Shown here: positions 1 through 64,000 of the stretch, one piece after another
How the letters are laid out: the number at the start of each line of letters is the position of its first letter
Position numbering within the stretch: the first letter of the stretch is position 1
From: a virus
Lineage: Duplodnaviria; Caudoviricetes
Length of the DNA: 64,000 bases
Direction: 5' to 3' (one strand)
Virus record (IMG/VR): IMGVR_UViG_3300025387_000009
Notes under the pieces: generated by a model
What the model was told of the DNA's origin: nothing
The model's database searches: none
What the model saw: the letters and a program-made list of their open reading frames with translations, nothing else
Made by a program: the position numbers and the translations under genes

Positions 1-986
1 TCAAGTGGTTTGGTTCTGGCAGCTTCTACGTTACAAGATTTAGTAGTTTGAGAATTAACCATAAAAGTTCCTATACCACTAGGATCATTTCCATTACCAG
101 CGACAGCGTAATTGGAATCAGCCATAGCATTTGCAAAATAAATTGTATAAAATCCTTCAGGATAATTGTAATAGGTTTTATTTGGCGGATTTCTTAAAAT
201 AGATTCCACATTATAACACGATCTTATACCATCACTATAATACGAAAAAGTATTACCTTTAGCGGCTGTGCTTATAGTTGAATTAATATTAGTAAACCCA
301 CTTTGATAATTTCCATTTAAAATATTAAATACCGCAGTATTTTTGTTATTAAAACTAACAATTCTTACTGGACGATTTTTCCACCCCAATGTAGCAGAAG
401 ATATAAAATATATACAATTTAATACAGTTTGATCCCATTCAGCAACCGTTGCCCAAGTTCCAACATTTGATCCATTGTTTACGGATATATTATCTTTAAT
501 TTCACCAGTTACGGTTGATGCAACCGCTGCGCCATTAAAATTAACCCATGCCTTTGCGGTTACTATTTGAATGTTGCTATTTAAGCTATCATACTCAAGA
601 GTATTAGTTGTGATATCAGAACCAGTAATAGTATTATCAACGACTTGCAAATCTGATAAAGAGTTTGCAACAAACATATTACCATTTAAAAATGGAGCAT
701 TTGAAAATGATACATTTATTAAATTTGAATTATTAGTAATTGAAATACCATTTGATGCGCTAATGGTATTAAATAATACAGTGTCTTGAAAAACATTACC
801 AATACTTTGAACAATACTAATACCGTTACCAAGACTATTAACTTTGGTTTTTTTTCCTAATCCCGATTGTACAATAGTTTTTCCGCTTACTTTCCACGCT
901 AGACCGTTTTTAATTTTTAAAAAATAATCAGTAGATGATAAAGGTGTGGTATCCGATTGTAAGCTTGTTATCGGTAAATTAGCCAT
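1..986 (-). CDS. Tail-fibre/baseplate-type virion protein, 3' end outside window; paralog of 990..1769
   Basis: Hand-translated from ATG 986 (MANLPITSLQ...AKAWVNFNG...GNGNDPSG), open to the window edge; absent from ORF track because there is no stop. Confidence 0.6.
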   Translation of the reverse strand, partial: MANLPITSLQSDTTPLSSTDYFLKIKNGLAWKVSGKTIVQSGLGKKTKVNSLGNGISIVQSIGNVFQDTVLFNTISASNGISITNNSNLINVSFSNAPFLNGNMFVANSLSDLQVVDNTITGSDITTNTLEYDSLNSNIQIVTAKAWVNFNGAAVASTVTGEIKDNISVNNGSNVGTWATVAEWDQTVLNCIYFISSATLGWKNRPVRIVSFNNKNTAVFNILNGNYQSGFTNINSTISTAAKGNTFSYYSDGIRSCYNVESILRNPPNKTYYNYPEGFYTIYFANAMADSNYAVAGNGNDPSGIGTFMVNSQTTKSCNVEAARTKPL

Positions 987-989
987 AAA

Positions 990-1769
990 TTAATTCCCAA
1001 AAATTATAACCGATACGTTTGATACGTCATAAGTTTCAAGAGGCGAAGTTCTATCAACTTGTATCTGGCAATATGTTGGTTGTTGTGCATTAACTGTTAC
1101 TGTTGCTATACCCGAAGGATCATTAGCATTACCAATAACTGCATAATAAGCATCATTCATTGTGAAATTGAAATTAATTTGATACACGCCTGGTTTGTTT
1201 AATCTTACTACCCCTAAAACACCATGAGATGAGCGGACACCCGATAGAGAATTACTATTAGTAGAATCGTAATTAACAGCTTTGGTTCCATCGAAATTTA
1301 CCCATATCTTTGAAAGTCTTTGCTGTGCACCTTGATAAGATGAACTATTTAATAAATTGGAATACTGAATAGTATTTGTGGCAATACTGTTATTTGTAAT
1401 ACTATTATTCGCTATTTGAGAAGACGTAATAGTATTTGGTTGTATCATTGACGAAGTAACGAAATTGGTTCCCGAAACCTGTAATGTTAAAACGTGTGAA
1501 TTTTTATTAATATCAATACCATTAGACCCCTTAAGAGTATTAAAATTAAGACCACTATTATCAGGAGTTACACCACTATAAAAAGGATATCCACCACCTA
1601 GACTATTAACACCTGTAATACCTTGGAATGAATTTTGAAATACACTACCATCAACTTTAAATGATGTCGGTATGTTTCCTACATTTTTAACTTTTATAAA
1701 AGTATCACCAGTTTGTATTAAACTCGTATCTTCTGGTAAATCTGTTATTCTTATTCCTGAAAGTGCCAT
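990..1769 (-). CDS. Tail-fibre-type virion protein with WVNFDG C-terminal domain
   Basis: 259 aa, Ser/Thr/Asn-rich, SKIWVNFDG motif typical of phage fibre C-termini; TAAGTA late promoter upstream. Confidence 0.6.
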   Translation of the reverse strand: MALSGIRITDLPEDTSLIQTGDTFIKVKNVGNIPTSFKVDGSVFQNSFQGITGVNSLGGGYPFYSGVTPDNSGLNFNTLKGSNGIDINKNSHVLTLQVSGTNFVTSSMIQPNTITSSQIANNSITNNSIATNTIQYSNLLNSSSYQGAQQRLSKIWVNFDGTKAVNYDSTNSNSLSGVRSSHGVLGVVRLNKPGVYQINFNFTMNDAYYAVIGNANDPSGIATVTVNAQQPTYCQIQVDRTSPLETYDVSNVSVIIFGN

Positions 1770-1787
1770 AGTAATATATACTTACTT

Positions 1788-2078
1788 TTATAATAATAAA
1801 TAGGAAGTTATTAATCCTGATACACCGGAAACACTAATATCAACTATGAGTGGTATTTCGGTATATGGGTCAACATCCTGATCGCCAGGTTCCATGATAA
1901 TATGGGGAAGTAAGAATGTTTCATCTAGATCATATGTAACAGTTAATGCGTTGGTTATAATATTTGCAGCAGAAACAGAACATGCTATAGCAGCATAATT
2001 ATTATAAAAAGGAAAACTTCCTACATAAGTTGTTGTTCCTGCTCTGTAAGAATCATATATATCTATAGTTGAACTCAT
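1788..2078 (-). CDS. Hypothetical late protein
   Basis: ATG 2078 lies 7 nt after a perfect TATAAATA. Confidence 0.55.
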   Translation of the reverse strand: MSSTIDIYDSYRAGTTTYVGSFPFYNNYAAIACSVSAANIITNALTVTYDLDETFLLPHIIMEPGDQDVDPYTEIPLIVDISVSGVSGLITSYLLL

Positions 2079-2085
2079 CTTCAAA

Positions 2086-2093
2086 TATTTATA
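2086..2093 (-). promoter_or_regulatory. T4-type late promoter TATAAATA
   Basis: Exact gp55 consensus. Confidence 0.6.
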
Positions 2094-2128
2094 GACATTT
2101 CTTGGTTTTCTGCTACAATAATAAAAGT

Positions 2129-2878
2129 ATGAGAAAAATACCCATTAAATTTATAGCAACGGATAAAAATTTTCTTGACATTGCCCCAAGACCAGTTCCT
2201 TCATCTAAGATTGTTCCAACTTGGTATAAGAATACTCTAACGTATTCAAACGATAAAAAGAGTGTGGATAGATATAATGATCCTAACAGCACAATCAAAA
2301 TGTGCATGCCAGTAACAGATTCAATGAATGCAGGTTACACTATTACATTACCTTGTGATGTATGGGTGTTTAACGAAGGAGAGAATAAGATAAAGTTTCA
2401 ATGGGCATGGGATGAACTCAAATTGGTTGGGCTACAATCAAAAGAATATCATGAGTTGTATCCAGTTCCAGATAATCATTATACTCAAGTTTTCAAATGG
2501 ACAAACTATTGGACTGTAAAGACTCCCAAGAATTGGTCTTGTCTTTTCACTCATCCTTTGCACCACGATGACTTTCCATTTAAAACCATGACAGCATTGG
2601 TTGATACGGATAAGTTTCCAATTCCAATTAATCTGCCATTCTTTCTCAAAAAGGATTTTAGTGGTCTTATCCCAAAAGGAACTCCTCTTGTTCAAATCAT
2701 TCCATTTAAGAGAGAAAAGTTTGTATCAGAGTTTTCATGGGACGAGGGAAATGTATTGAGTAAAATTTGGACGAAAGCTCATACCGAATTCTTTGGTAGA
2801 TATCTTAAGAATTTCAGGTCTCAAAAAACCTTTGAGGAGGGTGAGGTTAAGAAATCAAAATGCCCGTTTCATTGGTAA
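2129..2878 (+). CDS. Conserved myophage hypothetical protein
   Basis: MRKIPIKF start; KTPKNWSCLFTHPLH...ALVDTD...LIPKGTPLVQIIPFKRE motif recurrent in aquatic T4-like phages. Confidence 0.65.
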   Translation: MRKIPIKFIATDKNFLDIAPRPVPSSKIVPTWYKNTLTYSNDKKSVDRYNDPNSTIKMCMPVTDSMNAGYTITLPCDVWVFNEGENKIKFQWAWDELKLVGLQSKEYHELYPVPDNHYTQVFKWTNYWTVKTPKNWSCLFTHPLHHDDFPFKTMTALVDTDKFPIPINLPFFLKKDFSGLIPKGTPLVQIIPFKREKFVSEFSWDEGNVLSKIWTKAHTEFFGRYLKNFRSQKTFEEGEVKKSKCPFHW

Positions 2879-2890
2879 GTATAATGAAAG

Positions 2891-4225
2891 ATGGATAAAG
2901 ATTCTAAAAGTTTAGAAGCTCTGTATGAAAGTATTAAGCTAATTAAAGAAGACGAAGCAGGTAGACCATTTCCTTATTATGGTTCTAATGCTGCCGCTAC
3001 ATCAACTGCTATAATGGGAACAGAACCATTAACCCAAGCAGAGATAGAAGTACCAGAAAAGGCAGGACAAGAATCTGCTCCTGATGCAGAAGACGAAGAA
3101 GATAATAGTAGTCTTAGAAAATTATTAGATACAATTAAAATTACTATTAGTGATTACGAAAATAGTAAACAGATGAGATTTAACAGAGAATTAGAGGAAT
3201 CTGTTATTAATGAAATTAATTTGCAAGATGTTAGAAATGCGTATCAAGGCGCAAAAAATGTTGCAAATGTTGTTAAAACCGGAGTAAATGCTTTTAAATC
3301 AACCGCAACATCAAAAAATCCTCTTGGCAACTTAGCAGGTGCTACCGGAGATGTTGTCGATGCCTTTCTTAAAAAAGAAATAAAACAGCCTAAAATAATT
3401 GGAGACGAAGATAAGAAGACAAAGGAAATAATCATTCCGATAAATGGTAAACCAGTTGTTGCTGTTATAAACAAAACAGTCAATCCAAATATTAAGGGAA
3501 CCATAATAAATGTATTAGATAAAAACGAGAAATACGTTGTTAGATTAAATAATACAGGTACATTTGGTTTTGCGCAACTTAAAACCGAAGAAGAGAAGCC
3601 TAATAAAGTAAGCGCATTGGTAACATCGACAACGGGAGATGTTCATATTTTAAATAAAACGCTTTTAAATGGAGAAAATGACAAAAATTACACCGACACG
3701 CGTGATACGGCGTTGTTTGACATTAACAATCCAACAAGCATTAAATGGGCTTATCCTATAGAGAAATCCCCAAAATTACAAACTGGTAAACCACAAAAGG
3801 GAGATAAGATTAAAACTCAAAAGGGTTCAGTTTATACTTTCAATGGTGCAAAATGGGTTGATCAAAATAAAAAACCAGCCATTAATCAAGGAACTTTTCT
3901 TAATACGTGGAGAAAAATGCACGGATTATCAACCTTACAACAAGTTAAGAAAAAAACGGAACCCATTGATAATGATAAAGTTACATTAAAAAATGGTAGA
4001 GTCTATACTTTCAAAAATAAACAATGGGTTGATGAAAATAATAAACCAGCAGTAAATCCAATCGCAATTAATAATGCATGGAAACAAGAAAATAATATTC
4101 CCATTGACACTACACCAACGCCAACGGCAACACCGAAATTAAAAACTGGCGCAAGTAAAAGAATGGCAACGGCTAAGCCGACAACAGGTAAACCAAAAAT
4201 ACAGAGAAAAAAAATAAAAGCTTGA
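2891..4225 (+). CDS. Putative internal head protein (leader family) with two ~40-aa repeats
   Basis: MDKDSKSLEALYESI leader; repeats VYTFNGAKWVDQNKKPAIN / VYTFKNKQWVDENNKPAVN; TAAGTA upstream. Confidence 0.55.
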   Translation: MDKDSKSLEALYESIKLIKEDEAGRPFPYYGSNAAATSTAIMGTEPLTQAEIEVPEKAGQESAPDAEDEEDNSSLRKLLDTIKITISDYENSKQMRFNRELEESVINEINLQDVRNAYQGAKNVANVVKTGVNAFKSTATSKNPLGNLAGATGDVVDAFLKKEIKQPKIIGDEDKKTKEIIIPINGKPVVAVINKTVNPNIKGTIINVLDKNEKYVVRLNNTGTFGFAQLKTEEEKPNKVSALVTSTTGDVHILNKTLLNGENDKNYTDTRDTALFDINNPTSIKWAYPIEKSPKLQTGKPQKGDKIKTQKGSVYTFNGAKWVDQNKKPAINQGTFLNTWRKMHGLSTLQQVKKKTEPIDNDKVTLKNGRVYTFKNKQWVDENNKPAVNPIAINNAWKQENNIPIDTTPTPTATPKLKTGASKRMATAKPTTGKPKIQRKKIKA

Positions 4226-4249
4226 CATAATCAAGCAATCTGATAATAT
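4222..4249 (+). promoter_or_regulatory. Sigma70-type promoter, leaderless
   Basis: TTGACA-16-TAATAT, ATG 6 nt downstream. Confidence 0.55.
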
Positions 4250-4255
4250 ATTAAC

Positions 4256-4468
4256 ATGGCAAGAATAATAAACGAAATCGTAAAGATCCCATTCACTAAA
4301 CCAAATCTTTCTTTTGGTCAAAGAAAGAAAATTCTTCATGAAGGGATTCAGAAGCAAATCGACCTCTATAATCAAAGAGGTTGGATTACGATTGCTCACA
4401 AGGTAAACGTCGAAACGGCTGCTCATGCATCTGTTCAGTTTACCGTGCAGCAAATGATTAAAGTATAA
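4256..4468 (+). CDS. Hypothetical protein
   Basis: 70-aa ORF behind a promoter. Confidence 0.65.
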   Translation: MARIINEIVKIPFTKPNLSFGQRKKILHEGIQKQIDLYNQRGWITIAHKVNVETAAHASVQFTVQQMIKV

Positions 4469-4508
4469 TTCTAATAAAATACTCTTTTTAAGAGTAAATA
4501 TAGAATAT

Positions 4509-5684
4509 ATGATAAGCATGAATTTTGATAAAATTGTTTCTTCTCTTTTTACAGAGGCAGATACTAGAGTAAGAGAACTCACTCCCGAAGAGAAACTTAA
4601 ACTTGGTATTAAATATAAAAACGAAACAGTAGACAAAGAAAGATTTGATCATCCGCTTCCTGTATCTGATTTACTTCCATCTGGTGCTAAGAAGTATCAG
4701 GTTGGTGGATTAGGATCAACGGAAAATAGATCTGCCGCTGTCAGCAAAAAGCATGCAACCCAATCAGGCGAGTACGAAAACAAAAGATTAGATCAATTTA
4801 GAAGTCAAATTATTGTTTTAAACAATCAACTTGATAAGACAAACGATGAACAGGAAGTCTTTAATATCTCAAGATCATTAGTTACCATTCTCTCAAAATT
4901 AGCAAATCTTAAAAACGAGAAGACTGATATTCCATTAAACTATGATGACTACAAGCCAGTTAGTGATGTAATCAATCAAGTCCGTGATAAGATTAAAGCC
5001 AAGGTTCCTCTTTTTGCCAAAGATGCTGAAAAGAAAAAGATTGCTTTCGATCCAAGAAGATGGAATCAAATCGAAGCGAATCTTGATACCTTGGTTAGAC
5101 AGGATTTTGAAAACTTTGAAGAGCTTATTAAACAAGGATCTTACACGAGAATGCAATCCGCACCAGGTCAGCATTACTTTGCATTAGATCTTGCATCATC
5201 ATTCAATCCAAAAACTGGTGCAACCAACTGGATCATCTACACCAAGAAAGGCAAGGACAAAGAAGGAAATTATATTAAAGGTAATCTTCCTTTTATCAAG
5301 CAAACCGAAGTTGCAAATGTATGGCCCGACCCACTCCCAGACGTAAGAAAGGGATTAAGACAGCCTCCTACGCTTTGGGAAGGTGGTGTACCTCAGTATG
5401 GTAAGCCAGTTTCCAAAGAACAATTAGCCAGAAAGAGATTCAAACTTCAGGATGGGCAAATTGTAAGTGGTATTAGAATAGACGAATTCTCAAAAAATAT
5501 CGGAGATCAAATCATTTTTGATGTCATCAAGGCAAAATACTATGATGAGAAAACCGGAGAACAAACATTCGGTAACTTTACTATCGATTTAGATAAACTT
5601 ACTGTTGCTCCATATGGCTTGAAAAAGGAAACTTCTAAAGAGGGCGAAGTTCCAGAAGCACTCCATCAAAAAAGATCCGCCTAA
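4509..5684 (+). CDS. Hypothetical late protein, MNFDKIVSSLFTE leader
   Basis: 391 aa; TAAATA 8 nt upstream. Confidence 0.7.
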   Translation: MISMNFDKIVSSLFTEADTRVRELTPEEKLKLGIKYKNETVDKERFDHPLPVSDLLPSGAKKYQVGGLGSTENRSAAVSKKHATQSGEYENKRLDQFRSQIIVLNNQLDKTNDEQEVFNISRSLVTILSKLANLKNEKTDIPLNYDDYKPVSDVINQVRDKIKAKVPLFAKDAEKKKIAFDPRRWNQIEANLDTLVRQDFENFEELIKQGSYTRMQSAPGQHYFALDLASSFNPKTGATNWIIYTKKGKDKEGNYIKGNLPFIKQTEVANVWPDPLPDVRKGLRQPPTLWEGGVPQYGKPVSKEQLARKRFKLQDGQIVSGIRIDEFSKNIGDQIIFDVIKAKYYDEKTGEQTFGNFTIDLDKLTVAPYGLKKETSKEGEVPEALHQKRSA

Positions 5685-5733
5685 AAAATAAGCTTGCATT
5701 ATTTTTGATTTTGGTATATATTAAAAAAATACC

Positions 5734-5871
5734 ATGAGCCAAGAAAAAGATATTGACACAATGAGTGTCGATGAGTTAAAAGAATATATTGCAATCCTTT
5801 TGGATCGTATTGCCGATCTGGAAAAATCCAGAAATCATTACGAGAGGATCGCAAAAGCCCTATCAAAATAA
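5734..5871 (+). CDS. Small coiled-coil protein (45 aa)
   Basis: Hand-translated MSQEKDIDTM...; TAATG overlap with next gene. Confidence 0.55.
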   Translation: MSQEKDIDTMSVDELKEYIAILLDRIADLEKSRNHYERIAKALSK

Positions 5872-6515
5872 TGCCAAGGAAAAAGAAAGTCAAAAAGGTC
5901 AAAGCTCAGAAGCCTCGTAAGCCGAAGAAGGAGACCAAGCTTCAGAAAGCCAAGAAAGAAAAGCTTGTGAAGTTTCCAGCAAACCAACTTAATAATCTTT
6001 CCAAGTGGATGGATTATTATAAAGAGCACAAGAAGTTTCCTCATACGAGAATCTATTGCTCTCACTGCACCAATGCATTCGTAAGCCTCAAGGGTATCGC
6101 CATGAAGCATGCGATGAAGGCATTCGATAACGATGCTAAAAGAATTCTAACCGAATCCTTGTGCAAGGATTGTAAAGAAGTCTTGGTTCCCAAGGTTGAA
6201 AAGGAGAAAGCACCTAGGGTGATTCATATCGAAACACCGGAAGAGAAAGAGGAGAGGTACAATGAGATTCGTAAGACTATTCCCAAGATTGATTTCAATC
6301 GTGTGAGAGAGCCAGTTATGCTTTCTAAGGATAAAGAAGGATGCAAGTTGCATACCTCATTCGCTTGCCATCGACCAGATATCTATTTGGATTACGGATG
6401 CAAAGAGTGCGTTCTGCAAAAGCACTGTGCGTGTCCCATCAAGGATGTCAATAGAAATCCTGATGATCGTCGCCCCAAGTTTAAAAAGTTTGTCACCAAG
6501 CCAATTCTTGATTGA
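5871..6515 (+). CDS. Lys-rich, Cys-rich putative Zn-binding protein
   Basis: CSHC, CKDC, CKEC...HCAC motifs. Confidence 0.65.
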   Translation: MPRKKKVKKVKAQKPRKPKKETKLQKAKKEKLVKFPANQLNNLSKWMDYYKEHKKFPHTRIYCSHCTNAFVSLKGIAMKHAMKAFDNDAKRILTESLCKDCKEVLVPKVEKEKAPRVIHIETPEEKEERYNEIRKTIPKIDFNRVREPVMLSKDKEGCKLHTSFACHRPDIYLDYGCKECVLQKHCACPIKDVNRNPDDRRPKFKKFVTKPILD

Positions 6516-6546
6516 CACTTCAACAATAATCTGAGAACATATTCTC

Positions 6547-6756
6547 ATGTACACAGTTAAAAGATGGACAGGAGCAGCATGGTATGATTCAATGTGCTCA
6601 CCATATAAAACCTATAAAGAAGCTATGGATCATGTTAAGGAATATTCTTGGCACTATACTACCGACAATCCGTATAAGATTGTCGAGACTAAAGTGAAAC
6701 AGAAGACCGTCAAGAGATTTGTCAATACTGATTGGGAAGGGGTTGTGATTGTATGA
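6547..6756 (+). CDS. Hypothetical protein
   Basis: ORF track, operon packing. Confidence 0.6.
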   Translation: MYTVKRWTGAAWYDSMCSPYKTYKEAMDHVKEYSWHYTTDNPYKIVETKVKQKTVKRFVNTDWEGVVIV

Positions 6757-7151
6757 AACTACAACAAAGATCAATAGCATATAAGTTTCCCTCTGTTAAA
6801 GATATTACTGCTCTCATTTTGTATTGGGAGTTCTATATTGACGAGGATGATTTCCCAAACAATCCAGATATTAGAAATAGATGGTTGACTATTCACGTTA
6901 AGCAACATCAGTTCTTGAGGGAAAAGAACGAAGGCAAATACAATACAATATTTTTTGGGCATAAAGGTAAACCTTGGGATCATACCACTAATGATAAAAT
7001 CAAGAAGATGATAATTGAAAAGATCGAAGACTTTATGCAATCTTACGAAGATCCAATTACGGGAAAGATAAGTGAATCATTGATTGCAAAATACAAGATG
7101 GGTAATAACGATCCATCTCTTACCATGTGGGATAATACAAAATATGTTTAG
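6753..7151 (+). CDS. Hypothetical protein
   Basis: ATGA overlap with previous gene. Confidence 0.6.
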   Translation: MKLQQRSIAYKFPSVKDITALILYWEFYIDEDDFPNNPDIRNRWLTIHVKQHQFLREKNEGKYNTIFFGHKGKPWDHTTNDKIKKMIIEKIEDFMQSYEDPITGKISESLIAKYKMGNNDPSLTMWDNTKYV

Positions 7152-7153
7152 AA

Positions 7154-7351
7154 ATGAAAGTCAACAGACTTCTGTTTAAGACAATTAGAATCTGGAGAGA
7201 TATCCAGTTTTATTTTTGGCTTACTTTTTACTATGCTATTCATCTTCCTGAGATAGTGTATCTATATCTTTATATCGAGTTTCTTTATATGAAGCTAATG
7301 TTCATATCCTTCTGCCAATTTATTAAGGATGTATTATTTCCTGATGAATAG
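7154..7351 (+). CDS. Small hydrophobic hypothetical protein
   Basis: ORF track, aromatic/hydrophobic. Confidence 0.5.
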   Translation: MKVNRLLFKTIRIWRDIQFYFWLTFYYAIHLPEIVYLYLYIEFLYMKLMFISFCQFIKDVLFPDE

Positions 7352-7456
7352 TGAACAAGTATTAATTGAAACTATAAGATGGATGGTTCCATTATCGGTA
7401 ATAATTTATTTAATTTTTGCCTATAAAAGCGATAACAAAGATCCATAAATATTAGT

Positions 7457-7684
7457 ATGACTATGATGCTTCCACCAGACCACAACCATGCACCGAAGCC
7501 AGACCACAACCATGAAACATGGGCTGCGTTTTATAAAAATGATGAAGAGGCGCAAGCTGCTTTAAAAAAAGCAACCGATAAAATATCAGAAACTCATCTA
7601 ATAGTAAGTGCAAAGGTTACATTCACTACAAAATATCATGATGGAAATATCTATAAAATAGATATAGTTAAGGCTAAAAAGTAA
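7457..7684 (+). CDS. Hypothetical protein
   Basis: PDHNH duplicated; TAAATA upstream. Confidence 0.55.
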   Translation: MTMMLPPDHNHAPKPDHNHETWAAFYKNDEEAQAALKKATDKISETHLIVSAKVTFTTKYHDGNIYKIDIVKAKK

Positions 7685-7718
7685 TTGCTTTATAATAAAG
7701 CCATACTAAAGTATTAGT

Positions 7719-8021
7719 ATGGACGAGTACATCGATGATGACTTTGAGGAAAAGAAGTGGAAGAAGAAACAAGGAAGGAAAAAGAAGCTCGTAACCAATC
7801 CGAAAGGTCCTTTCCATTTCGACATGACTTTCAAAGGTATTGAATACGATATAGTTATAGAAAATATAACCTACGATAAGTTTAAAGTCTGTGCAATTTG
7901 TAAAGAAGAAGAGGAAAAAAATATAGAAGAAATAGAATCGGAGATGTTAATTCTTCAAAGATATTTGGAAGACGAAGGGTTTTTTCTTGCCGCTCGTAAA
8001 CATAACTTGTATTATAATTGA
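7719..8021 (+). CDS. Hypothetical protein
   Basis: ORF track. Confidence 0.6.
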   Translation: MDEYIDDDFEEKKWKKKQGRKKKLVTNPKGPFHFDMTFKGIEYDIVIENITYDKFKVCAICKEEEEKNIEEIESEMLILQRYLEDEGFFLAARKHNLYYN

Positions 8022-8022
8022 T

Positions 8023-8250
8023 ATGACCGTAGAAGAAGAAAGAGATTATTGGAAAGATCTTGTTAAAGAATTAACCGATAGTATGGATAAAACTGCATTA
8101 AAATACTTTCGATTACTTAATCGTGCTGAAGAACTTTATAAAAATCTCGACTTGTATCAAACAGAGAATCCATTTGCGAATGATTCAATTGCTTATAAGG
8201 AAGCACAAATCGCACTACTGAAATTCGAAATTTATAAAAAAGAAAACTAA
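8023..8250 (+). CDS. Hypothetical protein
   Basis: ATG 8023 right after previous stop. Confidence 0.6.
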   Translation: MTVEEERDYWKDLVKELTDSMDKTALKYFRLLNRAEELYKNLDLYQTENPFANDSIAYKEAQIALLKFEIYKKEN

Positions 8251-8258
8251 ATATCTAT

Positions 8259-8534
8259 GTGCCACTTAATAGATTAATAATAGAAACATGTGGATTCCTA
8301 ATGACAAGCATTTGGTTTCTATGTTATCTACCGCAAATTTATAAAACTTATAAAACAAAAAGAGCACAAGATGTTTCTCTGATAATGGTTTACATGACCT
8401 TACTTGGTTATGTATTTGGAATGGTATATTTATTGGGAACTTATTTTAGCATGTGGGTTTTCATAAACTATTGTAGTGGAATCATTAACATGATGGTTAT
8501 GCTTTATTTCTGTTACAAATATAAAAAGGATTGA
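8259..8534 (+). CDS. PQ-loop / SemiSWEET-like 3-TM membrane protein
   Basis: YLPQIYKTYKTKRAQDVS motif and three hydrophobic helices in 91 aa. Confidence 0.75.
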   Translation: MPLNRLIIETCGFLMTSIWFLCYLPQIYKTYKTKRAQDVSLIMVYMTLLGYVFGMVYLLGTYFSMWVFINYCSGIINMMVMLYFCYKYKKD

Positions 8535-8558
8535 CAAGACTTATAATATCTGTATAAT
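8531..8558 (+). promoter_or_regulatory. Sigma70-type promoter, leaderless
   Basis: TTGACA-16-TATAAT, ATG 6 nt downstream. Confidence 0.7.
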
Positions 8559-8564
8559 GTATTA

Positions 8565-9629
8565 ATGGAGAAAGTCTTATCAGTTTGTGTTGACATAGAC
8601 GATGCATTGCTTGAAGCATGCAAACCATTTGATTATACTTTTAATGGCACGAGTGAATTTACTCTACCGAAGTTCGATGCACCAAAGAGAGATGACTCTT
8701 GGAATATAGGATTAATTGTAGGAGCTTCTGGTAGTGGTAAGACTCAGCTTTTAAAGCAGCATTTTGGAATTACCGAAGAGTTGGAATGGAATCCTAATAA
8801 GGCAATCGTATCCCAAATGGGAGAACAAGCAATAGAAAGACTATCAAGCACAGGATTAAATTCTGTACCTTCTTGGTGCAAACCTTACCATGTATTGAGT
8901 AATGGGGAGCAATTTAGGGCAAGGATAGCTCGTATGCTTAATAGCAATACAAGCTTTGATGAGTTTACCAGCGTTGTGGATCGAACTGTTGCCAAGAGTG
9001 CATCAGTTGCCATTCAAAGATATATTCGCCAACAAGACATGAAGGGGGTGGTATTCGCTACTTGTCACAGAGACATTATCGAATGGTTGCAACCTGATTG
9101 GGTTTACGATACTCTTGACGAGTCCTGTAAGCCAAGGGGGTTACTTTGTCCAAGACCAAATATTACAATCGACATCCAGCCTTGCTCTAAAGAATACTGG
9201 CAAATTTTCAAAAAGCATCACTATCTAAGTGGCGACCTAAACAATGCTTCAAGATGTTTTCTTGGTACATGGAATAATGAACCTATAGTTTTCGGAGCGG
9301 CTATCACAATGCCAAGCGGATCAATAAAGAATGCATGGAGAGGACATAGAACCGTTGTCATGCCTGACTATCAAGGTTTAGGTATCGGTGTGCGTTTTAG
9401 CGATGCCATTGCCCAGATGTTTATCGACAATGGTTATCGTTATTTCTCTCGTACTGCTCATCCAAGAATGGGTTCATATAGGATGCTTTCCTCTAAATGG
9501 AAACCAACCAGTAAGAATAGAGTCAGAAGAAAAGATTACGAAAAGAGAAGGGCAAAGGGAATTCCCACCTACAACAATTATGTGATCGATCCAAGGAGAG
9601 AATGTTTCTCTCATGAATACATTGGTTAA
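8565..9629 (+). CDS. ABC-type ATPase fused to GNAT acetyltransferase
   Basis: Walker A GASGSGKT, LSNGEQFR signature, DEFTSVVDR; C-terminal RTVVMPDYQGLGIG acetyl-CoA motif. Confidence 0.85.
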   Translation: MEKVLSVCVDIDDALLEACKPFDYTFNGTSEFTLPKFDAPKRDDSWNIGLIVGASGSGKTQLLKQHFGITEELEWNPNKAIVSQMGEQAIERLSSTGLNSVPSWCKPYHVLSNGEQFRARIARMLNSNTSFDEFTSVVDRTVAKSASVAIQRYIRQQDMKGVVFATCHRDIIEWLQPDWVYDTLDESCKPRGLLCPRPNITIDIQPCSKEYWQIFKKHHYLSGDLNNASRCFLGTWNNEPIVFGAAITMPSGSIKNAWRGHRTVVMPDYQGLGIGVRFSDAIAQMFIDNGYRYFSRTAHPRMGSYRMLSSKWKPTSKNRVRRKDYEKRRAKGIPTYNNYVIDPRRECFSHEYIG

Positions 9630-9790
9630 TAATCCAAGGGGCGCAATTCCAATAAAATTAATTCACCATCAGGGTAAGTTTCCCTTAATTTTTCTTTGGC
9701 GATAGAGCTATGGTGAGCCACAATTCGTAACATTTTAACGTGATTGTGATGTTTGTATTCAAAGAAATATTCAAATAATCTATCGGTCAC
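9626..9790 (-). CDS. Small hypothetical protein (54 aa)
   Basis: Hand-translated from GTG: MTDRLFEYFFEY...ELRPLDY. Confidence 0.45.
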   Translation of the reverse strand: MTDRLFEYFFEYKHHNHVKMLRIVAHHSSIAKEKLRETYPDGELILLELRPLDY

Positions 9791-9976
9791 GCTTATATTT
9801 ATCTAAAAAATACCCGAATAAATACCAGAAAATACCCAAAAAAAGTGGGAAAAAGTGGGAAAAAATGGGGGGGTTTCCCAAAAAAACGCTAAAAATTTAT
9901 TATTTTTTAAATTTCTACAGAGAAAAATAAAAAAATATCTTTAATATGGCACTTTAGTTGAGTAAATATAAATACT

Positions 9977-10300
9977 ATGGCAAATAAAGACCAAAAAAGT
10001 TTAGAATCAATCTACAGCAAAATTCTTCTTAGAGAGAATTTTGGAGCGACTCCAAACGAAACCGATGAGACTCCTGACGAAGCACCAACCTCATATAGTG
10101 TTTCCGGTGATCATGACAAGAAGGAAGCTCTCGCAGATATTTTCAGACAACATAATCTTCCTGCTTCCGAAGATGCTATTGATGCAATCTTAGCAGAGTT
10201 CGGTTTAGGTGGCGAAGCAGAGGAAGAGGCTAATTCCAGTGACTTTTTAAGTCCAATGGCTGATGCCGATGCTGCTAAAGATTACGACGAAGAACTCTAA
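9977..10300 (+). CDS. Acidic putative internal head protein (leader family)
   Basis: MANKDQKSLESIYSKILLRE leader; TAAATA upstream. Confidence 0.6.
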   Translation: MANKDQKSLESIYSKILLRENFGATPNETDETPDEAPTSYSVSGDHDKKEALADIFRQHNLPASEDAIDAILAEFGLGGEAEEEANSSDFLSPMADADAAKDYDEEL

Positions 10301-10473
10301 GAAGAGTAGCGCATCACTGCATGGGAAGTGTAAACTTTCCCATTGTATTTAAATTCATAGACATCGTAACCGAATAGGTCTTCTGATATGTCTATGAATT
10401 CTGTTTTAGAAGCAGGAACCCATTCACCTTTCACAAGGTAATGATGTTCTGTCTTTCCGTATTTGTCTTCCAT
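10297..10473 (-). CDS. Small hypothetical protein (58 aa)
   Basis: Hand-translated MEDKYGKTEHHY...; same operon as upstream genes. Confidence 0.5.
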   Translation of the reverse strand: MEDKYGKTEHHYLVKGEWVPASKTEFIDISEDLFGYDVYEFKYNGKVYTSHAVMRYSS

Positions 10474-10474
10474 A

Positions 10475-10675
10475 CTACGGCTTGTATAAAAAGCTAGGGG
10501 TTGTTTCTCCTACGTATGCTCCAACCATATTAAATTCGTACCATTCCTGTGCTTCATGGCTGGTCATACCCTGTTTCATAAGTTTCTTTAGAACCTTATC
10601 GACATCGTAGATGAGATGGTTAGGCTGACGGAGTCTTTCGACTACACCAACGATACAGTCATCATAACCATCCAT
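10475..10675 (-). CDS. Conserved phage hypothetical protein
   Basis: DGYDDCIVG...FNMVGAYVGETTP motif; start uncertain. Confidence 0.6.
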   Translation of the reverse strand: MDGYDDCIVGVVERLRQPNHLIYDVDKVLKKLMKQGMTSHEAQEWYEFNMVGAYVGETTPSFLYKP

Positions 10676-10700
10676 CTTCAATGCATCATCAGCGATGCAT

Positions 10701-11057
10701 TCAATTAGCTGCTGGAGTTTCCTGTTCAATGATATTAGGAGTTGCAACAGCTGGCGTGTGCTTAAAGATATCCTCATACTTTTGAATGAACTGAGGATGA
10801 AATTCAATATACTCACCATACCACTTTAGGCTCGTCGTGTAGAAGTTAAAATGAACTCCTTCCTTGATTGCCTTCTGACTCAGGAAACCATCATACATTA
10901 CAGGGACTACTGCAATACTGACGTTACCATCCTTGTCTCTTGGGTAGGCGATGCCTACTGGGTTTTTGATCACGAGGTGATCGGTTCTATCTGCGACAAG
11001 CTCTCCAACGTACATTGAATTTTCCTTGTCGATTATTGTTACTAGTTTTTTGCTCAT
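10701..11057 (-). CDS. Hypothetical protein
   Basis: ORF track. Confidence 0.6.
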   Translation of the reverse strand: MSKKLVTIIDKENSMYVGELVADRTDHLVIKNPVGIAYPRDKDGNVSIAVVPVMYDGFLSQKAIKEGVHFNFYTTSLKWYGEYIEFHPQFIQKYEDIFKHTPAVATPNIIEQETPAAN

Positions 11058-11062
11058 AAATT

Positions 11063-11581
11063 TTAGTTATTCTGAAGTTTAAAGGGGCTTACAATAATGC
11101 GAGGTTCGATATAAACTGGCTTCACGTTATTACTATTAGGATCTTTTAGAAGAACCCAAGTACCATCACAGCTTGCAGGGGAATACAAACCATTGGGATC
11201 AGCCTGTGGAATAGTTACATTACCCTGTTCATATGTTTCATAAGACTTTGCTGGTCTCATTGGACTAGTATATTGGGTGGCATAAGGAATACCATAACCA
11301 ATCGACTCCCCAAGGAAGATAAGCTTACCAGTATTCTCTGCTACGATATAGGTATAGGTAGTAAGACCATCCTGATCTCGCATCTCAAGAATATCCTTGA
11401 GAAGTTTCTTCTCACGAAAGTTCTTGATTGCTGGCATACCAACTTCAGATGCACATTCTTTTAGGATTTCTTCTTGTCTACGATTCTGAACCTGATCACT
11501 CGTTGTACGTATGGTAGTATCACAACCAGTGATTGCAATTGTTGCTACTGTGGCAATAATTAGGATTAGTTTGTTTTTCAT
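11063..11581 (-). CDS. Putative lipoprotein
   Basis: Signal peptide ending AITG-C; YGIPYATQYTSP and PQADPNGLY motifs. Confidence 0.7.
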   Translation of the reverse strand: MKNKLILIIATVATIAITGCDTTIRTTSDQVQNRRQEEILKECASEVGMPAIKNFREKKLLKDILEMRDQDGLTTYTYIVAENTGKLIFLGESIGYGIPYATQYTSPMRPAKSYETYEQGNVTIPQADPNGLYSPASCDGTWVLLKDPNSNNVKPVYIEPRIIVSPFKLQNN

Positions 11582-11599
11582 GTTTGTTTTATTTTGTTT

Positions 11600-11845
11600 T
11601 TATGCTGAAAGGTGCTTTTCTAGTGTTACTTTACCATAATATGGTTTGAATTGACTACTCCACTTGTCTAGATGCATTCCAATTTCATTTGGAAATTTAC
11701 TGTATAACAATGTGCCAGTATAACCAAGACCACCATGACCTGTATTTGTTGCTAAAATAACCATTCCCTCATCATTGACCATCAAAGTTGGAAATTCCAA
11801 TGTGTTTATGTTATTGTCTTCTATTTTTGTTGATTTTATATTCAT
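11600..11845 (-). CDS. Hypothetical protein
   Basis: ORF track. Confidence 0.55.
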   Translation of the reverse strand: MNIKSTKIEDNNINTLEFPTLMVNDEGMVILATNTGHGGLGYTGTLLYSKFPNEIGMHLDKWSSQFKPYYGKVTLEKHLSA

Positions 11846-12192
11846 TAGTATTTGTGGGTTTGGTTATTCTTAAGCGTCTGGATAAAACTATACAGATCAG
11901 GAGGCAGTTTGTCAATATCATAATCAGCGGCACGATGGAGAATGATACCTGCAAGTGCCGCCTGATGATCCTTATCAGTCTGTAGATACTGAAACTGCAT
12001 GTTCTGGAGTTCTTGAATCATTCCTTGGTTATATGCCTTGGATTGCTCAAAGACTTGACGACGAACTGCTTCCTGCTTTGGAGCAAAGTATTTGTACAGG
12101 AAGAAATCGTTTCCTGTAAAAACCCAGCTTAAACCAAGCACGATTACAATGATTGTGAGGAACGATAGGAATGCGGTGAATATGTCTCTCAT
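11845..12192 (-). CDS. Membrane-anchored protein
   Basis: N-terminal TM helix; RRQVFEQSKAYNQG motif. Confidence 0.65.
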   Translation of the reverse strand: MRDIFTAFLSFLTIIVIVLGLSWVFTGNDFFLYKYFAPKQEAVRRQVFEQSKAYNQGMIQELQNMQFQYLQTDKDHQAALAGIILHRAADYDIDKLPPDLYSFIQTLKNNQTHKY

Positions 12193-12235
12193 AATTGTTT
12201 ATACAGTATAGGGTATTTTGAATATGAAGTCAACC

Positions 12236-12568
12236 TTAAATTCCAAGTTTCTTCATTAATTCCATTACCTTTGGTTTAAAGTCTTCCTTGCATTCAAAGT
12301 TGATTGTCTTCTCTTTCATGACAACAACTCTTTCAGGAAGCAAGGGATCAATAGCCTTCATCATAGAGACATATTCGCTCACATTGGTTTGCTTTACTTC
12401 TAGTCTCTTATTGATTCTTTCCTTACATTCGTCCGATGGAAGCACAACATTACTTTTGACATTGGTTCCACAATCCCATGTGATAGGATTAGATCCATCA
12501 AGAGTACCTTCAGCAGTTCCACTTACCAGAACGCTTCTACAGAATGGACATTTATGATGACTACTCAT
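12236..12568 (-). CDS. Hypothetical protein with CPFC motif
   Basis: ORF track. Confidence 0.55.
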   Translation of the reverse strand: MSSHHKCPFCRSVLVSGTAEGTLDGSNPITWDCGTNVKSNVVLPSDECKERINKRLEVKQTNVSEYVSMMKAIDPLLPERVVVMKEKTINFECKEDFKPKVMELMKKLGI

Positions 12569-12750
12569 CGTTCTTCTTATCTTCTTTTACTCCTGAAATA
12601 GAGCAATGAGACAGAACGGCAGAGATCAAGAACCATCCCCAACCTGTTATACCATGAATTGCCATGTATCCTGCAATCAGAGCACAGGTAATGGAGAACA
12701 AATTAAGAGTAGATATAATGAGTGCTGTTTTCATGAATGAACCAATAGTC

Positions 12751-13248
12751 TTAATAGGGCAGGGCATTGGGTGCAGGAGTGTAAACAGTTGGAGGAGGAG
12801 CAACTGCAACAGGAGGAGCCGAGATGAGACCAAGAGTTAGTACAGAGGCAATACCAAACAATGCCCATCCCAAACCATTGGGAATTGCCGTACCGCACCA
12901 TCCTCCGCCACAATAGCCTCCACCGTAGTAACCGCCACCATAGTAACCTCCGCCGCAATATCCACCCCTGTAGTAGCCTCCGCCCCCACAGTATCCACTT
13001 GCGTATCCTGCATTGTAGGCTCTGACGTAGGCTCTGTTATAGGCGCATGCACTTCCTGCATAGCCTCGATTGTAAAAGCCACCATTGTAGCTTCCAGAGT
13101 AGGTATTACCACGAGGCGTTGTTACACTATAAGAGCCTCCACCGCCTGATGCATAGCCACCATGACTACCAGAAGCAGTCCATGCTTGGGAATTGGTTGC
13201 AAGAGCAGTCACAGTGAGGAGTGTTACCAATGTTGTTTTAATTTTCAT
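12751..13248 (-). CDS. Secreted/membrane Gly-Tyr-rich protein
   Basis: Signal peptide, GGGYY repeats, C-terminal TM and Pro-rich tail. Confidence 0.65.
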   Translation of the reverse strand: MKIKTTLVTLLTVTALATNSQAWTASGSHGGYASGGGGSYSVTTPRGNTYSGSYNGGFYNRGYAGSACAYNRAYVRAYNAGYASGYCGGGGYYRGGYCGGGYYGGGYYGGGYCGGGWCGTAIPNGLGWALFGIASVLTLGLISAPPVAVAPPPTVYTPAPNALPY

Positions 13249-13438
13249 AGGTTCTTACCTTAACAGATTTATTTTTGCGTGTCAACTTCTTTTTAAAGGG
13301 TTTTCTTTCCTTTGGGAGTTTGAGAACTTCTCTTCTATAGTTTTGATACCACAGCAAGTCTTGCTTTGAGCAATTGTCGTTACGGATATCTACTGCACTG
13401 GCATGTTCAATCTTCTGTGTTAATTTTGTGGGTGTCAT
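13238..13438 (-). CDS. Small basic hypothetical protein
   Basis: ORF track. Confidence 0.45.
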   Translation of the reverse strand: MTPTKLTQKIEHASAVDIRNDNCSKQDLLWYQNYRREVLKLPKERKPFKKKLTRKNKSVKVRTYEN

Positions 13439-13703
13439 AAATCATTGTCTCGTCTAGGTTCTTTTTAAAGTGTTTCAAAAAGCTTTTGACAAATTTTATC
13501 TGATCCTTTTCTTCTCTTCTGTCAATGACAACTTGGGCAAGAACGCCAAGAATAGTTGCAAGGGTATCGGGTTGCATGTGCTCAGCGTAGGCAAGAAACA
13601 TATCGGAAGGATACATTCTGAACTTGAGCATCCCCTTTTGGGCATCGACTATCTCTGCACTTATTTCCATAAGATGCACATAGTTCTGGTTTTCTTCTTC
13701 CAT
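13407..13703 (-). CDS. Hypothetical protein
   Basis: ORF track. Confidence 0.55.
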   Translation of the reverse strand: MEEENQNYVHLMEISAEIVDAQKGMLKFRMYPSDMFLAYAEHMQPDTLATILGVLAQVVIDRREEKDQIKFVKSFLKHFKKNLDETMIYDTHKINTED

Positions 13704-13706
13704 GTT

Positions 13707-14012
13707 TTAGGAATTAATGAGGTTAAGGATGGTTTGCTTACTCTGGATACCAAAGAGGCGACTTACTTCCACACCGTTTTTAAAGAGAACAAGCGTGGGA
13801 AGCTTTTGAATACTATATTTTGTGGCAGAGGAAGGATTAGAATCAATATCAATTTTAGCAACCTTAACGTTAATAGATTCGTCCTTGTCGATCTCGTCCA
13901 GAAGAGGGGCGAGCATTTTGCACGGACCGCACCACGCAGCCCAGAAATCTACGATGATTGTATCAAATTTGTTGATGATTTCTTCAATGTCACTGTCATT
14001 TAGGTTTGTCAT
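13707..14012 (-). CDS. trxA: Thioredoxin
   Basis: DFWAAWCGPCK, 101 aa, LPTL cis-Pro loop. Confidence 0.95.
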   Translation of the reverse strand: MTNLNDSDIEEIINKFDTIIVDFWAAWCGPCKMLAPLLDEIDKDESINVKVAKIDIDSNPSSATKYSIQKLPTLVLFKNGVEVSRLFGIQSKQTILNLINS

Positions 14013-14057
14013 ATCTCTCTAATAGTAGAGGCAAACCAAAGAGATGTCAAATTTTAT

Positions 14058-14798
14058 TTAATTTTTAAATGTCTGCATGAGAGAATCAAGCTGATCGAGA
14101 CTTAACCCAAGAGGATTAACTCCCTTTGCATTGATCCAATCTGGGGAAGTCATGGCAAATGCTTGGTCTACAAAAGCATCCCAGAAATTCCATGTCATAG
14201 TGTAATATTTCCCCCAAGAGATAACCTTAACACCATTGTCATCATATCCTGCAATAATAACGGCATGACCACCCTCATATTGTTTATCCCAAGAAGGATT
14301 AATATCCCACACAGGAGGAGCATCTCCATCAGGAGGTAAGATGTAAGAAGGCACAGAGAAACCCAAATAGACTACACCACAATCATAGACTGCACTTTTA
14401 ATGTGATCATGATTCTGCTCGTTTAACTGAACAAAGGCAGCAATCTTTTGAACTTTACCATCACTTGTAGTTGCCCCCTGACTTAAAAGATAATCCAAGA
14501 CATGATTTTCATTTCCCCCTTGATCAGTACTACTATCGCCATCAACATAACCATCTGCCTTTTCATAGAGAAGCTTTACGTCATTATCAGAATAGGTTAC
14601 CATATTGCCACAGTTAAATGTCCAAACCTGAATGGCATGAAAGAAAGCAGCACAGGTGCAATCCCCCAAACGATCATTAAGCATAACGCCTAAATCAGAA
14701 GGCATACCAACAGTATAGTCAACCGAAGAAGGAAAAGAATTTAAGGTGACTCCCAAATTATCCAACTTGGGCGCAGGAGTAGAAGGTGTAGTGGTCAT
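14058..14798 (-). CDS. Papain-like (C1-type) cysteine peptidase
   Basis: NDRLGDCTCAA...GGHAVIIAGYD...VISWG; TAAATA upstream. Confidence 0.75.
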   Translation of the reverse strand: MTTTPSTPAPKLDNLGVTLNSFPSSVDYTVGMPSDLGVMLNDRLGDCTCAAFFHAIQVWTFNCGNMVTYSDNDVKLLYEKADGYVDGDSSTDQGGNENHVLDYLLSQGATTSDGKVQKIAAFVQLNEQNHDHIKSAVYDCGVVYLGFSVPSYILPPDGDAPPVWDINPSWDKQYEGGHAVIIAGYDDNGVKVISWGKYYTMTWNFWDAFVDQAFAMTSPDWINAKGVNPLGLSLDQLDSLMQTFKN

Positions 14799-14840
14799 AG
14801 GTAATAATATTTACCCAAAAGACAACTCCGATTTAATAGC

Positions 14841-14880
14841 GCACCGTGAAATAATACAACACTATTTTCTATTACCACAA
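14841..14880. repeat. Degenerate copy of the ATACAACACCGTGT/TATTACC element
   Basis: caccgtg..aatacaacac..tattacc. Confidence 0.5.
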
Positions 14881-14938
14881 CTCCACATTACATAACACTA
14901 TTTGCAAACTTATGAGCACCTAATAAATAAAACTATCT

Positions 14939-15157
14939 ATGACAAGCGAAGAAATAAGAGACCAAGAAAAACAAAACAAGCTAGAAGAAATAAGAAAAGA
15001 AATCATTAACATGCAAGCAGAAACCATATCACTTAAAAGCCAAGCAGATAAACTCATAGGAGAAGCACAAGAACTCTCAGCAAGAAGATTAGACAAACTA
15101 GAGAAGATGCAAATCTTGGCAAGGCAATACGACAGTATAAAGAAAGGACAAGTGTGA
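14939..15157 (+). CDS. Coiled-coil hypothetical protein
   Basis: ORF track. Confidence 0.6.
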   Translation: MTSEEIRDQEKQNKLEEIRKEIINMQAETISLKSQADKLIGEAQELSARRLDKLEKMQILARQYDSIKKGQV

Positions 15158-15160
15158 TTT

Positions 15161-15207
15161 AATACAACACCGTGTAAAAATACAACATGGTGCTGTATTA
15201 CCGCAAG
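15161..15207. repeat. 18-bp-period tandem repeat ATACAACACCGTGT
   Basis: Units at 15162 and 15180, followed by TATTACCGCAAG. Confidence 0.7.
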
Positions 15208-15529
15208 TTTACCATTGCCTCGTAAAGTAAAGAGAAATAAAAAGATACTAATTCATCCTATAGGTTATCTCTATTAAAACCAAAGATAATTCAAAACACT
15301 TAGTGAGTAAACGCTGAAACTCCCTATGACACCAAAGCACACGAAAGGGAGAAGATTTAAAATTATCCCCTGAGAACATATCCTTTTGTTGTTTTTCTGG
15401 CTTATTTAACATTTCTTCTAAAAAGGTTTAGATTCCTTTTAACTTACTTTAGGATATTTAGAGAAGAATCTTATATTTTATCATAAAAAAATCCTTATTA
15501 CAATCAGTTTACAAAAAAATTTTGAAAAA

Positions 15530-15880
15530 AAATTCCTGTCAAGGAAAATTTCAAAATATTTTTAAGGTTGACAAGTAATTCGGAATACTTTGTCAAGCCT
15601 GTAATTCAGAATTTTTGTCCTTGACAAGTCTTCTGAATTATTTCTGAAGAATTCGCATGATGCGAAAAAATTCAGAATAAATTCTGAAACAATTCGTTTT
15701 GCCCAAATGGGTAAAATATTCCGAAACATTTTATTTTACCCATTTGGGCAGGAATGGTGAAAAAATATTATTTTACCCAATTCCCAAAACCTTCCCCTTT
15801 GGGGAAAAATTGGGAAACATATTATTTTACCCAACTAAAAAAAGTTGGAAATAGGTGTTGACATGAAAAAGGTTTTCTGA
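15530..15880. repeat. Cluster of inverted repeats in non-coding DNA
   Basis: Perfect 19-bp IR 15700-15718/15732-15750; TTGACA-17-TGTCAA; several TTCAGAA/TTCTGAA pairs. Confidence 0.75.
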
Positions 15881-15895
15881 TTTACTTTCTTGTCT

Positions 15896-16084
15896 ATGGC
15901 AAAACACCACTCACCATTATTTGACCTCTTGATTCAGGAGGCAGAGACTAAAGGAATCAGGGTTGTCCAGAGGGGCAACCGCTTCATGCTCTATCCTAAA
16001 GATAAGAGCAAGCCCATGCACACCTTTCACAGGGGAGCATTGGGAGAAAAACCATTGAGAAAATGGCTTGACAAGAATAGCTGA
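15896..16084 (+). CDS. HicA-like small protein
   Basis: 62 aa; helix, GIRVVQRGNRFMLYP, MHTFH pattern resembles HicA/dsRBD-like fold. Confidence 0.4.
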   Translation: MAKHHSPLFDLLIQEAETKGIRVVQRGNRFMLYPKDKSKPMHTFHRGALGEKPLRKWLDKNS

Positions 16085-16105
16085 AACTGATCCAATCCAA
16101 TTCCT

Positions 16106-16279
16106 ATGAAAGAAAACCGCACCAGTTACTGCACCAAGACCTCGACTGAAAAGAAGGGGTATGAGATGGTTCAATATATCACGCTTGTCAAGTCTACCTT
16201 TGACGGGTGGACTAGGACATCGGAAAAAGAAATTAAAATTGATCTTGACACTCTTTGGGATCTTCTGGTAAACAGGTAA
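16106..16279 (+). CDS. Small hypothetical protein (57 aa)
   Basis: Hand-translated MKENRTSYC... Confidence 0.5.
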   Translation: MKENRTSYCTKTSTEKKGYEMVQYITLVKSTFDGWTRTSEKEIKIDLDTLWDLLVNR

Positions 16280-16284
16280 GCCTT

Positions 16285-16596
16285 ATGACCACACCAACAC
16301 CGAGAGAAGTAAAAGTAGTAGACCTACCCGATCTAGTCCCTGCTGAATGGGATTGGTTTTGGGATATGCTAGGGAGTGCAGAACCAGATTTTTCCTATGG
16401 GGATAATAATCTGACTCTGATTTCTGGCGAGAGATTCGCTCGTTTTATTGACGATGCCTATGAGTGGTTCTCCTCTGGTATCAATGAGGAGGGAGAGGAA
16501 GCACCCCTTACTTGTTCAGAGGATGAGTGGAAAGCATTTGGGGATATGCTTTGGGATCTGAACAAGGAGCAAATCTATATCAATTTGGAGGCATAA
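16285..16596 (+). CDS. Acidic hypothetical protein
   Basis: ORF track, ATG 16285. Confidence 0.6.
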   Translation: MTTPTPREVKVVDLPDLVPAEWDWFWDMLGSAEPDFSYGDNNLTLISGERFARFIDDAYEWFSSGINEEGEEAPLTCSEDEWKAFGDMLWDLNKEQIYINLEA

Positions 16597-16600
16597 GAAT

Positions 16601-16831
16601 ATGAAGAAAACATACAAAGTCGAAGTCACTCGCACCACCTATGATTCCATGTCTTTTGATGTGGAAGCAAACAACGAAGAGGAGGCATACGATAATGCCA
16701 TTGAAATCGCTATGGAGGCATTGTGGGGAAGTGGCAATGCTGAATACGAGGTTGAAACCTTGGAAGAAGTAGAGGAAGATACAGGGTGGGAAGAGAGAAA
16801 CGAAAGACAAGCATACATCAACAACAACTAA
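16601..16831 (+). CDS. DpnD/PcfM-like small acidic protein
   Basis: MKKTYKVEVTRT...VEANNEEEAY pattern. Confidence 0.55.
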   Translation: MKKTYKVEVTRTTYDSMSFDVEANNEEEAYDNAIEIAMEALWGSGNAEYEVETLEEVEEDTGWEERNERQAYINNN

Positions 16832-16835
16832 TACT

Positions 16836-17015
16836 ATGAACTATCTAATGGACTATTACATTTCTTGGGATAAGAAGATCATCCCTATTCGTTCCTTGAA
16901 CGTCATCATGTTCGATGAGGACTCTGATGGGGATAAGGTTGTCGTTTTCAAAAACGATAAGAAGCAACTCTGCGAAGCAAAAGTTCGTCATAGTGATGGG
17001 AAGAGAGTTTTTTAA
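16836..17015 (+). CDS. Small hypothetical protein (59 aa)
   Basis: Hand-translated MNYLMDYYISW... Confidence 0.5.
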   Translation: MNYLMDYYISWDKKIIPIRSLNVIMFDEDSDGDKVVVFKNDKKQLCEAKVRHSDGKRVF

Positions 17016-17054
17016 TTCCTTATTGACAAACAAATCAACCTTTGCTATTCTTAA

Positions 17055-17228
17055 ATGATGATCTGGAAAGCTAAAAACGTAATGAAGTCTGAAGCCATCT
17101 GGAAGAAGATGGATAAGGAATACAAGTATGATATGCTTGACCTTACAGACAAGGACAGAGAGTTTATCGCCCAATCTCGCCAAAAGAGGCTAGAGAGAAG
17201 GGCTAAAAAGAAGGAGGTGAATCAGTAA
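17055..17228 (+). CDS. Small basic hypothetical protein (57 aa)
   Basis: Hand-translated; follows a TTGACA promoter. Confidence 0.5.
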   Translation: MMIWKAKNVMKSEAIWKKMDKEYKYDMLDLTDKDREFIAQSRQKRLERRAKKKEVNQ

Positions 17229-17229
17229 A

Positions 17230-17439
17230 GTGACAAACAACAAGATCGTAGTTAAAGACTTCTCCTATATGGGAGATCAGTTCACGACTCTTCCAACTAG
17301 TGTTAAGAAGGAGATCCTTATGGAGGAGATCAATACTTCTCGATACCATATCCTTGGTGCAGTCAATCAGTTCGACAAGTTCAAGCTGAAGTGTCGTTAC
17401 CATAACAAGAGGAATAAGAAGGGTCTCTGGATTCGCTAG
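17230..17439 (+). CDS. Hypothetical protein
   Basis: ORF track. Confidence 0.5.
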   Translation: MTNNKIVVKDFSYMGDQFTTLPTSVKKEILMEEINTSRYHILGAVNQFDKFKLKCRYHNKRNKKGLWIR

Positions 17440-17463
17440 GAGGCGATTCTAATTCACAGAATT

Positions 17464-17500
17464 TCCCAATAGGGTGAAATACCCCTATTGGGATTTTTTT
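17464..17500 (+). terminator. Rho-independent terminator
   Basis: TCCCAATAGGG/CCCTATTGGGA stem plus T run. Confidence 0.8.
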
Positions 17501-17749
17501 TATATAAAACGAAAAATATGAAATTTATGAATTTTTCAAAATCTTCGCCCTTGGGCGAAATTGTTTGAAAGATTTCATTTTACCCATTCTTTATATAAAA
17601 AATAAAAAAAAACCTTGACAAAGTATTTTACCCCTATGTGTCAAGATAAAAATAATCCTTGACACTTGGCATATGGGTCTGGTGTCAAGCACAAAGATTT
17701 TTGAAATTGTTCTTGAATGTTTGGGGAAAGATTGTATGGTAGCTCAACT

Positions 17750-19729
17750 ATGAAACTACTAGACACACCAAATCAAATCGAACAGATCGGAAACATCACG
17801 GGCACTTCGTCCTTCAAGATGAAGTCCTCTCGTAAAGCCTTCCAGATCCTCTCTGACCTTTACTCTGACAAGCCTCTTGCCATCGTCAGAGAGCTTGGTT
17901 GCAACGCCAATGATTCTATGGTTGCCTCTGGCAAGGTAGGTCAACCTTTCCACATTCACCTTCCCAACTCTCTTGAGCCTTGGATCACCATTCAGGATTT
18001 CGGAACAGGTATCTCGCACCAGAATATCTACGACATCTACTCCACTTACTTTGAAAGCACCAAGACCAATACCAATGAGCAGATCGGTTGCCTTGGTCTA
18101 GGTAGCAAGTCTCCCTTCTGTTATACGGACAACTTCTCTGTCACCTCCATCCATGATGGTGTCAAGAGAATCTACAATGCCTACTTCGCTCAAGATGGCA
18201 ACCCGACTATTGCCCTGATGAGTCAGGAGAACACCAAGGAAGAAAATGGTGTGGCAGTCCAGATCCCTGTCAAGGAGAAAGATTTCTGTGACTTCATCAA
18301 GGCAGTCCAGAAGGCATTTCGATTCTTCGATGTCAAGCCAACTACCTCTGGTGGGGTGTGCCATTGGTCAGAGGAGAAGCCTACCTTCTCTGGTGAGGAT
18401 TGGATGTTCATGGATTCCTCTAATCAATGGGAGGCATTTGCCATCATGGGAGGAGTCACCTATCCTATCGACCACTACAAGGTTGCCGACAAGTATAACA
18501 ACATCGTTCGCAAAGGTGTGGTTCTGAAGTTCGCTATGGGAGAACTCGACTTTGCTCCCTCTCGTGAACACCTGTCCTATGATGATGCCACTATCAAGGC
18601 AATCAATGACAAGCTGGAAAAAGTCTTGACAGAGATCAAGACCAAGGCAAAAGAGCAGATAGAAAATAAGGATAACATCCTTGACTCCATCCATGCTTTG
18701 CTCTCCTACACCGAGAGGTTCTCCTACTACGGGTCAAGCAATTTTGAACTCAAGAATGTCCAGTTCAAAGGTAAGGACATCACCGAGCCTTACAAGGTTG
18801 TCAAGGATATTCTCAAGACATCTGTGCAGTCCTTCACTCGCTACTCTTACAGGAAGCAGGTCAGCACCAGTTCATCCTTCTCCTTCGACAAGAAGTTCAC
18901 ATGGTATTACGATGATGGATGCAAGAATCCTATCGCTCGTGTCAAGACTCTTGTTCGTGAGACTAATGACACTTATGCCATCCTCTTCACTCAAGAGCAG
19001 AGGGATGACATGATGGATGCAGGATTCCCTGATAACTTCCTCCCTGCCTCCTCCCTGCCTTCCCCTACTGCCAAGAGGAAGCTCTCTGGTGGCACTATCG
19101 TAGTCAAGGCTAAAGAGGACATCACCTGCTATCAGATTGGTCACCCCTACAATGTCTCTTGGGAGTCAAGGACAATCGAACCGACTGAAACAAATCTTCC
19201 CAAGTATTATATCCTGAAGGGGAAGAATTGGGAGTTGAATGTCAAGCTCAATCATCTTCGCATCATCAGCGACAAGGATCGCCTTCGCTCCTATTGTCAA
19301 GCCTTTAATATCTCGCTCAATGATATTGTGCTTGCCAATGACAAGGAGGCAAAGAAGCTCAAGGCAAGGGGTGTCAAGGATTTTGTTGAGGAGTTCAACA
19401 AGAATCACGACCTATCTTGGGTTGACATGAGTGAAGTGGACATCCTCCAATCCTACTCGACTCACAGGTTGCATGACATCGTGAATCGTCAAGAGTTTTC
19501 TGATCTCGCCAACGACAATCCTATCAAGGAGATGCTTGTCAAGCTCCAAAGTTTCAAGCAGAAGTATAGCAAGATCACCGAAATCCTTGGCTACATGGAT
19601 AACAGGGACAGCAATAAAGTTTTCAAGATGGAAGATAAAGTTCTTGACTTCCTCCTCTCCTCTCTGCTAGGAGAGTGGGGTGAGGATCAGAAGATGTATC
19701 TGCTCCTTGCAAAGAAACTGGAAAAATAG
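17750..19729 (+). CDS. rIIA: RIIA protein (N-terminal GHKL/HATPase domain)
   Basis: LYSDKPLAIVRELGCNANDS, IQDFGTG, GCLGLGSKSPF; directly upstream of rIIB. Confidence 0.9.
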   Translation: MKLLDTPNQIEQIGNITGTSSFKMKSSRKAFQILSDLYSDKPLAIVRELGCNANDSMVASGKVGQPFHIHLPNSLEPWITIQDFGTGISHQNIYDIYSTYFESTKTNTNEQIGCLGLGSKSPFCYTDNFSVTSIHDGVKRIYNAYFAQDGNPTIALMSQENTKEENGVAVQIPVKEKDFCDFIKAVQKAFRFFDVKPTTSGGVCHWSEEKPTFSGEDWMFMDSSNQWEAFAIMGGVTYPIDHYKVADKYNNIVRKGVVLKFAMGELDFAPSREHLSYDDATIKAINDKLEKVLTEIKTKAKEQIENKDNILDSIHALLSYTERFSYYGSSNFELKNVQFKGKDITEPYKVVKDILKTSVQSFTRYSYRKQVSTSSSFSFDKKFTWYYDDGCKNPIARVKTLVRETNDTYAILFTQEQRDDMMDAGFPDNFLPASSLPSPTAKRKLSGGTIVVKAKEDITCYQIGHPYNVSWESRTIEPTETNLPKYYILKGKNWELNVKLNHLRIISDKDRLRSYCQAFNISLNDIVLANDKEAKKLKARGVKDFVEEFNKNHDLSWVDMSEVDILQSYSTHRLHDIVNRQEFSDLANDNPIKEMLVKLQSFKQKYSKITEILGYMDNRDSNKVFKMEDKVLDFLLSSLLGEWGEDQKMYLLLAKKLEK

Positions 19730-19767
19730 TATTGACAACACAACCCAAACAAAGTAGTATCGTAATC

Positions 19768-20862
19768 ATGAACAACACCAACAATGCAGTCACCATTACA
19801 GGACAGGGAAAGATCACTGCCTGTATCAACGGATCAATCTACACGATTGACAACACGCACCCCAACTACTTCAAGGCACTTGAGGCAGTCAAGGCACAGG
19901 ATTGGAACGCCTTCCTCGACCATGTAGACATTTCTCGTAAGGTCAAGGATTTTGTTCTCAACTCTGATGTCCAGATTGTAGATGGCATCATCGTCTACAA
20001 GGGTGAGCCTATCCACAATACTCTCACCAAGAGGGTGATTAGTTTCATGCAACAGGACTTGCCCTTCAAGCCTCTGCTGAACTTCCTCTATAACCTGATG
20101 GAGAATCCCTCCTATCGTGCAGTCAATGAACTCTACGATTTTCTGGATGTGGGTGAACTCCCAATCACAGAGGATGGTCACTTCCTCGCCTTCAAGAATG
20201 TTCGTGCAGACTATAAGGACATTCATAGTGGGACATTTGACAACTCCATTGGCAAGGTGTGTGAGATGCCTCGCTACAAGGTGGACGAGGACAAGGATCG
20301 CACTTGCTCAAGTGGATTGCACTTCTGCTCGATTAACTATCTGCCTCACTTTGCAGATCACAACGGAGGTCACACCATGATTGTCAAGATCAATCCCAAG
20401 GATGTGGTGTCAATCCCTGCTGACTACAACAACACCAAGGGTCGTTGCTGTAAGTATGAAGTGATCGGTGAATACACCGAGGATTGGAGGATCAAGCTCA
20501 ATCGTGGAGAGAATGGATTCGACAACGATCTCTACTCTTCTGATGGAGGAGATTACGAGGACGAGGATGAGAACGAGTATTGTGCCAACTGCCAAACCAT
20601 CCTTGATAATTGGGATGAGAACTCCGAGATGCTCTGTAACTCCTGCTACGATGACAAATACTCTGGATGCTACGGAGGAGGATGTGCTGGCAAGACTACA
20701 CTCACCAACGAGGATCAGGTAGGCAACGATGGCAACGATGGTTGCTGTGGTGGTCAATGCGGTTGTGAGAACAACAACCAGTATGGTGTCAAGCCTAATG
20801 GTCATCTCTTCCACAATGTCAGAGATGCCCTTGGTAAGTTTGTCAAGAAGAATGTAGGCTAG
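19768..20862 (+). CDS. rIIB: RIIB protein with Cys-rich acidic extension
   Basis: LPITEDGHFLAFKNVR...RTCSSGLH...VKINPKDVVSIPADY..KGRCCKYEV. Confidence 0.9.
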   Translation: MNNTNNAVTITGQGKITACINGSIYTIDNTHPNYFKALEAVKAQDWNAFLDHVDISRKVKDFVLNSDVQIVDGIIVYKGEPIHNTLTKRVISFMQQDLPFKPLLNFLYNLMENPSYRAVNELYDFLDVGELPITEDGHFLAFKNVRADYKDIHSGTFDNSIGKVCEMPRYKVDEDKDRTCSSGLHFCSINYLPHFADHNGGHTMIVKINPKDVVSIPADYNNTKGRCCKYEVIGEYTEDWRIKLNRGENGFDNDLYSSDGGDYEDEDENEYCANCQTILDNWDENSEMLCNSCYDDKYSGCYGGGCAGKTTLTNEDQVGNDGNDGCCGGQCGCENNNQYGVKPNGHLFHNVRDALGKFVKKNVG

Positions 20863-20870
20863 GACGAGGT

Positions 20871-20909
20871 GGGGAGGAGGGTGTGTTGCCTACTAGCACC
20901 CTCCTCCCC
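20871..20909 (+). terminator. 13-bp GC-rich hairpin after rIIB, no U tract
   Basis: GGGGAGGAGGGTG/CACCCTCCTCCCC. Confidence 0.5.
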
Positions 20910-20953
20910 AAATGGCAACCGAAAAAAGATTTCATTTTACCCAAACTAAAAAT

Positions 20954-21235
20954 ATGATTGACGAAGATGGCGAGATGCTAATGACAAAGGAAGATGCAAT
21001 CCTAGAGATGCTCGACCAAGCAGTAGAGGTTAAAGCATATAGAATTGATGACCTTGGAAACAAAGAGGGAGAGCTTGAGGTTCTTGAATGGGACAGCACA
21101 GCAACAAGTGAGCAGGGAATCCCAGATATCGTTATCGAAGGAAACTGCTTCACTATCTTCCACGATGAATTGCAAGATGCTAGCATCTCTGGTAATACCT
21201 TCACCATTGGTGACAAGCTTTTTGAGGTAATCTAA
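20954..21235 (+). CDS. Acidic hypothetical protein
   Basis: ORF track; start uncertain (20912 or 20954). Confidence 0.55.
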   Translation: MIDEDGEMLMTKEDAILEMLDQAVEVKAYRIDDLGNKEGELEVLEWDSTATSEQGIPDIVIEGNCFTIFHDELQDASISGNTFTIGDKLFEVI

Positions 21236-21426
21236 TGGACTACTACAATCTACATCTTCCCAAGGGTAATCACTGGAACGACGAGTATGATACTTGGATT
21301 GAATCTTCTTATAACAAGGGTCATGCCATTGACAAGTTCCATGACGATGACAGGTATGGCATCACTGCCAATAACCTTGATGACATTCCTATCGTAATCG
21401 GAGGGGAGGATATTTATATAGATTAA
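21235..21426 (+). CDS. Hypothetical protein
   Basis: TAATG overlap. Confidence 0.55.
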   Translation: MDYYNLHLPKGNHWNDEYDTWIESSYNKGHAIDKFHDDDRYGITANNLDDIPIVIGGEDIYID

Positions 21427-21438
21427 GATTTTAAATAA

Positions 21439-21513
21439 GGACTCGAAGCTCAATGGTCGAGCGGCATGCTCATAACGTGAAGGAAGTAGGTTCGATCCCT
21501 ACCGGGTCCACCA
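21439..21513 (+). tRNA. tRNA-CAU (elongator Met or Ile2)
   Basis: Cloverleaf, loop CTCATAA, G1-C72, A73, CCA. Confidence 0.85.
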
Positions 21514-21522
21514 AATATCTAC

Positions 21523-21597
21523 GCATCGTTCATTCAACGGATAGGATCGGGAACTTCTAATTCCTCAATGCAGGTTCGATTCCTGCACGATGCACCA
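21523..21597 (+). tRNA. trnR: tRNA-Arg(UCU)
   Basis: GGGAA-CTTCTAA-TTCCT arm, GTTCGATT, CCA. Confidence 0.92.
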
Positions 21598-21602
21598 ATT
21601 TT

Positions 21603-21676
21603 GGGAGTGAAGCATTAAAGTGATGCAATAAACTTTTAATTTATTGAAGAGGGAGCGTTACCCTCCACTCCTACCA
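21603..21676 (+). tRNA. trnK: tRNA-Lys(UUU), non-canonical T-loop AGCGTTA
   Basis: GGGAGTG/CACTCCT acceptor, ATAAA-CTTTTAA-TTTAT arm, CCA. Confidence 0.8.
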
Positions 21677-21911
21677 GTTTCAAATTACCATGATCGAACT
21701 CCCAATGATGATTAGGACAAAGCAAAACAAGATTATCAATATGATTGATTGTATTAAGTCTTACATTATCTTCAAAATCAGCAATCGGGATTTTATGAGC
21801 AACTTCTACATGAGCATCATAACCACAAACTGCACAGACTTTAGGAGCATCTTTCATAACCACACAACGAGAGTGCCATCTTATGTAAGCGTATGCTGTT
21901 TCACTTTTCAA
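21636..21911 (-). CDS. HNH endonuclease, possibly N-terminally truncated
   Basis: CAVCG..EVAHKIP..NLVLLCPNHHWEFD. Confidence 0.75.
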   Translation of the reverse strand: MKSETAYAYIRWHSRCVVMKDAPKVCAVCGYDAHVEVAHKIPIADFEDNVRLNTINHIDNLVLLCPNHHWEFDHGNLKLVGVEGNAPSSIN

Positions 21912-22015
21912 AAACTTCGCCTTGGGCGAAATCCTTTAAAAGATATTCTTTTACCCAAATAAAAAAAGTTGAAAATAGTTCTTGCATCTTTCTGGGGATA
22001 GTGTATAGTCATTCC

Positions 22016-22245
22016 ATAGTTGAAATGCTACTGGTGAACGGACTAGCTATCCGTAGTCGCCACAGGTCTCAAGTCCTGATCGTGTTGGTAACCCCAGCAC
22101 AAATGCAGAGAGCAACTACAGAAAAACAAGCAGTGCTGTGCAGACTTATGGGGGCGGTTGCAACCCACGCCATAAGATGCCGAGTCGGAGGTATTGAAAA
22201 ATATCACGGCGAAGTCCTTGACGAAGGATCAGCACCTAGTTTTTA
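22016..22245 (+). ncRNA. Candidate structured ncRNA
   Basis: Own promoter TTGCAT-16-TATAGT; several hairpins by eye; no credible ORF. Confidence 0.45.
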
Positions 22246-22262
22246 ATACCAACCACACCACC

Positions 22263-22676
22263 ATGAACCACCAGAAAGTCACACCAGCAGAGAACATCGG
22301 CTTCAAAGACAACAACAACTGCACCATTGTTGCCCTTTCAACTGCGGCGGGTATTCCTTATACCGAAGCATACAAGATCGGAGAGCAGTCTGGACGCAAG
22401 CATGGCAAGGGATTCTATACTGCCAAGTTGATGGAGACTGCTAGGAAAAACGGGATAGAGTATCGCAAGATCAAGACAGGCGGAATTACTGTACAGAAAT
22501 TCTTGCAGAAGTATCCTACTGGTCGTTATGTTGTCAATCGTAGAGATCATGCCTTCGCCATCATTGATGGTACAATCTACGATCACCTTCAAAACAAACC
22601 CATGCAGAGGATCATCGGAATCTGGAATGTTCAATCAAAAAGACTTGACACAATCAAATCCCTCTGCAACTCTTAA
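22263..22676 (+). CDS. Conserved phage protein, possible Cys-His-Asp peptidase fold
   Basis: NNCTIVALSTAAGIPY...HAFAIIDGTIYD. Confidence 0.6.
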   Translation: MNHQKVTPAENIGFKDNNNCTIVALSTAAGIPYTEAYKIGEQSGRKHGKGFYTAKLMETARKNGIEYRKIKTGGITVQKFLQKYPTGRYVVNRRDHAFAIIDGTIYDHLQNKPMQRIIGIWNVQSKRLDTIKSLCNS

Positions 22677-22681
22677 TCCCT

Positions 22682-23254
22682 ATGATCACACCTACCACCA
22701 TCACCAATTACAATCGCACCGAAGAAGAACTGGAAGAGTTCTTGATGTTCGCAATCCTTGTCGCAGGAAAGGGAGCAGAGCAACAGGCAAAGAAACTGGA
22801 TGCTTTTCTCACTCTTTGCTTGCACAAGCATCGCAACAAACCATTTGCCCACATCAAGCATCTTGCGAGTATGGGTTGGCTTGAGATTCACATGAAGCAG
22901 TTCAAGCTAGGTCAATACAATCGTGTTGGCAATGCCTTCAAGGAGATCCTCAAGTTCAAGGGTAAACTCAAGAAGGTGACTATCGAAGAACTGGAGAGTG
23001 TCAAGGGAATTGGTAGCAAGACTGCTAGGTTCTTTGTCCTGCACTCTCGACCAGATGCCAAGGTTGCAGTCCTTGACACTCATATCTTAAAGTGGATGAG
23101 TGAGAAGGGATACAAGGTTCCCAAGGCAACTCCCCCCAAAAAGAAATATGCAGATATTGAGAAATTGTTCTTGACAGAGGCAATCAATCATCAGATGACC
23201 CCAGCAGATTTGGACTTGACTATCTGGAAGTCCTATGCTACAAAGGCAAAATGA
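22682..23254 (+). CDS. HhH-GPD DNA glycosylase/lyase (Ogg-like)
   Basis: LESVKGIGSKTA helix-hairpin-helix with Lys; VAVLDTHILKW with catalytic Asp. Confidence 0.8.
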   Translation: MITPTTITNYNRTEEELEEFLMFAILVAGKGAEQQAKKLDAFLTLCLHKHRNKPFAHIKHLASMGWLEIHMKQFKLGQYNRVGNAFKEILKFKGKLKKVTIEELESVKGIGSKTARFFVLHSRPDAKVAVLDTHILKWMSEKGYKVPKATPPKKKYADIEKLFLTEAINHQMTPADLDLTIWKSYATKAK

Positions 23255-23379
23255 AAACCACATCATTCTCAATCGTCATCAAAGACATCAAGATTCGCAA
23301 GCACTTCGCACCTGCTACCAAGAAGATCAATTCAAAAAAGATCTACAAGAGAAACAAAGTTGTTGACACCAGAGACTAG
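23251..23379 (+). CDS. Small basic protein (42 aa)
   Basis: ATGA overlap; hand-translated. Confidence 0.45.
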   Translation: MKTTSFSIVIKDIKIRKHFAPATKKINSKKIYKRNKVVDTRD

Positions 23380-23564
23380 TTCTGCCATACTTCTAATCCT
23401 ATGAAAGACCCAATTACCCTTTTGCTTCGTTTCTTTGGAAAGGAAGTAAATCCCAAAACCTCCCTGTTGTATAAACACATCATGGAGACAACACACAGCA
23501 ATTGGCACACACGCCTATTCAACAACAACCAAATCGGAAAATACGAATACAACCTGTACAACAA

Positions 23565-24155
23565 ATGAAATCAGTTCTACCAATTCAAATCGAAACACCA
23601 ACTCTCAACGAGAGAACGTTCCATATTGGAGGGTGTGTCCAAGGAGCAAAACCAGTGGCAGGAATCTTCTGCTACAGTTTTGAGCATTGGGATTTTGCAA
23701 GATCTTTAAACAAGAAAGCACTTGAAACTTTCAAGAGTCTTGTCAATGAGATTCTTGAGATTAAACTGGATCAACTTATGGATGATTCGGAGATCTGGCA
23801 GATTGAAGGAAATTGGATGGGAATGCTTCATGACTCATACCACATTCTGGTTGTCAAGAATCTTCAGAAGGCAATCAATACCGACAAGTGGCATATGGAA
23901 AGTGATATGTTCATGGAGGATGCACTCTACCAGATGCTTGAAGAATCCTTTGCTCTTGCTGGTGACAATGAAGGATATGGTGACCATCGTAAGAAGTGGG
24001 CATCGGTTTTCAAGTCCCTTGGTTGGAAAGATGAGAACGAACTCTTCGCAAACGGAACCCCAGAAGATCTTTATTGGGATCTTGACTTTGAGATGCTCAA
24101 GCCAAGCAAGAAGGCAATAAAGGATTACTGTGACTTTCTTCGCAAAGCATATTAA
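23565..24155 (+). CDS. Hypothetical protein
   Basis: ORF track, ATG 23565. Confidence 0.65.
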   Translation: MKSVLPIQIETPTLNERTFHIGGCVQGAKPVAGIFCYSFEHWDFARSLNKKALETFKSLVNEILEIKLDQLMDDSEIWQIEGNWMGMLHDSYHILVVKNLQKAINTDKWHMESDMFMEDALYQMLEESFALAGDNEGYGDHRKKWASVFKSLGWKDENELFANGTPEDLYWDLDFEMLKPSKKAIKDYCDFLRKAY

Positions 24156-24193
24156 TACTTGACAAAAAGTTAAAACCTGTTAAGATATAAAGA

Positions 24194-24290
24194 TTGGTGG
24201 TATCTATTGAGAGTAGTGGCTCAATAGAGTTCATAGGGAAGCCCTTCCTCCTCCTAGTGGTTTGGGGGGAGGAAGGCAACCCGACACCAG
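24194..24290 (+). ncRNA. Candidate structured 5' leader or small RNA
   Basis: After TTGACA/TAAGAT promoter; closing stem TGGTG/CACCA, CTATTGAG/CTCAATAG, long purine/pyrimidine stem. Confidence 0.45.
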
Positions 24291-24306
24291 ACAAAAACAA
24301 AACTAT

Positions 24307-24492
24307 ATGAAGCACATCCCAACCCTCCAAGTCCTCTTCTTCCAAGAACATAATCTGTATGGTTATGAATATGATGACGAAACAGGCTTGACACAGACTG
24401 AATACGGACATCTCACCCTTGATGCCTGTCTTGGTTCTGCCTTCAAACATCTCAAGACTTTCCTTGTCTTGCCAGATGTTGAAACTCGTTAA
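24307..24492 (+). CDS. Hypothetical protein
   Basis: ATG 24307. Confidence 0.55.
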   Translation: MKHIPTLQVLFFQEHNLYGYEYDDETGLTQTEYGHLTLDACLGSAFKHLKTFLVLPDVETR

Positions 24493-24538
24493 AAATAATC
24501 ATTGACATTCTAAATCCTTTCTGCAAGGATCGCACCCT

Positions 24539-24751
24539 ATGACAACCACAAGACCCACCATCCAAATCTCCACGACTATGTTCTGGAGTGTCTACAACAC
24601 CCTTCTCAATACCGAGAGGGCATTAGCCGAACTAGAGGACGAGAACCTCTATCCCAACCAGATCGAAGCACACAAAGATGTTTGCACTGCTCTGGGTCGT
24701 TTGGAAACAATCGTGTCAACTCTAAAGGACATTGATTATAATGCAAACTGA
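24539..24751 (+). CDS. Hypothetical protein
   Basis: ORF track, TTGACA upstream. Confidence 0.6.
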   Translation: MTTTRPTIQISTTMFWSVYNTLLNTERALAELEDENLYPNQIEAHKDVCTALGRLETIVSTLKDIDYNAN

Positions 24752-25004
24752 AACCATACAGAAGAAACCCAGAAAGCCCAAGAAGGTTTCCAGAGACTCG
24801 ACGCACTTCCTGATTCATGTATATGGTGACAAGGAAATGCTTCAGCATCTTTATTCCGTAGGGGATGTTCCCAAGGATAAGAAGAAAGCACTTGACTTGA
24901 TGAAGGATCTCTATACAACGGATCTGATGCACAGCAAGTATTATTTCTATGAACTGGTGGAGCAATCCTTCAAGACAATCGACACCTTGCCCAACAACAA
25001 ATGA
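24741..25004 (+). CDS. Hypothetical protein
   Basis: ORF track. Confidence 0.55.
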   Translation: MQTETIQKKPRKPKKVSRDSTHFLIHVYGDKEMLQHLYSVGDVPKDKKKALDLMKDLYTTDLMHSKYYFYELVEQSFKTIDTLPNNK

Positions 25005-25276
25005 CAACATTCACAGGCGAACAGAGAAGCGAAGGATACGAAAATACCAAATGGCAGAATATCTATATCTCGCCTTCAGTAAATCCATCCAAGAAAGAAG
25101 ATTGGTATCAGGTAATTGATACCAGAAAGAGTTGGAGAAACAATGACCAGTGGACTCGCATCATTAAGAGAGAAGGAGTTAGAATTAGCTTCGCAAAGAA
25201 AAGCCAGATGAGTTCATTTGATCGTGAAGTGGAAATCTATATCAATCATCATTATCCCCTGCCACAAAATGATTAA
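25001..25276 (+). CDS. Hypothetical protein
   Basis: ATGA overlap. Confidence 0.6.
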   Translation: MTTFTGEQRSEGYENTKWQNIYISPSVNPSKKEDWYQVIDTRKSWRNNDQWTRIIKREGVRISFAKKSQMSSFDREVEIYINHHYPLPQND

Positions 25277-25403
25277 CACGATTCTTACGATTCTGCTTGC
25301 AATCGTGCTAGCATATCTGTTACCTTTCAACATCATCCTTGCCCTTTTGCTTGTGGTGATCATCATTCAGTTAAACAAATAAACAACCAACCAAACCAAA
25401 CAC

Positions 25404-26039
25404 ATGCCCAACCATTGCACCAACCTACTGATCTGCACTAGCGGAAAGACCATCGGAGAACTTGTCAAGCCCTATATCTCCGAGAGAACCGATAGACAAG
25501 GAGTGGAGAGATTCCTTGACTTCAATAAGATTGTCCCAATGCCTCCCTGCATTGAAGAGTCTTCTAAGTTTGGAGACATCGACTACATTACCTCAAAGAG
25601 GACTCCAGAAGAGGAAGCCATTGAGAAACAAAAACAGGATGAAAATAAACAAACCTGTGTAGACGAGACAGGTTTTAGCGGATGGTATGAGTGGTGTAAA
25701 GCCAAGTGGGATACCAAGTGGAATTCCTACAGCAACCTTACTCTGGAGGATTCTTCCAATGAGATTGAGGATCTGAGCAGCTACTGCTTCCAGACTGCAT
25801 GGTGTCCCCCAACCAATGTCATTCGTGAACTCGCTAAGATTACCGGAGAGACCATTGAGATGTATTACTACGACGAAGGACACATGTTCTTTGGATGCAC
25901 CACGTTCTCTAAGGATAGTGAGAACGACGAATGCTACGAAGCAGAAGAAGCGGCGGACATCGACCCAGAAAGTGATATCTACAAGTATTGCGATCTTGAC
26001 TATTACTTTGAGATGCATGAAGATGATGATGAAGAGTAA
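25404..26039 (+). CDS. DUF1281/YubB ferredoxin-like domain protein
   Basis: MPNHCTN..DFNKIVPMP..WYEWCKAKWDTKWN..FQTAWCPP. Confidence 0.8.
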   Translation: MPNHCTNLLICTSGKTIGELVKPYISERTDRQGVERFLDFNKIVPMPPCIEESSKFGDIDYITSKRTPEEEAIEKQKQDENKQTCVDETGFSGWYEWCKAKWDTKWNSYSNLTLEDSSNEIEDLSSYCFQTAWCPPTNVIRELAKITGETIEMYYYDEGHMFFGCTTFSKDSENDECYEAEEAADIDPESDIYKYCDLDYYFEMHEDDDEE

Positions 26040-26044
26040 TCATC

Positions 26045-26242
26045 ATGACAGAGAATCAGTACAAAGATCTCACTAGGAAGGCAATGATAAGGGAGTATCT
26101 ACTCTTAAGACAGAATACGATCTCCCTTATCGATGCCACCAATGAACTCTACGGCTTTATAGAAGAGAACTTCCAAGAAGACGATGAGTTTAAAGAAAAA
26201 CTTGACAACTACGATCAACTAGTAGAGAGTATAAATCTGTAA
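26045..26242 (+). CDS. Hypothetical protein
   Basis: ORF track. Confidence 0.6.
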   Translation: MTENQYKDLTRKAMIREYLLLRQNTISLIDATNELYGFIEENFQEDDEFKEKLDNYDQLVESINL

Positions 26243-26300
26243 CCGTGTTTTTATACAACACCGTGTTAAAATACAACACCGTGTTTTATTACCACGCAAG
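26242..26300. repeat. 18-bp-period tandem repeat ATACAACACCGTGT
   Basis: Units at 26253 and 26271 plus a partial unit, then TATTACCACGCAAG. Confidence 0.75.
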
Positions 26301-26345
26301 TACGCACACAACACCCGTAACCCACACACGCTCGTATACCCGCAT

Positions 26346-26546
26346 ATGAAGATTAAAACCAGTATAGTAATTAACTCAGAAGATGCTGACTACATCATCG
26401 AAGTCTCAGAGGATTGTTCAGACTACACGACAATCAAGGAAAGACTTGATGATGAGACAGAGAAGATCGTTCTGACTATCCCAAATAAGCAGATAGAAGA
26501 ATTCTCTCAGGCAATCCAAGAACACATCAGAATCCACGGACTATGA
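26346..26546 (+). CDS. Hypothetical protein
   Basis: ORF track. Confidence 0.55.
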   Translation: MKIKTSIVINSEDADYIIEVSEDCSDYTTIKERLDDETEKIVLTIPNKQIEEFSQAIQEHIRIHGL

Positions 26547-26758
26547 AAATAGCACACGACCCAGATCCCAGAAACATAGGTTACTGTAAGGGGGGTTTAT
26601 CCACGGATATGATGAAGGAGTTTCAAACAACCCCTACGACGGAGGAAGCTTTAATTACGACGAACTCTATAGACACCTTCAATACAAGATTGGATATGAT
26701 GCAGGAGTCGCTGAATACTGTACAGATTTCCATCCAGAAGAACAGTCTTCGTAAGTAA
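26543..26758 (+). CDS. Hypothetical protein
   Basis: ORF track. Confidence 0.5.
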   Translation: MKIAHDPDPRNIGYCKGGLSTDMMKEFQTTPTTEEALITTNSIDTFNTRLDMMQESLNTVQISIQKNSLRK

Positions 26759-26968
26759 TTGTAAGATAATAACTTGTAGGATAAATGAATATAATGTGTT
26801 CATTTATCTTACAACGCAGTCTTGGGTGGATATAGAAGAAACATTTTATTTTACCCAAACTAATATATGGATGTTATATTAGTTAAAAAACATATACGAA
26901 AAAAAATTAATATAACTTAATTCTTTTTTCTTGATTAGTTGCTAGGGATTTGATCTACTGGTTGTCCT

Positions 26969-27223
26969 ATGAGCAAAGTACCACACAACACCGACGAGGG
27001 TTTCGCCCTCACCACCCCAGCCCAGATCGACACCTTCCGTCTGGCTACCATCAAGATGGGATTGAAGGCACTCCAACACGGCATGGTCATCACCAGAGGA
27101 GCCAATGCCAAGTACCTCCTCTCCTGCCTCTCCCAGTATACTGGCAAGAAGTATTCCCCTCGCAAAGATGTCCAGCAGGGAATCGCTGACATCGAAGAGA
27201 TCATGAGGAAGGTCACCTCCTAA
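26969..27223 (+). CDS. Hypothetical protein
   Basis: ORF track, terminator follows. Confidence 0.65.
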   Translation: MSKVPHNTDEGFALTTPAQIDTFRLATIKMGLKALQHGMVITRGANAKYLLSCLSQYTGKKYSPRKDVQQGIADIEEIMRKVTS

Positions 27224-27240
27224 AAATCCCCCAATCAAAA

Positions 27241-27270
27241 ATCCCCTTGCAAGTCAAGGGGATTTTTTTT
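27241..27270 (+). terminator. Rho-independent terminator
   Basis: ATCCCCTTG/CAAGGGGAT plus T8. Confidence 0.85.
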
Positions 27271-27547
27271 GTATTCATACCTTGGGGAGAATTATTTGAA
27301 AGAAATTATTTTACCCAAGGTTCCAATGCCTTGGGCGTATGCTCCAAAAAGTTTGGGTAAAATGAAATCTTTTTTCCTTCAGACTTTTTTGATTTTGTCA
27401 ATAGGGAAAAATAAAAATCACCTACCCCTAAAAATAGCAGTTGACCAATGAGGAGGAATATGATCTACTTGATCCATAGTCAAAAACGGCTATGACCTCT
27501 AAACCGAAGGTGCAAATCGGAAAGGGCGGAAATCCCTTATTGATAGT

Positions 27548-28009
27548 ATGAACATCGAAATCATCAAGCAAATCGTCAAGAGCCGCAAGGGGTCGAACCT
27601 CTCGGCTGTTATCACCAAGACCCTCAAGACCAAAAAGCCCCATGCTGGCAACAAGATCGAGAAGATCACCAAGCTGGTCATTCGTGGTGGCGTTGAATAC
27701 GACAACATGGGAGTTGTCAAGGAAGGTCGTGAGGAAGGAACTCTCCCTTCCGAAAACGCTGGTCTGCCTTGGGGTGAGTGGTCAGAGTATCCCCTTCACA
27801 TTACCCACAAGGGAGCAGATTACGCTCGGTTCTACCCTGCTTCTGGTATCAAGTTCACCCCTCATGTTGAGTATTTCCTCAACGGAGTGAGCGTTGACAA
27901 GAGCGTGATTGAGCCTCTGGTTCTCGCCTCTGAACTCCCCAAGCCCAAGGAGGAAGAGCCTTTGTGCTTTACAATCAAAGCGGAGAATGTAAAGGATATC
28001 ATCCTCTAA
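27548..28009 (+). CDS. Hypothetical protein
   Basis: 153 aa, biased codon usage. Confidence 0.7.
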   Translation: MNIEIIKQIVKSRKGSNLSAVITKTLKTKKPHAGNKIEKITKLVIRGGVEYDNMGVVKEGREEGTLPSENAGLPWGEWSEYPLHITHKGADYARFYPASGIKFTPHVEYFLNGVSVDKSVIEPLVLASELPKPKEEEPLCFTIKAENVKDIIL

Positions 28010-28022
28010 TTTCCCCCCAACC

Positions 28023-28057
28023 GAAGAGAGGGAGTCACCCCCCGACTCCCTCTCTTC
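28023..28057. terminator. Perfect 14-bp hairpin without U tract
   Basis: GAAGAGAGGGAGTC/GACTCCCTCTCTTC. Confidence 0.5.
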
Positions 28058-28111
28058 AACCTTCAAAAAAAAAACAAAACACCGATAAAACATATCATTC
28101 TACCCAACATC

Positions 28112-28375
28112 ATGAAAGACCGCATCCACTCCACGCTCATCGTCGCACTCCTCATCACCCTTCTTTGTGCCATTGATTGCCTCGCCACTAGCCTCTACTG
28201 GCAACATCAAGCAATCGTGCATCATGCCGCTTTCTTTGAAGCATCATCTTGGGGGAATGTCTCCTTCCATTGGGAGGACGATTCCTATGCCCATGCTCCC
28301 TTCCAAGACTTCACCTACTACCAGAACAAGGTGCAGGAAGCCTTCAACAAGACAATCCCTACTGATTCAAAGTAA
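28112..28375 (+). CDS. Membrane-anchored or secreted hypothetical protein
   Basis: N-terminal hydrophobic helix. Confidence 0.55.
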   Translation: MKDRIHSTLIVALLITLLCAIDCLATSLYWQHQAIVHHAAFFEASSWGNVSFHWEDDSYAHAPFQDFTYYQNKVQEAFNKTIPTDSK

Positions 28376-28485
28376 TGGAAGATTCTCGCCTCAATGACCT
28401 GATTGCCTTGCGTGACCAAATCGCTCGTGACTTACAGGATGTTAAAACCAGATAGAATTTATTCTCACCGCCGACAACAGAAACA

Positions 28486-28701
28486 ATGACAACTCTGACT
28501 CCTAGATCAGTCATCGAAAATCTCCTCAATGGCAATCTCACGAAAGCCACAACCGATGCAACATATTATTCTACCCAAACTCACCTTGATGAGGCAATGG
28601 GCATGGGATACAACTACAACGATGCCTTGATCATGGGAGCCTATCTCACGGGTCAAATCTGCTTCCAAGACTACGCCGACAACTTCAACAACAGAAAATG
28701 A
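28486..28701 (+). CDS. Hypothetical protein
   Basis: ORF track. Confidence 0.55.
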   Translation: MTTLTPRSVIENLLNGNLTKATTDATYYSTQTHLDEAMGMGYNYNDALIMGAYLTGQICFQDYADNFNNRK

Positions 28702-28895
28702 ATATCTTCCTCATGCGTAAATACACGACAAGGATCAATCTCTTCCTTGCCTTTGCATTCTTTTTGACTCTCGCATCCTGCTACACAACCTATCTCAACA
28801 AGCTGAAGAAAGATCCAACGCTTCCTTGGCAAGCAATGTTCCTTCAGATCCAGCCTCAACCATCTTGGCAGAGAGCCACCCCATTCAATAGTTAA
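28698..28895 (+). CDS. Small membrane protein
   Basis: TM segment, ATGA overlap. Confidence 0.5.
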   Translation: MNIFLMRKYTTRINLFLAFAFFLTLASCYTTYLNKLKKDPTLPWQAMFLQIQPQPSWQRATPFNS

Positions 28896-28912
28896 TTGCC
28901 ATAGAAAAAACC

Positions 28913-28949
28913 ATCCCCCTGATCTTGTGGTGAGGTCAGGGGGATTTTT
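28913..28949 (+). terminator. Rho-independent terminator
   Basis: ATCCCCCTGATCT/AGGTCAGGGGGAT plus T run. Confidence 0.75.
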
Positions 28950-29090
28950 CTTTCCCCACCTTGGGTAGAGAATACTGAATCATTTTATTTTACCCAAGGT
29001 TTTTTCCTATACGAATTTTCTTGATCTATAGATTATTTTCTATAGAGTTTTCTCCAGAAGGCACAACCTCCTTCTCGCAGTATCACCACT

Positions 29091-29468
29091 ATGGCAACTC
29101 GTCTCTACGTCAACGCTCCCTCCAATGTCATCGAACGCCTCATTGGTGTTCCCATTGGAACTACCGAAATCCTCAACCAGTTTGAGGAGCGCACCAAGTC
29201 GTATGACTCCTACGACCAGTATCAGCTTCGCCAGCTGGAGCCTAACCTCGCCAAACTCCATGACTTCCAAGTCTTTGGATACGGTCGCCTCACTGGTGCG
29301 GCTATGAACTCCATCCGTGCCTTTGCTCCCAAGGACGCTGGCGAGGATTTCCTGTGGTGCGGCTCCACTAGCGATCAGTCCGCTATCGGTAACATTCTGG
29401 AAGATCAGCTAGGCAACCTCGTCCACGACGATATCGTTGCCCAGATTGATTCCCTCTCTTGGAGTTAA
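29091..29468 (+). CDS. Hypothetical protein
   Basis: ORF track. Confidence 0.65.
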   Translation: MATRLYVNAPSNVIERLIGVPIGTTEILNQFEERTKSYDSYDQYQLRQLEPNLAKLHDFQVFGYGRLTGAAMNSIRAFAPKDAGEDFLWCGSTSDQSAIGNILEDQLGNLVHDDIVAQIDSLSWS

Positions 29469-29482
29469 TCCATCTAGAAATT

Positions 29483-29512
29483 CCCCTGTCCTTAATTGGG
29501 CAGGGGTTTTTC
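29483..29512 (+). terminator. Rho-independent terminator
   Basis: CCCCTGTCC/GGGCAGGGG plus T run. Confidence 0.75.
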
Positions 29513-29769
29513 TTTGCCTTCGTACTAGGGTAAAAGTTTCTGAATCTTTTTATTTTACCCAAATCTCCCACCCTTCCAAAATCCCTTGCGCTTCGCCGCA
29601 AATACATTTGGGTAAAATGATTTCTTTTCTCGCTCAGAGTTCTCTCCCTTTGTCAACACCGAAAAAGAAAAAGTTTTTTCCTGCACGAATTTGTTTGAAC
29701 TATTCAGTAATTCCTGTACAGTAAATCCAACCTGAAGAGCCAACAGAATAAAACGGGCAACAACACCAC

Positions 29770-30756
29770 ATGGCACATATGATAATGGACAGGGACACGC
29801 AGGAAGGCGTGGAGGTAGCATGGCACAAGCTGACGGTCGTGAAGGAGAAGCTCTCCCTCAAGGAGGATTGCGGCATCCGTTACCCTATGGTCACGGTTCC
29901 TCTCTCCTACACACTTGGTGACAAGGTGATCGAAACCGAAGCCAAGCAGATCATCTCTCTTGATGATGGTCTCCCCATTGGCAATCCGGTTTCCTCCTCC
30001 TATGGTATGATCACCAACGAGCAGATGCTCGACATGATCAGCGATGCTCTGCTAGGAACCCGTTACGAGATCGTCTCCTTGGGGACAGTCTGCAATCGTG
30101 CAAAGGCATTCGTCAGCATCAAGCTGTCGGATGATATCGTCGCCGCTGGTCGCCTCACAAAGAATGTTCTCAACATCATGTGGGGGCATGGAGGTCTCAT
30201 GAGCGTGATCGGTAACTCTGGGCTGACCGTTGTGGTCTGTCAGAACACGCTCAACGTAGCCTTGGCGGAGAAGGGAGATTTCCGCTTCACCATCAAGCAT
30301 ACCAAGTTCGCCGCTGATCGTCTGGGCGGAATGGCAGAGGCTATCGACCGCCACTGTGGAGTCGTGGCAGAGTTCCAAGCGGCGATGGATTCCCTCGACA
30401 GCATCGACTGTGAGGAGGAGACAGCGAGGAAAATCACAGCAGGGATTCTCACTCCCGCATCGTTTGAAAAGGAAGCCAAGGTTTCCACTCGCACGATGAA
30501 TATGGTCGATAAGGTTGTCAGCCTCTATCGTCATGGAGCAGGGAACAACGGTCGCACGATGGCTGACCTGTTCAATGGAGCCACTGACTACTTCACGCAC
30601 GAGTCGAGCGGAGGTGATGATCCTTGGAAGCAGTTCGTCTCTTCCGAGTTCGGCTCCGCCGCTGACAGCAAGAGGGAGTGGTTCAACGTCCTGACCGACG
30701 ATACCTCTCGCCAACTCATGAAGGCAAGGGGAGAGCAGGTTCTCCTAGTCGCCTAG
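29770..30756 (+). CDS. DUF932/DUF945-family protein
   Basis: WHKL..YGMITNEQML..VVVCQNTLNVAL..IKHT..LFNGATDYFTH. Confidence 0.8.
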   Translation: MAHMIMDRDTQEGVEVAWHKLTVVKEKLSLKEDCGIRYPMVTVPLSYTLGDKVIETEAKQIISLDDGLPIGNPVSSSYGMITNEQMLDMISDALLGTRYEIVSLGTVCNRAKAFVSIKLSDDIVAAGRLTKNVLNIMWGHGGLMSVIGNSGLTVVVCQNTLNVALAEKGDFRFTIKHTKFAADRLGGMAEAIDRHCGVVAEFQAAMDSLDSIDCEEETARKITAGILTPASFEKEAKVSTRTMNMVDKVVSLYRHGAGNNGRTMADLFNGATDYFTHESSGGDDPWKQFVSSEFGSAADSKREWFNVLTDDTSRQLMKARGEQVLLVA

Positions 30757-30775
30757 TCCTTAACTGTCAAGTCAG

Positions 30776-30812
30776 TCCCTCCTAGCCGAAAGGTTGGGAG
30801 GGATTTTCTTTT
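30776..30812 (+). terminator. Rho-independent terminator
   Basis: TCCCTCCTAGCC-GAAA-GGTTGGGAGGGA plus T run. Confidence 0.85.
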
Positions 30813-30939
30813 GCCTGATGCGTAACAATACGCTTGACATTTCCACCAGACCCTACTGGGAAAAGATATCATTTTACCCAAGCCGCTCCTATTAGACGAC
30901 ATTGGATTTTTGAGCTTGACAAAAACCGAGGGGAGCCTA

Positions 30940-31095
30940 GAAAAATCTACCCTATATGGCTTCGTAAGACAAGGTGGGGTGGGGCGCAGTGCGCCCTAGT
31001 ACCCCCTATAGGGAAGGGGTGGGGGTATTTTTAAAGTACCCCCTATCGGGTATAAGGATTTGGCGGGTTCTCTTATAGGGAATTCTTATTATACC
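30940..31095. repeat. G/C-run palindromes and AGTACCCCCTAT direct repeat
   Basis: GGGGGTA/TACCCCC IR; repeat near 30998 and 31035; non-coding. Confidence 0.55.
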
Positions 31096-31097
31096 CT

Positions 31098-31724
31098 TTA
31101 AGGTATAAAGAAATATTCAGAATCTAAATCATAAGTTTTCCCAATCTCAGGGGAAATAGTTTGAGGAAATCTTCTGAATACATGACCCATATAAGTTTTG
31201 TGGTAATACTTTTTAGTTTCCGTGGAGCTAGAGGTTATTGAACGGTTTGCTACCTTGTAAACGCTTGTAACATTTGGGTAGTCTTCTAAGAGGTCATTTA
31301 CACCGTTATAGGTTTTTAACAATATACCATCTTTTGTAAACTTTCCTAGGGTTCCTTTAAATGAAACGTGTTTATCTTTCCCTTGTATTATTAATCCTGT
31401 ATCAATGGCATGCTTTACGTTTTGCTTTGCTGTAACCCATTCTAGGTTCTCTAATCTATAATCGTTTTTATCTCCATTTATATGGTTTATCATGGGATAG
31501 TTGTTTGGGTTTGGAATAAAGTATAGAGCTAAAAGTCTATGAATATAGTAAGTGGTGTATCTTCCTTTTATCTTTAAGGTAACGAGAGGATAGCGTTTTG
31601 TCTTTTTGACTTTCAGTATTCTGGGTGATTTAAAACAAAAGCTTTTAAATCTACCTTTATTGCTTACTTGGTATTTGTTATTTGTGTCTTCTATTGTTTT
31701 CCAGATTTCTTCTTTATTTTCCAT
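31098..31724 (-). CDS. NUMOD4-HNH homing endonuclease
   Basis: EEIWKTI..YQVSNKGRFKS; HRLLALYFI..INHINGDKNDYRLENLEWVT. Confidence 0.9.
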   Translation of the reverse strand: MENKEEIWKTIEDTNNKYQVSNKGRFKSFCFKSPRILKVKKTKRYPLVTLKIKGRYTTYYIHRLLALYFIPNPNNYPMINHINGDKNDYRLENLEWVTAKQNVKHAIDTGLIIQGKDKHVSFKGTLGKFTKDGILLKTYNGVNDLLEDYPNVTSVYKVANRSITSSSTETKKYYHKTYMGHVFRRFPQTISPEIGKTYDLDSEYFFIP

Positions 31725-32256
31725 ATTTTTCTTTTACGTATTCTACAAATCCTCTTAAGACTCCTATTCTTGTGCTTTGGTTTACATTTTTACCAAAGTG
31801 AATGGTGTAATAGTCTTTGTTCTTTTCAGACCATTCTTGGTTTTCCTGTATAAGAATAAAGGGATCTTTTAGGTTTAAATTTCTTAATTCCTCTAGGTAA
31901 TCTATTTTGTAAACGCTTTTATACTCTTGCATTGCTTTTTCCCACCAGTAGGTTTCATAGAATCCCATTGATGTTCTATTTGATTTTATCCAATCCCACA
32001 TAAAGGAGGATGAATTGCAATTGGGAGCCATTTCATGACATTCATTACACAAGAGGACGTAATTCTCTGGTGAGTCTTTTCCTCCTAGGGCATGAGGAAT
32101 GATATGACATCTTTCCGTATCTCTTTCACAACCACAGTTCCAACACATGATGTCGGCTTCTGACCAATCGAAATTCAATTCTCCTTCATAGATAAGATTC
32201 GTCCAATAGGCGATAATCTTATCTTTGGTTGTTTTCATTGACTTTCTCTTTGTCAT
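31714..32256 (-). CDS. HNH endonuclease
   Basis: CWNCG..RCHIIPHALGG..ENYVLLCNECH. Confidence 0.85.
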   Translation of the reverse strand: MTKRKSMKTTKDKIIAYWTNLIYEGELNFDWSEADIMCWNCGCERDTERCHIIPHALGGKDSPENYVLLCNECHEMAPNCNSSSFMWDWIKSNRTSMGFYETYWWEKAMQEYKSVYKIDYLEELRNLNLKDPFILIQENQEWSEKNKDYYTIHFGKNVNQSTRIGVLRGFVEYVKEKYGK

Positions 32257-32358
32257 GATCCCTATTATTATAGGGAAAGAAAAAGTAAAGTCAATTAACT
32301 TATGGGATTTACCGTGATTTTATAATCTCTACCGAAATAATCTCTGACAATGAGACCA

Positions 32359-32523
32359 TTATCTGTTTCTTCTATATGAAGTTGTATGTTGTTTTTTTTG
32401 CAAAGCAACATTAATAGCAGTATAAAGACCAGAACTTTCGTCTACGCTAAGATCTCTTTCTTCTTTCAAAACCTTTGTAGCATAGAGTTCTTTTAAAGTT
32501 ACGAGTCTTTTGGGTGCTTTCAT
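32359..32523 (-). CDS. Small late protein with leader-like N-terminus; possible frameshift at A8
   Basis: MKAPKRLVTLKELYATKVLKEE; TAAATA upstream. Confidence 0.4.
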   Translation of the reverse strand: MKAPKRLVTLKELYATKVLKEERDLSVDESSGLYTAINVALQKKQHTTSYRRNR

Positions 32524-32575
32524 ATTCTTTTTATATTTAGTCTCAAAAAAATTTTTTAAGGGTAATTATTATCAA

Positions 32576-33025
32576 ATGCGAGATCGTGATACACTTTTAC
32601 TTCAAGAAGCCTATAGTCTTATTTGCGAGGAGGGATTAGAAGCAAGAACTGGTCATATTGGGTTTTCTGGAAAAGTTTGGGTGTATAAGAACCTAAACTT
32701 GTCAGATAAACTTGGCTATCCTATATTCTCCATTATGGATGTGGCAACAAATAAGGTTATTGGTCATGAAAGAAATCTCTTGCTTAAGGATTGCATTTTA
32801 AAGGTTCGTCAAGGGGGAATGGAAAAGGTTCGTGAACAGAAAAGAAAAAATGTTCATGCAGGGGTTATTGGGTTTTTATCCAACGAAGAACCTCGTGTTT
32901 TACCAATTAGTATTACCTATAATCCCTACAAATATAACTCATTTGTAAACCGAGCAAATGAGCAACCCATTTATAATGCAAAGCTTGTATCCATTATCGA
33001 TGGAAAGCTTACGGCGCAAATTTAG
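32576..33025 (+). CDS. Leader-family protein with conserved phage domain
   Basis: MRDRDTLLLQEAYSLI; KVWVYKNL..KRKNVHAGVIG motif. Confidence 0.7.
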   Translation: MRDRDTLLLQEAYSLICEEGLEARTGHIGFSGKVWVYKNLNLSDKLGYPIFSIMDVATNKVIGHERNLLLKDCILKVRQGGMEKVREQKRKNVHAGVIGFLSNEEPRVLPISITYNPYKYNSFVNRANEQPIYNAKLVSIIDGKLTAQI

Positions 33026-33045
33026 CAAAAAAATTTTTTTAAGGG

Positions 33046-33051
33046 TAAATA
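33046..33051 (+). promoter_or_regulatory. Late promoter TAAATA
   Basis: 7 nt before ATG 33059. Confidence 0.55.
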
Positions 33052-33058
33052 TAATATC

Positions 33059-34192
33059 ATGAGAGATAAAGACGCATTAATACTTGAGAGTTTGTACGAA
33101 GAAGTTTCTATTTTGGAAGCATTCGACACATTGGGAGCAAAGGCAGACGCAATTGCCCCAGAAGAACTAGTTGCCTATATTAACAGGGTTAACGAAAAAT
33201 CAAAACTCAAGGCAAGCGAAAAGAAAGGTAAGGATAAGGATTATTTCCACATGCCTCATATCCATTCCGCCATTGCAAAGAAGGTAATGATCCAAACTCC
33301 AGATGGCGAAAAAGTTGATCTTGATGAATTTAAGAAAATCTTAATGACCCGTCCAAAGGAGCTTTTACGCCAAAACGAGAAGATGCAAAAGAGTGGTACA
33401 GACACCACAGTTTTCTTTAACACAACTCTTCCTGCCTTAAAGGGTATGGTTGTTGACGAAAGCACAGGAGAATTTAAAATCATTACAACCTGTCCATCCG
33501 CTGGTGCTTGTCAATTAGTATGTTACGCAAAACACGGATCATATGTCATGTATCCAGAGGTTTCCATGTTCCAGAATAAAACCCTTAACTATCTCTTCAA
33601 TGATGCAGAGGGTTATGAAAACCAAATGGTAGCAGAAATTAAATTAGCTGCTATTAAAAACAGAGGCAAGAAAGTTCAGGTTCGCTGGAATGATTCCGGT
33701 GACTTACTCTCCCCTAAGTTCTTTGATATTGTAATGAAAATTGTAAATGCAACGCCTGATGCAGATCACTATATCTACACCAAGGAAGTTGCATTAATTA
33801 AATCAATTCCAAATCCTCCACATAACGTAATCTTTAACTTCTCTTACGGGGCAAGAAAAGAACAGGAGAAATTAATTGATCCTCAGAAAGATAAGGTTTC
33901 CTATATCGTTAATATTAAAGACCCAACAAAGGAGCCTTCCCTTTATCCGATTTCAAAATTCAAATACATTGAATTAAAAAACAAGAAGTGGGTTTATACC
34001 AATCCAGATGCAGTAAAGCAACTCATTGCACAGAGATATAAGATTGATCCAAAGAGTGTTTTAACAATTGATGAATTGAAACATACCCCTGAAGGTCAGA
34101 ACGGGCAGTATAACGTGATCGTATTGCCTGGCGAATCCGACCTCTCCGCCTCACGCAGAGACGTTCGTGGTACGTATTTAATCATCCACTAA
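33059..34192 (+). CDS. GP88-like Cys-cluster (radical-SAM-like) protein with leader
   Basis: TCPSAGACQLVCYA..VRWNDSGD..YIYTKE. Confidence 0.75.
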   Translation: MRDKDALILESLYEEVSILEAFDTLGAKADAIAPEELVAYINRVNEKSKLKASEKKGKDKDYFHMPHIHSAIAKKVMIQTPDGEKVDLDEFKKILMTRPKELLRQNEKMQKSGTDTTVFFNTTLPALKGMVVDESTGEFKIITTCPSAGACQLVCYAKHGSYVMYPEVSMFQNKTLNYLFNDAEGYENQMVAEIKLAAIKNRGKKVQVRWNDSGDLLSPKFFDIVMKIVNATPDADHYIYTKEVALIKSIPNPPHNVIFNFSYGARKEQEKLIDPQKDKVSYIVNIKDPTKEPSLYPISKFKYIELKNKKWVYTNPDAVKQLIAQRYKIDPKSVLTIDELKHTPEGQNGQYNVIVLPGESDLSASRRDVRGTYLIIH

Positions 34193-34273
34193 ATCGTTAT
34201 TTATCCTTCAGCATTTCCCATTTCATCGGCATGAATGGGTGATTTAGAATCGATAAGTATTGACATAACCACT

Positions 34274-34504
34274 ATGTCAAAGGATTTCAACAAAAGAATG
34301 AAAACAAAGGAATTTGCTCAAAAGGCAAAGAAGAAACAATCCTTTGTAGTCAAAGAAGTAAAGGTAGAAGAAATTTTCGATGAAACCGGAGAGGTAAACG
34401 AATCTACGATTCTAAAAATTTCTTTTGAGGGTATCCTTTTACATTTAAGTATAGGAGCAGCATATAGACTTTTTAGAGATTTACGTGAGATTTTGGATTC
34501 CTAA
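34274..34504 (+). CDS. Hypothetical protein
   Basis: ORF track, start uncertain. Confidence 0.5.
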   Translation: MSKDFNKRMKTKEFAQKAKKKQSFVVKEVKVEEIFDETGEVNESTILKISFEGILLHLSIGAAYRLFRDLREILDS

Positions 34505-34508
34505 AGTG

Positions 34509-34514
34509 TAAGTA
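34509..34514 (+). promoter_or_regulatory. Late promoter TAAGTA
   Basis: 6 nt before ATG 34521. Confidence 0.55.
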
Positions 34515-34520
34515 ATATTA

Positions 34521-35492
34521 ATGAACAAGAAAGACTATCTCATTTTAGAAGAAGCTTATAATAAAGTTTTAGTTAACGAGGCATATGATACAAGTAGTTT
34601 GCCTCACGATCAGCAAGCCACAATCCATAAATTAGAAGAGCACGGATTTAAAATCGTTGGCTATAAAACCCAGAGTGGTCAGAAAGTTATGGAGCTTAGA
34701 AAGATGGGTGTTAGTGCACACGTTGATTCAGAAGGATTTATAAATGACGAAGAGAACGCTGATGATTTCTTACTTAAGTTCAAACCATCAAGACCAGAAG
34801 AAAAGCTTCGTGGATTAACAAATAGAGAAGTCGAAAAGGATATCGCTGCTCAGAGAATGCAAAGAGGAGCAGAAGGTTATGCAGAAAGAAAGCACGAGCA
34901 TGGTGCTCTTCATGGTGACGTAGCATATAACAATTACAAAGAATCAACTTCATTGGAAGATGTTTATGCAAAGCTTTTAAGTGAATCTCAGGACATTGAT
35001 CCAAGAAACACAGATCATAAACACCCATTCAATCGTGTTGATAATGATCCTCATTCTGGTACACAGAAAACAGGTTCATACAAGCTTCCTGTTGTAGAGG
35101 CAGACGAAGAGGAAGATCACGTTGAAAAAACCGAAAAGGAAAAGGTTGAAGACGTTAAGGATAAGGAAGAAGAGGAGTCTTCCAAATATAAAAAATCGGA
35201 GGAAGGCGAACATGGTGATAATGAAAAGCTAGAAGGTAAAGAAGAAATTTCAGTTGAGGAAGAAGATTTCGATCTTTTATCCGCTGCTCTTGACATCATC
35301 AAGGAAGCGAAGAAGAAAGCCGTTTCCGGAAAAAAGAATATAAACCCTTGGGCTGTTGAAAAAGCACTTGAAAAGAAAACAGGTCATCATTACGGCAAAG
35401 AGAAAAAGGAAAGAATCGTAAAGGGTATAAAAAAGGGTGCAGAAAAATACGGTAAGAAGATTACCTCCAAACCAGTTAAAAAATCCAAGTAA
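34521..35492 (+). CDS. Highly charged putative internal head protein (leader family)
   Basis: MNKKDYLILEEAYNKVLVNE; internal STSLEDVYAKLLSE; acidic tract then Lys-rich end. Confidence 0.65.
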   Translation: MNKKDYLILEEAYNKVLVNEAYDTSSLPHDQQATIHKLEEHGFKIVGYKTQSGQKVMELRKMGVSAHVDSEGFINDEENADDFLLKFKPSRPEEKLRGLTNREVEKDIAAQRMQRGAEGYAERKHEHGALHGDVAYNNYKESTSLEDVYAKLLSESQDIDPRNTDHKHPFNRVDNDPHSGTQKTGSYKLPVVEADEEEDHVEKTEKEKVEDVKDKEEEESSKYKKSEEGEHGDNEKLEGKEEISVEEEDFDLLSAALDIIKEAKKKAVSGKKNINPWAVEKALEKKTGHHYGKEKKERIVKGIKKGAEKYGKKITSKPVKKSK

Positions 35493-35493
35493 T

Positions 35494-36111
35494 ATGTTCT
35501 CAAATTCAAAAGATCAAGTTAGCCTAGAAGAAGCTTATAGTAGCGTTAAAAGAAACGTTATTAACGAAGATTTTTCTCACATTGCAAATGAAATTGTTTC
35601 TGCAATTAGAAGTACAGGTCATATGTCACCACAGATACAAGGGTTGGTAACATTGGCATCGTTCTATATACCAGGCATGCTTGGAGCCGCCACCGTAGCT
35701 GCAATTCAAAAAGGATTTGATATGGCATCCAAGGGTGGAGTTCAACACCTTTTAACAAAAATTAAATCCCTTTTAAAACACGAACCAAAGGAAGAAATCG
35801 TACACGATATCGAATCAAGAACATCAAAGGAAATTGCACAGGCTTATATTAGCAATCCTACCAAAGATAATTTGGAAGCATTTCTTAATGATTTGAAAAA
35901 GAGTCTAGATGGTGCAGTTGAGCGTCATGGTCATCGTCAATCAAAGAAAGTTGCCAATGCTATTTCTGATAATCCTGTGCATCAAGAATCTGCAAATTCA
36001 ACTTTAAGATATTTGGGTGGAAGAGGCAGTGCAAAATATAATCCAGATCAAGGACTTATCCAAGAATCACACAAGCCTCGTAGAGGTTCTACGCTAGATT
36101 ATTTAAAATAG
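35494..36111 (+). CDS. Leader-family protein
   Basis: MFSNSKDQVSLEEAYSSV..INE. Confidence 0.65.
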   Translation: MFSNSKDQVSLEEAYSSVKRNVINEDFSHIANEIVSAIRSTGHMSPQIQGLVTLASFYIPGMLGAATVAAIQKGFDMASKGGVQHLLTKIKSLLKHEPKEEIVHDIESRTSKEIAQAYISNPTKDNLEAFLNDLKKSLDGAVERHGHRQSKKVANAISDNPVHQESANSTLRYLGGRGSAKYNPDQGLIQESHKPRRGSTLDYLK

Positions 36112-36151
36112 TTCTTGCATTTCTATAAAATTGCTTTAAGATAGTTTCTAT

Positions 36152-36688
36152 ATGAATGAGACTAACGTAAACAATGATTCAAAAGTTGCAAAGGTTCTTT
36201 GCGTGGTAATTGATGGCATTAACAGGGTTATTCCTGTTAATAAGATTAACAGCGTAAATTGTTTTTATTCTTGGCTTCATAGTCATGGTAATCTTAACGA
36301 TTACGTTCAAGCCGATTATTATAATGGCTCAGAGAATGATTTGACAAATATATTTTTGGAAATTCATAAGCTTGCCACAACTGATCACTGTTTCAATGGC
36401 AATTATGTTTTGAAGAGACTTGAGTTTCTTGCAAATGAAGGTCTTCATTTTGCACAGATCTTTAATTCAAACAATCCAACCTTTAAGGTCACCGAAGATG
36501 AAGCCAATCAAATCCTTGTAAAGTCTGCAAAGAATATCAAGAAGGCTACCAAGGCAAAGGCTACAAAGAACCTTAAGAAGGCTGCTGAGTTTTATAAGAA
36601 GAATGTAAAGTCTTCTGTTGGTCTTAAGCCTCTTAAGAAGAAGCCAGCAAAGAGAGATAAGAAGGGTCGTTTCATCAAAAACAAATAA
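36152..36688 (+). CDS. Hypothetical protein with Lys/Ala-rich tail
   Basis: ORF track; ends RDKKGRF. Confidence 0.65.
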   Translation: MNETNVNNDSKVAKVLCVVIDGINRVIPVNKINSVNCFYSWLHSHGNLNDYVQADYYNGSENDLTNIFLEIHKLATTDHCFNGNYVLKRLEFLANEGLHFAQIFNSNNPTFKVTEDEANQILVKSAKNIKKATKAKATKNLKKAAEFYKKNVKSSVGLKPLKKKPAKRDKKGRFIKNK

Positions 36689-36689
36689 T

Positions 36690-36815
36690 ATGGCTGGCAA
36701 AGGATCTAAACCTCGTCCAACGGATATGAAGAAGTTTGTACAAAACTTCCCAAAGCCTTCTGGTAAAATCGAAGGGTTTGTAAAAACAAAAGGAAAAATT
36801 ACGAAAAAGTATTGA
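36690..36815 (+). CDS. Small basic phage protein
   Basis: MAGKGSKPRP motif. Confidence 0.55.
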   Translation: MAGKGSKPRPTDMKKFVQNFPKPSGKIEGFVKTKGKITKKY

Positions 36816-36858
36816 CCTATTTGAAAATTTGATGTATTATTAATACATAATCAAATAT

Positions 36859-36934
36859 GGCTGCGTAGTCCAACGGCAGAGACAAGCGACTTAAAATCGC
36901 TCAAGTGTGAGTTCGAATCTCACCGCAGCTACCA
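36859..36934 (+). tRNA. trnL: tRNA-Leu(UAA), short variable loop
   Basis: AGCGA-CTTAAAA-TCGCT, 5-nt variable region, A73, CCA. Confidence 0.88.
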
Positions 36935-36946
36935 ACTTTAAAATTT

Positions 36947-37135
36947 ATGACAACCGAAACAACAACAACCGCACTAAAACAAGCCAAAGTATTCCAACTC
37001 TGCAAGGAATTGGATGAGATGAAGGACAAGAAGAAGAGTATCTCTAAATCTTACAATGATGAGATTAAGAGGATTCAAACCGAAATTGATGAGTTGATCA
37101 ATTCGGATGGTCAACCGCAGGATAACGATATTTAA
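36947..37135 (+). CDS. Small coiled-coil protein
   Basis: ORF track. Confidence 0.6.
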   Translation: MTTETTTTALKQAKVFQLCKELDEMKDKKKSISKSYNDEIKRIQTEIDELINSDGQPQDNDI

Positions 37136-37141
37136 AATTTT

Positions 37142-37236
37142 GGTGGGTTAGTGTAATTGGAAGCACGATATAGTTTATACCTATAACTTCCCTAGATGAG
37201 GGATTAGCATGGGTTCGATTCCCATACCCACTTCCA
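37142..37236 (+). tRNA. Atypical tRNA with UAU anticodon, long variable arm, U73
   Basis: GGTGGGT/ACCCACT acceptor, TATAG-TTTATAC-CTATA arm, 23-nt V region, GGTTCGATTCC, CCA. Confidence 0.75.
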
Positions 37237-37239
37237 TTT

Positions 37240-37318
37240 TAAATCCATGAATAGAACGTAAAGAGAATCTACGGCGACCTTTTAGAAATTTTAAGGTTTC
37301 ATTGAACACATGGATTTA
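37240..37318 (+). ncRNA. Candidate three-way-junction RNA
   Basis: AAATCCATG/CATGGATTT closing stem with CGTA/TACG and GACCTT/AAGGTT arms. Confidence 0.35.
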
Positions 37319-37391
37319 TTTAAAAAAATATGGAACAGCTGGGTTAGCGTAGCATTTTTTGTAATGCTTTTTATTTACGAAATATATCTTC

Positions 37392-38105
37392 TTATTTCGT
37401 AAAGAAGTTTTTAAACTTCTCCAAAGACAATTCTTTGTCTTCCATATCATTATTAAAATCAAAAAGTTTTTCGTTTGCCCCTGAATTTCTTAATTTTTTA
37501 AAAACCAAATTGCCAACAGAATATTCTCCATCGTGTTTTAAGCCTTCTTTTCGTAATGCCTTGATGGTATTTTTCAACTTTTTAAAATCGTAATATGGTG
37601 CTTGGTATCTAATAAGCCAATCTATCTTTTTTTCAAAATAATCCGAAAGTTGCAATACTAATGGGTCGTTTAAATTTCTTGTATTTGGATTTGGCTTTTT
37701 TATCCATTTTTGATTATATAGATCGTAAACAGGTTTATCTTTCCAGAATTGCTGTTGCTCCGCACCCTCTTCATTAATATTGATTTCAACCTTGTAACCT
37801 TTAATAAAAATATTATGATTCTTATTGAAATAATCTTTCTTCAAATCAAAATAATCATCGGTGCTTTTATCGGCATGAGGTTCGTTAATGTCTACTGTTA
37901 AATGGACATCTATATCACTTGTCGGTGTCCATTTATAAGACGCTAGAGATCCTACTAGATATATGTTTTTAACTGTTACTGGCGTGATGAAGTCCTCTAA
38001 AAATCTTTTTGAGATTTGTAAAAGCTTTTCTCTCACTGAGGGAACAACAGTTCCATCCTTTTGCCAAATTTTTTCGTTTAATCCTTCCATAATTGTTGAC
38101 ACCAT
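37392..38105 (-). CDS. Pol-beta superfamily nucleotidyltransferase
   Basis: LVGSLASYKW..SDIDVHL; GEYSVGNLVFKKLR; TAAGTA upstream. Confidence 0.85.
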   Translation of the reverse strand: MVSTIMEGLNEKIWQKDGTVVPSVREKLLQISKRFLEDFITPVTVKNIYLVGSLASYKWTPTSDIDVHLTVDINEPHADKSTDDYFDLKKDYFNKNHNIFIKGYKVEININEEGAEQQQFWKDKPVYDLYNQKWIKKPNPNTRNLNDPLVLQLSDYFEKKIDWLIRYQAPYYDFKKLKNTIKALRKEGLKHDGEYSVGNLVFKKLRNSGANEKLFDFNNDMEDKELSLEKFKNFFTK

Positions 38106-38132
38106 ATAGTGGTTGGTGTACCATATATACTT

Positions 38133-38297
38133 ATGGCAAAAAATAAAAAAGAAACCCAAAATATTACAGAAGCTGATCTTATCAAGGAATTGCAATATCT
38201 AGTAAAAGAGGGATTTGTAGTATATAACCCTGTCGATGAAACTTATCGGATGAAAACCGAAGAGGAGCTTGAGGCAGAAATTAAAAATGTTCGTTAA
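38133..38297 (+). CDS. Small hypothetical protein
   Basis: ATG 38133. Confidence 0.55.
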   Translation: MAKNKKETQNITEADLIKELQYLVKEGFVVYNPVDETYRMKTEEELEAEIKNVR

Positions 38298-38420
38298 ACT
38301 GTTTTTTTGTTAGTGTAAATATTTGAGTAATGATCAAATCCAAATACATCGCTTTAGCCATTTTACTATTGGCATTTGCTGGATTGACATATTGTACAAA
38401 GCTTTCAATTCAATAATAAA

Positions 38421-38627
38421 ATGCTAGGAATTGAAAAGTATATAAATAAGGATGGTTCCAAATTTTATTTGGATATATCGGAATGGAATACCGATAATGA
38501 TATTCCATTAGAAAACGGAGATGTAATAAAATTTTCATACGAAGGGAAAAAATATACTGCAAAAGTAGCTAATTTAGGACATAGCAATTTTGGTGTACTT
38601 GAGCTAAGTATACTGAAGGAATTGTAA
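38421..38627 (+). CDS. Hypothetical protein
   Basis: ORF track. Confidence 0.55.
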   Translation: MLGIEKYINKDGSKFYLDISEWNTDNDIPLENGDVIKFSYEGKKYTAKVANLGHSNFGVLELSILKEL

Positions 38628-38628
38628 T

Positions 38629-39114
38629 GTGACCATCGAAAATACAGGTATTTTTAGCAAAAGAATTGTTGCTTTTGATTTTCATGGAACACTCGTGGAA
38701 AGACATGAACATCATAAACCTTATAGAGTTGAAAATTCAAAAGCCGTTCATGCCAATAGACCTGTACTTGAAATTCTGAAACGATGTTTAAAATTAGGAA
38801 TTAAAACTTATATAATTTCCGCTGAAAATATTACAGGTGTTGACGAAGAGGGAATAGATAACAACGAAAGAATTTTACATCATTATGGTATAGATATTCC
38901 TAAATCAGATATTTTTTGTACCAATTTTGCTGCAAAAAATGCATGGTATGATGATTTAAAAGTTGAATATGTTATCGATGATGAAATTGGAAATATTCTA
39001 CTTGCTCGACAGATGGGTATAAATGGATTACTAGTTGATTATAAAGATCATCCAGTTGCAAGTTTGTTTACGAGAATAAGATTAAATGGAAAAGTTTTAA
39101 ATGGTGAGTTATAA
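38629..39114 (+). CDS. HAD-superfamily phosphatase-like protein
   Basis: VAFDFHGTL, IISA, YVIDDE. Confidence 0.65.
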   Translation: MTIENTGIFSKRIVAFDFHGTLVERHEHHKPYRVENSKAVHANRPVLEILKRCLKLGIKTYIISAENITGVDEEGIDNNERILHHYGIDIPKSDIFCTNFAAKNAWYDDLKVEYVIDDEIGNILLARQMGINGLLVDYKDHPVASLFTRIRLNGKVLNGEL

Positions 39115-39150
39115 GCCTTGATAAAATTTTTTTTTTGATAAGTTTTTAAT

Positions 39151-39345
39151 ATGAGCGAAAACACAGAACTAAAAGAAGAATTTCTTTATTTGGTAACAAG
39201 TAAAGATAAGGATGCAGAGGGAAATCCAACAGTTGAAATTGCCCAATACCGCAAGGGTAAGTTTTGGTTTTTTGGTTGGGAGATCCCAGAACCCACCGAA
39301 AAGTTTGAAAGTTGGAAAGAACTAGTAGTTGGAATTAAGGAATAG
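39151..39345 (+). CDS. Hypothetical protein
   Basis: ORF track. Confidence 0.55.
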   Translation: MSENTELKEEFLYLVTSKDKDAEGNPTVEIAQYRKGKFWFFGWEIPEPTEKFESWKELVVGIKE

Positions 39346-39351
39346 CTAGTG

Positions 39352-39357
39352 TAAGTA
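39352..39357 (+). promoter_or_regulatory. Late promoter TAAGTA
   Basis: 7 nt before ATG 39365. Confidence 0.55.
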
Positions 39358-39364
39358 TTGGTTA

Positions 39365-41536
39365 ATGAACAATATTAACCTTACATTGGTAAGTAATTTC
39401 ACTGCAAACCAGCAGAATCCTAATGTCGCTTATAGCAATTCATGGATTCAACAAGATGGTGCGCCCTTTCCTCTTTTTGCCCAAGCATCTTATATTACTA
39501 ATTTAGATGCATTAAAAATTTCTTTAAGTTCTACTGGTTTATCTATTGGTAATGTCGGTATATTTGATCCGATAAGTGGGGCAGTGGCAGATGTTGTTAA
39601 TGTTGGTGTAGGAGCAAATGCCCTTCGTGTATTAACTCAAAATTTTGGTTCGAATGTAGATAGTGTTGCAATTGGTGATTCAAGTGGAAATTTAGTTGGT
39701 ACAACTAGAGGCGGTTTAAATGTTTATCAAGTAAATGCTAATTCGGCTATTGATATTGCTCAATGTAATGTTACTCTACCTGTAAGTGGTTCTGTTACTG
39801 TTTTAAACCCTGTAAACTCGTTAAGTGCTTATATTACCAATCCTCAAATTGAAATTACAAATGATGCAGGTAATCCAATTCCGGTAACAGGTTCCTTAAG
39901 TGCTACTATTTTAAACTCAGTAACTTCGGTTTCGATTGCTAATAACAATGTAAACTCTCCTTTATATTTCCAATATTCTAGTAATCTTCAATTAGATCCA
40001 GCGGGTAAACTTCGTGTTGCTCAACCTGCTGCTTCTTGGTGGCATCAGTCAACAGTTGATAAAGATGGTGATTTTAGACTTACAGAACAATTTACTGGTC
40101 TCAGTGCTCAAAGTATTTTTATACAAGATTTAGGTAGTACATTATTAACTAGTGGTTTGAGTTCTACTGGTTATGTAATCAGACAATCCAAAAGACATTT
40201 TAAATTCACACCTGGCATTGGTACTCAAGTATACGGAACCCTAAACTTTTGTGGATCTGATCCCTATACCGTAAAAAGATTTGGACAGTTTAATTATGCC
40301 TCTGGTATATTCTTTGAGCTATCTGCCAATAATTCATTTAATGTTGTTGTTCGTAGAAGAGAAATGGATGGAACTATCGTTGAGGATAGAACAAATAGTG
40401 CTAATTTTAATGGTGATAAATTAGATGGAACTGGTTCTTCTGGACTTAATTTCTTTACATCCGTAAGTGCTACAGGATTAACATATAGTTCAATTTCTAC
40501 TGTTGCGTTTCCAAATCAAACTTTATCGGCTTATGATGTAACATATAGCACATCATCAAGTTTAATAGGCGTATTTAATCAATCATCTACTGTTACCGTT
40601 TCTGGAATTAATCCTTCTGGTTATGATGGCGTGGCATGGGTTTCTAGTATTACACCAAGTACAATTACATTAACATATCCATTTAATCCAGGGTCTTTTG
40701 TTTCTGGTAATACAATTACCTTAACACAAACTCCTTTCCACGAGGAGTGGACATGGTGGTTTGATTATTTTGGTGGTAGAACTTCAAGAGTTAGATTTGT
40801 TCTTGTGGGTCCAACTGGATCATTTATAATTCATACCTATGGTGTTGCTGGTCGTTATGGTCAACAATTTGTTTCGGAAACAGCTTTACCAGTAAGAACC
40901 GAAATATTTAATCAAGCAACATTGTCTTATCTTCCTTATGTATTGGCTTCATCGAAAGCAATAGATACGGAAGCAGAGGTGACAATGAATCCCTTTTTTG
41001 CAAATTATAATACAGTAAGTCAAGTTGTATGGCCCTCCACCACATCAACGGCAGAATATGCTATTATTGGTCTTGGATTAAGACAGGGAGAGCCTTATAA
41101 TAAGGTTGATATTCAACTTCAAGGATTATCAATTACTGATTTAGGATGGCAGAATGTTAATGCTGGTAGTGGTAATTCGACACCTGCAAATTATTCTTGG
41201 CGATTAATGTATAATCCTGTTTTATCTGGACAAAATACTTCTGCTAAACAATCCATATCAGGATCAATTAATATGGGCAAAGCATCAAGAGTTTGGGACT
41301 ACAATACAGGAGTTGTTTATCTCAGTGGTGGATATCAAATATTAGGTGGTTGGGGTTCTGCAACCACCGTACAAGATATTCAAACTGCTCTTAACTTTTT
41401 AAATATTGGAGCAAACGTAGATTATACACAACCAGATTCTGTTGTGTTACTCGTCCAACAAAACAATTATAGTTTAAACCCTCCATACAAACCTTTAGTT
41501 TGTGCTGCTACTCTTAATTGGCAAGAACAATTTTAA
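39365..41536 (+). CDS. Large beta-rich virion-type protein, paralog of 50179..51963
   Basis: 723 aa Ser/Thr/Asn/Gly-rich; RQSKRHFKFTPG, KRFGQF..GIFFE. Confidence 0.65.
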   Translation: MNNINLTLVSNFTANQQNPNVAYSNSWIQQDGAPFPLFAQASYITNLDALKISLSSTGLSIGNVGIFDPISGAVADVVNVGVGANALRVLTQNFGSNVDSVAIGDSSGNLVGTTRGGLNVYQVNANSAIDIAQCNVTLPVSGSVTVLNPVNSLSAYITNPQIEITNDAGNPIPVTGSLSATILNSVTSVSIANNNVNSPLYFQYSSNLQLDPAGKLRVAQPAASWWHQSTVDKDGDFRLTEQFTGLSAQSIFIQDLGSTLLTSGLSSTGYVIRQSKRHFKFTPGIGTQVYGTLNFCGSDPYTVKRFGQFNYASGIFFELSANNSFNVVVRRREMDGTIVEDRTNSANFNGDKLDGTGSSGLNFFTSVSATGLTYSSISTVAFPNQTLSAYDVTYSTSSSLIGVFNQSSTVTVSGINPSGYDGVAWVSSITPSTITLTYPFNPGSFVSGNTITLTQTPFHEEWTWWFDYFGGRTSRVRFVLVGPTGSFIIHTYGVAGRYGQQFVSETALPVRTEIFNQATLSYLPYVLASSKAIDTEAEVTMNPFFANYNTVSQVVWPSTTSTAEYAIIGLGLRQGEPYNKVDIQLQGLSITDLGWQNVNAGSGNSTPANYSWRLMYNPVLSGQNTSAKQSISGSINMGKASRVWDYNTGVVYLSGGYQILGGWGSATTVQDIQTALNFLNIGANVDYTQPDSVVLLVQQNNYSLNPPYKPLVCAATLNWQEQF

Positions 41537-41553
41537 AAAGATAAGTATTCTAT

Positions 41554-42495
41554 ATGTTTACTTTTGTTATTGGTTTGGTAGCATTAATTGTTGCTGGCTG
41601 TGCAGCATTCTTTTCAGTTCAGGGTTTAGCTTCATTATATGCAGCTAGATTTATTGCCGTCTGTGTGATGGCAGGAGGATTAGAAGTCGGTAAACTAGTT
41701 GCCGCATCATTCCTTCATCGTTATTGGAAAACAACCGGATGGTTACTTAAAACTTATTTAACTCTTGCTGTTATTATTTTAATGGGCATAACTTCTCTTG
41801 GTATTTTTGGTTTCTTAACCGCTGCTTATCAGCAAAGTCACGTTAAAGTAGAACTCACGGATGTAAAACAGGAAGCATTAAATTCAAAGAAAGAATTTTT
41901 AAACATTGAAATTAAACAGCTTAATGATAGAATCAATACTTTAAATGAAGCAAGAAAAGCACAAGAAGCCAGACTCCCTAATTTATCTAGACGATCCGCT
42001 GCCCCCATTTACGAAGACATCAAACGATCATCTGAAGAAATTACAGAAACAAGAAATAGAGTGGCACAACTTACCACTGACCTCTTCAAAACATCCTCTG
42101 AGTCAATTCAAGAAAAGATTGAAGGTTCAAAAGAAGTTGACATTGGGACTCTCAAATATGTGGCAAAGGCGTTTGGAGTTGATATGGATACTATTGTTAA
42201 GTGGTTTACTTTGGGTATCGTTTTGGTATTTGATCCTCTTGCAGTGGCATTGGTTTTAGCATACAACTCATTAATAGAAAAAAAATCTGAACCCGTCGAA
42301 TTCGACGGGTTTAAAAAAGAATTAACTAAAGCGGAAAATTCTGAAAATTCACTTTTAGTTAATTCAAATGAATACATTAAAGAAGAAAATTCTGAAAATT
42401 CACCTTTAATGAATTCTAATTCCCCTGAAAACGAGGGAATTAAGAATAGTGGTATTCGCAAAAATTTAAATAACGCAATTAATTACAGAGTATGA
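41554..42495 (+). CDS. Multi-TM plus coiled-coil membrane protein (DUF4407-like)
   Basis: LEVGKLVAASFL..ITSLGIFGFLT..VFDPLAVALVLA. Confidence 0.7.
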   Translation: MFTFVIGLVALIVAGCAAFFSVQGLASLYAARFIAVCVMAGGLEVGKLVAASFLHRYWKTTGWLLKTYLTLAVIILMGITSLGIFGFLTAAYQQSHVKVELTDVKQEALNSKKEFLNIEIKQLNDRINTLNEARKAQEARLPNLSRRSAAPIYEDIKRSSEEITETRNRVAQLTTDLFKTSSESIQEKIEGSKEVDIGTLKYVAKAFGVDMDTIVKWFTLGIVLVFDPLAVALVLAYNSLIEKKSEPVEFDGFKKELTKAENSENSLLVNSNEYIKEENSENSPLMNSNSPENEGIKNSGIRKNLNNAINYRV

Positions 42496-42659
42496 ATAAA
42501 GTACCTTATAACACAAATAGAAAATATAGAGATTTTGATTGGGAAAAGGAAGAGATAAAACCTGAAAAAGATATTTTAAATGTTAAAAAATTAAGAGATT
42601 TAAAGAAATCAAGATTTGAGTCCTTTAAACAGACCTTTAGAAATATCTTTAAAAAATAA
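42492..42659 (+). CDS. Small basic protein (55 aa)
   Basis: ATGA overlap; hand-translated MNKVPYNTNR... Confidence 0.5.
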   Translation: MNKVPYNTNRKYRDFDWEKEEIKPEKDILNVKKLRDLKKSRFESFKQTFRNIFKK

Positions 42660-42696
42660 TTGACATATTTATAATCATCATTTATTATATGGTGAT

Positions 42697-43803
42697 ATGT
42701 CAAATTCATACGATAAGCAACAGCTAATAGAACAAGCTAGAGAGCTTCAGACTCAAGGTAAAACAAACACCGAAATTTCAAAACTTCTGGATGTTCCTAG
42801 GAAGACTATCTATAACTGGATTGGTAATAGTTTGAATGTTACATCTCGCTCTTACATTGAGGAGGAGCCAATTATTAACGAAGACGGTGAATATATTGGT
42901 AATGCACTAAAGGTTTTTAAGCAGAATGATGCAGATGGTGATGAGGTTTTGCAGTTCTTGGAGCAATTGACTCCCATTCATTATGATCCACCAAAGAGAT
43001 CACAGGTTAGGCAAGAAGCTGCTAAATCAGCTGTTGTAATTGGTGATCTGCATTTTGGCGTTGAGCATCAACCCACAATTGAAATCTTCTTTAAAGTTGT
43101 TGAAGAAGTAAAACCAGAGAAAATCATTCTCAATGGTGACACTCTTGATATGCTTTCAATTAGCACCTATTCAAATGATGTTCGTCACAACTATTCGCTT
43201 GCTGATGAACTAAAGAAGTATCATGCATTCTTGAAGACGTTGCATGATATTACCGAAGCATGGGATTGTGAAATCTTGGAAACTAATGCAAACCATTCTG
43301 GTAATAGTCAGGAAGGTAGATGGTGGAGATATCTCAGTAAGCAAATTGGTCAGGCGGCATCGTTGCCTAGAATTCAAGAATTGCTTTCTTATGATAATGT
43401 ATTTTACCCAAACGAATCTTGGTGTAGAATCAAGTTGGTTGATGAAGTAGTTCTCCCAACAAACTTGATCGTTAAGCACGGTACAGCAGTTAGAAAAAAT
43501 GGTGGTCAGTCAGCAAGAGCAGAGTACGAAAAAGTTTTTGCTTCAACTATTACTAATCACGTTCATCGTTTTGGTGCTACCTCGCAGAGACATCCTGCTG
43601 TCGGTAACAGAAAAGCAGTTACATATTACAATTATGAGAATGCTTGCGCCTGTGATCTAAACCCTTCATATGTAAAAGATCCGAATTGGCAGAATGGATT
43701 TTCAATTGTTAATTATGGTGATGAAGTAGTGGGTGTTGATTTTGTTGCTGTCCACGAAGATATTGCTTGCGTTAATACCCTTAGAAAGACTATTAGAGCT
43801 TAA
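42697..43803 (+). CDS. HTH plus calcineurin-like metallophosphoesterase
   Basis: EISKLLDVPRKTIYNW; GDLHFG, NGDTLD, ANH, KHG, HVHR. Confidence 0.85.
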   Translation: MSNSYDKQQLIEQARELQTQGKTNTEISKLLDVPRKTIYNWIGNSLNVTSRSYIEEEPIINEDGEYIGNALKVFKQNDADGDEVLQFLEQLTPIHYDPPKRSQVRQEAAKSAVVIGDLHFGVEHQPTIEIFFKVVEEVKPEKIILNGDTLDMLSISTYSNDVRHNYSLADELKKYHAFLKTLHDITEAWDCEILETNANHSGNSQEGRWWRYLSKQIGQAASLPRIQELLSYDNVFYPNESWCRIKLVDEVVLPTNLIVKHGTAVRKNGGQSARAEYEKVFASTITNHVHRFGATSQRHPAVGNRKAVTYYNYENACACDLNPSYVKDPNWQNGFSIVNYGDEVVGVDFVAVHEDIACVNTLRKTIRA

Positions 43804-44471
43804 ATTTCCTTCAAAATAACCATCCCATCACTATCTATAATGATATAATGAGATGGAGAGTCACAGAAAGATCCAGTATTATAATAGCTTTTGTTGGTTT
43901 TTATGCAGTGATATTCTTCTGCGTAATGGACATGACCACCAAAAATTGCATCGTATTGTGTATTGTGAATATATTCCAATGCTTTATACTTGATTTTATC
44001 TTTAACTTCTAGGAAAGTTTTACTGCTTCTTTTTAACCATATAGCCAATGGCTTATGTAGTTTTTGAAAAAAATAATAGATTTTTTCAGCGATACTTGTC
44101 AATAAACCATAACTGGCAATAAAGGTATCAAATATGTCTAAGTGCAAGAATAAGAAGCGTTTATCACTAATTTGCATTTCATATTTTTCAACGAATTCTA
44201 TACCCAATATTCCAGCAAGAGCTTCGGAATTTCTATCGTGATTTCCTCTTATTAGGATAACTTCTTTTTTCTTTGAAATTTTTCTGATAGTTTCCAAAAC
44301 CTTCCAATGTTTCTTTTTATATCTTTCAAAATAGTTATTATCCAATAAATCACCATTAATGATTAACTTATCGTATTTCTCTTCGGTTAAAACCTTTAAG
44401 ATTGCATCGGTGCGACTGACGGGTGAACCAAGATGAATGTCCGAAATTACTAGGGTTTTGCCTTGTATCAT
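43800..44471 (-). CDS. Metallophosphoesterase, LpxH-like
   Basis: SDIHLG, INGDLLD, RGNHD, GGHVH. Confidence 0.85.
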   Translation of the reverse strand: MIQGKTLVISDIHLGSPVSRTDAILKVLTEEKYDKLIINGDLLDNNYFERYKKKHWKVLETIRKISKKKEVILIRGNHDRNSEALAGILGIEFVEKYEMQISDKRFLFLHLDIFDTFIASYGLLTSIAEKIYYFFQKLHKPLAIWLKRSSKTFLEVKDKIKYKALEYIHNTQYDAIFGGHVHYAEEYHCIKTNKSYYNTGSFCDSPSHYIIIDSDGMVILKEI

Positions 44472-44536
44472 TTATAATATTTAGTTTAAAAGTGACCTCA
44501 AGCTATATAAGTATAATCATACAGATGTAAAATATT

Positions 44537-44941
44537 ATGAGTTTTAATCCTCTCGATCCTTTGTCACATTTAGATTCTCCATCACCAGGCAGTAAATGGT
44601 ATACAATCTTTATTAAACCAGCAGTAATGGTGGTAGCATTTATAATGTTCTCTTATGCAACTCTTTGGATGGGTCAACACTATGTAACCCAAGATAAATT
44701 TGCAGTATATGTCGAAAGACAAATAGAATCTGATAAACACGCTTCGGAAGAAGCATCAAAAAGATTTGAAGTAACACAGGAGAAGCTAGAAACCATAATT
44801 AACAATCAAAGTATCTTCTCAGAAGATTTAAAACATATTAACCAAACCGAAGCAGGTCTAGATAAAAGAATGGACAATTTAGATCAACGTTTAATTTACT
44901 TAGAAAGAAAAGCTGGTACTATACAAACACCTGCCCAGTAA
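44537..44941 (+). CDS. Single-TM coiled-coil membrane protein
   Basis: TM 26-46 then heptads; TAAGTA upstream. Confidence 0.6.
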   Translation: MSFNPLDPLSHLDSPSPGSKWYTIFIKPAVMVVAFIMFSYATLWMGQHYVTQDKFAVYVERQIESDKHASEEASKRFEVTQEKLETIINNQSIFSEDLKHINQTEAGLDKRMDNLDQRLIYLERKAGTIQTPAQ

Positions 44942-44942
44942 T

Positions 44943-45110
44943 ATGAAATTTGATGCTTTAGTTGCTTCTATATTAGAAGAAAAAAAAGATGCTTGTTACT
45001 ATAAAGTAAAGAGCAGATATAAGGTGTGGCCCTCCGCCTACGCATCCGGTGCATTGGTTAAATGTCGTAAAAAGGGTGCTAAAAATTGGGGTAAATCTAA
45101 AAAGAAATGA
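44943..45110 (+). CDS. Small basic leader protein (DUF5872-like)
   Basis: Hand-translated MKFDALVASILEE-KKDACYYKVKSRYKVWPSAYASGALVKCRKKG. Confidence 0.7.
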   Translation: MKFDALVASILEEKKDACYYKVKSRYKVWPSAYASGALVKCRKKGAKNWGKSKKK

Positions 45111-45364
45111 AATTTGATTCACTTGTAGCAACTTTATTAGAAGGTTTCGAAAAGGAAAAACGTGAAGGACTTCACGGGTGGTTTTCACGCAGAGGTGCAG
45201 GTGGTCAAAAAGGTTGGATAGATTGTAAAACTGGTAAGGTTTGCGGTAGACAAAAAGGCGAAAAAAGAAAAGGTTATCCAGCTTGTCGCCCTACAAAAGC
45301 AATGTGTTCAGCAAGTAAAAGAAAAAAGAAAGGTCATAAAGCAATCAGATGGAAAAAGAAATAA
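45107..45364 (+). CDS. Small basic leader protein (DUF5872-like)
   Basis: MKFDSLVATLLE..GLHGWF..WIDC..CGR..YPACRP. Confidence 0.7.
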   Translation: MKFDSLVATLLEGFEKEKREGLHGWFSRRGAGGQKGWIDCKTGKVCGRQKGEKRKGYPACRPTKAMCSASKRKKKGHKAIRWKKK

Positions 45365-45500
45365 ATCTTTATAAAATAATAAGAAGTGTTATTACTGAAG
45401 TCAACTGTTGGAAAGGTTATCACAAAAAAGGAACTAAAAACTTTTTGGTAAAATAGTAAATAACTGTGTTAAAAACAAAAAGAAAAAGAAGTAATATTTG

Positions 45501-45677
45501 ATGCATAACAAAAGACATAACTATCGTCAGGCTGTTGTAATAACGGAAAATCACCCTTCATTAGAAAGAGGTCAGATTATAGAGATTCTTCGTGAGGAAG
45601 AATTTTATTATGTAGTTCAATCAGGAAGAACTGGTAGTATTGAAAAAATTGAGAAAAAAGATTTATCTTTTGATTGA
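45501..45677 (+). CDS. Small SH3-like protein (58 aa)
   Basis: Hand-translated MHNKRHNY..LERGQIIEIL. Confidence 0.45.
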   Translation: MHNKRHNYRQAVVITENHPSLERGQIIEILREEEFYYVVQSGRTGSIEKIEKKDLSFD

Positions 45678-45719
45678 CATCAAAGGGTTGGTGTGGTAAG
45701 TTATTAATATAAATTTATT

Positions 45720-45794
45720 GCCTCTGTAGCTCAGTGATAGAGCTTTCGCCTTGTAAGCGAAGGGTCGTCGGTTTAATCCCGACCAGAGGCTCCA
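45720..45794 (+). tRNA. trnT: tRNA-Thr(UGU)
   Basis: TTCGC-CTTGTAA-GCGAA, CCA. Confidence 0.9.
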
Positions 45795-45797
45795 TAT

Positions 45798-45872
45798 ACG
45801 TTGGTGGCAGACAAGAAATGCAGCAGTCTCCAAAACTGCCTTATGTGGGAGCGTTACCCACCCAACGTGCCA
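45798..45872 (+). tRNA. trnW: tRNA-Trp(CCA), T-loop AGCGTTA
   Basis: ACGTTGG/CCAACGT, GCAGT-CTCCAAA-ACTGC, G73, CCA. Confidence 0.8.
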
Positions 45873-45878
45873 ATTTAT

Positions 45879-45951
45879 CGCAGGGTGGACAAGTGGTTAA
45901 GTCATCTGGCTCATAACCAGAGGATCGTGGGTTCAAATCCCACCCCTGCCA
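45879..45951 (+). tRNA. trnfM: Initiator-type tRNA-Met(CAU), CCA not encoded
   Basis: C1:C72 mismatch, TCTGG-CTCATAA-CCAGA, GTTCAAATC. Confidence 0.85.
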
Positions 45952-46097
45952 ATTGTAAGTATATATGTGCTTGATCCACTAGAAGCCGCTATGACAGGAG
46001 TATCTGTTTTGATATTTTTTTTGGGATATTTTATTTTAAGTATCATCATCTTTATTGTTGACTTTGTGCGAAAACATCTCTAAGATATATAAATAGA

Positions 46098-46172
46098 GTC
46101 GCCATCATCTAACGGTTAGGATACACGGTTTTCATCCGTGGAATAGGGGTTCGATTCCCCTTGGCGATGCCA
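46098..46172 (+). tRNA. trnE: tRNA-Glu(UUC)
   Basis: CACGG-TTTTCAT-CCGTG, CCA. Confidence 0.92.
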
Positions 46173-46180
46173 GTTTTTTT

Positions 46181-46254
46181 GGGCGTATGATGTAACGGTA
46201 GCCTGTTAGTCTTCCAAACTTAATGAGAGGGTTCGATTCCCTCTACGCCCTCCA
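46181..46254 (+). tRNA. trnG: tRNA-Gly(UCC)
   Basis: Loop CTTCCAA, U73, CCA. Confidence 0.9.
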
Positions 46255-46268
46255 AGTGTAAGTATAAG

Positions 46269-46853
46269 ATGAAAGATAGGGATAGCCTAATATTAGAATT
46301 TTTATACGAGAAGGTATCTTCTCCGATTGTTGTAGTCGGAGGAATTCATGGAGATGAAGTAGCTGGAACTATTGCTGCCGATAGATTTAAAGGTAAAGAA
46401 GGAATCTACGTTATATCCCATGTCAATAAGACAGGAAAAAGAAGAGATGGTTCAATTGATTTAAATAGACACTTTGACCAAAAGGATTCGGTAGAAAAAG
46501 AAGATAGAATTTTAAATAAAATTTTATCTTTAAAACCAAGAGTCGTAATAGCACTACATGAAGATTGTGATGGAAGTGGAATCTATGCTTATTGTAATCC
46601 AGAGTTTAAAGAAAAGCTAAAGGATATATTGGCATCAATTCATGCACCGAAAGCAAAGAGTGCATGTGGAGATAAAACAGAGGATGGTGTTATTTCTTTC
46701 GGTCACTTGCCAACAAAGGGAACATTAGAAAGAGCAATGAGAAAAAGAGGTATTCCTTATTGCACACTAGAAACCCCTATGGATTGGGATAAGAAAGAAA
46801 GAGCAGATTATTTAGAAACCATTGCAAATAAAATTATTTCTGCTTATAGCTGA
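46269..46853 (+). CDS. M14-type zinc carboxypeptidase/deacylase with leader
   Basis: GGIHGDE, DLNRHF, ALHED, TLETP. Confidence 0.8.
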   Translation: MKDRDSLILEFLYEKVSSPIVVVGGIHGDEVAGTIAADRFKGKEGIYVISHVNKTGKRRDGSIDLNRHFDQKDSVEKEDRILNKILSLKPRVVIALHEDCDGSGIYAYCNPEFKEKLKDILASIHAPKAKSACGDKTEDGVISFGHLPTKGTLERAMRKRGIPYCTLETPMDWDKKERADYLETIANKIISAYS

Positions 46854-47206
46854 TTTAAAAATTCTTTAGGGTGAGTATTAAATTTCTTCAAATACTTGTG
46901 GAGTTTTTCGCTGTTGAGTAAACCATGTAAAAAATTGTGATTTATATCATGATCATTCTTATAATAGATTAAGAATTTCTTGATCTTGTGTAAAAGGTTA
47001 TTCGGATCTTTTTTATGGTCATCCGATAACAGATCAATCTCCCAGATATCATCTCCGATATCAATATAGATAACATGTGGCTTCTCATCTGGTACTTCTC
47101 CGCTTTTTTCTTCTTCACCAATATCATCTTCTTTAATATCAGCACCAGAGTAATGATTCATCTTTTCATAAATCATCTGTAATTTTTTTTCGTCGTTATC
47201 TTTCAC
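46844..47206 (-). CDS. Leader-family protein
   Basis: MKDNDEKKLQMIYEKM; TAAATA 6 nt upstream. Confidence 0.6.
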   Translation of the reverse strand: MKDNDEKKLQMIYEKMNHYSGADIKEDDIGEEEKSGEVPDEKPHVIYIDIGDDIWEIDLLSDDHKKDPNNLLHKIKKFLIYYKNDHDINHNFLHGLLNSEKLHKYLKKFNTHPKEFLNQL

Positions 47207-47257
47207 TATTAATATTTATGCTTTACATGACACCTTTCTATGATAAGATATTAATAC

Positions 47258-47465
47258 GGTTGGGGGGTAGCAAATCACCTAACTAGGAAACGAATCTTTG
47301 CTGATTGGTAAGTTGGGATGACTTTCTGAATGGTAACTAGCGAAGCTACAGGAGCTATGATGTTACTGATTAGAACAACATTAGCTATACGGATAGGGCA
47401 GCGTTCCACGCAGCCTTGCCCGTTGAAGAAGGAACAAAGTGCGCAACAAAATCCTTCAAACACCA
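47258..47465 (+). ncRNA. Candidate ~210-nt structured ncRNA ending in ACCA
   Basis: TTTACA-16-TAAGAT promoter, five or more hairpins, paired ends, T run after. Confidence 0.55.
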
Positions 47466-47518
47466 CGTTTTTTTTAAATGGTTTATTGAAATGTATCGTC
47501 ATAACTATAAGTATTTTT

Positions 47519-48001
47519 ATGGATAATAAATGTATATTTTGTAGTAGACAAATTTTAAATAAGGGTTCATTAACCGCTCATCAAAAAACATGCAAACAAA
47601 ATCCTAATAAAATTAAATTTTATCATTCACCAAAAGCAGGTGGTCAAAGAGGATTAGTTGGTTGGAGTAAAGGTAAAATATTTGAAAAAGAAAATCTCGA
47701 AAGGAATTTACAATTGATAGAATCCGGTGAATATAAAAAATTTGGAGAAACTCACATAAGAAGAAGAATTAAAAAATATTTGATTCATAAGCATGGTCAT
47801 AAATGCATGATATGTGGTTTAACTGAATGGAGAGGTGTACAAATACCTTTAGTTGCTGATCATATAGATGGTAATTCTGAAAATAATGATCTCTCAAATT
47901 TTAGAATAATTTGCAATAATTGTGATTCCATACTGCCAACATTCAAAGCTAAAAATACAGGTAAAGGAAGAAAGGGAAGATATTTAAAAAAATATTCTTG
48001 A
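47519..48001 (+). CDS. HNH endonuclease with N-terminal C2H-type finger
   Basis: CIFC..HQKTC; CMICG..ADHIDGNSENN..NFRIICNNCD; TAAGTA upstream. Confidence 0.88.
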   Translation: MDNKCIFCSRQILNKGSLTAHQKTCKQNPNKIKFYHSPKAGGQRGLVGWSKGKIFEKENLERNLQLIESGEYKKFGETHIRRRIKKYLIHKHGHKCMICGLTEWRGVQIPLVADHIDGNSENNDLSNFRIICNNCDSILPTFKAKNTGKGRKGRYLKKYS

Positions 48002-48034
48002 TATAAAAAAATAATTTGATAAGATATTAAAAGT

Positions 48035-48123
48035 GGGAGCGTGACTGAGTGATTTAAAGTATCCGATTACTAATCGGAAGAACCCAAAAGGTTCCGTGGG
48101 TTTGAATCCCACCGCTCCTTCCA
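48035..48123 (+). tRNA. trnS: tRNA-Ser(ACU)
   Basis: TCCGA-TTACTAA-TCGGA, long arm GAACC/GGTTC, U73, CCA. Confidence 0.8.
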
Positions 48124-48128
48124 AATAT

Positions 48129-48220
48129 GGCAGGTTGGTAGAGTCCGGTTTATTGCACCGCACTTGAAATGCGGAGAACCTTTATCGGTTCCGTGGGTTC
48201 GAATCCCACACCTGCTTCCA
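48129..48220 (+). tRNA. trnS: tRNA-Ser(UGA)
   Basis: CCGCA-CTTGAAA-TGCGG, long arm, U73, CCA. Confidence 0.92.
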
Positions 48221-48226
48221 TTTTTT

Positions 48227-48298
48227 GCCTGATGAGACAGCAAGAGAAGTCCACGGTCTGCAAAACCGTTATGTTCGGAGCGTTACCGAAATCAGGCT
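48227..48298 (+). tRNA. trnC: tRNA-Cys(GCA), T-loop AGCGTTA, CCA not encoded
   Basis: GCCTGAT/ATCAGGC, ACGGT-CTGCAAA-ACCGT, U73. Confidence 0.78.
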
Positions 48299-48342
48299 CA
48301 TTTTTTATGATTTTTAGACCCTTGCCTAGTAAGTATATGTAT

Positions 48343-48936
48343 ATGAATAATTTTTACTATCTATACAAAATAACCAATTTAATTAATAAAAAATATTATA
48401 TAGGTGTCCATAGTACTAATAATTTAGATGATGGGTATATGGGATCTGGAAAATTGATATTAAAAGCTATAGAAAAATACGGAAATAAAAATTTTAAAAA
48501 AGAAATATTAGAGTGGTTTAATACAGAAGAAGAAATGTACAAAAAAGAAATTGAAATTGTTAATGAAGAATTCGTAAATGATAAAACAAACTACAATGTC
48601 AAGCTTGGTGGACCAGCTAATTTTTATTATGTAAATAAAAACAAATTAAACCATAAAAAAAATCAACACTTAATACATGCTAACAAATTAAAATCTGATC
48701 CAGAATATAGAAAAAGATTTGTTGAAAAAATGAAAAATGCCTTATCAAAGGAAAAACGATTAGAGTATAGCAAAAGGATGAAAGAGAATAATTGTAATAG
48801 AAATAGATTTTGGATATCAAACGATTTTTATAAAAAATCTAAAATGGTAACACAAGAACAGTTTGATGTTCTGTTAAATCAAAATTGGTATAAGGGTGTA
48901 AAATATAGAAAGAATAGATATTCAAATCCTACTTGA
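48343..48936 (+). CDS. GIY-YIG (Seg-like) homing endonuclease
   Basis: YLYKITNLINKKYYIG..YMGSG..KYG..NFKKEILE; TAAGTA 7 nt upstream. Confidence 0.9.
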   Translation: MNNFYYLYKITNLINKKYYIGVHSTNNLDDGYMGSGKLILKAIEKYGNKNFKKEILEWFNTEEEMYKKEIEIVNEEFVNDKTNYNVKLGGPANFYYVNKNKLNHKKNQHLIHANKLKSDPEYRKRFVEKMKNALSKEKRLEYSKRMKENNCNRNRFWISNDFYKKSKMVTQEQFDVLLNQNWYKGVKYRKNRYSNPT

Positions 48937-49000
48937 CGCTCCATTTTTATTACAAAAAAGACACATTTTAATGTGGTTCTACACTAGTAAGTATTAGCAA

Positions 49001-49753
49001 ATGAGCAGAGAATTAGACCCAAGAAGCCCAAAAAACGGAGGAAGATATTTAGAGATGGTCACAATTTGTGTGAACTATCCAGATTTTCTTTGGGTGACAT
49101 TACCACATAATTTACAGTATTTTGACAATGTTGTGGTTGTTACAAGCTTTGCAGATCGTGAAACTCAACAAATTTGCCGTCACTTCAATATTGATCCTGT
49201 AATTACTGATTGCTTTTACGAGAGTGAAGATCCTTTCAACAAAGCTCGTGGAATTAATTTGGGTCTTTCTCACTTAAGATATAATGATTGGGTTGCTCAT
49301 ATTGATGCAGATATTTTACTTCCTCATAATTTTAGAAATAATTTGTTTATGACTCCATTAAATAAAGATTGTATCTATGGAATGGATCGCCAAAACGTAA
49401 TCGGAAGAGCCGAATACAATAAATTAATCAAAAGTTCTGCGTTTAATAAGCAATATAGAGATAAATTTCTTTTTGAAAAACCAGTTTTAGAAGAAGGTGC
49501 AAGGCTCGTTCATCGTGAATTTGGATATGCTCCAATTGGATTTTTTCAGTTATGGCATGGTTCATACATGAAGAAATGGAATCTCAAATATCCAGATAAT
49601 CAGTATGGAGCAGAAAGAAGTGATGTTCAACATGCTCTTCAATGGAAAAGAGAAAATCGTATTCTTCTTCCAACGGTTTCTTGTTTCCATTTGGAAAGCG
49701 AAAGATCTTCCCAAGGTGTAAATTGGCATGGAAGACAATCTGCCGAATTTTAA
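49001..49753 (+). CDS. GT-A fold glycosyltransferase (GT2-like)
   Basis: VTICVNY..FNKARGIN..HIDADILLP..GFFQLW. Confidence 0.75.
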   Translation: MSRELDPRSPKNGGRYLEMVTICVNYPDFLWVTLPHNLQYFDNVVVVTSFADRETQQICRHFNIDPVITDCFYESEDPFNKARGINLGLSHLRYNDWVAHIDADILLPHNFRNNLFMTPLNKDCIYGMDRQNVIGRAEYNKLIKSSAFNKQYRDKFLFEKPVLEEGARLVHREFGYAPIGFFQLWHGSYMKKWNLKYPDNQYGAERSDVQHALQWKRENRILLPTVSCFHLESERSSQGVNWHGRQSAEF

Positions 49754-49802
49754 ATTTTTTTTGTTGATTTTATAATACATCCGTATTAGTATATTAAGAA
49801 TA

Positions 49803-49834
49803 CGGAGTGTAGCTCAGCTTGGCTAGAGCACTTG
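49803..49834 (+). pseudogene. 5' fragment of a canonical tRNA-Pro
   Basis: CGGAGTGTAGCTCAGCTTGGCTAGAGCACTTG, then breaks off. Confidence 0.65.
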
Positions 49835-49844
49835 ATAAATTTAT

Positions 49845-49917
49845 CGTATCGTCGCCTAGTGGCTATGGCACTTGCTTTGGGAGCAAGGAACCGAGAGTTC
49901 GAGTCTCTCCGATACGA
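49845..49917 (+). tRNA. trnP: tRNA-Pro(UGG), CCA not encoded
   Basis: CGTATCG/CGATACG, CTTGC-TTTGGGA-GCAAG. Confidence 0.88.
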
Positions 49918-50052
49918 GATTTATCTTAAAATACACCATCAATATATGCATAGTAAATATGTAGGCGAAATATTACCAATTGTGGAAAAATATGTTAAAA
50001 ATTTTATTGCTAAATTAGAAAATACTGATAAGATATAAGAACAATTTATTAT

Positions 50053-50128
50053 TGCCAAGTAGCTCAGCGGTAGTAGCGGCAAGCTGTTAACTTGCAAGTC
50101 GTAGGTTCGATCCCTACCTTGGCAGCCA
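50053..50128 (+). tRNA. trnN: tRNA-Asn(GUU)
   Basis: GCAAG-CTGTTAA-CTTGC, G73, CCA. Confidence 0.92.
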
Positions 50129-50178
50129 ACTTTTAAGTTATTTTTGACTTATCTTTGGGGTAAGTAATTAGGAATAAT

Positions 50179-51963
50179 ATGTCTATCCAATTTACGCCTA
50201 CTCTTCAAACACTCCAAATGAATCCAAATGTTGCTTGGAGTAATTCATGGTTTTCTGTCCCAAATACACAAGGAACACCACTTTATGCTCAAGCAGTATT
50301 TCCAGTAAATGCAAGTGGTGCAGGAAATACATATGTAGAGTTTGGTAAGAGAAATAAGAGTGTTGTAGGTGCTGCCAAGGTTTCCCTTTCACAGAATATT
50401 TATGAAGCTGACTTTGAATATGGTCTCCAGCCATTGCGTTGGGAGATTTTTACATCCTCCCAATACGGAACCGCTACCGTGAAACAGTTGCCAGGTATGG
50501 GTGGCGTACTCATGCAAATCCTTTCTGGCGGTGACGTAACCATTCGCCAATCAAGACCTTATCATAGATACCAGCCAGGTAAATCGATGTATATGGCAAC
50601 CGCTACGAATTTTGGAGGTCCTTACGGTGGTCAATATCAACGTGTAGGTTTCTTTGATGATGCAAACGGAATGTTCTTTGAGCAAGGTACACCAGCTTCT
50701 ACTTTAAATTCAACAACATCTTCTGTTTTAGGTTTATCTTATGTTGCGGCTGTTTCTTCTGGTGTATATGCAACAAGTGGTATCAATACAACTGGTTTAA
50801 ATACTTCTTTATCAGCAAATAACCCAGCTGGTATTTATGTTTGTTGGAGAAGTGATATTAATCCTTATGCGTTTACCGGAACTTCAACAAACTCAATTTA
50901 CACTGATTATAAAATAAGTTTTGATCAATGGAGTGATCCAAGTGGAATTAAAAATTCGATCAACTGGAATGATAACCAAATGTTATGGTTAGAATATTCA
51001 TGGTATGGTGCTGGTTGCTTACGTTGGGGTGTTCTTTTAGGAGGCGAACCCTATATTCTCCATGAGCAGACAATGGGTAACTTACAGCAATTTGCGTGGA
51101 GTAGAACTGGTAACTTACCAGTAAGATACGAACAGAGAGATACAACTTTCTCAAATACATCTGCTAATTTCATGCATTATGGTGTATCGGTTATCGTTGA
51201 AGGTCAGAGAGATCCACAAAGAGGATTTACCTATGCTTATGGAAATAGTGCAACCGTAGCTGTTCCTGCTAATAGAACATCAATTCCCTTGATGTCTTTC
51301 CGTCCTCGTACAATGGGTGTAATTGAATATAATAGTTCATATGCTCCTATTACATCAAATCCTGCTCCTACAAACAATTTTATTGCATTTTCTGGTTCAA
51401 ACTGGGCAACTAATCAATTAGTTGGTCGTGCAATTTATTTCCCAAGTTTATCTTCAACAACATATCCAAACGGATATACTGCTAAGATTTCTGCTAACAA
51501 TACAAATTCAATTAGTTTTGTTGATGTTGTTACATTAAGTTCAATTCCATTTACTCCTACTGCTGGTGCTCCTTACCAGATTGGTTTAATTGATCGTGGG
51601 CAAATTCTTCCACAGGATATGTTCATTACTTCAAACGGAACAGCACTTGTTCAGTTAATTGCTTCAACTCCAACAAATCCAGTTAAGTTAACTGGTGCAA
51701 ACTTCCAGCCTCTTTCTGCAAGTGGATCAACTTATTCATTTGCCGAATTGGATTTAAATGCAACTGCTGTAACTGGTGGTGAAGTTGTTTATGGTTTCTT
51801 AACCCCTGCCGCTGGTACGGTTCAGGACGTTAACTTGCAAAACTTCTTCCCATTATATAACAACATCCGTGGAAATACTCCAGATATCTTAACGGTTGCA
51901 GTTACAACTACACAGGCTGTTACTGCTGGTGTACACATTGTTGGTCAGGAAGCAATGTCCTAA
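50179..51963 (+). CDS. Large beta-rich virion-type protein, paralog of 39365..41536
   Basis: RQSRPYHRYQPGKS, QRVGFFDD..MFFEQ, LWLEYSWYGAG; TAAGTA upstream. Confidence 0.7.
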   Translation: MSIQFTPTLQTLQMNPNVAWSNSWFSVPNTQGTPLYAQAVFPVNASGAGNTYVEFGKRNKSVVGAAKVSLSQNIYEADFEYGLQPLRWEIFTSSQYGTATVKQLPGMGGVLMQILSGGDVTIRQSRPYHRYQPGKSMYMATATNFGGPYGGQYQRVGFFDDANGMFFEQGTPASTLNSTTSSVLGLSYVAAVSSGVYATSGINTTGLNTSLSANNPAGIYVCWRSDINPYAFTGTSTNSIYTDYKISFDQWSDPSGIKNSINWNDNQMLWLEYSWYGAGCLRWGVLLGGEPYILHEQTMGNLQQFAWSRTGNLPVRYEQRDTTFSNTSANFMHYGVSVIVEGQRDPQRGFTYAYGNSATVAVPANRTSIPLMSFRPRTMGVIEYNSSYAPITSNPAPTNNFIAFSGSNWATNQLVGRAIYFPSLSSTTYPNGYTAKISANNTNSISFVDVVTLSSIPFTPTAGAPYQIGLIDRGQILPQDMFITSNGTALVQLIASTPTNPVKLTGANFQPLSASGSTYSFAELDLNATAVTGGEVVYGFLTPAAGTVQDVNLQNFFPLYNNIRGNTPDILTVAVTTTQAVTAGVHIVGQEAMS

Positions 51964-52006
51964 AAAAGATCTTGATATTTTTATCAGAACCTATAAAATA
52001 TAGGTA

Positions 52007-52282
52007 ATGAGTAATTCTACATCAAGAGCTTTTCATGGAATTAATAATATTAATCCCAGACCTGAATTGAAAAATTCTTTTCAGGAAAGGGTTTATATTC
52101 CAATTAGTGACCCAAATAGATTTCTACCAATTGAAAATGGTAAAAGGGGTGAAACTATGGTTAATAAAACCATAGAAGAATGGATGAAAGAAAACGGATA
52201 TGATAAGGAAGTTGTATACGAAGAAAAAAGTTTTCTTCAAAAAATAAAGGAATTCATCTTAAACTTTAAACCTTATTTTTAA
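52007..52282 (+). CDS. Hypothetical protein
   Basis: ORF track. Confidence 0.55.
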   Translation: MSNSTSRAFHGINNINPRPELKNSFQERVYIPISDPNRFLPIENGKRGETMVNKTIEEWMKENGYDKEVVYEEKSFLQKIKEFILNFKPYF

Positions 52283-52288
52283 TTTTAT

Positions 52289-52362
52289 TACCCTTTGGTG
52301 TAACGGTAGCACCGCAGTTTTTGGCACTGTGAGTCATGGTTCGAATCCATGAGGGGTAGCCA
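52289..52362 (+). tRNA. trnQ: tRNA-Gln(UUG)
   Basis: GCAGT-TTTTGGC-ACTGT, U1-A72, G73, CCA. Confidence 0.9.
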
Positions 52363-52408
52363 CTTTAATATTGACACAAACAACAAAATAAAATAATATA
52401 GTTTCATA

Positions 52409-52495
52409 GGGTAGATACCGAAGCTGGACAAACGGGAATGACTGTAAATCATTTGGCTATTGCCTTCAGTGGTTCGAATCCACTTCTGCCCACCA
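52409..52495 (+). tRNA. trnY: tRNA-Tyr(GUA)
   Basis: AATGA-CTGTAAA-TCATT, V arm, CCA. Confidence 0.92.
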
Positions 52496-52502
52496 CTTTT
52501 AA

Positions 52503-53189
52503 ATGAACATAAAATATAAACTTGAAGAAATTCACCCCAAGGTTTTCTTGGTAACTATGGACAATTCTTATGATCTTGCGATGACATTTTGCAGGGTTCA
52601 AGAATTTTATGAATCCCCATATAAAGAGATCAGGGGAAAGTATTTTAGTATGATGGAGTTTCAAAGACTCTATACAATGAGAAGAGGTGGAGATTGTTTT
52701 ACCTATCCTATTGATTGGGCAGGGTTTAACGTTCCTAGTCATATCATTGATAAATGTTATGGTTATGTTGATACATTTAAGGATATAAATGAATACGATG
52801 ATGTGATTCAAGAGATTGATCACAAGATTACAAATAGTGATACGGATGCCCCGAAATATTATCTAATCGGTGCTCAAACTGGAAATCAATGCACAATCAA
52901 CCACGAGGTATCTCATGCTTTTTATTATCTTCATAAGGGATACAGAAAGGAAGCAAATGAAATAGTTGAAAAACTCCCAGAAAAACTTTTCAATAAATTC
53001 AAAAAACACTTGCTTGGTATTGGATATAATGATAAAGTCATTAAAGATGAAATTCAGGCTTACCTTTCTTCCGATCCAGAAAATTTAATGGATATTAACG
53101 GAACTACCAAAAAGGAAAATGAAATCATTGGAATTTCAAATATAAAACTTAAAAATCTAAAAAAAGAATATGCAAATCGAAAAGGTTAA
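52503..53189 (+). CDS. Putative zincin metallopeptidase-like protein
   Basis: HEVSH (HEXXH); RVQEFYESP..WAGFNVP. Confidence 0.6.
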   Translation: MNIKYKLEEIHPKVFLVTMDNSYDLAMTFCRVQEFYESPYKEIRGKYFSMMEFQRLYTMRRGGDCFTYPIDWAGFNVPSHIIDKCYGYVDTFKDINEYDDVIQEIDHKITNSDTDAPKYYLIGAQTGNQCTINHEVSHAFYYLHKGYRKEANEIVEKLPEKLFNKFKKHLLGIGYNDKVIKDEIQAYLSSDPENLMDINGTTKKENEIIGISNIKLKNLKKEYANRKG

Positions 53190-53715
53190 AAGCACCAAAG
53201 ATCTTTGGAAGCCACCCACTCTTCCTTGGTGGGAGGAAACTTATTGGAAAATTTGGAGAGTTTGGGATAAAGCATATTGGTATGTTTATTATATCTTTAA
53301 TCATCAACACGAAGCCATTCGTAAGGCTGTGCCAAAGGAATGGAGAGATCTTGATGGAATTGTAGAAGATGTTTTATCGGCTATTATTATCTCATTTGTT
53401 GAAGAGGAAAATGGGTTGGATCAAATCCAAATGATTCTAGACTCCTTGGGTAAGGATGATGAGTATCTTAAGCAAGAATGGGGAAGCGTTGATGCTTTTT
53501 GGGATTACTATGAGGCTCGTTATAAGGATTACCTGAGACTTCAATCTATTTATACATGGGTTAAAACCGGAAGAAAAGCCATGCAAAACTATTTGGATTC
53601 TATTGAGGCTAATGGAAATTGGCAGGAGTACGGAAAAGTTGAACATGATATTCACGAAAGAGATTCTGAATATCTTGCAGATTTGGTTCGTCTTCGTAAA
53701 TATTTGTGGACTTAA
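53170..53715 (+). CDS. Hypothetical protein
   Basis: ORF track. Confidence 0.65.
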   Translation: MQIEKVKSTKDLWKPPTLPWWEETYWKIWRVWDKAYWYVYYIFNHQHEAIRKAVPKEWRDLDGIVEDVLSAIIISFVEEENGLDQIQMILDSLGKDDEYLKQEWGSVDAFWDYYEARYKDYLRLQSIYTWVKTGRKAMQNYLDSIEANGNWQEYGKVEHDIHERDSEYLADLVRLRKYLWT

Positions 53716-53716
53716 T

Positions 53717-53792
53717 GCACGGATAGCACAGCGGTAGTTGCATTCGCCTTACACGCGAAATGTCGTCAGTTCGATCCTGACTCCGTGTACCA
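53717..53792 (+). tRNA. trnV: tRNA-Val(UAC)
   Basis: TTCGC-CTTACAC-GCGAA, CCA. Confidence 0.92.
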
Positions 53793-53824
53793 AGTTCTTT
53801 GTTCTTTGATAAGTATAATTTAAC

Positions 53825-54274
53825 GGGGGTGTACTGGTTTCGACTTAATTGTTGAATGCTATGTATGCAAGCAGTAGTTGATCGCTTGGCTACTATAAAA
53901 GGCGATTAAAACATAAACGCAAAGGCTATAACCAATGCAGTTAATGTAGTCAAGTCATTCGTGACAAATGTTGCAGAGTCTCTCTTCTCCCAAGAAGAAG
54001 ATTACTGTCTCATGGCAGCATAAACACCAAGAGTAGATCCTATTAAGCTCTTGTCGAATCACAATAGGTTGAAGTAGTTCTTGTGATACTCGTAAAATAA
54101 GTGCAAGCGGTGGTATGATGGTCGTTATTCACTCATACAGGTAGGTCTCTAAACATAGATAGGTTGGCATTGCCTTGTTACCTTTAGACAACGAAAGTAC
54201 GAAGTTTGCCAAAGCTTGTGTAGATTATATAGTACCCAATATTAAGGACGGGAGTTCAACTCTCCCCACCTCCA
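53825..54274 (+). ncRNA. ssrA: tmRNA, 450 nt, tag ORF 53919..54023
   Basis: 5' GGGGGTGTACTGGTTTCGAC; 3' GGACGGGAGTTCAACTCTCCCCACCTCCA; G3-U70; tag ends YCLMAA. Confidence 0.92.
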
Positions 54275-54284
54275 AGTTATTTAA

Positions 54285-54358
54285 GGGGGATTAGTTTAGT
54301 GCTAAAACGCTGCACTTGCACTGCGGAGTCTAGGGTTGAATTCCCTAATCCTCCACCA
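54285..54358 (+). tRNA. trnA: tRNA-Ala(UGC)
   Basis: G3-U70, loop CTTGCAC, CCA. Confidence 0.9.
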
Positions 54359-54399
54359 TTATACTTGACAAATAAATAAAAAAATCCTAAGATTAAAAA

Positions 54400-54918
54400 A
54401 TGGCTTTTATCTTAGAGGAAGAAATTATAAAAATTTGTAATGAGTTTGCTGAAAAATGCTGCCCAACAAATAAAGACGAATATGCTAGTAGGAATCAAAC
54501 AAACCTTGAAAAGATAAAGAAAGATATTCGTATAGGAAAAATGGCAGAGTTTGCTGTTTACTATATATTAAAAGAAAAAGGATTGGAAAATCTTACACCA
54601 CCCGATTTAAACATTTATAAAAAGAACGAAAAAAGTTTTGATGCTGACCTGACCTGCGAAGGTTATAAAATTCATGTAAAATCTCAAGATGTGCAATCTG
54701 CTAATGCATGGGGTGATAGTTGGACATTTCAAAAAGAAGATCCACTTATTAAATTAGCAAGTGATCATGATCATTTCATCGGAACTAAAGTTGATGAAAA
54801 AAATAGAAAGGTTGAGATTATGCTTTCACGAAAAGTAAAAGATTTAATATTTGGTCAACCTGTATTAGAAAAACTTAGAAAGTTTAAGGTTTGTGTTTAC
54901 TTGAAAGATAACAATTGA
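54400..54918 (+). CDS. Putative PD-(D/E)XK-like nuclease
   Basis: GKMAEFAV..FDADL..IHVKSQ. Confidence 0.5.
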   Translation: MAFILEEEIIKICNEFAEKCCPTNKDEYASRNQTNLEKIKKDIRIGKMAEFAVYYILKEKGLENLTPPDLNIYKKNEKSFDADLTCEGYKIHVKSQDVQSANAWGDSWTFQKEDPLIKLASDHDHFIGTKVDEKNRKVEIMLSRKVKDLIFGQPVLEKLRKFKVCVYLKDNN

Positions 54919-54989
54919 CAAATAAATAAAACCTGTTAGGATTATAAATTATGAATAATAACAACACGCTGAAAAGCTAGGAGGTAATT

Positions 54990-55625
54990 TTGGGAATGTT
55001 CGATAATATCAAATGTCAATTGCCTCTTCCATTGAATAAGAAGGAGCAAGCAAAGTTTTCCAATGTAAATTGGGATGAACAAGTTTTTCAATCTAAGGAT
55101 TTAGATTGCACACTTTCAACCTATATCATTAAAAAGAATGGTAAGGTTTATGGTCTTTTTGTTGAAGGTGAAAAAGTTCGTGTGATTTCCGAAAAGGAAG
55201 AAAAGAAAATTAAAAAGCAAGGTCGCTTCTGCTGGCCCTACGAATTTAAGGAGAAATCTAGAAAGTATAAGTTTGAAAAGTTTACTGGTGATCTTTATTT
55301 CTACGATCACATAGAAGATAACGATGGAAACGAGTGGTGGGTAGAATTCGTTGGAAAGTTTGTTAACGGAGTTATCCAAGGAAAACTTAAAAAAGTTGAA
55401 GTTCGTTTGTTTCAAACCGCAGAAGAGATAAAAAAAAATGAAGAGAATTGGCAAGAAAAAATTGCATTAGAACAAGCCAAACTTTCCAATAGAATCAAAA
55501 AAACTTTAAACAAATATACTGGTGGATACTGGAGAATTTTTTGGATTACTTTTGGTGGATACATTAGAAAATTTGCAAATAAAATTCAACACTTGGATAT
55601 TTGGATTAATCGTAACATCGCATAA
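54990..55625 (+). CDS. Conserved phage hypothetical protein
   Basis: MGMFDNIKC..FQSKDLDC motif. Confidence 0.65.
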   Translation: MGMFDNIKCQLPLPLNKKEQAKFSNVNWDEQVFQSKDLDCTLSTYIIKKNGKVYGLFVEGEKVRVISEKEEKKIKKQGRFCWPYEFKEKSRKYKFEKFTGDLYFYDHIEDNDGNEWWVEFVGKFVNGVIQGKLKKVEVRLFQTAEEIKKNEENWQEKIALEQAKLSNRIKKTLNKYTGGYWRIFWITFGGYIRKFANKIQHLDIWINRNIA

Positions 55626-55626
55626 T

Positions 55627-55885
55627 ATGACAAAATATATTACAATTCTATTAAGTTGTGTTTTTTTTTGGATGTACAGTTAACGGAGATTATGTAGTTT
55701 CTACCCCTGCTGTAAGTTACGCATACACATATCCTTATAGTTATGGATATGTATATCCTTATTATGGCTACACTTATCCTTACTATGGTGGTTGGGGTTG
55801 GGGTGGTTGGGGATATGGTTGGGGTGGATATTATGGCAGTTGGGGATATCGTGGTGGATGGGGTGGCGGTTGCTATCATAGATAA
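55627..55885 (+). pseudogene. Gly/Tyr/Trp-rich lipoprotein split by a T9 tract
   Basis: ATG 55627 frame stops after 18 aa; T8 would give MTKYITILLSCVFFGC fused to the YGGWG-rich ORF. Confidence 0.55.
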
Positions 55886-55922
55886 TCATTGACACAATTC
55901 CAAATTTATATATTATAGTAAT

Positions 55923-56765
55923 ATGAACATTATAGCTATTGGAGATATCCATAACCATTGGGTCGAAGCTGAACAGATTGCTTCTTTGTATGATAAGACT
56001 CATACTGTAGTTTTTACTGGTGATTATTTTGATGATTTTGGTGATACTGCCAATGATGCAATTCAGACTGCAAAGTGGCTCAAGGAATCTCTTGATAAGC
56101 CTAATCGTATCCATTTGATGGGTAATCATGATATCAATTATTCGTATTTGAATTATCTTAAAGACGAAAGTGGTCATATTCAAAACATTTATAATTGTTC
56201 TGGATATCATATGACTAAAGATGATGCTATTAATCGTGTGATGGATGAACAAGCATGGGATAAAATCAAGTTTGCTCATTTTGGTAATGGTGTATGGTTT
56301 ACTCATGCTGGTATTCACCCTCATTGGTTTGAACATCCTGTTAAGGGAATGGCTAACGATGTTATCATTGATAAAATTGCAAAGGCTACTGATGATTATC
56401 TTAATCGTACTTGGAATGAAATCATTGGTGCAGTAGGTCGTTGTCGTGGTGGTGTGCAAAGAGTTGGAGGAATTCTTTGGTGTGATGACTTTCAAGAAGG
56501 TCATGTTACTAGGGGATTACGCCAAGTTTATGGTCATACTCCTACTATGGGAAAAATTAATACTTGGTATGAGAATGGCGGTCTCAATGCCAATATTGAT
56601 TGCGGTCTTTGCCAAGTTCTTGAGATCGATGAAGATGGTAACGTAGAAGCACTTGATACGGATTTTCCAAACTTTTATCTTACTGCCCAAGAAAAAAGAA
56701 GAAAAAAAGCCTTGGAAACTATCGGTGCATATGATAGTATCTATAAAGATTTACCATTTGTATAA
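55923..56765 (+). CDS. Calcineurin-like metallophosphoesterase
   Basis: GDIHN, GDYFDD, GNHD, THAG, GHT. Confidence 0.88.
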   Translation: MNIIAIGDIHNHWVEAEQIASLYDKTHTVVFTGDYFDDFGDTANDAIQTAKWLKESLDKPNRIHLMGNHDINYSYLNYLKDESGHIQNIYNCSGYHMTKDDAINRVMDEQAWDKIKFAHFGNGVWFTHAGIHPHWFEHPVKGMANDVIIDKIAKATDDYLNRTWNEIIGAVGRCRGGVQRVGGILWCDDFQEGHVTRGLRQVYGHTPTMGKINTWYENGGLNANIDCGLCQVLEIDEDGNVEALDTDFPNFYLTAQEKRRKKALETIGAYDSIYKDLPFV

Positions 56766-56768
56766 AAT

Positions 56769-57080
56769 ATGAAACTGATCCCAATATCAACATTTCGAAA
56801 CAGCTATGTCATCCATGTAAGCAGAGATGTAGCCGAGATCTATGCAAAATACATTGAAGAATTGTCTTCATATGAAAACATGGATGGTGTAGCTGTTATC
56901 GTTAATACTACTGGTGCTTGTGCTATAGTTATCCCAAATGACAAGCCCATTAAGAAGATTGAAACAAATCTTTTTCAATTTGGTAGCAACAACCCCGAAA
57001 CAAAAAATTCTGGATTTTGGGGGCAGTGGGGATTTCATGAGCCTTCTTATCCCGCTAATGATGGATGGACAAAAATATGA
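56769..57080 (+). CDS. Hypothetical protein
   Basis: ORF track. Confidence 0.55.
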   Translation: MKLIPISTFRNSYVIHVSRDVAEIYAKYIEELSSYENMDGVAVIVNTTGACAIVIPNDKPIKKIETNLFQFGSNNPETKNSGFWGQWGFHEPSYPANDGWTKI

Positions 57081-57289
57081 TAATGGAAATTATTAAAATA
57101 TCGGCGGCAATTATTCTCAGTGTAACAGCACTAGGTATAGTTATCTTTCTTTTAACTTTTGCTTATTGGTTAGCAAGTGGGTTTATTCAAGGCGTTAAAG
57201 AAACATTGAAAGACCTTCCCAAAATAATCGAAGAAAGAAAAGCCGAAAGAATCAGGAGAAAACTAGACAATAAAAACTATTACAAATGA
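57077..57289 (+). CDS. Small membrane protein
   Basis: TM helix. Confidence 0.55.
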   Translation: MIMEIIKISAAIILSVTALGIVIFLLTFAYWLASGFIQGVKETLKDLPKIIEERKAERIRRKLDNKNYYK

Positions 57290-57576
57290 GCGAAACAAAA
57301 TATAAAATTGTATATGATGAAATGTCCTGCTATGGTTGGGGATTTTCTATCAATGATGTGTGGAGGAGTGGAGAAGTAGAAGAAAGCGTTAAGCAACCCG
57401 AAGAGGATGATGAACTTCTGGATTATCTTCTCCTTAAACTCAAAGAAGGAATTAAAGACAATACCTGTTCATTCAAAGATCTTGTAGAATGCTTTCAATG
57501 TGATGATACTGAATTTGATCGAAGCTCTTGTGATGATTGTGGTCATTCTGGGTATAGAACAACTTGGAATATATGA
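57286..57576 (+). CDS. Hypothetical protein, C-terminal CDDC
   Basis: ORF track. Confidence 0.6.
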   Translation: MSETKYKIVYDEMSCYGWGFSINDVWRSGEVEESVKQPEEDDELLDYLLLKLKEGIKDNTCSFKDLVECFQCDDTEFDRSSCDDCGHSGYRTTWNI

Positions 57577-57875
57577 AAGATAAAGCTAAAACATTCTGGT
57601 TTGGAATAAAGATAACAGTTTGTATATTGGCTATACCTCTTACACCTATTTTAGTTATAACAGGATGTGCGTATTTTGATCCACCTGAACCTACCCATTA
57701 TTATAAGATCCAAAGGTTAAATTATAACGGTGAAGTAATTCAAACTTATTATAGTAAGTCATATCCTTGGGGAACAGACTTTATTGACTTTAAAGAATAT
57801 CCTTCTGACAAGTGGATTAAGTTTAAATCTCCTTATACTGCTGAAGATATCGGAACAAACAAACCTATTTTTTAA
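57573..57875 (+). CDS. Membrane-anchored hypothetical protein
   Basis: TM ending ITGC. Confidence 0.55.
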   Translation: MKDKAKTFWFGIKITVCILAIPLTPILVITGCAYFDPPEPTHYYKIQRLNYNGEVIQTYYSKSYPWGTDFIDFKEYPSDKWIKFKSPYTAEDIGTNKPIF

Positions 57876-58003
57876 TATGCAAGATTATACTAATGGTGAT
57901 CCAATTTTAATGGGATTTTTTATTTTACTCATAGGATGTGTAGTGTGGGGACTTTTTAATAATAAATCTTGACTCTCTTTTAATATTCCATAAAATAAAA
58001 CTG

Positions 58004-58234
58004 ATGACTGTAAAAGAACTAATAGAACAACTTCAGAAATTTGATCCAGAACAAATTGTTGTTGTGGATGGTTATGAAACTGGATTTGATGAAATAAAAG
58101 AAGTAGAATATATTGCTGGTCTTAAAAAGTTACCAGAAGATAAAGCTTGGTACGATGGCGAATATCAAAAAGCACCAAATATAACTTGGATGCAAGATCT
58201 TGTGAATGCTGTTTACCTCCCTCGTTTATCATGA
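58004..58234 (+). CDS. Conserved small phage protein
   Basis: MTVKELIEQLQKFDPE..VVVDGYE. Confidence 0.65.
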   Translation: MTVKELIEQLQKFDPEQIVVVDGYETGFDEIKEVEYIAGLKKLPEDKAWYDGEYQKAPNITWMQDLVNAVYLPRLS

Positions 58235-58650
58235 AAGGTGTAATCTCTTTTGATTTTGATGACACACTTGCGTCATTATCTGATGAAAAGCAAGGTCTTC
58301 TTTGGTGTATAATGGATGTATTAAAACCCATCCAAAAGGTTATTGATCTTGTTTTCGAAAAGCATAATGAAGGATATATCATTGATATCGTGACTGCAAG
58401 AGATGCATGGGCAATACAAGAAGTTCGTGATTTTATTGAAGAACATAAATTACCAATTCGTAAAATTCATTACACTGCTGGTGGATCAAAAGTACCAATT
58501 CTTAAAGAAATTAAAAGTGTTCTCCATGTTGATGATATTCTCAATCATGTAATTCAAGCTGAAATGAATGGAATTCCTTGTCTTTTGGTTGATGATGGTA
58601 GACATAAAAATAATACTACCGCCGATCAATTTGATAAAATTTTGATTTGA
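58231..58650 (+). CDS. HAD-superfamily phosphatase-like protein
   Basis: ISFDFDDTL, VTAR, SK, HVDD. Confidence 0.75.
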   Translation: MKGVISFDFDDTLASLSDEKQGLLWCIMDVLKPIQKVIDLVFEKHNEGYIIDIVTARDAWAIQEVRDFIEEHKLPIRKIHYTAGGSKVPILKEIKSVLHVDDILNHVIQAEMNGIPCLLVDDGRHKNNTTADQFDKILI

Positions 58651-58683
58651 CAGAATTAGAAAGTTCAATTACTATATAAAAAT

Positions 58684-59040
58684 ATGAAATACCAAATACG
58701 CAAAGTAGAAGAGATAACCCTGTGGCAAGCAACCGAGGTTGCAGAACTTGATCCAGAGGCATTTAGGAACCTTGAGGAGAATCCCTACACTGGTAATAGT
58801 GAAGAGGAATTTCTAAAGTATATCCAAGGATTTATCAATAATTGCAGATGGGATGGGTTCCCAAGCGATCTTGACGATGATGTAGAAGAGGAACTCGACA
58901 AGATGGTAGATAATGTCATGTGGACAGAGTATGCCAATTCCTGTGAGAAGGGAGAAACTTCTTGGTTCCAGAGTGGAGAGAAGAACGATGAATATCGTAA
59001 GACCGGAGGATTTAAGATTAATTTTGACGTAGCAAATTAA
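58684..59040 (+). CDS. Acidic hypothetical protein
   Basis: TTGACA-17-TACTAT upstream. Confidence 0.65.
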   Translation: MKYQIRKVEEITLWQATEVAELDPEAFRNLEENPYTGNSEEEFLKYIQGFINNCRWDGFPSDLDDDVEEELDKMVDNVMWTEYANSCEKGETSWFQSGEKNDEYRKTGGFKINFDVAN

Positions 59041-59276
59041 TGAATAACAATACCAGTGTTCAAGTAAATGTAAAACTTGATGATTATTTTTTAACATTCA
59101 GACAATCGCCAGATAATTACGAATGGACTGAAATGTTTACTATGGATACTTGTTCAAGTCATTTGGACGCAAATCGTCACCCTAGAAGTTTTATGACTTT
59201 TGAAAACTATGAGCTTGATTCTATCATTAAAGCATTGACAGCATATAGAGATACTGTTAAGATGATAAGACAATAA
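59040..59276 (+). CDS. Hypothetical protein
   Basis: TAATG overlap. Confidence 0.55.
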   Translation: MNNNTSVQVNVKLDDYFLTFRQSPDNYEWTEMFTMDTCSSHLDANRHPRSFMTFENYELDSIIKALTAYRDTVKMIRQ

Positions 59277-59279
59277 TTT

Positions 59280-59391
59280 GACTAGGGTGCGAGTTCTTAA
59301 AGCTAAAGAACTTCCGCAACAGGTGATAGCGAAGCATAGTATACGATGAACGTGTAGCCTGTCCGAAGTACTGTCAAGGTATTTCCTAGTC
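59280..59391 (+). ncRNA. Candidate four-stem intergenic RNA
   Basis: GACTAGG/CCTAGTC closing stem; GAGTTCTT/AAGAACTT; ACAGG/CCTGT; AGTAC/GTATT. Confidence 0.45.
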
Positions 59392-59405
59392 TCCCCTTTA
59401 AAAAT

Positions 59406-59738
59406 ATGACAAAACAATCCTTTGAAAAGATTATTTTAAACCTCCAACTTGCTCATAAGAAATCTCGTGAGTTATATAAGTTTGGTGTTGATCTCATGCA
59501 GTATGATGAAAACTATGAGTTTGTAATTGATGAACTATTTAAAGCAACCTTTAATGAAGAACAGAGAGGTTGGGTTGATTGGTTCCTTTATGAGAGAGAA
59601 GGATTCAACGGTAAGATTCAAAAAGCATGGAAAAAAGTTGGTAGAAAGAAAGTAGAGATTTGCCACACAATTGATTCATTATGGGAAACGGTTCATGAAG
59701 CCGGTCATCCTCAAAAAATTGATCCTAATAGAATATGA
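59406..59738 (+). CDS. Hypothetical protein
   Basis: ORF track. Confidence 0.65.
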   Translation: MTKQSFEKIILNLQLAHKKSRELYKFGVDLMQYDENYEFVIDELFKATFNEEQRGWVDWFLYEREGFNGKIQKAWKKVGRKKVEICHTIDSLWETVHEAGHPQKIDPNRI

Positions 59739-59992
59739 AAAAGAAAAAGAAAGAAAAATTCAATTACGAACTTATTCGTAATGGTATACAGTTCTTGAAT
59801 GATCTGAACAATGCAAAGAATGAATCTTTGTATTTCCATAAAGAGAATGAAAATTACTATGAGACTCCTGATTGGCTTCAGAATCGTTATAACCAAGCTA
59901 TGCAAGATCTTGGTCGCTGGTTAGTCAGAGACTATCAAGAGGAAGATGAATACATGGATGCACTAGAATCCACTGGTGATACTGATTTTTAA
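59735..59992 (+). CDS. Hypothetical protein
   Basis: ORF track. Confidence 0.55.
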   Translation: MKKKKKEKFNYELIRNGIQFLNDLNNAKNESLYFHKENENYYETPDWLQNRYNQAMQDLGRWLVRDYQEEDEYMDALESTGDTDF

Positions 59993-59996
59993 TATT

Positions 59997-60287
59997 ATGG
60001 ACATAGAATCAATTGATCCCACCAAAATAAAGAAAATACCCTTTATTAATGTGGAACTTGCTGAAGTTGGAGATGGGTTTTCTATTACAAATGTAATATG
60101 GAAAACTAGTCATGTTCATACTAATAGTGTTATTAGTGCATGTACTAATATTTTACACACCTTTATTAATAGTGCTCCAGAAGAAAAACAAATTGAACTA
60201 GAAGAATATCTAATGAATGGTTTGATTAAAAATATGCAAGATCGTTTTGAACACACAAGAAGTGTTGTAGTTGACATCTCATCTTAA
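59997..60287 (+). CDS. Hypothetical protein
   Basis: ORF track. Confidence 0.55.
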   Translation: MDIESIDPTKIKKIPFINVELAEVGDGFSITNVIWKTSHVHTNSVISACTNILHTFINSAPEEKQIELEEYLMNGLIKNMQDRFEHTRSVVVDISS

Positions 60288-60330
60288 ATGTAACCTTCCC
60301 ACTACATATTTCCGAAATATGTATAAGGAT

Positions 60331-60369
60331 CTTGACACCTCCTCCTAAAGCATATAGAATAAGATTATG
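60331..60369 (+). promoter_or_regulatory. Repeated promoter, copy 1
   Basis: CTTGACA-CCTCCTCCTAAAGCATA-TAGAAT-AAGATT-ATG. Confidence 0.85.
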
Positions 60370-60472
60370 AAACAACTTAAGAACCTTTTTTATACAGTCA
60401 TTGCAACTATTGCAGCACTCTATGTCTATTATCTGATCTCTGGTGAAGTAATTTGTTTTAAGCATCTTTAAA

Positions 60473-60781
60473 ATGGAACAAGAGATTTCAAGCTCTGAAT
60501 TTGATGTCATTGTAAAGAAGACAAATAGCTATCACTGTAAGGATGGTGGTCCTATAAATCTGTTTTGTAAGTTTCCATCCATAAAACAGAGTGTACATGT
60601 TGCTTGTTGCAGACAATTTCAGAGTTTTAATGATATGCTTAATTGGCTTATTGAAAACAAAGGCATTGTTCTTTATAAGATATATGATACACCTAATGGT
60701 TTCATTGTGAGATATTATGATGATGTTAAGTTTAACTGGCTCACAAAGTTATGGCATAGCTTTTGGTCTTTTTGGATTTAA
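60473..60781 (+). CDS. Hypothetical protein
   Basis: ORF track. Confidence 0.55.
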   Translation: MEQEISSSEFDVIVKKTNSYHCKDGGPINLFCKFPSIKQSVHVACCRQFQSFNDMLNWLIENKGIVLYKIYDTPNGFIVRYYDDVKFNWLTKLWHSFWSFWI

Positions 60782-60783
60782 TT

Positions 60784-60822
60784 CTTGACACCTCCTCCTA
60801 AAGCATATAGAATAAGATTATG
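60784..60822 (+). promoter_or_regulatory. Repeated promoter, copy 2
   Basis: Identical to copy 1 over 39 bp. Confidence 0.85.
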
Positions 60823-61944
60823 AATACAGAAAACACAAATGCAGCAAAAGAATTACCAAAGGTTTTGACATTTGGTGAAAACAATGAATGGGCAGTTCAT
60901 CATGATGATGGATGTCTAATTTTTCATCCTCAATGGAATACCAATCCCCATAATACCTCTACATATATTTGGAGAGAAGCTTGGGAGTTTGTCCAGAATC
61001 AAGGTGGGTTTGATAATCTTGTTGCTCGTCTTAGAGATATAAAAGCCAGAAAGTATAAGAAACTTCTTCTTAACTTTGCAGAAGAGACAGGTGTTGATCC
61101 ATCCTTTGTTGGATTCCAAGGACATGACTTTAGTTTCCGTGGTATGAGTGGAGCAGAGGATGCAGCTATGACAGGTGCTGGTCACTTGACTAGCTTTGTA
61201 GGAACCGATACTGTTCCTGCTATCGACTTCCTCGAAGACTATTATAACGCTAATGCAGATAAAGAACTTGTTGGTTGTTCTGTTCCTGCTACTGAGCATA
61301 GTGTCATGACTCTTAATGCCAAATTTGGTGAGGGAGAGCCTGATGAGTATGATAGCTTCAAGCGTCTTATTACCGAACTCTATCCTATTGGTATTGTTTC
61401 TATTGTCTCTGATAGTTTTGATTTTTGGGGAGTTCTTAGTAAGATTTTACCTAACCTAAAAGAAGAGATCATGGCTCGTAATGGCAAGGTTGTCATTCGT
61501 CCTGACTCTGGAGACCCAGTTAAGATCGTAGCAGGATATAATAACGATGAATACTATCTTGACAATGGTTACTTCAAAGAAGTTGGTACTGATAAGATTC
61601 TTAATCTTAATGAGATTATTGGTGCAGTAGAACTTTTATGGGCTATTTTTGGTGGAACTGTTACTGATAAAGGTTATAAGTCTTTGGATTCGCATATTGG
61701 GCTGATCTATGGTGATTCTATCACACTTGATCGTGCAAATGAAATCCTTACTCGTTTGAAGAACAAGGGATTTGCTTCCAACAATATCGTCTTTGGTATT
61801 GGTTCTTACACCTATCAGTACCAGACTCGTGATACTCTTGGCTTTGCTGTTAAGGCAACCGCTGGTATCGTCAATGGTGAGGTCAAGGAGATCTTCAAGA
61901 AGCCTAAGACCGATGATGGTATGAAGAATAGTGCAGGATGTTGA
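60820..61944 (+). CDS. nadV: Nicotinamide phosphoribosyltransferase core, truncated at both ends and fused to an unrelated N-terminus
   Basis: HDFSFRG, SVPATEHSVM, SIVSDS, VIRPDSGDP, IYGDSIT, FGIGSYTYQY..RDT.GFAVKAT. Confidence 0.85.
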   Translation: MNTENTNAAKELPKVLTFGENNEWAVHHDDGCLIFHPQWNTNPHNTSTYIWREAWEFVQNQGGFDNLVARLRDIKARKYKKLLLNFAEETGVDPSFVGFQGHDFSFRGMSGAEDAAMTGAGHLTSFVGTDTVPAIDFLEDYYNANADKELVGCSVPATEHSVMTLNAKFGEGEPDEYDSFKRLITELYPIGIVSIVSDSFDFWGVLSKILPNLKEEIMARNGKVVIRPDSGDPVKIVAGYNNDEYYLDNGYFKEVGTDKILNLNEIIGAVELLWAIFGGTVTDKGYKSLDSHIGLIYGDSITLDRANEILTRLKNKGFASNNIVFGIGSYTYQYQTRDTLGFAVKATAGIVNGEVKEIFKKPKTDDGMKNSAGC

Positions 61945-61969
61945 CACCTCCTCCTAAAGCATATAGAAT
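61941..61969 (+). promoter_or_regulatory. Repeated promoter, copy 3
   Basis: Its TTGACA supplies the NAMPT stop codon. Confidence 0.85.
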
Positions 61970-61978
61970 ATAAAAACC

Positions 61979-62149
61979 ATGAATAAACAATTTACAAAAG
62001 TATTTGATAATGTTAGTGCCCAGATTGAAGATGCTATAGCTCCTGTTTATGAGCTTTTTGCAAATGAAAAAATTACAAGTAAAGAATATGTAGATTTTTT
62101 AACTTTACAAGTAGAATGGTTAAATGAAGAGATAAAAAACCATCAATAG
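61979..62149 (+). CDS. Small hypothetical protein (56 aa)
   Basis: Hand-translated MNKQFTKVFD... Confidence 0.55.
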   Translation: MNKQFTKVFDNVSAQIEDAIAPVYELFANEKITSKEYVDFLTLQVEWLNEEIKNHQ

Positions 62150-62339
62150 AACTCTATTAAAATAATATGACTAAAGAATCAGTCTATGTGACAATTAAAT
62201 TTTCTGAAAGTAAACCACTCAAAATTATGAAATTTCTTTTAAATGGAATATTTGAAGTCTTTAAAGGCATTGGATTAATTTTTACATGTAGAAAATAATT
62301 TTCTTGCATTGTCCTAAAATTTCCAATATATTAAAAATC

Positions 62340-62603
62340 ATGAAAAACAAACTATACTTGTATCTCATCTCACAGAATGTCAACAATGACTATGACACTT
62401 ATGATTCAGCAGTTGTTGTGGCTCCTAATCCAAAATCAGCAAAGCTAATACATCCTTGTGGTGATTATGTGTTGTCAGAACTAGATTGGAAAAAAGATTG
62501 CACTTGGTGTCCTTCGCCTAATGATGTAAATGTGAAGTGTATTGGTGTAGCATCTAAAGGTCAAAAAGTAGGTGTTGTTTTATCTTCTTATAATGCTGGA
62601 TAA
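62340..62603 (+). CDS. Conserved small phage protein
   Basis: YDTYDSAVVVA..HP..IGVA..SYNAG. Confidence 0.65.
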   Translation: MKNKLYLYLISQNVNNDYDTYDSAVVVAPNPKSAKLIHPCGDYVLSELDWKKDCTWCPSPNDVNVKCIGVASKGQKVGVVLSSYNAG

Positions 62604-62643
62604 TTTTCTTGCATTATCCTGAAATTTCTAATATACTGAATGT

Positions 62644-62892
62644 ATGAAAATTAACTATGGTTGGTATATAAGAGATAAAAACACAGGAAATCTTGTTTGT
62701 GCTGATGATTATATCAGTTACATTAACGAGGATAGATATGTAAAGTGTACCTATCCTAGATTCAAATACGAAAGTTTTTTAACTGAAGAAGATGCTGTTA
62801 AAGCTCTTAATGAATATCTTAATTATAAATATCATGAACCATATGAGGGTACATATGTCCTTTTAAAGGAATTTGGTCAACCAACTAATTAA
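62644..62892 (+). CDS. Hypothetical protein
   Basis: Preceded by second copy of a TTTTCTTGCATT..AATATA promoter (62298 and 62603). Confidence 0.6.
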   Translation: MKINYGWYIRDKNTGNLVCADDYISYINEDRYVKCTYPRFKYESFLTEEDAVKALNEYLNYKYHEPYEGTYVLLKEFGQPTN

Positions 62893-63348
62893 ATGAATAA
62901 AACTATGAACATAAAAAAAATATTAAAAGAACTTGTGACTTATTATGAATACACAAGACAAGCTGGACACACTACTGCTGTTATTGAAGGTGTAAGATAT
63001 AAACCAAAAACTATTGTTGTCACCAATTCTAAAGAAATGAGCAATCATTATAAAGAGGTATGCTCAGATGAACTCCATACAATAACACTCAATTATATTG
63101 GCAGTAGTTTGAGAGGACACAACAGACCCATTGTTTTTGATAATGCAGCATTGCATGTAATTTTTAGTGAAGCATTAAAGACAATTGAAAGTATTGAAAC
63201 CAAGAACAATGGTAATCAAGAAAAAGATATCTTTGATATTATGGATGTGCTTTCTGGAGATATTGAAGAGGTTGTCATAAAGGGAATCAGATATAAGAAG
63301 ATTACAGAAACAAAAACTACTTGGAAAAAGCTTGACACCTCCTCCTAA
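62893..63348 (+). CDS. Hypothetical protein whose stop lies in promoter repeat 4
   Basis: Ends KLDTSS, encoded by the repeat. Confidence 0.6.
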   Translation: MNKTMNIKKILKELVTYYEYTRQAGHTTAVIEGVRYKPKTIVVTNSKEMSNHYKEVCSDELHTITLNYIGSSLRGHNRPIVFDNAALHVIFSEALKTIESIETKNNGNQEKDIFDIMDVLSGDIEEVVIKGIRYKKITETKTTWKKLDTSS

Positions 63349-63369
63349 AGCATATAGAATAAGAATATG
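63331..63369 (+). promoter_or_regulatory. Repeated promoter, copy 4
   Basis: One mismatch to copy 1. Confidence 0.85.
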
Positions 63370-63660
63370 CAAAAAAATTATTATATTGCTGAAGATATAG
63401 ATCAAGTTGTTCTTGGTGCTATTGGTTACAAAGTAACTCATCAAGATGGACAAATTATTTTTGAAGAGGCAGCACCATTTCACTGGGCGCATAAGGTATT
63501 TGCTTTTGAAAAGATAAAAGGAATAAACAACACTGCTGGTATTTGGTATTTAGTTCACATGGATTCAAGTAGTGAAAGAGTTCCAGCACATCACATTTAT
63601 GGAGCAATAGAATACTGTGAAGATGTTTATGGAAAAAGCTTTGAAGGGCTACCAACATAA
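63367..63660 (+). CDS. Hypothetical protein
   Basis: ORF track. Confidence 0.6.
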   Translation: MQKNYYIAEDIDQVVLGAIGYKVTHQDGQIIFEEAAPFHWAHKVFAFEKIKGINNTAGIWYLVHMDSSSERVPAHHIYGAIEYCEDVYGKSFEGLPT

Positions 63661-63665
63661 AACCT

Positions 63666-63704
63666 CTTGACACTTCCTCCTAAAGCATATAGAATAAGAT
63701 TATG
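63666..63704 (+). promoter_or_regulatory. Repeated promoter, copy 5
   Basis: One mismatch to copy 1; drives a ~34-aa hydrophobic ORF. Confidence 0.85.
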
Positions 63705-63807
63705 AACATTGATTTAAATTCTAAAACAGTATTTGTCACAATATTTGTAGTGTATTCTATATTTTGTTATACATTTGGCTATGCAATTGGCAGATTTTTT
63801 AAATAAG

Positions 63808-63846
63808 CTTGACACCTCCTCCTAAAGCATATAGACTGTAAAAATG
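63808..63846 (+). promoter_or_regulatory. Repeated promoter, copy 6
   Basis: TTGACA-17-TAGACT, ATG 63844. Confidence 0.8.
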
Positions 63847-64000
63847 AATTGCCCTTATGACTATGATGACCCAGAGTTTAGACTCGAGTGGTTTGAAGAC
63901 ATACTAGAAAAAGTAGAACTGGAAAGAGATGCTCTGTGGGTCAAAACTCAAGAGGATGAGAGGGAGATTAATCAGTTGAGGGATATTAATAATGAGTTGA
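63844..64000 (+). CDS. Hypothetical coiled-coil protein, runs off window
   Basis: MNCPYDYDDPEF... open to the edge. Confidence 0.5.
   Translation, partial: MNCPYDYDDPEFRLEWFEDILEKVELERDALWVKTQEDEREINQLRDINNEL

What the first reader, a model, noticed from the sequence alone, without database searches (positions are those of the whole stretch)
2891..47206. Shared N-terminal leader on at least 11 unrelated late proteins: candidate capsid-targeting/injection system
Seen: eight ORFs start with D-x3-L-[EQ]-x2-Y-x2-[IVM], six of them followed by a Glu (2891, 9977, 32576, 33059, 34521, 35494, 46269, 47206 minus). Three more start M-[KN]-F-D-x-[LI]-V-x2-[LI]..E (4509, 44943, 45107). An internal copy occurs in 34521. 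The bodies are unrelated (GP88-like Fe-S protein, M14 peptidase, acidic scaffolds, small basic proteins), and most sit just behind a TAA(G/A)TA late promoter. Known: T4 internal proteins carry a ~10-aa capsid-targeting sequence (MKTYQEFIAE) removed by gp21 after Glu, and IPI* blocks the GmrSD nuclease. Inference: a transferable tag loads diverse enzymes into the head for delivery with the DNA, so these are anti-defence or takeover candidates.
Basis: partly seen in the sequence, partly recalled or inferred. Interest (0 to 1): 0.8.

Follow-up and report, generated by a model that had tools for sequence, protein, structure and literature searches.

The report
Swappable head-loading tags on phage proteins
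Eleven otherwise unrelated late proteins of this uncultured freshwater T4-like phage begin with one of two short, interchangeable tags that end in the cutting motif of the phage's head protease, so they are most likely loaded into the capsid and trimmed there, as phage T4 does with its internal proteins.

Summary
Eight ORFs start with leader A and three with leader B.

- **Leader A:** about 20 residues, with D5, L9 and Y13 invariant. The wider family consensus is MKSKDQILLEEAYsKILLKE.
- **Leader B:** M-K-F-D-x-L-V-x-x-[IL]-L-E.
- **Placement:** the leader A pattern occurs 10 times in six frames, and 8 of these lie 3-6 residues after a start codon (p about 3e-18).
- **Level of selection:** the constraint is on the protein, because the invariant residues use several synonymous codons.
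- **Gene class:** the tagged genes sit behind late-promoter-like motifs. None lies in the rIIA/rIIB early block.

Leader A heads at least 33 unrelated protein families in metagenomes. There are about 9 copies in each of two complete 210-kb relatives.

Two conserved bodies carry leader A, leader B, other leaders or none in different phages. These are a radical-SAM-fold GP88-like enzyme and a small zinc-peptidase-like protein. In the GP88-like family the leader nearly always ends in hydrophobic-x-Glu directly before the conserved body.

The phage has a T4-type head protease. Its scaffold, small core protein and protease begin with similar motifs.

Best reading (about 0.7): these are capsid-targeting propeptides of the T4 kind, in a new sequence form and on a wider cargo set. 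Packaging and cleavage are not shown, and an anti-defence role was not tested. This scan has reported comparable leader sets on other phage DNA.

The parts
2891..4225 (+). Leader A ORF, 444 aa. It starts MDKDSKSLEALYESIKLIKE|D. The body has no known family and a Lys-rich C-terminus.
   Evidence: TAAGTA motif upstream. Hydrophobic-x-E ends at residue 20.
9977..10300 (+). Leader A ORF, 107 aa. It starts MANKDQKSLESIYSKILLRE|N. The body is very acidic (pI 4.1).
   Evidence: TAAATA motif upstream.
32576..33025 (+). Leader A ORF, 149 aa. It starts MRDRDTLLLQEAYSLICEE. The body is a Phage_L5_gp82 domain that begins at residue 32.
   Evidence: (PF25735, E 6e-27).
33059..34192 (+). Leader A ORF, 377 aa. 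It starts MRDKDALILESLYEEVSILE|AFD. The body is GP88-like with a radical-SAM fold and a C-x5-C-x3-C motif.
   Evidence: Orthologues carry other leaders with a conserved x-E junction.
34521..35492 (+). Leader A ORF, 323 aa. It starts MNKKDYLILEEAYNKVLVNE|A. It is a fusion of two leader-bearing modules.
34950..34985 (+). Internal relic leader SLEDVYAKLLSE (residues 144-155 of the 34521 ORF) at the fusion junction.
   Evidence: It aligns with the N-terminal leader of P0031, whose body is 68% identical.
35494..36111 (+). Leader A ORF, 205 aa. It starts MFSNSKDQVSLEEAYSSVKRNVINE|D. It directly follows 34521, with a one-base gap after the stop codon.
46269..46853 (+). Leader A ORF, 194 aa. It starts MKDRDSLILEFLYE|KVSS. 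The body is a small AstE_AspA/M14-like zinc peptidase that starts at residue 18 (SPIVVVGGIHGDE).
   Evidence: Homologues carry A, B, other or no leader.
46844..47206 (-). Leader A ORF, 120 aa, GTG start. It starts VKDNDEKKLQMIYEKMNHYSGADIKE|D.
   Evidence: TAAATA motif at the right distance from the GTG.
4509..5684 (+). Leader B ORF, 391 aa. It starts MISMNFDKIVSSLFTE|A.
44943..45110 (+). Leader B ORF, 55 aa. It starts MKFDALVASILE|E. The body is very basic (pI 10.0) and contains Cys.
45107..45364 (+). Leader B ORF, 85 aa. It starts MKFDSLVATLLE|GFEKE. The body is very basic (pI 10.4). Its orthologue in the relative G001 has a different leader before the same GFEKE junction.

Best explanation
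The two leaders are capsid-targeting propeptides of the phage T4 kind.

**Proposed mechanism**
1. The tagged proteins are made late in infection.
2. The N-terminal tag docks them onto the scaffolding core of the assembling prohead.
3. The T4-type S77 head protease then cuts after the Glu of a hydrophobic-x-Glu motif at the end of the tag.
4. The mature protein stays in the DNA-filled head and enters the host cell with the DNA.

**Form of the tags**
- Leader A is about 20 residues with the family consensus MKSKDQILLEEAYsKILLKE. It reads as an 11-12-residue extension followed by a T4-CTS-like core: an aromatic residue, then two hydrophobic residues 3 and 4 positions later, then Glu.
- Leader B (MKFDxLVxxLLE) is the short form. 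It resembles the start of the phage's own scaffold protein (MKNFKAILE).

**Evolution.** The tags act as exchangeable modules. Evolution puts them on, swaps them between, and removes them from unrelated proteins.

**Shown here:** the tags, their N-terminal placement, their portability, the conserved Glu at the leader/body junction, the late-gene association and the T4-type head module.

**Inferred:** docking to the core, cleavage, packaging and ejection.
For: 1. **The tag is real and acts at the protein level.**
   - Placement and score statistics.
   - Invariant D, L and Y use 2, 5 and 2 different codons.
2. **The tag is portable.**
   - A 30-residue profile finds 52 cluster representatives at E <= 1e-3 among 1.84 billion proteins. 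48 of these start at residue 1-2.
   - 41 bodies fall into 33 families, with GP88, Zeta_toxin and other domains.
   - In 48 IMG/VR loci, 92 of 94 hits have a Met 2-6 residues upstream.
   - The profile finds 9 hits in each of two complete relatives. G006 was not used to build the profile.
3. **Leaders are swapped on orthologous bodies.**
   - Among 98 GP88-like homologues there are leader A, leader B, MxTFKKYLEQLxE, MISFLSFFTE and others.
   - 50 of 57 with an anchored junction have hydrophobic-x-E directly before the conserved body start (A/K)FDxxMG.
   - The peptidase family shows leaders A, B, LTFEEYYN-type or none.
   - The 45107 family keeps E|GFEKE after different leaders.
4. **The phage has the required head machinery.**
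   - The window's own phage has an S77 protease, a T4_CASP scaffold and Gp23. It was reached by walking through identical proteins.
   - The scaffold starts MKNFKAILE, the 79-aa core protein has ISKFITQLCE, the protease has VYNLLVE, and gp23 has WCIEE|AS.
   - Both leader-A genomes that are at least 90% complete have the protease.
5. **The tagged genes look late.**
   - Late-promoter-like motif: odds ratio 16.7, p 8e-5 in the window; odds ratio 12, p 2e-4 in G001.
   - 0 of 51 genes in the rIIA/rIIB early block carry a leader, against 11 of 76 outside it (p 0.003).
6. **The structure model fits a detachable tag.** In the AlphaFold model of 33059 the leader is a low-confidence helix (residues 4-15). 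The E20 site lies in an unstructured linker before a confident body.
7. **Internal leader copies sit at fusion junctions**.
8. **Published T4 precedent.**
   - Propeptides are 10-19 residues. Residues 4 and 7 target, and residues 8 and 10 direct cleavage.
   - The CTS carries foreign proteins into heads (PMC9026906).
   - T-even internal proteins are diverse and share only the CTS (PMC3012670).
   - gp21 cuts after Glu, for example at ITE-6 and LTE-619 in Alt (PMC5694885).
Against: - There is no virion proteome, N-terminal sequence or cleavage assay for this uncultured phage or any relative.
- Leader A has no significant sequence similarity to the T4 CTS MKTYQEFIAE. The resemblance is only at the level of pattern.
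- Hydrophobic-x-Glu is a short motif and common in acidic helices.
- In 46269 and in many leader-B peptidases no Glu lies at the exact leader/body junction.
- The head module was tied to the window through a chain of identical proteins on other contigs, not on one molecule.
Confidence: 0.7

Rival explanations
1. The leader is a recognition sequence for a modifying enzyme, as in RiPP-like systems. The radical-SAM-fold GP88-like protein encoded among the tagged genes would bind the shared leader and modify the attached proteins.
For: - The GP88-like protein has a radical-SAM fold. Its structural matches include RiPP maturases bound to leader peptides.
- It heads clusters of tagged genes both in the window (32576-36111) and in relative L012.
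- An earlier scan report on phage RB43 tied a shared N-terminal tag to a radical-SAM enzyme.
Against: - The enzyme itself carries the leader. It swaps leader type along with its neighbours while its body stays 58-70% identical.
- Tagged genes are scattered over more than 44 kb.
- The complete genome G006 has about 9 leader-A genes but only a short, leaderless, different GP88 member.
- This reading does not explain the conserved Glu exactly at the junction.
Confidence: 0.06
2. The leader is an amphipathic docking helix for some other late process. Candidates are attachment to another virion part such as the tail or baseplate, a shared chaperone, or the membrane. It would not be a tag for the head interior.
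For: - The leader is predicted to be helical and amphipathic.
- The tagged genes are late.
- Another scan report read a shared N-terminal peptide in a giant E. coli phage as a plug for adhesins.
Against: - The bodies are small charged proteins and soluble enzymes, not fibre or adhesin folds.
- The junction Glu and the matching motifs at the start of the scaffold, core protein and protease point to the head core.
- Leaderless versions of the peptidase exist.
Confidence: 0.12
3. The shared start is a nucleic-acid feature with no role as a protein tag. It could be a translation-initiation or recombination cassette joined to the late promoter.
For: - The late motif sits only a few bases before the start codon, with no obvious ribosome-binding site.
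- The first codons are A-rich.
Against: - Invariant residues are encoded by several synonymous codons, including five Leu codons.
- Conservation runs over 20 codons at the amino-acid level across hundreds of diverged genes.
- Several tagged genes lack their own promoter motif.
Confidence: 0.03
4. The proteins are a divergent paralogue family that has kept an ancestral N-terminal segment. No module transfer would be involved.
For: - Tagged genes often lie in tandem.
- Some bodies are related to each other.
Against: - The bodies belong to different Pfam families that occur elsewhere without the leader.
- Single body families carry alternative, unrelated leaders or none.
Confidence: 0.03

Closest known systems
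Capsid targeting sequence (CTS) of phage T4 internal proteins IPI, IPII, IPIII and Alt, removed by prohead protease gp21 (PMC9026906, PMC3012670, PMC5694885; the sequence MKTYQEFIAE is given in PMC8442874)
   Same: - An N-terminal propeptide of 10-20 residues on otherwise unrelated proteins.
- It ends in hydrophobic-x-Glu.
- The genome encodes an S77 (gp21-type) protease, a gp22-type scaffold and gp23.
- The genes are late.
- Much of the cargo is small and highly charged.
- The tag is the only part conserved between cargo proteins.
   Different: - Leader A is a distinct 20-residue sequence with D5, L9 and Y13 invariant. It has no significant similarity to the T4 CTS.
- At least two leader types coexist in one genome, with about 11 tagged genes in 64 kb. 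T4 has about four such proteins.
- The cargo includes enzymes: a radical-SAM fold and a zinc peptidase here, and a zeta-toxin-like kinase in relatives.
- Fused two-module proteins keep an internal leader.
- Nothing has been shown experimentally.
Variable internal-protein loci of T-even phages with a conserved CTS (reviewed in PMC3012670 and PMC9026906)
   Same: The cargo genes turn over quickly while the leader is conserved. Only 1 of the 8 leader-A proteins of the window has a clear orthologue in relative G001.
   Different: - Here the turnover is seen across an uncultured freshwater clade of about 210-kb phages.
- It includes exchange of the leader itself on a conserved body.
Propeptides of ejection and inner-body proteins in giant phages phiKZ, 201phi2-1 and SPN3US, cut by S80 proteases at (A/S/G)-x-Glu (PMC5694885, PMC10052503)
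   Same: - Many head-internal proteins are processed after Glu.
- Paralogues share identical N-terminal propeptides.
- Some propeptides contain several cleavage sites.
   Different: - The protease family differs: S77 here.
- The residue two before the cut is hydrophobic here, not small.
- The leaders here are short and stereotyped.
Shared N-terminal tags linked to radical-SAM/SPASM enzymes in phages (earlier scan report e1-127136; Kaur et al. 2020, PMC7159879, as named in that report and not read here)
   Same: One short N-terminal sequence on many unrelated phage proteins, with a radical-SAM-fold gene nearby.
   Different: - The radical-SAM-fold protein here carries the tag itself and swaps it.
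- The tag ends in a protease motif at a conserved junction.

Membership tests
T4-type capsid targeting propeptide (CTS) system | A short leader at the extreme N-terminus of the precursor protein | tested here: met
   - D5, L9 and Y13 lie at fixed distances from Met1.
- 48 of 52 profile hits start at residue 1-2.
- 92 of 94 IMG/VR hits have a Met 2-6 residues upstream.
T4-type capsid targeting propeptide (CTS) system | The leader ends in the gp21 cleavage motif (hydrophobic-x-Glu, cut after Glu) | tested here: met
   This is met at the sequence level only.
- [LIVM]-x-E ends at residue 18-21 in 46 of 52 leaders.
- 50 of 57 GP88-like orthologues have hydrophobic-x-E directly before the conserved body.
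- Cleavage itself was not tested.
T4-type capsid targeting propeptide (CTS) system | The genome encodes a gp21-type (Peptidase_S77) prohead protease, a gp22-type scaffolding core and gp23 | tested here: met
   - L096 carries PF03420, PF25623 (T4_CASP) and PF07068. It was reached from the window through identical proteins.
- The relatives G001, G006 and G008 also have the protease.
T4-type capsid targeting propeptide (CTS) system | The leader is portable, with the same leader on unrelated cargo | tested here: met
   - 33 body families among 41 bodies.
- Leader swaps on the GP88-like, peptidase and 45107 families.
T4-type capsid targeting propeptide (CTS) system | Sequence likeness to the T4 CTS, with an aromatic residue at position 4, a hydrophobic residue at 7 and 8, and Glu at 10 | tested here: inconclusive
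   The match is at pattern level only.
- Leader A residues 13-20 (Y-x-x-[IV]-L-L-x-E), leader B and the scaffold start MKNFKAILE all fit the pattern.
- There is no statistically significant alignment to MKTYQEFIAE.
T4-type capsid targeting propeptide (CTS) system | Late expression together with the head genes | tested here: met
   This rests on promoter-motif association only. The same motif precedes the protease, core protein and scaffold genes. No transcript data were examined.
T4-type capsid targeting propeptide (CTS) system | Physical incorporation into the prohead core, removal of the leader, and presence of the mature protein in virions | not testable with these tools
RiPP-like leader recognised by a radical-SAM maturase | Obligate co-occurrence of tagged substrates with one maturase that does not itself carry the tag | tested here: not met
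   - The GP88-like protein carries the tag itself.
- G006 has about 9 tagged genes but only a short, leaderless, different GP88 member.

The most novel reading that the evidence does not exclude
Leader A is a two-part address, made of an 11-12-residue extension and a CTS-like core. It defines a second packaging class beside the short leader B in the same head. This would allow different copy number, position or ejection order.

The clade would use this system to pre-load working enzymes:
- a spore-photoproduct-lyase-like radical-SAM enzyme that could repair UV-damaged DNA on entry
- a zinc peptidase
- a zeta-toxin-like kinase

It would also load fused precursors that the head protease splits inside the capsid at internal leaders.
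Probability: 0.2. Interest if true: 0.7.

Novelty: new variant of a known kind. Interest (0 to 1): 0.55.

Why it matters
If the reading is right, it would matter in four ways.

- **Cargo catalogue from sequence.** A widespread group of about 210-kb freshwater T4-like phages would carry a varied, fast-changing set of proteins and enzymes in the head. A 20-residue tag would mark them. That would give a sequence-only way to list the proteins a phage delivers with its DNA, which are usually the first actors in takeover and counter-defence.
- **Natural mapping of a cleavage site.** Alignment of orthologues with swapped leaders marks the predicted cut site to the residue. This is a natural experiment on what a T4-type targeting sequence needs.
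- **Engineering.** It offers alternative tags for loading foreign proteins into T4-type capsids.
- **Open question in T4 biology.** The scaffold, core protein and protease start with related motifs. This bears on how the CTS finds the core, which is still unsettled.

Tried and rejected
- **Whole genome.** None is held for the window.
- **Known phage DNA.** Megablast of 32-37 kb against known phages found nothing. Protein searches found only distant cyanophage and Streptomyces-phage relatives.
- **Exact DNA search.** A search of IMG/VR for the window's own sequence found nothing.
- **Metagenome records.** Records behind ENA and Logan loci cannot be searched as genomes. The head module was therefore reached by walking through identical proteins, at a cost of 8 look-ups. 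One was wasted by asking for a single place.
- **Complex prediction.** No binding test was made.
- **De novo clustering in G001.** Clustering of N-termini at a score of 28 chained into noise and was not used.
- **GP88-like and peptidase bodies.** PDB sequence searches found nothing useful for either. Foldseek against PDB, run on the GP88-like model only, found nothing useful. Only the exhaustive structural search showed the radical-SAM fold.
- **Protein atlas.** The call failed on a missing argument and was not repeated.
- **Earlier scan notes.** A search with a leader-A protein found nothing relevant.
- **gp23 cleavage site.** The alignment of the G001 gp23 propeptide to T4 gp23 is too weak near the cleavage site to place the cut by homology. 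WCLEE|AG in G001 and WCIEE|AS in the window's phage are offered as likely sites only.

Full report
**What the window is**

The window comes from a large, AT-rich T4-like phage (32-36% G+C outside one block).
- It carries rIIA and rIIB (17717-20862), a nicotinamide phosphoribosyltransferase, two paralogous virion proteins, 17 tRNA genes and a tmRNA.
- No close relative exists among sequenced phages.
- The same phage recurs in several freshwater metagenome assemblies.
- IMG/VR holds relatives of about 210 kb. G001 is 99% complete, and G006 is complete with terminal repeats.

**The observation**

- The leader A pattern occurs ten times in the six-frame translation. Eight of these lie 3-6 residues after a start codon, which has a chance probability of about 3e-18.
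- A position matrix separates the eight (29-36 bits) from everything else in the window (12.7 bits or less). The reversed translation gives no hit.
- An unsupervised comparison of all N-termini finds the same cluster. At a score of 35 or more there are 15 N-terminal pairs and none for an internal control segment.
- The three leader B ORFs are the only strong matrix hits for that motif, and all are N-terminal.
- The invariant Asp, Leu and Tyr are encoded by two, five and two different codons. Selection therefore acts on the peptide, not on the DNA or RNA.

**How far the leader reaches**

A 30-residue profile of 17 leaders was searched against 1.84 billion protein representatives.
- It found 52 at E <= 1e-3, and 48 of them match from residue 1 or 2.
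- Their consensus is MKSKDQILLEEAYsKILLKE, with D5, L9 and Y13 invariant.
- A hydrophobic-x-Glu ends at residue 18-21 in 46 of 52.
- The 41 bodies long enough to compare fall into 33 families. A few have known domains: GP88, Zeta_toxin/AAA_33, HTH_17 and an RHS repeat.

A back-translated pattern found 48 IMG/VR loci.
- In them, 92 of 94 matrix hits have a Met 2-6 residues upstream.
- The tagged genes often stand in tandem.

The profile finds nine copies in G001 and nine in G006, which was not used to build it. It finds none in three 60-kb fragments of a more distant lineage.

Only one of the window's eight leader-A proteins has a clear orthologue in G001. The cargo therefore turns over quickly while the tag stays.

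**The tags are exchangeable modules**

This is the strongest comparative result.
- **GP88-like family.** Among 98 homologues of the 33059 protein, the conserved body begins (A/K)-F-D-x-x-M-G. Before it stand leader A (30 cases), leader-B-like sequences, a 13-residue MxTFKKYLEQLxE, a 10-residue MISFLSFFTE, or others. In 50 of 57 sequences where the junction could be anchored, the three residues before the body are hydrophobic-x-Glu. Inspection shows several of the other seven were mis-anchored.
- **Neighbouring genes in a relative.** In L012 the orthologue (58% identical) starts MTKKFNKFFDSIISSF. Six genes that start MT-x-x-FD-x-[FY]-V-x-x-IL-E follow it.
- **Peptidase family.** In the family of 46269 the body starts x-P-I-V-I-V-G-G-I-H-G-D-E. 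It is preceded by leader A, by leader B (most cases), by an LTFEEYYN-type leader, or by nothing but Met. In G006 this peptidase carries leader B.
- **45107 family.** The small basic protein keeps E|GFEKE after different leaders in the window and in G001.
- **Fusions.** The internal copy in 34521 (residues 144-155) aligns with the N-terminal leader of a relative that lacks the first 137 residues. The window protein is therefore a fusion of two tagged genes. A 513-residue metagenomic protein has the same build, with an internal leader directly before a zeta-toxin-like kinase domain.

**Link to the head**

I walked upstream of the window through contigs that encode identical proteins and reached the head module.
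- It holds gp15, gp13, a Peptidase_S77 protease, a 79-residue protein, a T4_CASP scaffold and Gp23.
- The protein starts match what first-stage notes on this genome quoted. This supports the view that the contig belongs to the same phage.
- The scaffold begins MKNFKAILE, the 79-residue protein MEIRKLISKFITQLCE and the protease MSNVYNLLVE. gp23 has WCIEE|AS near residue 60.
- These are the same aromatic / hydrophobic-hydrophobic / Glu pattern as leader B, as residues 13-20 of leader A, and as the T4 CTS MKTYQEFIAE (sequence as in PMC8442874).
- In T4, residues 4 and 7 of the CTS direct targeting and residues 8 and 10 direct cleavage. Propeptides are 10-19 residues, and the CTS carries foreign proteins into heads (PMC9026906). 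gp21 cuts after Glu (PMC5694885).
- Both leader-A genomes that are at least 90% complete have the S77 protease.

**Timing**

- The motif TAA[AG]TA lies at -22 to -10 before 7 of 11 tagged genes, against 11 of 116 others (p 8e-5). Three more tagged genes directly follow a late gene.
- In G001 the motif also precedes the scaffold, core-protein, neck and tail genes. There its association with leaders has an odds ratio of 12.
- None of the 51 genes in the G+C-richer block 10.3-32.4 kb, which holds rIIA and rIIB, carries a leader. Outside it, 11 of 76 do (p 0.003).

**Structure**

- The AlphaFold model of 33059 is confident (mean pLDDT 89).
- The leader is a short helix (residues 4-15) of low confidence. 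It is joined by an unstructured stretch (16-28, holding E20) to the body.
- The body has a radical-SAM fold. The best match is spore photoproduct lyase (Z 8.0, 226 residues aligned), followed by many radical-SAM enzymes at Z 5-6.
- Three invariant Cys form C-x5-C-x3-C.
- A Z of 8 is at the level where the tool warns of common arrangements. The fold assignment is likely, but the kinship to the lyase is only a lead.

**Conclusion and limits**

The data fit a T4-type capsid-targeting and processing system with new leader sequences and a broad, shifting cargo.
- They do not show packaging, cleavage or ejection, and they say little about what the cargo does.
- The rival that the radical-SAM-fold protein modifies the leaders is unlikely. 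That protein bears and swaps the leader itself. In addition, G006 has the tagged genes but only a different, leaderless GP88 member.
- The concept is established for T4 and T-even phages (PMC3012670, PMC9026906). This scan has reported similar leader sets in other large phages.
- I therefore rate this a new variant of a known kind. Its value lies in the orthologue-with-swapped-leader evidence, which marks the predicted cut site.

Noticed in passing
window 33059-34192: The GP88-like protein (Pfam PF17338, function unknown) folds as a radical-SAM enzyme with invariant C-x5-C-x3-C. Its closest solved structure is spore photoproduct lyase (Z 8.0). A head-packaged DNA-repair enzyme is conceivable but untested.
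   Followed up: partly
window 46269-46853: This is a minimal (194 aa) AstE_AspA/M14-like zinc-peptidase-like protein with the motifs HGDE and ALHED. The family is widespread in related phages and nearly always leader-tagged, with leader B in most cases. Its substrate is unknown, and cell-wall peptide is one possibility.
   Followed up: partly
P0006 (metagenomic protein, 513 aa): This two-module precursor runs leader A, a body shared with P0008 and P0045, an internal leader A at 285-305, then a Zeta_toxin/AAA_33 kinase domain. It looks like a small polyprotein that the head protease would split.
   Followed up: partly
window 53825-54274 and 21439-54358: ARAGORN reports a tmRNA gene (450 nt, tag peptide ending LMAA) and 17 tRNA genes. 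One is a 95-nt tRNA with anticodon UAU and a long extra arm at 37142-37236.
   Followed up: no
window 10300-32400: This block has 39-47% G+C, against 32-36% elsewhere. It holds rIIA, rIIB, a DUF932 protein and many small ORFs, and has no leader-tagged genes. It is probably the early region.
   Followed up: partly
window 39365-41536 and 50179-51963: Two paralogous virion structural proteins (phrog_1645) share the N-terminal motif NPNVA(Y/W)SNSW. Each lies behind a TAAGTA motif and before a gene for a membrane-like protein.
   Followed up: no
window 34521-35492 C-terminus; G001 39505-39714; L041: Several leader-tagged small proteins end in a Lys-rich tail containing the motif NPWAV(E/C). This may be a recurrent basic DNA-binding module among the cargo.
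   Followed up: no
L096:2188-2634: A TnsA-like endonuclease gene (148 aa, PF08722) sits between gp13 and the head protease gene in the window's phage. It may be a homing-endonuclease-type insert in the head module.
   Followed up: no
L005, L007, L089, L092 (about 8-38 kb upstream of the window): This is a run of very large virion or fibre genes (944-2033 aa) with LamG, RCC1/WD40-like and PKD domains, lying between the baseplate genes (gp25, gp6) and the window.
   Followed up: no

What the first reader, a model, noticed from the sequence alone, without database searches (positions are those of the whole stretch)
21603..48298. Three tRNAs share a rewired elbow (T-loop AGCGUUA, D-loop AAG without GG)
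Seen: Lys(UUU), Trp(CCA) and Cys(GCA) all replace UUCRA with AGCGUUA and lack G18G19. Known: U54-A58 and G18-Psi55 build the elbow; TrmA/TruB need U54/U55; tRNA-Lys is cut by PrrC and PARIS AriB, and phage tRNA variants can rescue. Inference: a compensated alternative elbow that is modification-independent and possibly nuclease-evading.
Basis: partly seen in the sequence, partly recalled or inferred. Interest (0 to 1): 0.6.

Follow-up and report, generated by a model that had tools for sequence, protein, structure and literature searches.

The report
Phage tRNAs with a rewired elbow
Three transfer RNA genes of an uncultured T4-like phage replace the near-universal corner contacts of tRNA with a different, mutually matching set of bases. 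The same design recurs in many other phage tRNAs, so it looks like a working second way to build the tRNA corner, one that host enzymes and some anti-phage nucleases should not recognise.

Summary
tRNA-Lys(UUU) 21603-21676, tRNA-Trp(CCA) 45798-45872 and tRNA-Cys(GCA) 48227-48298 all have T-loop AGCGUUA and a D-loop with AAG in place of GG.

They are real tRNAs:
- All three fold as cloverleaves.
- Their relatives in other viral contigs show many compensatory stem changes.
- The synthetase identity marks are kept: A73; G73 with CCA; U73 with GCA and a 13:22 mismatch.
- Each sits 3-6 nt from ordinary tRNAs and is the only tRNA for its amino acid in the window.

Across 756 tRNAs from about 140 viral loci, the elbow changes covary almost perfectly:
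- 18:55 is G:U or A:G.
- 54:58 is U:A or A:U, and the A:U form goes with A60.
- 19:56 is G:C, A:U, U:A or C:G.

G19-C56 is therefore kept in these three tRNAs; only G18 is lost. Three more tRNAs in the window (Thr, Ser, Ala) have swapped 19:56 pairs.

AGCGUUA tRNAs occur with 19 anticodons, so nothing ties the design to Lys or to anticodon nucleases. Escape from enzymes and nucleases that read U54-U55, such as the Cash Schlafen nuclease, is plausible but untested.

I found no paper describing this. The scan has noted the same A18-G55 design before on other DNA.

The parts
21603..21676 (+). tRNA-Lys(UUU) with encoded CCA; T-loop AGCGUUA, D-loop UAAAGUG, and A8 with U14
   Evidence: Rfam RF00005 at 44 bits; missed by ARAGORN. 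Cloverleaf is the minimum-energy fold. Seven relatives: 99.4% of cells paired, 14 of 23 pairs changed on both sides, 0 of 500 shuffles as good.
21654..21660 (+). Lys T-loop AGCGUUA (positions 54-60)
21616..21622 (+). Lys D-loop UAAAGUG (U14 ... A18 G19)
45798..45872 (+). tRNA-Trp(CCA) with encoded CCA, A1-U72 and G73; T-loop AGCGUUA at 45850-45856, D-loop ACAAGAA at 45811-45817
   Evidence: ARAGORN; no Rfam match even at E up to 10. The acceptor stem covaries in 6 relatives. 85% identical outside the loops to Trp tRNAs with a canonical elbow.
48227..48298 (+). tRNA-Cys(GCA), U73, no encoded CCA; T-loop AGCGUUA at 48279-48285, D-loop GCAAGAGA at 48240-48247, G8 with G14, A13 opposite A22
   Evidence: Missed by ARAGORN and Rfam; found by my cloverleaf parser. 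12 distinct relatives: U73 in 12 of 12, and 18 of 21 stem pairs changed on both sides.
45720..45794 (+). tRNA-Thr(UGU) with a swapped 19:56 pair (T-loop UUUAAUC, D-loop AGUGAUA, giving A19-U56)
48035..48123 (+). tRNA-Ser(ACU) with A19-U56 (T-loop UUUGAAU, D-loop with GA)
54285..54358 (+). tRNA-Ala(UGC) with C19-G56 (T-loop UUGAAUU, D-loop AGUGCUA)
21439..21597 (+). Canonical tRNA-Met(CAU) and tRNA-Arg(UCU), which form one tight cluster with Lys (spacers of 9 and 5 nt)
45878..45952 (+). Canonical tRNA-Met(CAU), 5 nt after Trp; Thr-Trp-Met form one cluster
48129..48220 (+). Canonical tRNA-Ser(UGA), 6 nt before Cys; Ser-Ser-Cys form one cluster

Best explanation
The three genes encode working elongator tRNAs. 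They are transcribed in tight clusters with ordinary phage tRNAs and are most likely charged by the host's Lys-, Trp- and Cys-tRNA synthetases.

Their corner (elbow) is held by a second, internally consistent set of contacts:
- G19-C56, the flat outer face that RNase P, the ribosome and T-boxes stack on, is kept.
- The intercalating G18 with its partner U55 is replaced by A18 with G55. This is the 'G at loop position 2, adenine intercalator' arrangement of riboswitch and rRNA T-loops.
- The U54:A58 reverse-Hoogsteen pair is replaced by A54:U58, together with A60, G57 and U59.

Shown: the sequences, the cloverleaf covariation, the covariation of the tertiary partners, and the retained identity elements.

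Inferred: the three-dimensional geometry, and charging and decoding in the cell. It is also inferred that these tRNAs cannot receive m5U54, pseudouridine 55 or Gm18, and that they no longer show the U54-U55-C56 site read by host proteins.

I think the most likely reason for the design is to be invisible to host factors that read that site. This reason is much less certain than the structural reading.
For: Structure and function:
- Cloverleaf minimum-energy folds.
- Lys family: 14 of 23 pairs changed on both sides, 99.4% paired, 0 of 500 shuffles as good.
- Trp family: 4 acceptor pairs changed on both sides.
- Cys family: 18 of 21 stem pairs changed on both sides.

Identity marks are kept: A73 in all Lys; G73 with A1-U72 or G1-U72 in Trp; U73 in 12 of 12 Cys, with A or G at 13 opposite A22 as in E. 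coli tRNA-Cys.

Each gene lies 3-6 nt from canonical tRNAs, and none duplicates another tRNA of the window.

Elbow covariation in 756 tRNAs from viral loci plus the window:
- UUC.A loops with GG 519, with AG 2.
- UGC.A with AG 44, with GG 2.
- AGC.U with AG 26, with GG 0.
- AUC.U with GG 22, with AG 0.
- With 7-nt D-loops, GC goes with AG in 53 of 53, UC with GG in 165 of 168, UU with GA in 5 of 6.
- A54:U58 goes with A60 in 79 of 84, against a pyrimidine in 648 of 661 canonical loops.

A natural minimal pair: the Trp tRNAs of L086 and L022 share D stem and 5' acceptor strand, yet read D-loop AUUGGUA with T-loop UUCGAUU against AUUAGUA with UGCGAUU.

The same covariation appears in an independent set of bacterial MAG contigs.

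Literature:
- FMN and cobalamin riboswitch T-loops are YGNRA with an adenine intercalator (bioRxiv 2022.12.26.521914).
- CbCash needs U54 and U55 (PMC13462974).
Against:
- No 3D model is available. An A:U pair at the 54:58 position has no precedent among 99 solved UA-handle structures: U:A 92%, the rest C:A, A:A, G:A, C:C and G:G (PMC2615604). Its geometry is therefore unknown.
- D-loop numbering is unambiguous only for 7-nt loops.
- The viral loci were picked because they hold AGCGTTA, so class frequencies are biased, although the covariation tables are not.
- The Cys gene lacks an encoded CCA.
Confidence: 0.8

Rival explanations
1. Reason for the design, version A: neutral compensated drift. 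Phage tRNAs act briefly and are under weaker constraint from modification and quality control. Double mutants that keep the geometry therefore accumulate without any benefit.
For: Many different compensated variants coexist: 19:56 as A:U, U:A or C:G; 8:14 as A:U or G:G; and all four combinations of 18:55 and 54:58. This looks like free exploration of equivalent pairs. Most phages carry a mixture of canonical and variant tRNAs.
Against: - The seven-base loop AGCGUUA is nearly invariant across 19 anticodons, including positions 57, 59 and 60, which vary freely in canonical loops.
- Variant tRNAs resemble canonical tRNAs of the same amino acid more than variant tRNAs of other amino acids: mean identity 0.47 against 0.42, and 0.85 for the window's Trp. 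This points to repeated arrival at one solution.
- Uncompensated intermediates are very rare.
Confidence: 0.4
2. Reason for the design, version B: anti-defence. Loss of U54-U55-C56 and G18 makes the phage tRNAs poor substrates for host tRNA-depleting nucleases that read the T-loop, such as Schlafen-type Cash. Phage translation can then continue after host tRNAs are cut.
For: - CbCash cuts 5' of U55, targets the UUC motif, and single U54 or U55 mutations abolish cutting. Its authors leave phage tRNAs as an open question (PMC13462974).
- A Schlafen-Argonaute system protected less well against a phage that carries its own tRNA genes (bioRxiv 10.64898/2026.05.29.728809).
- Every variant class found (AGC, UGC, AUC, UUU, UUA, UUG) destroys UUC in a different way and pays for it with a matching D-loop change.
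Against: - There is no cleavage test.
- The host and its defences are unknown.
- 13 of the 19 tRNAs in the window keep UUC, so protection would be partial.
- The same elbows occur in tRNA arrays of Verrucomicrobia genome bins.
Confidence: 0.3
3. Reason for the design, version C: self-marking. The elbow lets a phage-encoded factor, for example a nuclease used in host shut-off or a phage modification enzyme, tell phage tRNAs from host tRNAs.
For: Only general: degradation of host tRNA with replacement by phage tRNAs has been reported for other phages (my own knowledge, not checked here).
Against: Pfam and PHROG scans of about 80 window ORFs found no tRNA nuclease or tRNA-modifying enzyme. They found only homing endonucleases, phosphoesterases, a nucleotidyltransferase domain and a weak PNKP-phosphatase hit. 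Most tRNAs of the phage are canonical.
Confidence: 0.08
4. The three genes are decaying pseudogenes or non-decoding tRNA-like decoys.
For: Gene finders score them poorly. Cys lacks an encoded CCA.
Against: - Extensive compensatory stem changes in the relatives.
- Normal 7-nt anticodon loops with U33 and A37, and conserved identity elements.
- Each is the only tRNA for Lys, Trp or Cys in the window's set.
Confidence: 0.04
5. One reading: the elbow evolved to evade anticodon nucleases that target tRNA-Lys (PrrC, PARIS AriB).
For: One of the three is tRNA-Lys(UUU).
Against: The class spans 19 anticodons. The Lys anticodon loop is the ordinary CUUUUAA. These nucleases act on the anticodon loop (established knowledge).
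Confidence: 0.05

Closest known systems
Canonical bacterial and phage elongator tRNAs (Rfam RF00005), e.g. the clustered tRNAs of T4-type phages
   Same: Cloverleaf with 7/4/5/5-bp stems, 7-nt anticodon loop with U33, G19-C56, G53-C61, synthetase identity elements, tight gene clusters, mostly encoded CCA.
   Different: U54, U55, A58, Y60 and G18 are replaced by A54, G55, U58, A60 and A18. Trp and Cys fall below the Rfam threshold.
T-loops of FMN and cobalamin riboswitches and of rRNA (YGNRA with an adenine intercalator; the 'G-clamp' of the UA_handle paper)
   Same: G at loop position 2 (tRNA position 55) combined with an adenine as the inserted base, as in A18 with G55.
   Different: Those loops keep a pyrimidine at position 1 and A at position 5. 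The phage loop has A at position 1 and U at position 5, a combination absent from 99 solved UA-handles.
Eukaryotic cytoplasmic initiator tRNA-Met (A54 and A60 signature)
   Same: A54 together with A60 in place of U54 and Y60. PMC7912444 describes the A54-A58 pair; the A60 part is from my own knowledge.
   Different: The initiator keeps A58 (as m1A), U55 and G18. The phage tRNAs have U58, G55 and A18, and they are elongators for many amino acids.
Phage tRNAs that escape anticodon nucleases through anticodon-loop changes (e.g. Azam et al. 2024, PMC11555353, seen only as a reference)
   Same: Phage-borne tRNAs proposed to keep translation running under tRNA-targeting defence.
   Different: Here the anticodon loops are ordinary and the change is at the elbow. 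No nuclease has been tested.
tRNA gene arrays with A18-G55 elbows in Verrucomicrobia genome bins
   Same: Same AGCGUUA or UGCRA loops with AG D-loops. Even the D-arm UG GCAG ACAAGNA AUGC is as in the window's Trp.
   Different: They lie on contigs assigned to bacteria, up to 28 tRNAs in 8 kb. The window is a T4-like phage with scattered small clusters.

Membership tests
Elongator tRNA (RF00005) | Cloverleaf with covarying acceptor, D, anticodon and T stems | tested here: met
Elongator tRNA (RF00005) | Score above the Rfam gathering threshold (29 bits) | tested here: inconclusive
   Lys scores 44 bits. Trp and Cys give no match at E up to 10. ARAGORN finds only Trp.
Elongator tRNA (RF00005) | Conserved T-loop U54-U55-C56-R57-A58 and D-loop G18-G19 | tested here: not met
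   The T-loop is AGCGUUA and the D-loop has AG at 18-19. Only C56, G57 and G19 are kept.
Elongator tRNA (RF00005) | Identity elements for the cognate synthetase (Lys: UUU and A73; Trp: CCA and G73; Cys: GCA and U73) | tested here: met
   The rules themselves are from established knowledge of the E. coli systems.
Elongator tRNA (RF00005) | Processed, aminoacylated and used on the ribosome | not testable with these tools
T-loop motif (UA_handle plus U-turn) | [quoted passage not shown] | tested here: not met
   Positions 1 and 5 are A and U, and A:U is not among the variants listed in PMC2615604. The strict covariation (84 A:U against 2 A:A) argues that they still pair.
Riboswitch-type T-loop (YGNRA with adenine intercalator) | G at loop position 2 with an inserted adenine | tested here: met
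   G55 goes with A18 in 53 of 53 tRNAs with 7-nt D-loops. Consensus.
Riboswitch-type T-loop (YGNRA with adenine intercalator) | Pyrimidine at loop position 1 and A at position 5 | tested here: not met
   A54 and U58.
Phage tRNAs evading anticodon nucleases | Changes in the anticodon loop or stem relative to the targeted host tRNA | tested here: inconclusive
   The Lys anticodon loop is the ordinary CUUUUAA. The host tRNA is unknown.

The most novel reading that the evidence does not exclude
The rewired elbow is a counter-defence device. By replacing U54, U55 and G18 while keeping the outer G19-C56 face, phage tRNAs stay usable by RNase P, synthetases and ribosomes. At the same time they become resistant to T-loop-reading tRNA nucleases of bacterial immunity (Cash and other Schlafen-type effectors) and invisible to TrmA, TruB and TrmH. 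The many independent ways in which phage tRNAs destroy the UUC motif would then record an arms race at the tRNA corner.
Probability: 0.27. Interest if true: 0.88.

Novelty: new variant of a known kind. Interest (0 to 1): 0.7.

Why it matters
U54, pseudouridine 55, C56, A58 and G18-G19 are textbook near-invariants of tRNA. Here nature supplies many tRNAs for nearly all amino acids in which these bases are exchanged in matched sets. This has several consequences:
- It gives direct covariation evidence for the 18:55, 54:58(+60), 19:56 and 8:14 tertiary contacts.
- It shows a T-loop form (A at position 1, U at position 5) with no solved precedent.
- Standard tRNA finders under-count phage tRNAs: two of the three genes here are missed by each tool.
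- It offers ready-made natural substrates to test whether T-loop-cutting defence nucleases can be evaded.
- Such tRNAs could serve as modification-free scaffolds in tRNA engineering.

Tried and rejected
- **Close relatives among cultured phages.** Megablast of 45000-49000 hit only a Ser tRNA of Cronobacter phage GAP32. The full Trp and Lys tRNAs had no hit at E 1e-3. Short T-arm queries at E 10 gave chance hits inside Pseudomonas phage genes and one tRNA-like sequence in Pseudomonas phage ventosus.
- **Whole genome and sequencing runs.** Neither is available for this window.
- **A base-paired mini-helix between the loops.** I considered that D-loop positions 17-19 or 19-20 pair with T-loop 56-58 or 55-56. 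The base after AG is U, A or C with no pattern, and the base before is A in 77% of the AGC.U class only. There is no evidence for extra Watson-Crick pairs.
- **A single ancestral variant tRNA that spread by anticodon change.** Variant tRNAs are on average closer to canonical tRNAs of the same amino acid. These sequences are short, so this is only suggestive.
- **A tRNA-related enzyme in the window that might go with the elbow.** None was found.
- **More hidden tRNAs in the window.** A strict cloverleaf scan with any T-loop found none.
- **Literature.** I found no relevant paper containing AGCGUUA, A18 with G55, or A54 with U58 together with tRNA. The Steinberg-lab selection paper on the 54-58 pair (PMC165963) is not held, so I could not check whether A54:U58 was recovered there.

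Full report
**What is in the window**

The window is part of an uncultured T4-like phage. It carries rIIA and rIIB at 17717-20862, and rIIA is about 35% identical to those of KVP40-type phages and of a 595-kb uncultured phage. No whole genome is held, and there is no close DNA relative among 50,697 deposited phage records.

ARAGORN finds 17 tRNAs and a tmRNA. Rfam finds 17 tRNA matches and the tmRNA. The two lists differ exactly at the genes in question:
- tRNA-Lys(UUU) 21603-21676 is seen only by Rfam, at 44 bits.
- tRNA-Trp(CCA) 45798-45872 is seen only by ARAGORN. Rfam gives nothing even at E up to 10.
- tRNA-Cys(GCA) 48227-48298 is seen by neither.

My own cloverleaf parser, which accepts any T-loop sequence, recovers all three and finds no further hidden tRNA.

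**The observation**

All three genes contain GGAGCGTTACC, that is the last two T-stem pairs and a T-loop AGCGUUA. There are three exact copies in 64 kb; a 1-mismatch search gave 4 matches against 0.21 expected, reached by none of 100 shuffles. Their D-loops are UAAAGUG, ACAAGAA and GCAAGAGA, all without GG. All three fold as cloverleaves at minimum free energy.

Each sits in a tight cluster with ordinary tRNAs:
- Met-Arg-Lys, with spacers of 9 and 5 nt.
- Thr-Trp-Met, with spacers of 3 and 5 nt.
- Ser-Ser-Cys, with spacers of 5 and 6 nt.

They must therefore be transcribed and processed together with their neighbours. None duplicates another tRNA of the window.

**They are real tRNAs**

In 56 of the matches the T-arm closes a full cloverleaf. 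A second scan for Cys(GCA) tRNAs with this loop gave 23 loci.

| Family | Relatives | Result |
|---|---|---|
| Lys | 7 | 99.4% of cells paired; 14 of 23 pairs changed on both sides; 0 of 500 shuffles as good |
| Trp | 6 | Body is invariant; 4 acceptor pairs change on both sides |
| Cys | 12 distinct | 18 of 21 stem pairs changed on both sides; the only position never paired is 13:22 (A:A or G:A), a known peculiarity of bacterial tRNA-Cys |

The discriminator bases are those the bacterial synthetases need:
- A73 in every Lys.
- G73 in every Trp, with A1-U72 or G1-U72.
- U73 in 12 of 12 Cys.

Pseudogenes would not keep this.

**The elbow is compensated, in separate modules**

I extracted 756 distinct tRNAs from the fetched viral loci and the window (ARAGORN plus my parser) and tabulated T-loop against D-loop.

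| T-loop class (54, 55, 56, 58) | D-loop has GG | D-loop has AG, no GG |
|---|---|---|
| UUC.A | 519 | 2 |
| UGC.A | 2 | 44 |
| AGC.U | 0 | 26 |
| AUC.U | 22 | 0 |

Positions 18 and 19 are unambiguous when the D-loop has 7 nt. In that subset:
- 55-56 = UC goes with GG in 165 of 168.
- GC goes with AG in 53 of 53.
- UU goes with GA in 5 of 6.
- UA goes with GU, and UG goes with GC (one case each).

Three contacts therefore covary independently: 18:55 (G:U or A:G), 19:56 (any Watson-Crick pair) and 54:58. The 54:58 pair is U:A 661 times, A:U 84 times and A:A only twice.

The A54:U58 form brings its own neighbours. Position 60 is A in 79 of 84, whereas it is a pyrimidine in 648 of 661 canonical loops. 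Position 57 is G in 83 of 84, and position 59 is U in 72 of 84. The D-loop is also short, 7 or 8 nt in 59 of 61.

A fourth contact, 8:14, also varies in matched form. It is A:U in the Lys family (6 A:U and 1 U:A). In the Cys family it is G:G in 5 and U:A in 7. The window's Lys has A8 with U14 and its Cys has G8 with G14.

A natural minimal pair shows the logic plainly. The Trp tRNAs of L086 and L022 share D stem and 5' acceptor strand, yet read AUUGGUA with UUCGAUU in one and AUUAGUA with UGCGAUU in the other.

G19-C56, the outer face of the elbow, is kept in the three genes, and only G18 is replaced. In the same window three further tRNAs have swapped 19:56 pairs:
- Thr 45720 has A19-U56.
- Ser(ACU) 48035 has A19-U56.
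- Ala 54285 has C19-G56.

Six of 19 tRNAs therefore have a non-canonical elbow.

**How widespread**

AGCGUUA tRNAs occur with 19 different anticodons in the loci fetched, UGCRA tRNAs with 25, and AUCGU tRNAs with 10. In some contigs most tRNAs are of variant type: 8 of 9 in L103 and 13 of 20 in L111. One contig, L139, is a close relative of the window, 97% identical over 48093-48860.

Outside the loops, variant tRNAs are on average more similar to canonical tRNAs of the same amino acid (0.47) than to variant tRNAs of other amino acids (0.42). The window's Trp is 85% identical to Trp tRNAs with a canonical elbow. This suggests that the elbow was changed repeatedly within tRNA lineages rather than inherited from one odd ancestor. 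The sequences are short, so this remains a suggestion.

There only 19 of 120 hits lay in a tRNA. Most of these were in dense tRNA arrays on Verrucomicrobia genome-bin contigs, and a few were in candidate-phyla bacteria. Those arrays show the same covariation: UGC.A with AG 99 against GG 12, and AGC.U with AG 24 against GG 2.

Among cultured phages I found only one unannotated, possibly decayed example, in the tRNA cluster of Pseudomonas phage ventosus.

**How it most likely works**

- **Kept:** C56, G19, G57, G53-C61 and all stems. RNase P, the ribosome and T-box RNAs read the elbow mainly by stacking on the G19-C56 face and through the backbone (general knowledge; review PMC4810234, found but not read in detail). 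Processing and decoding should therefore be possible.
- **Changed, first module:** G18 inserted between 57 and 58 and bonded to U55 becomes A18 with G55. This matches the T-loops of FMN and cobalamin riboswitches, which have consensus YGNRA and use an adenine almost exclusively as the inserted base. The same paper notes that tRNA T-loops differ by having U at loop position 2 (bioRxiv 2022.12.26.521914).
- **Changed, second module:** A54:U58 with A60. Among 99 solved UA-handle structures the pair is U:A in 92%, and otherwise C:A, A:A, G:A, C:C or G:G, never A:U (PMC2615604). The nearest parallel is the eukaryotic initiator tRNA with A54 (PMC7912444) and A60 (my own knowledge), but that tRNA keeps A58. 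The geometry of this module is therefore unknown; only the pairing is supported, by covariation.

**Why the design exists**

Three consequences follow from known enzyme specificities. These tRNAs cannot carry m5U54 (TrmA), pseudouridine 55 (TruB) or Gm18 (TrmH). This is inferred, not tested.

CbCash, a Schlafen effector of type III CRISPR systems, cuts tRNAs 5' of U55 and targets the UUC motif. Single U54 or U55 mutations abolish cutting, and its authors leave open whether phage tRNAs are targeted (PMC13462974). A Schlafen-Argonaute system protected less well against a phage carrying its own tRNAs.

Every variant class seen here destroys UUC in a different way and pays with a matching D-loop change. 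That is what an arms race would produce. Relaxed constraint with compensated drift would produce it too.

I cannot separate these readings with the tools at hand. My estimates are:
- about 0.4 for drift
- about 0.3 for counter-defence
- less than 0.1 each for self-marking by a phage factor, pseudogenes, and anticodon-nuclease evasion

No tRNA nuclease or tRNA-modifying enzyme was found among about 80 window ORFs.

**Novelty**

Full-text searches found no relevant paper containing AGCGUUA, none combining A18 and G55 with tRNA and the loop names, and none combining A54 and U58 with tRNA. A 2021 review of the T-loop mentions only the initiator A54 as an exception. The Steinberg-lab selection paper on the 54-58 pair could not be read.

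Earlier notes of this scan describe the same A18-G55 design on other DNA: Verrucomicrobial tRNA arrays, a 203-kb soil phage and a 231-kb gut phage. The phenomenon is therefore not unique to this window. Those notes are unchecked leads. What I tested myself here agrees with them. It adds the A60 partner of the 54:58 swap, the 8:14 variants and the natural minimal Trp pair.

**Verdict**

These are functional-looking tRNAs with a compensated, partly unprecedented elbow. The Lys and anticodon-nuclease half does not. A T-loop-nuclease evasion role is a good, testable idea.

Noticed in passing
window 37142-37236 (+): A 95-nt tRNA with anticodon UAU, a long variable arm (stem UCCCU/AGGGA), U73 and encoded CCA. 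It is a class-II shaped tRNA that would read the Ile codon AUA.
   Followed up: partly
window 48035-48123 (+): A tRNA-Ser with anticodon ACU (A34), which is unusual for bacteria. It also has U56 with A19.
   Followed up: partly
window 53825-54274 (+): A phage-encoded tmRNA (Rfam 104 bits) with tag peptide VAESLFSQEEDYCLMAA and a canonical UUCAA T-loop. It is conserved at about 70% identity in L009, L003, L064 and L080.
   Followed up: partly
L004, L006, L015, L026, L032, L038, L040, L049, L061, L067, L069 and others (viral contigs): A recurrent non-tRNA RNA. A 7-bp stem (GCCUGCC/GGCAGGC) encloses CCAAGUGGGCAAGC and a GAGGG-AGCGUUA-CCCUC arm. It looks like a tRNA top half with the same rewired T-loop and a CAAG motif, but without an anticodon arm.
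   Followed up: no
L263 1460-1535 (Pseudomonas phage ventosus MG018930.1, about 9870-9945, minus strand): An unannotated tRNA-like sequence inside the tRNA cluster of a cultured phage. It has A8/U14, D-loop UAAAGUG, anticodon loop UUUGGAA, T-loop AGCGUUA and CCA, but only 5 of 7 acceptor pairs.
   Followed up: partly
L230, L148, L143, L212, L214 (bacterial MAG contigs): Very dense tRNA arrays, up to 28 tRNAs in 8 kb, made mostly of UGCRA or AGCGUUA tRNAs, mainly in Verrucomicrobia genome bins. Their Ala tRNAs keep G3-U70.
   Followed up: partly
window 21439-21513 and 49844-49918: tRNA-Met(CAU) 21439 has A8 with A14. tRNA-Pro 49844 lacks an encoded CCA.
   Followed up: no
window 42697-47206 region: HNH, NUMOD4 and GIY-YIG (SegE-like) homing-endonuclease domains were found among the window's ORFs; their positions relative to the tRNA clusters were not mapped.
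   Followed up: no

What the first reader, a model, noticed from the sequence alone, without database searches (positions are those of the whole stretch)
37142..37236. UAU-anticodon tRNA built like a serine tRNA: possible missense or decoy tRNA
Seen: anticodon UAU (reads AUA), a long V-arm that can fold as 7 bp with a 2-nt bulge and one unpaired base each side, U73 as in both Ser tRNAs here, one extra base before the anticodon stem, and encoded CCA. Known: IleRS uses the anticodon and A73; SerRS ignores the anticodon and binds the long arm; bacteria normally read AUA with lysidine-CAU. Inference: either an unusual Ile tRNA for ATA-rich late genes, or a Ser-charged tRNA that mistranslates AUA, or a nuclease decoy. 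ATA still encodes conserved Ile in the GIY-YIG motifs, which argues against full recoding.
Basis: partly seen in the sequence, partly recalled or inferred. Interest (0 to 1): 0.8.

Follow-up and report, generated by a model that had tools for sequence, protein, structure and literature searches.

The report
Phage AUA tRNA with second anticodon-like arm
This is a real, conserved phage tRNA for the rare isoleucine codon AUA whose long extra arm is not serine-like: it is a hairpin that displays GAU, the ordinary isoleucine anticodon, as in a widespread tRNA family I could not find described in print.

Summary
Positions 37142-37236 (+) encode a 95-nt tRNA with anticodon UAU, a long extra arm, U73, one extra base after G26 and an encoded CCA. 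Related phages keep it, with compensatory changes in every stem.

The "serine-like" reading does not hold.
- The arm is a 4-bp stem with the 7-nt loop UAGAUGA, followed by 5 unpaired bases. Ser tRNAs, including this phage's own two, have 1 unpaired base on each side.
- The D arm is class-I type.
- A Ser covariance model gives 37.7 bits. A model of the long-armed UAU family, built without this clade, gives 71.3 bits.

In IMG/VR, 21 of 22 long tRNA(UAU) genes carry AGAU in the arm, against 5 of 285 Ser/Leu/Tyr tRNAs. All 108 arms picked only by that loop sit beside a UAU anticodon. The loop matches the tRNA-Ile(GAU) anticodon loop at 6 of 7 positions in the commonest variants and 5 of 7 here; position 2 is A in nearly all arms where the real loops have U or C at 33.

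ATA evolves as isoleucine in this phage, so there is no recoding.

Best reading: an Ile-accepting AUA decoder that needs no lysidine. The arm may help IleRS recognise it; that is unproven. This clade has U73 where the family has A73, which keeps some doubt.

This scan has reported the same family on other DNA. I found no paper on it.

The parts
37142..37236 (+). Whole tRNA gene, 95 nt, anticodon UAU, CCA encoded
   Evidence: ARAGORN; Rfam RF00005 48.3 bits; family model R3 71.3 bits; conserved in L001 and L278
37142..37148 (+). Acceptor stem 5' strand, GGUGGGU. It pairs with 37226-37232 (ACCCACU), giving G1.U72
   Evidence: Five of seven pairs show changes on both sides across relatives, 100% paired
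37151..37166 (+). D arm: 4-bp stem GUGU/GCAC and 8-nt loop AAUUGGAA with G18G19. This is class-I type, not the 3-bp stem and long loop of Ser tRNAs
   Evidence: The D arm is the same as in A73 family members L250, L246 and L050
37167..37168 (+). G26 plus one extra A between the D stem and the anticodon stem
   Evidence: Rfam alignment shows the insertion. Relatives have 2-3 bases here
37169..37185 (+). Anticodon arm: stem UAUAG/CUAUA, loop UUUAUAC, anticodon UAU at 37176-37178, with U33 and A37
   Evidence: The stem is entirely different but still paired in L282-type relatives (ACAGA/UCUGU)
37189..37203 (+). Extra arm: stem UCCC/GGGA around the 7-nt loop UAGAUGA, with GAU at 37195-37197
   Evidence: Compensatory changes: C-G to A-U in L283, U-A to G-C in L295. 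Models R1 and R3 align it to the family's cgc-CAGAUaA-gcg
37204..37208 (+). 5-nt spacer UUAGC between the extra arm and the T stem. The family has 5-7 nt here; Ser tRNAs have 0-2
37209..37225 (+). T arm: AUGGG / UUCGAUU / CCCAU, a 5-bp stem, so the branch is 7/5
   Evidence: A49-U65 to G-C and U50-A64 to A-U in L001 and L278
37233..37236 (+). Discriminator U73 and encoded CCA
   Evidence: U73 is shared by the whole clade. The family otherwise has A73 in 110 of 114 members
36812..36840 (+). Promoter-like site TTGACC-17-TATTAT upstream of tRNA-Leu. It may drive tRNA-Leu, the 62-aa ORF and this tRNA as one unit
   Evidence: a consensus match only; 1 site found against 2.4 expected in shuffles. 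The flank is conserved in L001
36859..36934 (+). Neighbouring tRNA-Leu(UAA), 76 nt, with no long variable arm and A73
   Evidence: Conserved with compensatory changes in L001
36947..37135 (+). 62-aa ORF between the two tRNAs, ending 6 nt before this tRNA
   Evidence: Conserved in L001 and L278. No meaningful family match

Best explanation
The gene encodes a functional elongator tRNA that reads AUA. It belongs to a widespread family of phage, plasmid and bacterial tRNA(UAU) genes. These have an ordinary 7/5 class-I body plus an extra hairpin between the anticodon arm and the T arm. The 7-nt loop of that hairpin (consensus C-A-G-A-U-N-A; here U-A-G-A-U-G-A) copies the anticodon loop of the major tRNA-Ile(GAU), except that position 2 is A where the real loops have U or C. 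Most likely the host IleRS charges it with isoleucine. It then decodes the phage's ATA codons without needing lysidine (TilS). ATA makes up 18% of Ile codons overall and 52-62% in the HNH, GIY-YIG and some accessory ORFs. Shown here: the gene is real, it is under structural selection, it belongs to the family, it is unlike Ser tRNAs, and ATA behaves as Ile. Inferred: that it is charged with Ile. Speculative (about 30%): that the GAU arm is what lets IleRS accept a U34 tRNA.
For: 1. Real and selected: Rfam 48.3 bits; compensatory pairs in all five helices across the clade, 88.9% of cells paired against 74.8% in shuffles, 0 of 500 shuffles as high.
2. Family membership: model R3, built from 27 A73 members and none of this clade, scores it 71.3 bits. 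That is the best of all the window's tRNAs; the next is 54.4.
3. Not Ser-like: the Ser model R2 gives 37.7 bits, against 78.6 and 76.7 for the window's own Ser tRNAs. Unpaired flanks are (3,5), against (1,1) in Ser.
4. The arm is specific to UAU. AGAU lies in the arm of 21 of 22 long tRNA(UAU) genes found without asking for it, against 4/143 Ser, 1/97 Leu and 0/45 Tyr. All 108 distinct viral arms selected only by loop plus T arm stand next to a YUUAUAN anticodon loop.
5. The arm loops (CAGAUAA, CAGAUUA, UAGAUGA) resemble real tRNA-Ile(GAU) loops in the same loci (CUGAUAA 32 of 62, UUGAUAA 18 of 62).
6. In large tRNA arrays the usual set is one Ile(GAU), one long UAU and 0-2 CAU genes, so the long UAU gene fills the AUA slot.
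7. ATA behaves as Ile. Against an 80%-identical relative, 89 ATA codons align to ATA 39, ATT 13, ATC 9 and to no Ser codon among the twelve commonest partners. In 38-70% identical homologues of the phosphoesterase, ATA columns are I 39%, L 13%, V 9%, M 6%, and S is not among the eight commonest residues.
8. No IleRS-type or SerRS-type synthetase gene was found in the 163-kb relative, so charging is by host enzymes.
Against: U73 replaces the family's A73 (110 of 114 members). A73 is listed among the strong IleRS determinants in E. coli (Giege et al. 2023, PMC9976931). The phage's own Ser tRNAs share G1.U72 and U73, and Mukai et al. 2017 treat G73 or U73 plus a long arm as Ser-compatible. In two other phages (L285, L286) the Ile(GAU) gene has A73 while the long UAU gene has U73, so U73 is not simply the host's Ile rule. 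Class I synthetases approach tRNA from the side away from the variable region (my own knowledge), so a variable-arm loop reaching IleRS's anticodon-binding domain needs an alternative fold that I could not test. An unmodified U34 would also read AUG.
Confidence: 0.6

Rival explanations
1. The tRNA is Ile-charged and reads AUA, but the GAU arm plays no part in IleRS recognition. It could be an evolutionary relic of a duplicated or inserted anticodon arm. It could instead serve another partner, such as a U34 or A37 modification enzyme, a shield against MetRS or anticodon nucleases, or a folding aid. This rival concerns only the mechanism of the arm and is nested within the best explanation.
For: Loop position 6 (the equivalent of 37) varies: U 74, A 39, G 5, C 5. 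Position 2 is A in 122 of 123 arms, unlike a real anticodon loop. The variable region normally faces away from class I synthetases (my own knowledge). Earlier follow-ups in this scan were later priced at 13-42% for the bold reading.
Against: G-A-U is invariant while the stems covary freely. C at position 1 and A at position 7 match C32 and A38 of real Ile loops. The arm is tied to UAU in 108 of 108 cases. A relic would have decayed across such diverged lineages.
Confidence: 0.3
2. Host SerRS charges the tRNA with serine, so it inserts Ser at AUA.
For: It has a long extra arm, and G1.U72, U73 and G2-C71 exactly as in the phage's two Ser tRNAs. Its U73 departs from the family's A73. Allo-tRNAs with UAU and Ser-like features exist (Mukai 2017).
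Against: The Ser model gives 37.7 bits, below several class-I tRNAs of the window. It has a class-I D arm with U11-A24. The U73 clade keeps the GAU loop, which SerRS has no use for. ATA is 12.3 per 1000 codons and sits at conserved Ile positions. Six allo-tRNA(UAU) species tested by Mukai et al. were inactive.
Confidence: 0.1
3. The RNA is not used in translation. It acts as a decoy or sponge for a host tRNA-targeting nuclease or another tRNA-binding factor, or as a regulator.
For: Phage tRNAs are known to counter anticodon nucleases (my own knowledge). [quoted passage not shown] A nucleotidyltransferase gene, a PNKP-like HAD gene and phosphoesterase genes lie nearby.
Against: It has a canonical anticodon loop (U33, A37), an intact elbow (G18G19, UUCGA), an intact acceptor stem and CCA. 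It sits in the AUA slot of near-complete tRNA arrays. Selection acts on every helix, the acceptor included.
Confidence: 0.1
4. The tRNA is charged with another amino acid, for example leucine as in the nematode nev-tRNA-Ile(UAU).
For: Class-II-like UAU tRNAs charged with Leu exist in nematodes (Hamashima 2012, PMC3333845). Most family members have A73, which I recall as the main determinant for bacterial LeuRS.
Against: This clade has U73. ATA-to-Leu exchanges are no more frequent than ATT-to-Leu exchanges. The GAU loop points to Ile.
Confidence: 0.04

Closest known systems
Bacterial tRNA-Ile(UAU) ('tRNA-Ile3') of Mycoplasma mobile, Bifidobacterium, Neorickettsia and Lactobacillus plantarum (cited in PMC8450103, PMC13752280 and PMC10688831)
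   Same: UAU anticodon. Reads AUA without lysidine. An ordinary 7/5 cloverleaf body.
   Different: As far as I know, those are class-I tRNAs with a short variable loop. This one carries a 15-nt hairpin that displays GAU, plus a 5-nt spacer, and has U73.
allo-tRNA(UAU) (Mukai et al. 2017, NAR 45:2776, PMC5389517)
   Same: Long extra arm with a UAU anticodon. Found in metagenomes and phage or mobile contexts. Discriminator G73 or U73.
   Different: Allo-tRNAs have 8/4 or 9/3 acceptor/T branches and Ser-type features. Six UAU species tested were inactive. This tRNA is 7/5, with compensatory changes that prove a 5-bp T stem, and has a class-I D arm and a conserved GAU loop.
Nematode nev-tRNA-Ile(UAU) (Hamashima et al. 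2012, PMC3333845; PMC4300185)
   Same: A class-II-looking tRNA whose anticodon UAU belongs to a class-I amino acid.
   Different: Eukaryotic, derived from tRNA-Leu, and charged with Leu in vitro. I know of no GAU loop motif in them.
Bacterial class II tRNA-Ser
   Same: Total length, an extra helix, and in this phage the same G1.U72 and U73 acceptor end.
   Different: Junction geometry, D arm, covariance-model score and loop motif all differ.
The 'two anticodon-like arms' tRNA-Ile(UAU) family reported earlier by this scan on other genomes
   Same: Same architecture and the same loop motif. The family model scores this tRNA 71.3 bits.
   Different: This clade has U73 instead of A73 and the loop UAGAUGA instead of CAGAU(U/A)A.

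Membership tests
Long-armed tRNA(UAU) family with a GAU-displaying extra arm (not found in print) | UAU anticodon in a canonical 7-nt loop with U33 and A37 | tested here: met
   Loop UUUAUAC. The family has YUUAUAN in 108 of 108 members.
Long-armed tRNA(UAU) family with a GAU-displaying extra arm (not found in print) | Hairpin between the anticodon arm and the T arm, with a 7-nt loop N-A-G-A-U-N-A | tested here: met
   UCCC[UAGAUGA]GGGA. Aligned to the family consensus by models R1 and R3.
Long-armed tRNA(UAU) family with a GAU-displaying extra arm (not found in print) | 5-7 unpaired bases between the arm and the T stem | tested here: met
   UUAGC, 5 nt. The family has 5 (49 members), 6 (41) or 7 (32).
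Long-armed tRNA(UAU) family with a GAU-displaying extra arm (not found in print) | Covariance-model score above all other tRNAs | tested here: met
   R3, built without this clade: 71.3 bits against at most 54.4 for the window's other tRNAs.
Long-armed tRNA(UAU) family with a GAU-displaying extra arm (not found in print) | Discriminator A73 | tested here: not met
   U73 here and in the whole clade. A73 in 110 of 114 other members. A targeted scan found 17 viral loci matching a U73 version of the pattern; about 15 are family tRNAs, in several lineages.
Bacterial tRNA-Ser (class II) | Variable arm with about one unpaired base on each side, which sets its orientation | tested here: not met
The MFE and family-conserved fold give (3,5). 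Ser tRNAs give (1,1) in 83 of 121, including both Ser tRNAs of the window.
Bacterial tRNA-Ser (class II) | 3-bp D stem with an enlarged D loop, and C11-G24 | tested here: not met
   4-bp stem GUGU/GCAC, 8-nt loop, U11-A24.
Bacterial tRNA-Ser (class II) | Overall sequence and structure profile | tested here: not met
   R2, built from 45 Ser tRNAs: 37.7 bits against 78.6 and 76.7 for the window's Ser tRNAs.
Bacterial tRNA-Ser (class II) | Discriminator G73 (U73 in this phage's own Ser tRNAs) | tested here: inconclusive
   U73 matches the phage's Ser tRNAs but not the general G73, which holds in 97 of 109.
Bacterial tRNA-Ser (class II) | Serylation by SerRS | not testable with these tools
   Needs a charging assay.
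allo-tRNA (Mukai 2017) | 8/4 or 9/3 acceptor/T-stem branch | tested here: not met
   7-bp acceptor and 5-bp T stem. Pairs 49-65 and 50-64 change compensatorily. An eighth acceptor pair would be U.U.
tRNA-Ile (isoleucine acceptor) | E. coli IleRS identity set: A73, A35, U36, A37, A38, and G34 or L34 | tested here: inconclusive
   A35, U36 and A37 are present. Position 34 is U, position 38 is C and position 73 is U. Identity set as listed in PMC9976931.
tRNA-Ile (isoleucine acceptor) | The codon it reads is used as Ile in the genome | tested here: met
   ATA exchanges with ATT and ATC and with no Ser codon among the commonest partners. Ile or hydrophobic residues align to it in distant homologues.
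tRNA-Ile (isoleucine acceptor) | Isoleucylation by IleRS | not testable with these tools
   Needs a charging assay.

The most novel reading that the evidence does not exclude
The extra arm is a portable identity module. By displaying a copy of the tRNA-Ile(GAU) anticodon loop outside the anticodon position (made unfit for the ribosome by A at position 2, where real loops have U or C at 33), it lets ordinary host IleRS charge a U34 tRNA. Phages and mobile elements would thereby gain a TilS-independent AUA decoder that works in many hosts. In this clade the module might even compensate for the loss of A73.
Probability: 0.3. Interest if true: 0.85.

Novelty: new variant of a known kind. Interest (0 to 1): 0.68.

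Why it matters
AUA is the one sense codon that bacteria normally read only after an essential modification, lysidine made by TilS. Unmodified UAU tRNAs are considered rare exceptions.

A widespread, mobile tRNA design that reads AUA directly, and always carries a look-alike of the other isoleucine anticodon on a side arm, would matter in three ways.
- It would be a new architecture for tRNA specialists.
- It would be a possible first case of a synthetase identity element placed outside its normal position.
- It would be a practical lead for orthogonal or host-independent AUA decoding.

It also shows that annotation pipelines and readers can mistake such genes for serine-type missense tRNAs. 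The U73 sub-clade found here offers a natural experiment on how much the discriminator matters once the arm is present.

Tried and rejected
- Recoding of ATA: rejected by codon-substitution tests against a close relative and against distant homologues.
- allo-tRNA 8/4 or 9/3 fold: rejected. The T stem is 5 bp with compensatory changes, and an eighth acceptor pair would be U.U.
- The GAU hairpin as the true anticodon arm, with the UAU hairpin as an insertion: unlikely for decoding. Its loop has A at position 2 where real loops have U or C at 33, and a variable base at the place of 37, while the UAU loop has U33 and A37. I could not exclude it as an alternative conformer.
- Near and distant BLAST against 50,697 phage genomes: no homologue of the whole tRNA, only T-arm matches.
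- The search for related loci with the 723-aa structural protein: nothing.
- Distant relatives L279 and L280, reached through the phosphoesterase: no tRNA within 10 kb, and their records are not held for whole-record search.
- Phage-encoded IleRS or SerRS in the 163-kb relative: none found. That record is 73% complete.
- Sample of 400 further genomes from the class of the Microbulbifer genome, using a loop-plus-T-arm pattern: 11 other genomes matched. ARAGORN found no tRNA at the 10 sites I checked, and the slice for the eleventh (L303) missed the match. The family is therefore sporadic in bacteria.
- Host identification: not achieved. No whole genome is held.
- Neighbouring nucleotidyltransferase: only generic NTP_transf_2 and MntA-like similarity, and no PDB relative. 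No link to the tRNA could be shown.
- Literature: four full-text searches and nine papers read found no description of a 7/5 tRNA(UAU) with a GAU-bearing arm.

Full report
**1. The observation**

ARAGORN finds a 95-nt tRNA-Ile(tat) at exactly 37142-37236 (+), among 17 tRNAs and a tmRNA in the window. Rfam's tRNA model scores it 48.3 bits (E 3.7e-9, gathering score 29) and shows one inserted base after G26. The minimum-energy fold is a cloverleaf plus an extra hairpin.

Read from the sequence:
- The acceptor stem is GGUGGGU/ACCCACU, so G1.U72.
- The discriminator is U73 and CCA is encoded.
- The D stem is 4 bp (GUGU/GCAC) with an 8-nt loop containing GG.
- G26 is followed by an extra A.
- The anticodon stem is UAUAG/CUAUA and the loop is UUUAUAC, with U33, UAU and A37.
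- Next come ACU, then UCCC-UAGAUGA-GGGA, then UUAGC, then a normal T arm.

G1.U72 is also seen in the window's Leu, Glu and Val tRNAs, and U73 in Thr and Gly.

**2. Setting**

The window is part of a large AT-rich phage.
- It carries an rIIA-like gene at 17717-19729, virion proteins, and HNH and GIY-YIG ORFs.
- It has no close relative among 50,697 deposited phage genomes.
- No whole genome is held.
- A promoter-like site lies at 36812-36840. It precedes tRNA-Leu(UAA), a 62-aa ORF and this tRNA.

**3. The gene is under selection**

- IMG/VR contig L001 (163 kb, 76-85% identical around the gene) and Logan contig L278 carry the same tRNA. Two T-stem pairs are exchanged compensatorily, while the flanks diverge.
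- A scan aimed at U73 variants found more distant members of the same clade: L282, L284, L288, L290, L291, L293, L295, L283 and L294.
- These keep the acceptor end, the D arm, the T arm and the arm loop.
- They have a completely different but still paired anticodon stem (ACAGA/UCUGU).
- They show compensatory changes in the extra arm: C-G to A-U in L283, and U-A to G-C in L295.
- They also show compensatory changes in the acceptor stem.
- On an 11-sequence alignment, 88.9% of cells pair, against 74.8% in shuffles. Sixteen pairs change on both sides, and 0 of 500 shuffles reach that.
- The inner four pairs of the extra arm are supported.

**4. It belongs to a large family with a distinctive arm**

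I scanned IMG/VR for a UAU loop, a long gap and a T arm, with no condition on the arm itself. This gave 22 long (90-95 nt) tRNA(UAU) genes in unrelated contigs.
- 21 of the 22 have AGAU in the extra arm, against 4/143 Ser, 1/97 Leu and 0/45 Tyr tRNAs from the same loci.

The converse scan asked only for the arm loop plus a T arm and put no condition on the anticodon.
- All 108 distinct sequences have a YUUAUAN loop just upstream: 93 called tat by ARAGORN, and 15 checked by eye.

The arm has these features:
- a 3-5 bp stem that covaries freely (CGC/GCG, CAA/UUG, CCC/GGG, CUC/GAG, CAC/GUG, GGG/CCC);
- a 7-nt loop;
- 5-7 unpaired bases before the T stem.

In the unbiased set the loops are CAGAUAA (7), CAGAUUA (5), UAGAUGA (2) and single variants. 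One member lacks GAU. Real tRNA-Ile(GAU) anticodon loops in the same loci are CUGAUAA (32 of 62) and UUGAUAA (18 of 62). The commonest arm loops therefore copy the Ile anticodon loop at 6 of 7 positions, and the loop here at 5 of 7. The constant difference is position 2: A in nearly all arms, where the real loops have U or C at position 33.

The family also occurs in bacterial genomes. Some are single genes, in Microbulbifer, Marinobacter, Azospirillum and Nitratireductor. Others lie inside 15-30-gene tRNA arrays in MAGs of many phyla. It is sporadic there. In a sample of 400 further genomes from the class of the Microbulbifer genome, 11 other genomes matched the pattern. ARAGORN found no tRNA at the 10 sites I checked, and my slice missed the match in the eleventh, L303.

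I noticed the GAU motif, before consulting earlier notes. Those notes show that this scan has already reported the same "two anticodon-like arms" family several times on other DNA, each time without finding a publication.

**5. Is it built like a serine tRNA? No**

- Junction geometry: Ser tRNAs have one unpaired base on each side of the variable stem (83 of 121, and both Ser tRNAs of the window). Leu tRNAs have (1,2) and Tyr tRNAs (1,3). The UAU family has (2-5, 5-6), and this tRNA (3,5).
- D arm: class-I type here. The window's Ser tRNAs have 3-bp stems and long loops.
- Models: a covariance model of 45 diverse Ser tRNAs scores this tRNA 37.7 bits. That is below several class-I tRNAs of the window, and the window's Ser tRNAs score 78.6 and 76.7. 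A model of 27 A73 family members, none from this clade, scores it 71.3 bits and the Ser tRNAs 40.4 and 36.7.
- allo-tRNA: it is not one, because the branch is 7/5, not 8/4 or 9/3.

**6. What does ATA mean in this phage?**

- Against the 80%-identical relative, 89 ATA codons align with ATA 39, ATT 13 and ATC 9. The rest are Lys, Val, Leu, Thr, Met and Ala codons. No Ser codon appears among the twelve commonest partners.
- In 38-70% identical homologues of the phosphoesterase at 43800-44471, three of the eight ATA columns are conserved Ile or Ile/Leu, and one is hydrophobic. Pooled, they are I 39%, L 13%, V 9% and M 6%, and Ser is not among the eight commonest residues.
- ATA is 17.7% of Ile codons (12.3 per 1000) and is unevenly spread. 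It is 1 of 44 in rIIA and 1 of 30 in a major virion protein, but 52-62% in the HNH and GIY-YIG ORFs and two other ORFs.

There is therefore no recoding. A tRNA that put Ser at AUA would damage the phage's own proteins.

**7. The unresolved point: U73**

The family has A73 in 110 of 114 members. A73 is listed among the strong Ile determinants in E. coli (PMC9976931).

This clade has U73. So do a few unrelated lineages (L281, L285, L286/L296, L289).

Its closest A73 sisters (L246, L250, L050) have almost the same body. In L285 and L286 the same phage has Ile(GAU) with A73 and the long UAU gene with U73, so U73 does not simply follow the host's Ile rule.

The clade nevertheless keeps GAU in the arm while other loop and stem positions change. 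This argues for the same function as in the rest of the family. Mukai et al. count U73 plus a long arm as Ser-compatible, so I keep about 10% on serylation.

**8. Mechanism**

- Shown: a selected, canonical-looking AUA-reading tRNA of a defined family.
- Inferred (about 60%): host IleRS charges it with Ile, and it supplies AUA decoding without TilS. In large arrays the usual set is one Ile(GAU), one long UAU and 0-2 CAU genes. No synthetase gene is seen in the 163-kb relative.
- Speculative (about 30%): the arm is an anticodon-loop mimic that recruits or satisfies IleRS. IleRS handles unmodified U34 poorly in yeast; a 40-fold effect is quoted in PMC11685878. The geometry is a problem for this idea, unless the two tandem hairpins can exchange places under the D stem. 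No available tool could test that.

**9. Comparison with what is known**

The nearest described things are:
- the class-I tRNA-Ile(UAU) of TilS-less bacteria and of L. plantarum;
- allo-tRNA(UAU), which is 8/4, Ser-like and inactive in tests;
- nematode nev-tRNA-Ile(UAU), which is Leu-charged.

None has a GAU-bearing arm on a 7/5 class-I body. I found no paper describing it in four full-text searches and nine papers read. That search covers open-access text only.

**10. Verdict**

The serine, missense and decoy framing is mostly not supported. The "unusual Ile tRNA" alternative is supported.

The tRNA is a new (U73, UAGAUGA-loop) member of an apparently undescribed variant of tRNA-Ile. This scan has met that variant before on other DNA.

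Noticed in passing
window 36859-36934: tRNA-Leu(UAA) is only 76 nt, with no long variable arm, and has A73. It is conserved with compensatory changes in L001. In the roughly 260 viral and bacterial loci fetched, 102 of 224 Leu tRNAs are shorter than 80 nt, so class-I-shaped Leu tRNAs seem common in phage tRNA arrays.
   Followed up: partly
window 48035-48123 and 48129-48220: Both Ser tRNAs (ACU and UGA) have G1.U72 and U73 instead of the usual G73, which holds for 97 of 109 Ser tRNAs in my sample. The A34 anticodon ACU recurs in the related L282-type phages.
   Followed up: partly
L285 and L286 (IMG/VR contigs): The same phage encodes tRNA-Ile(GAU) with A73 and a long-armed tRNA(UAU) with U73, so the two Ile-type tRNAs differ at the discriminator within one genome.
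   Followed up: no
window 31098-31724(-), 47330-48001, 48169-48936, 990-1769(-): ATA makes up 52-62% of Ile codons in these ORFs, two of which have HNH/NUMOD4 or GIY-YIG matches. It makes up only 0-6% in rIIA, rIIB-like and several structural genes.
   Followed up: partly
window 43800-44471(-), codon 144: An ATA codon sits where 94 of 108 homologues have a conserved Arg. This looks like a single-base AGA-to-ATA change at a conserved site.
   Followed up: no
window 37392-38195(-), 38629-39114, 42697-43803, 43800-44471(-): A nucleotidyltransferase (NTP_transf_2, weak MntA-like match), a weak PNKP-type HAD phosphatase match and two metallophosphoesterases flank the tRNA pair. This could be an RNA end-processing or repair set, but nothing links them to the tRNA.
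   Followed up: partly
window 41554-42495: The 313-aa ORF has a weak match (E 2.7e-4) to positions 696-787 of the AlaRS model TIGR00344, which is the C-terminal region.
   Followed up: no
G001 (contig of L001) 135481-135577(-): A 97-nt RF00005 match (37.1 bits) that ARAGORN did not call, next to the Cys and Ser tRNAs. It may be another atypical long tRNA.
   Followed up: no
window 53825-54274: ARAGORN calls a phage-encoded tmRNA with the unusual tag VAESLFSQEEDYCLMAA.
   Followed up: no
L109, L114-L116, L122, L155 (Microbulbifer, Marinobacter, Azospirillum, Nitratireductor chromosomes): Family members occur as solitary, nearly identical 92-nt genes in distantly related Proteobacteria. None was confirmed in 400 other genomes sampled from one class, which suggests horizontal spread.
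   Followed up: partly
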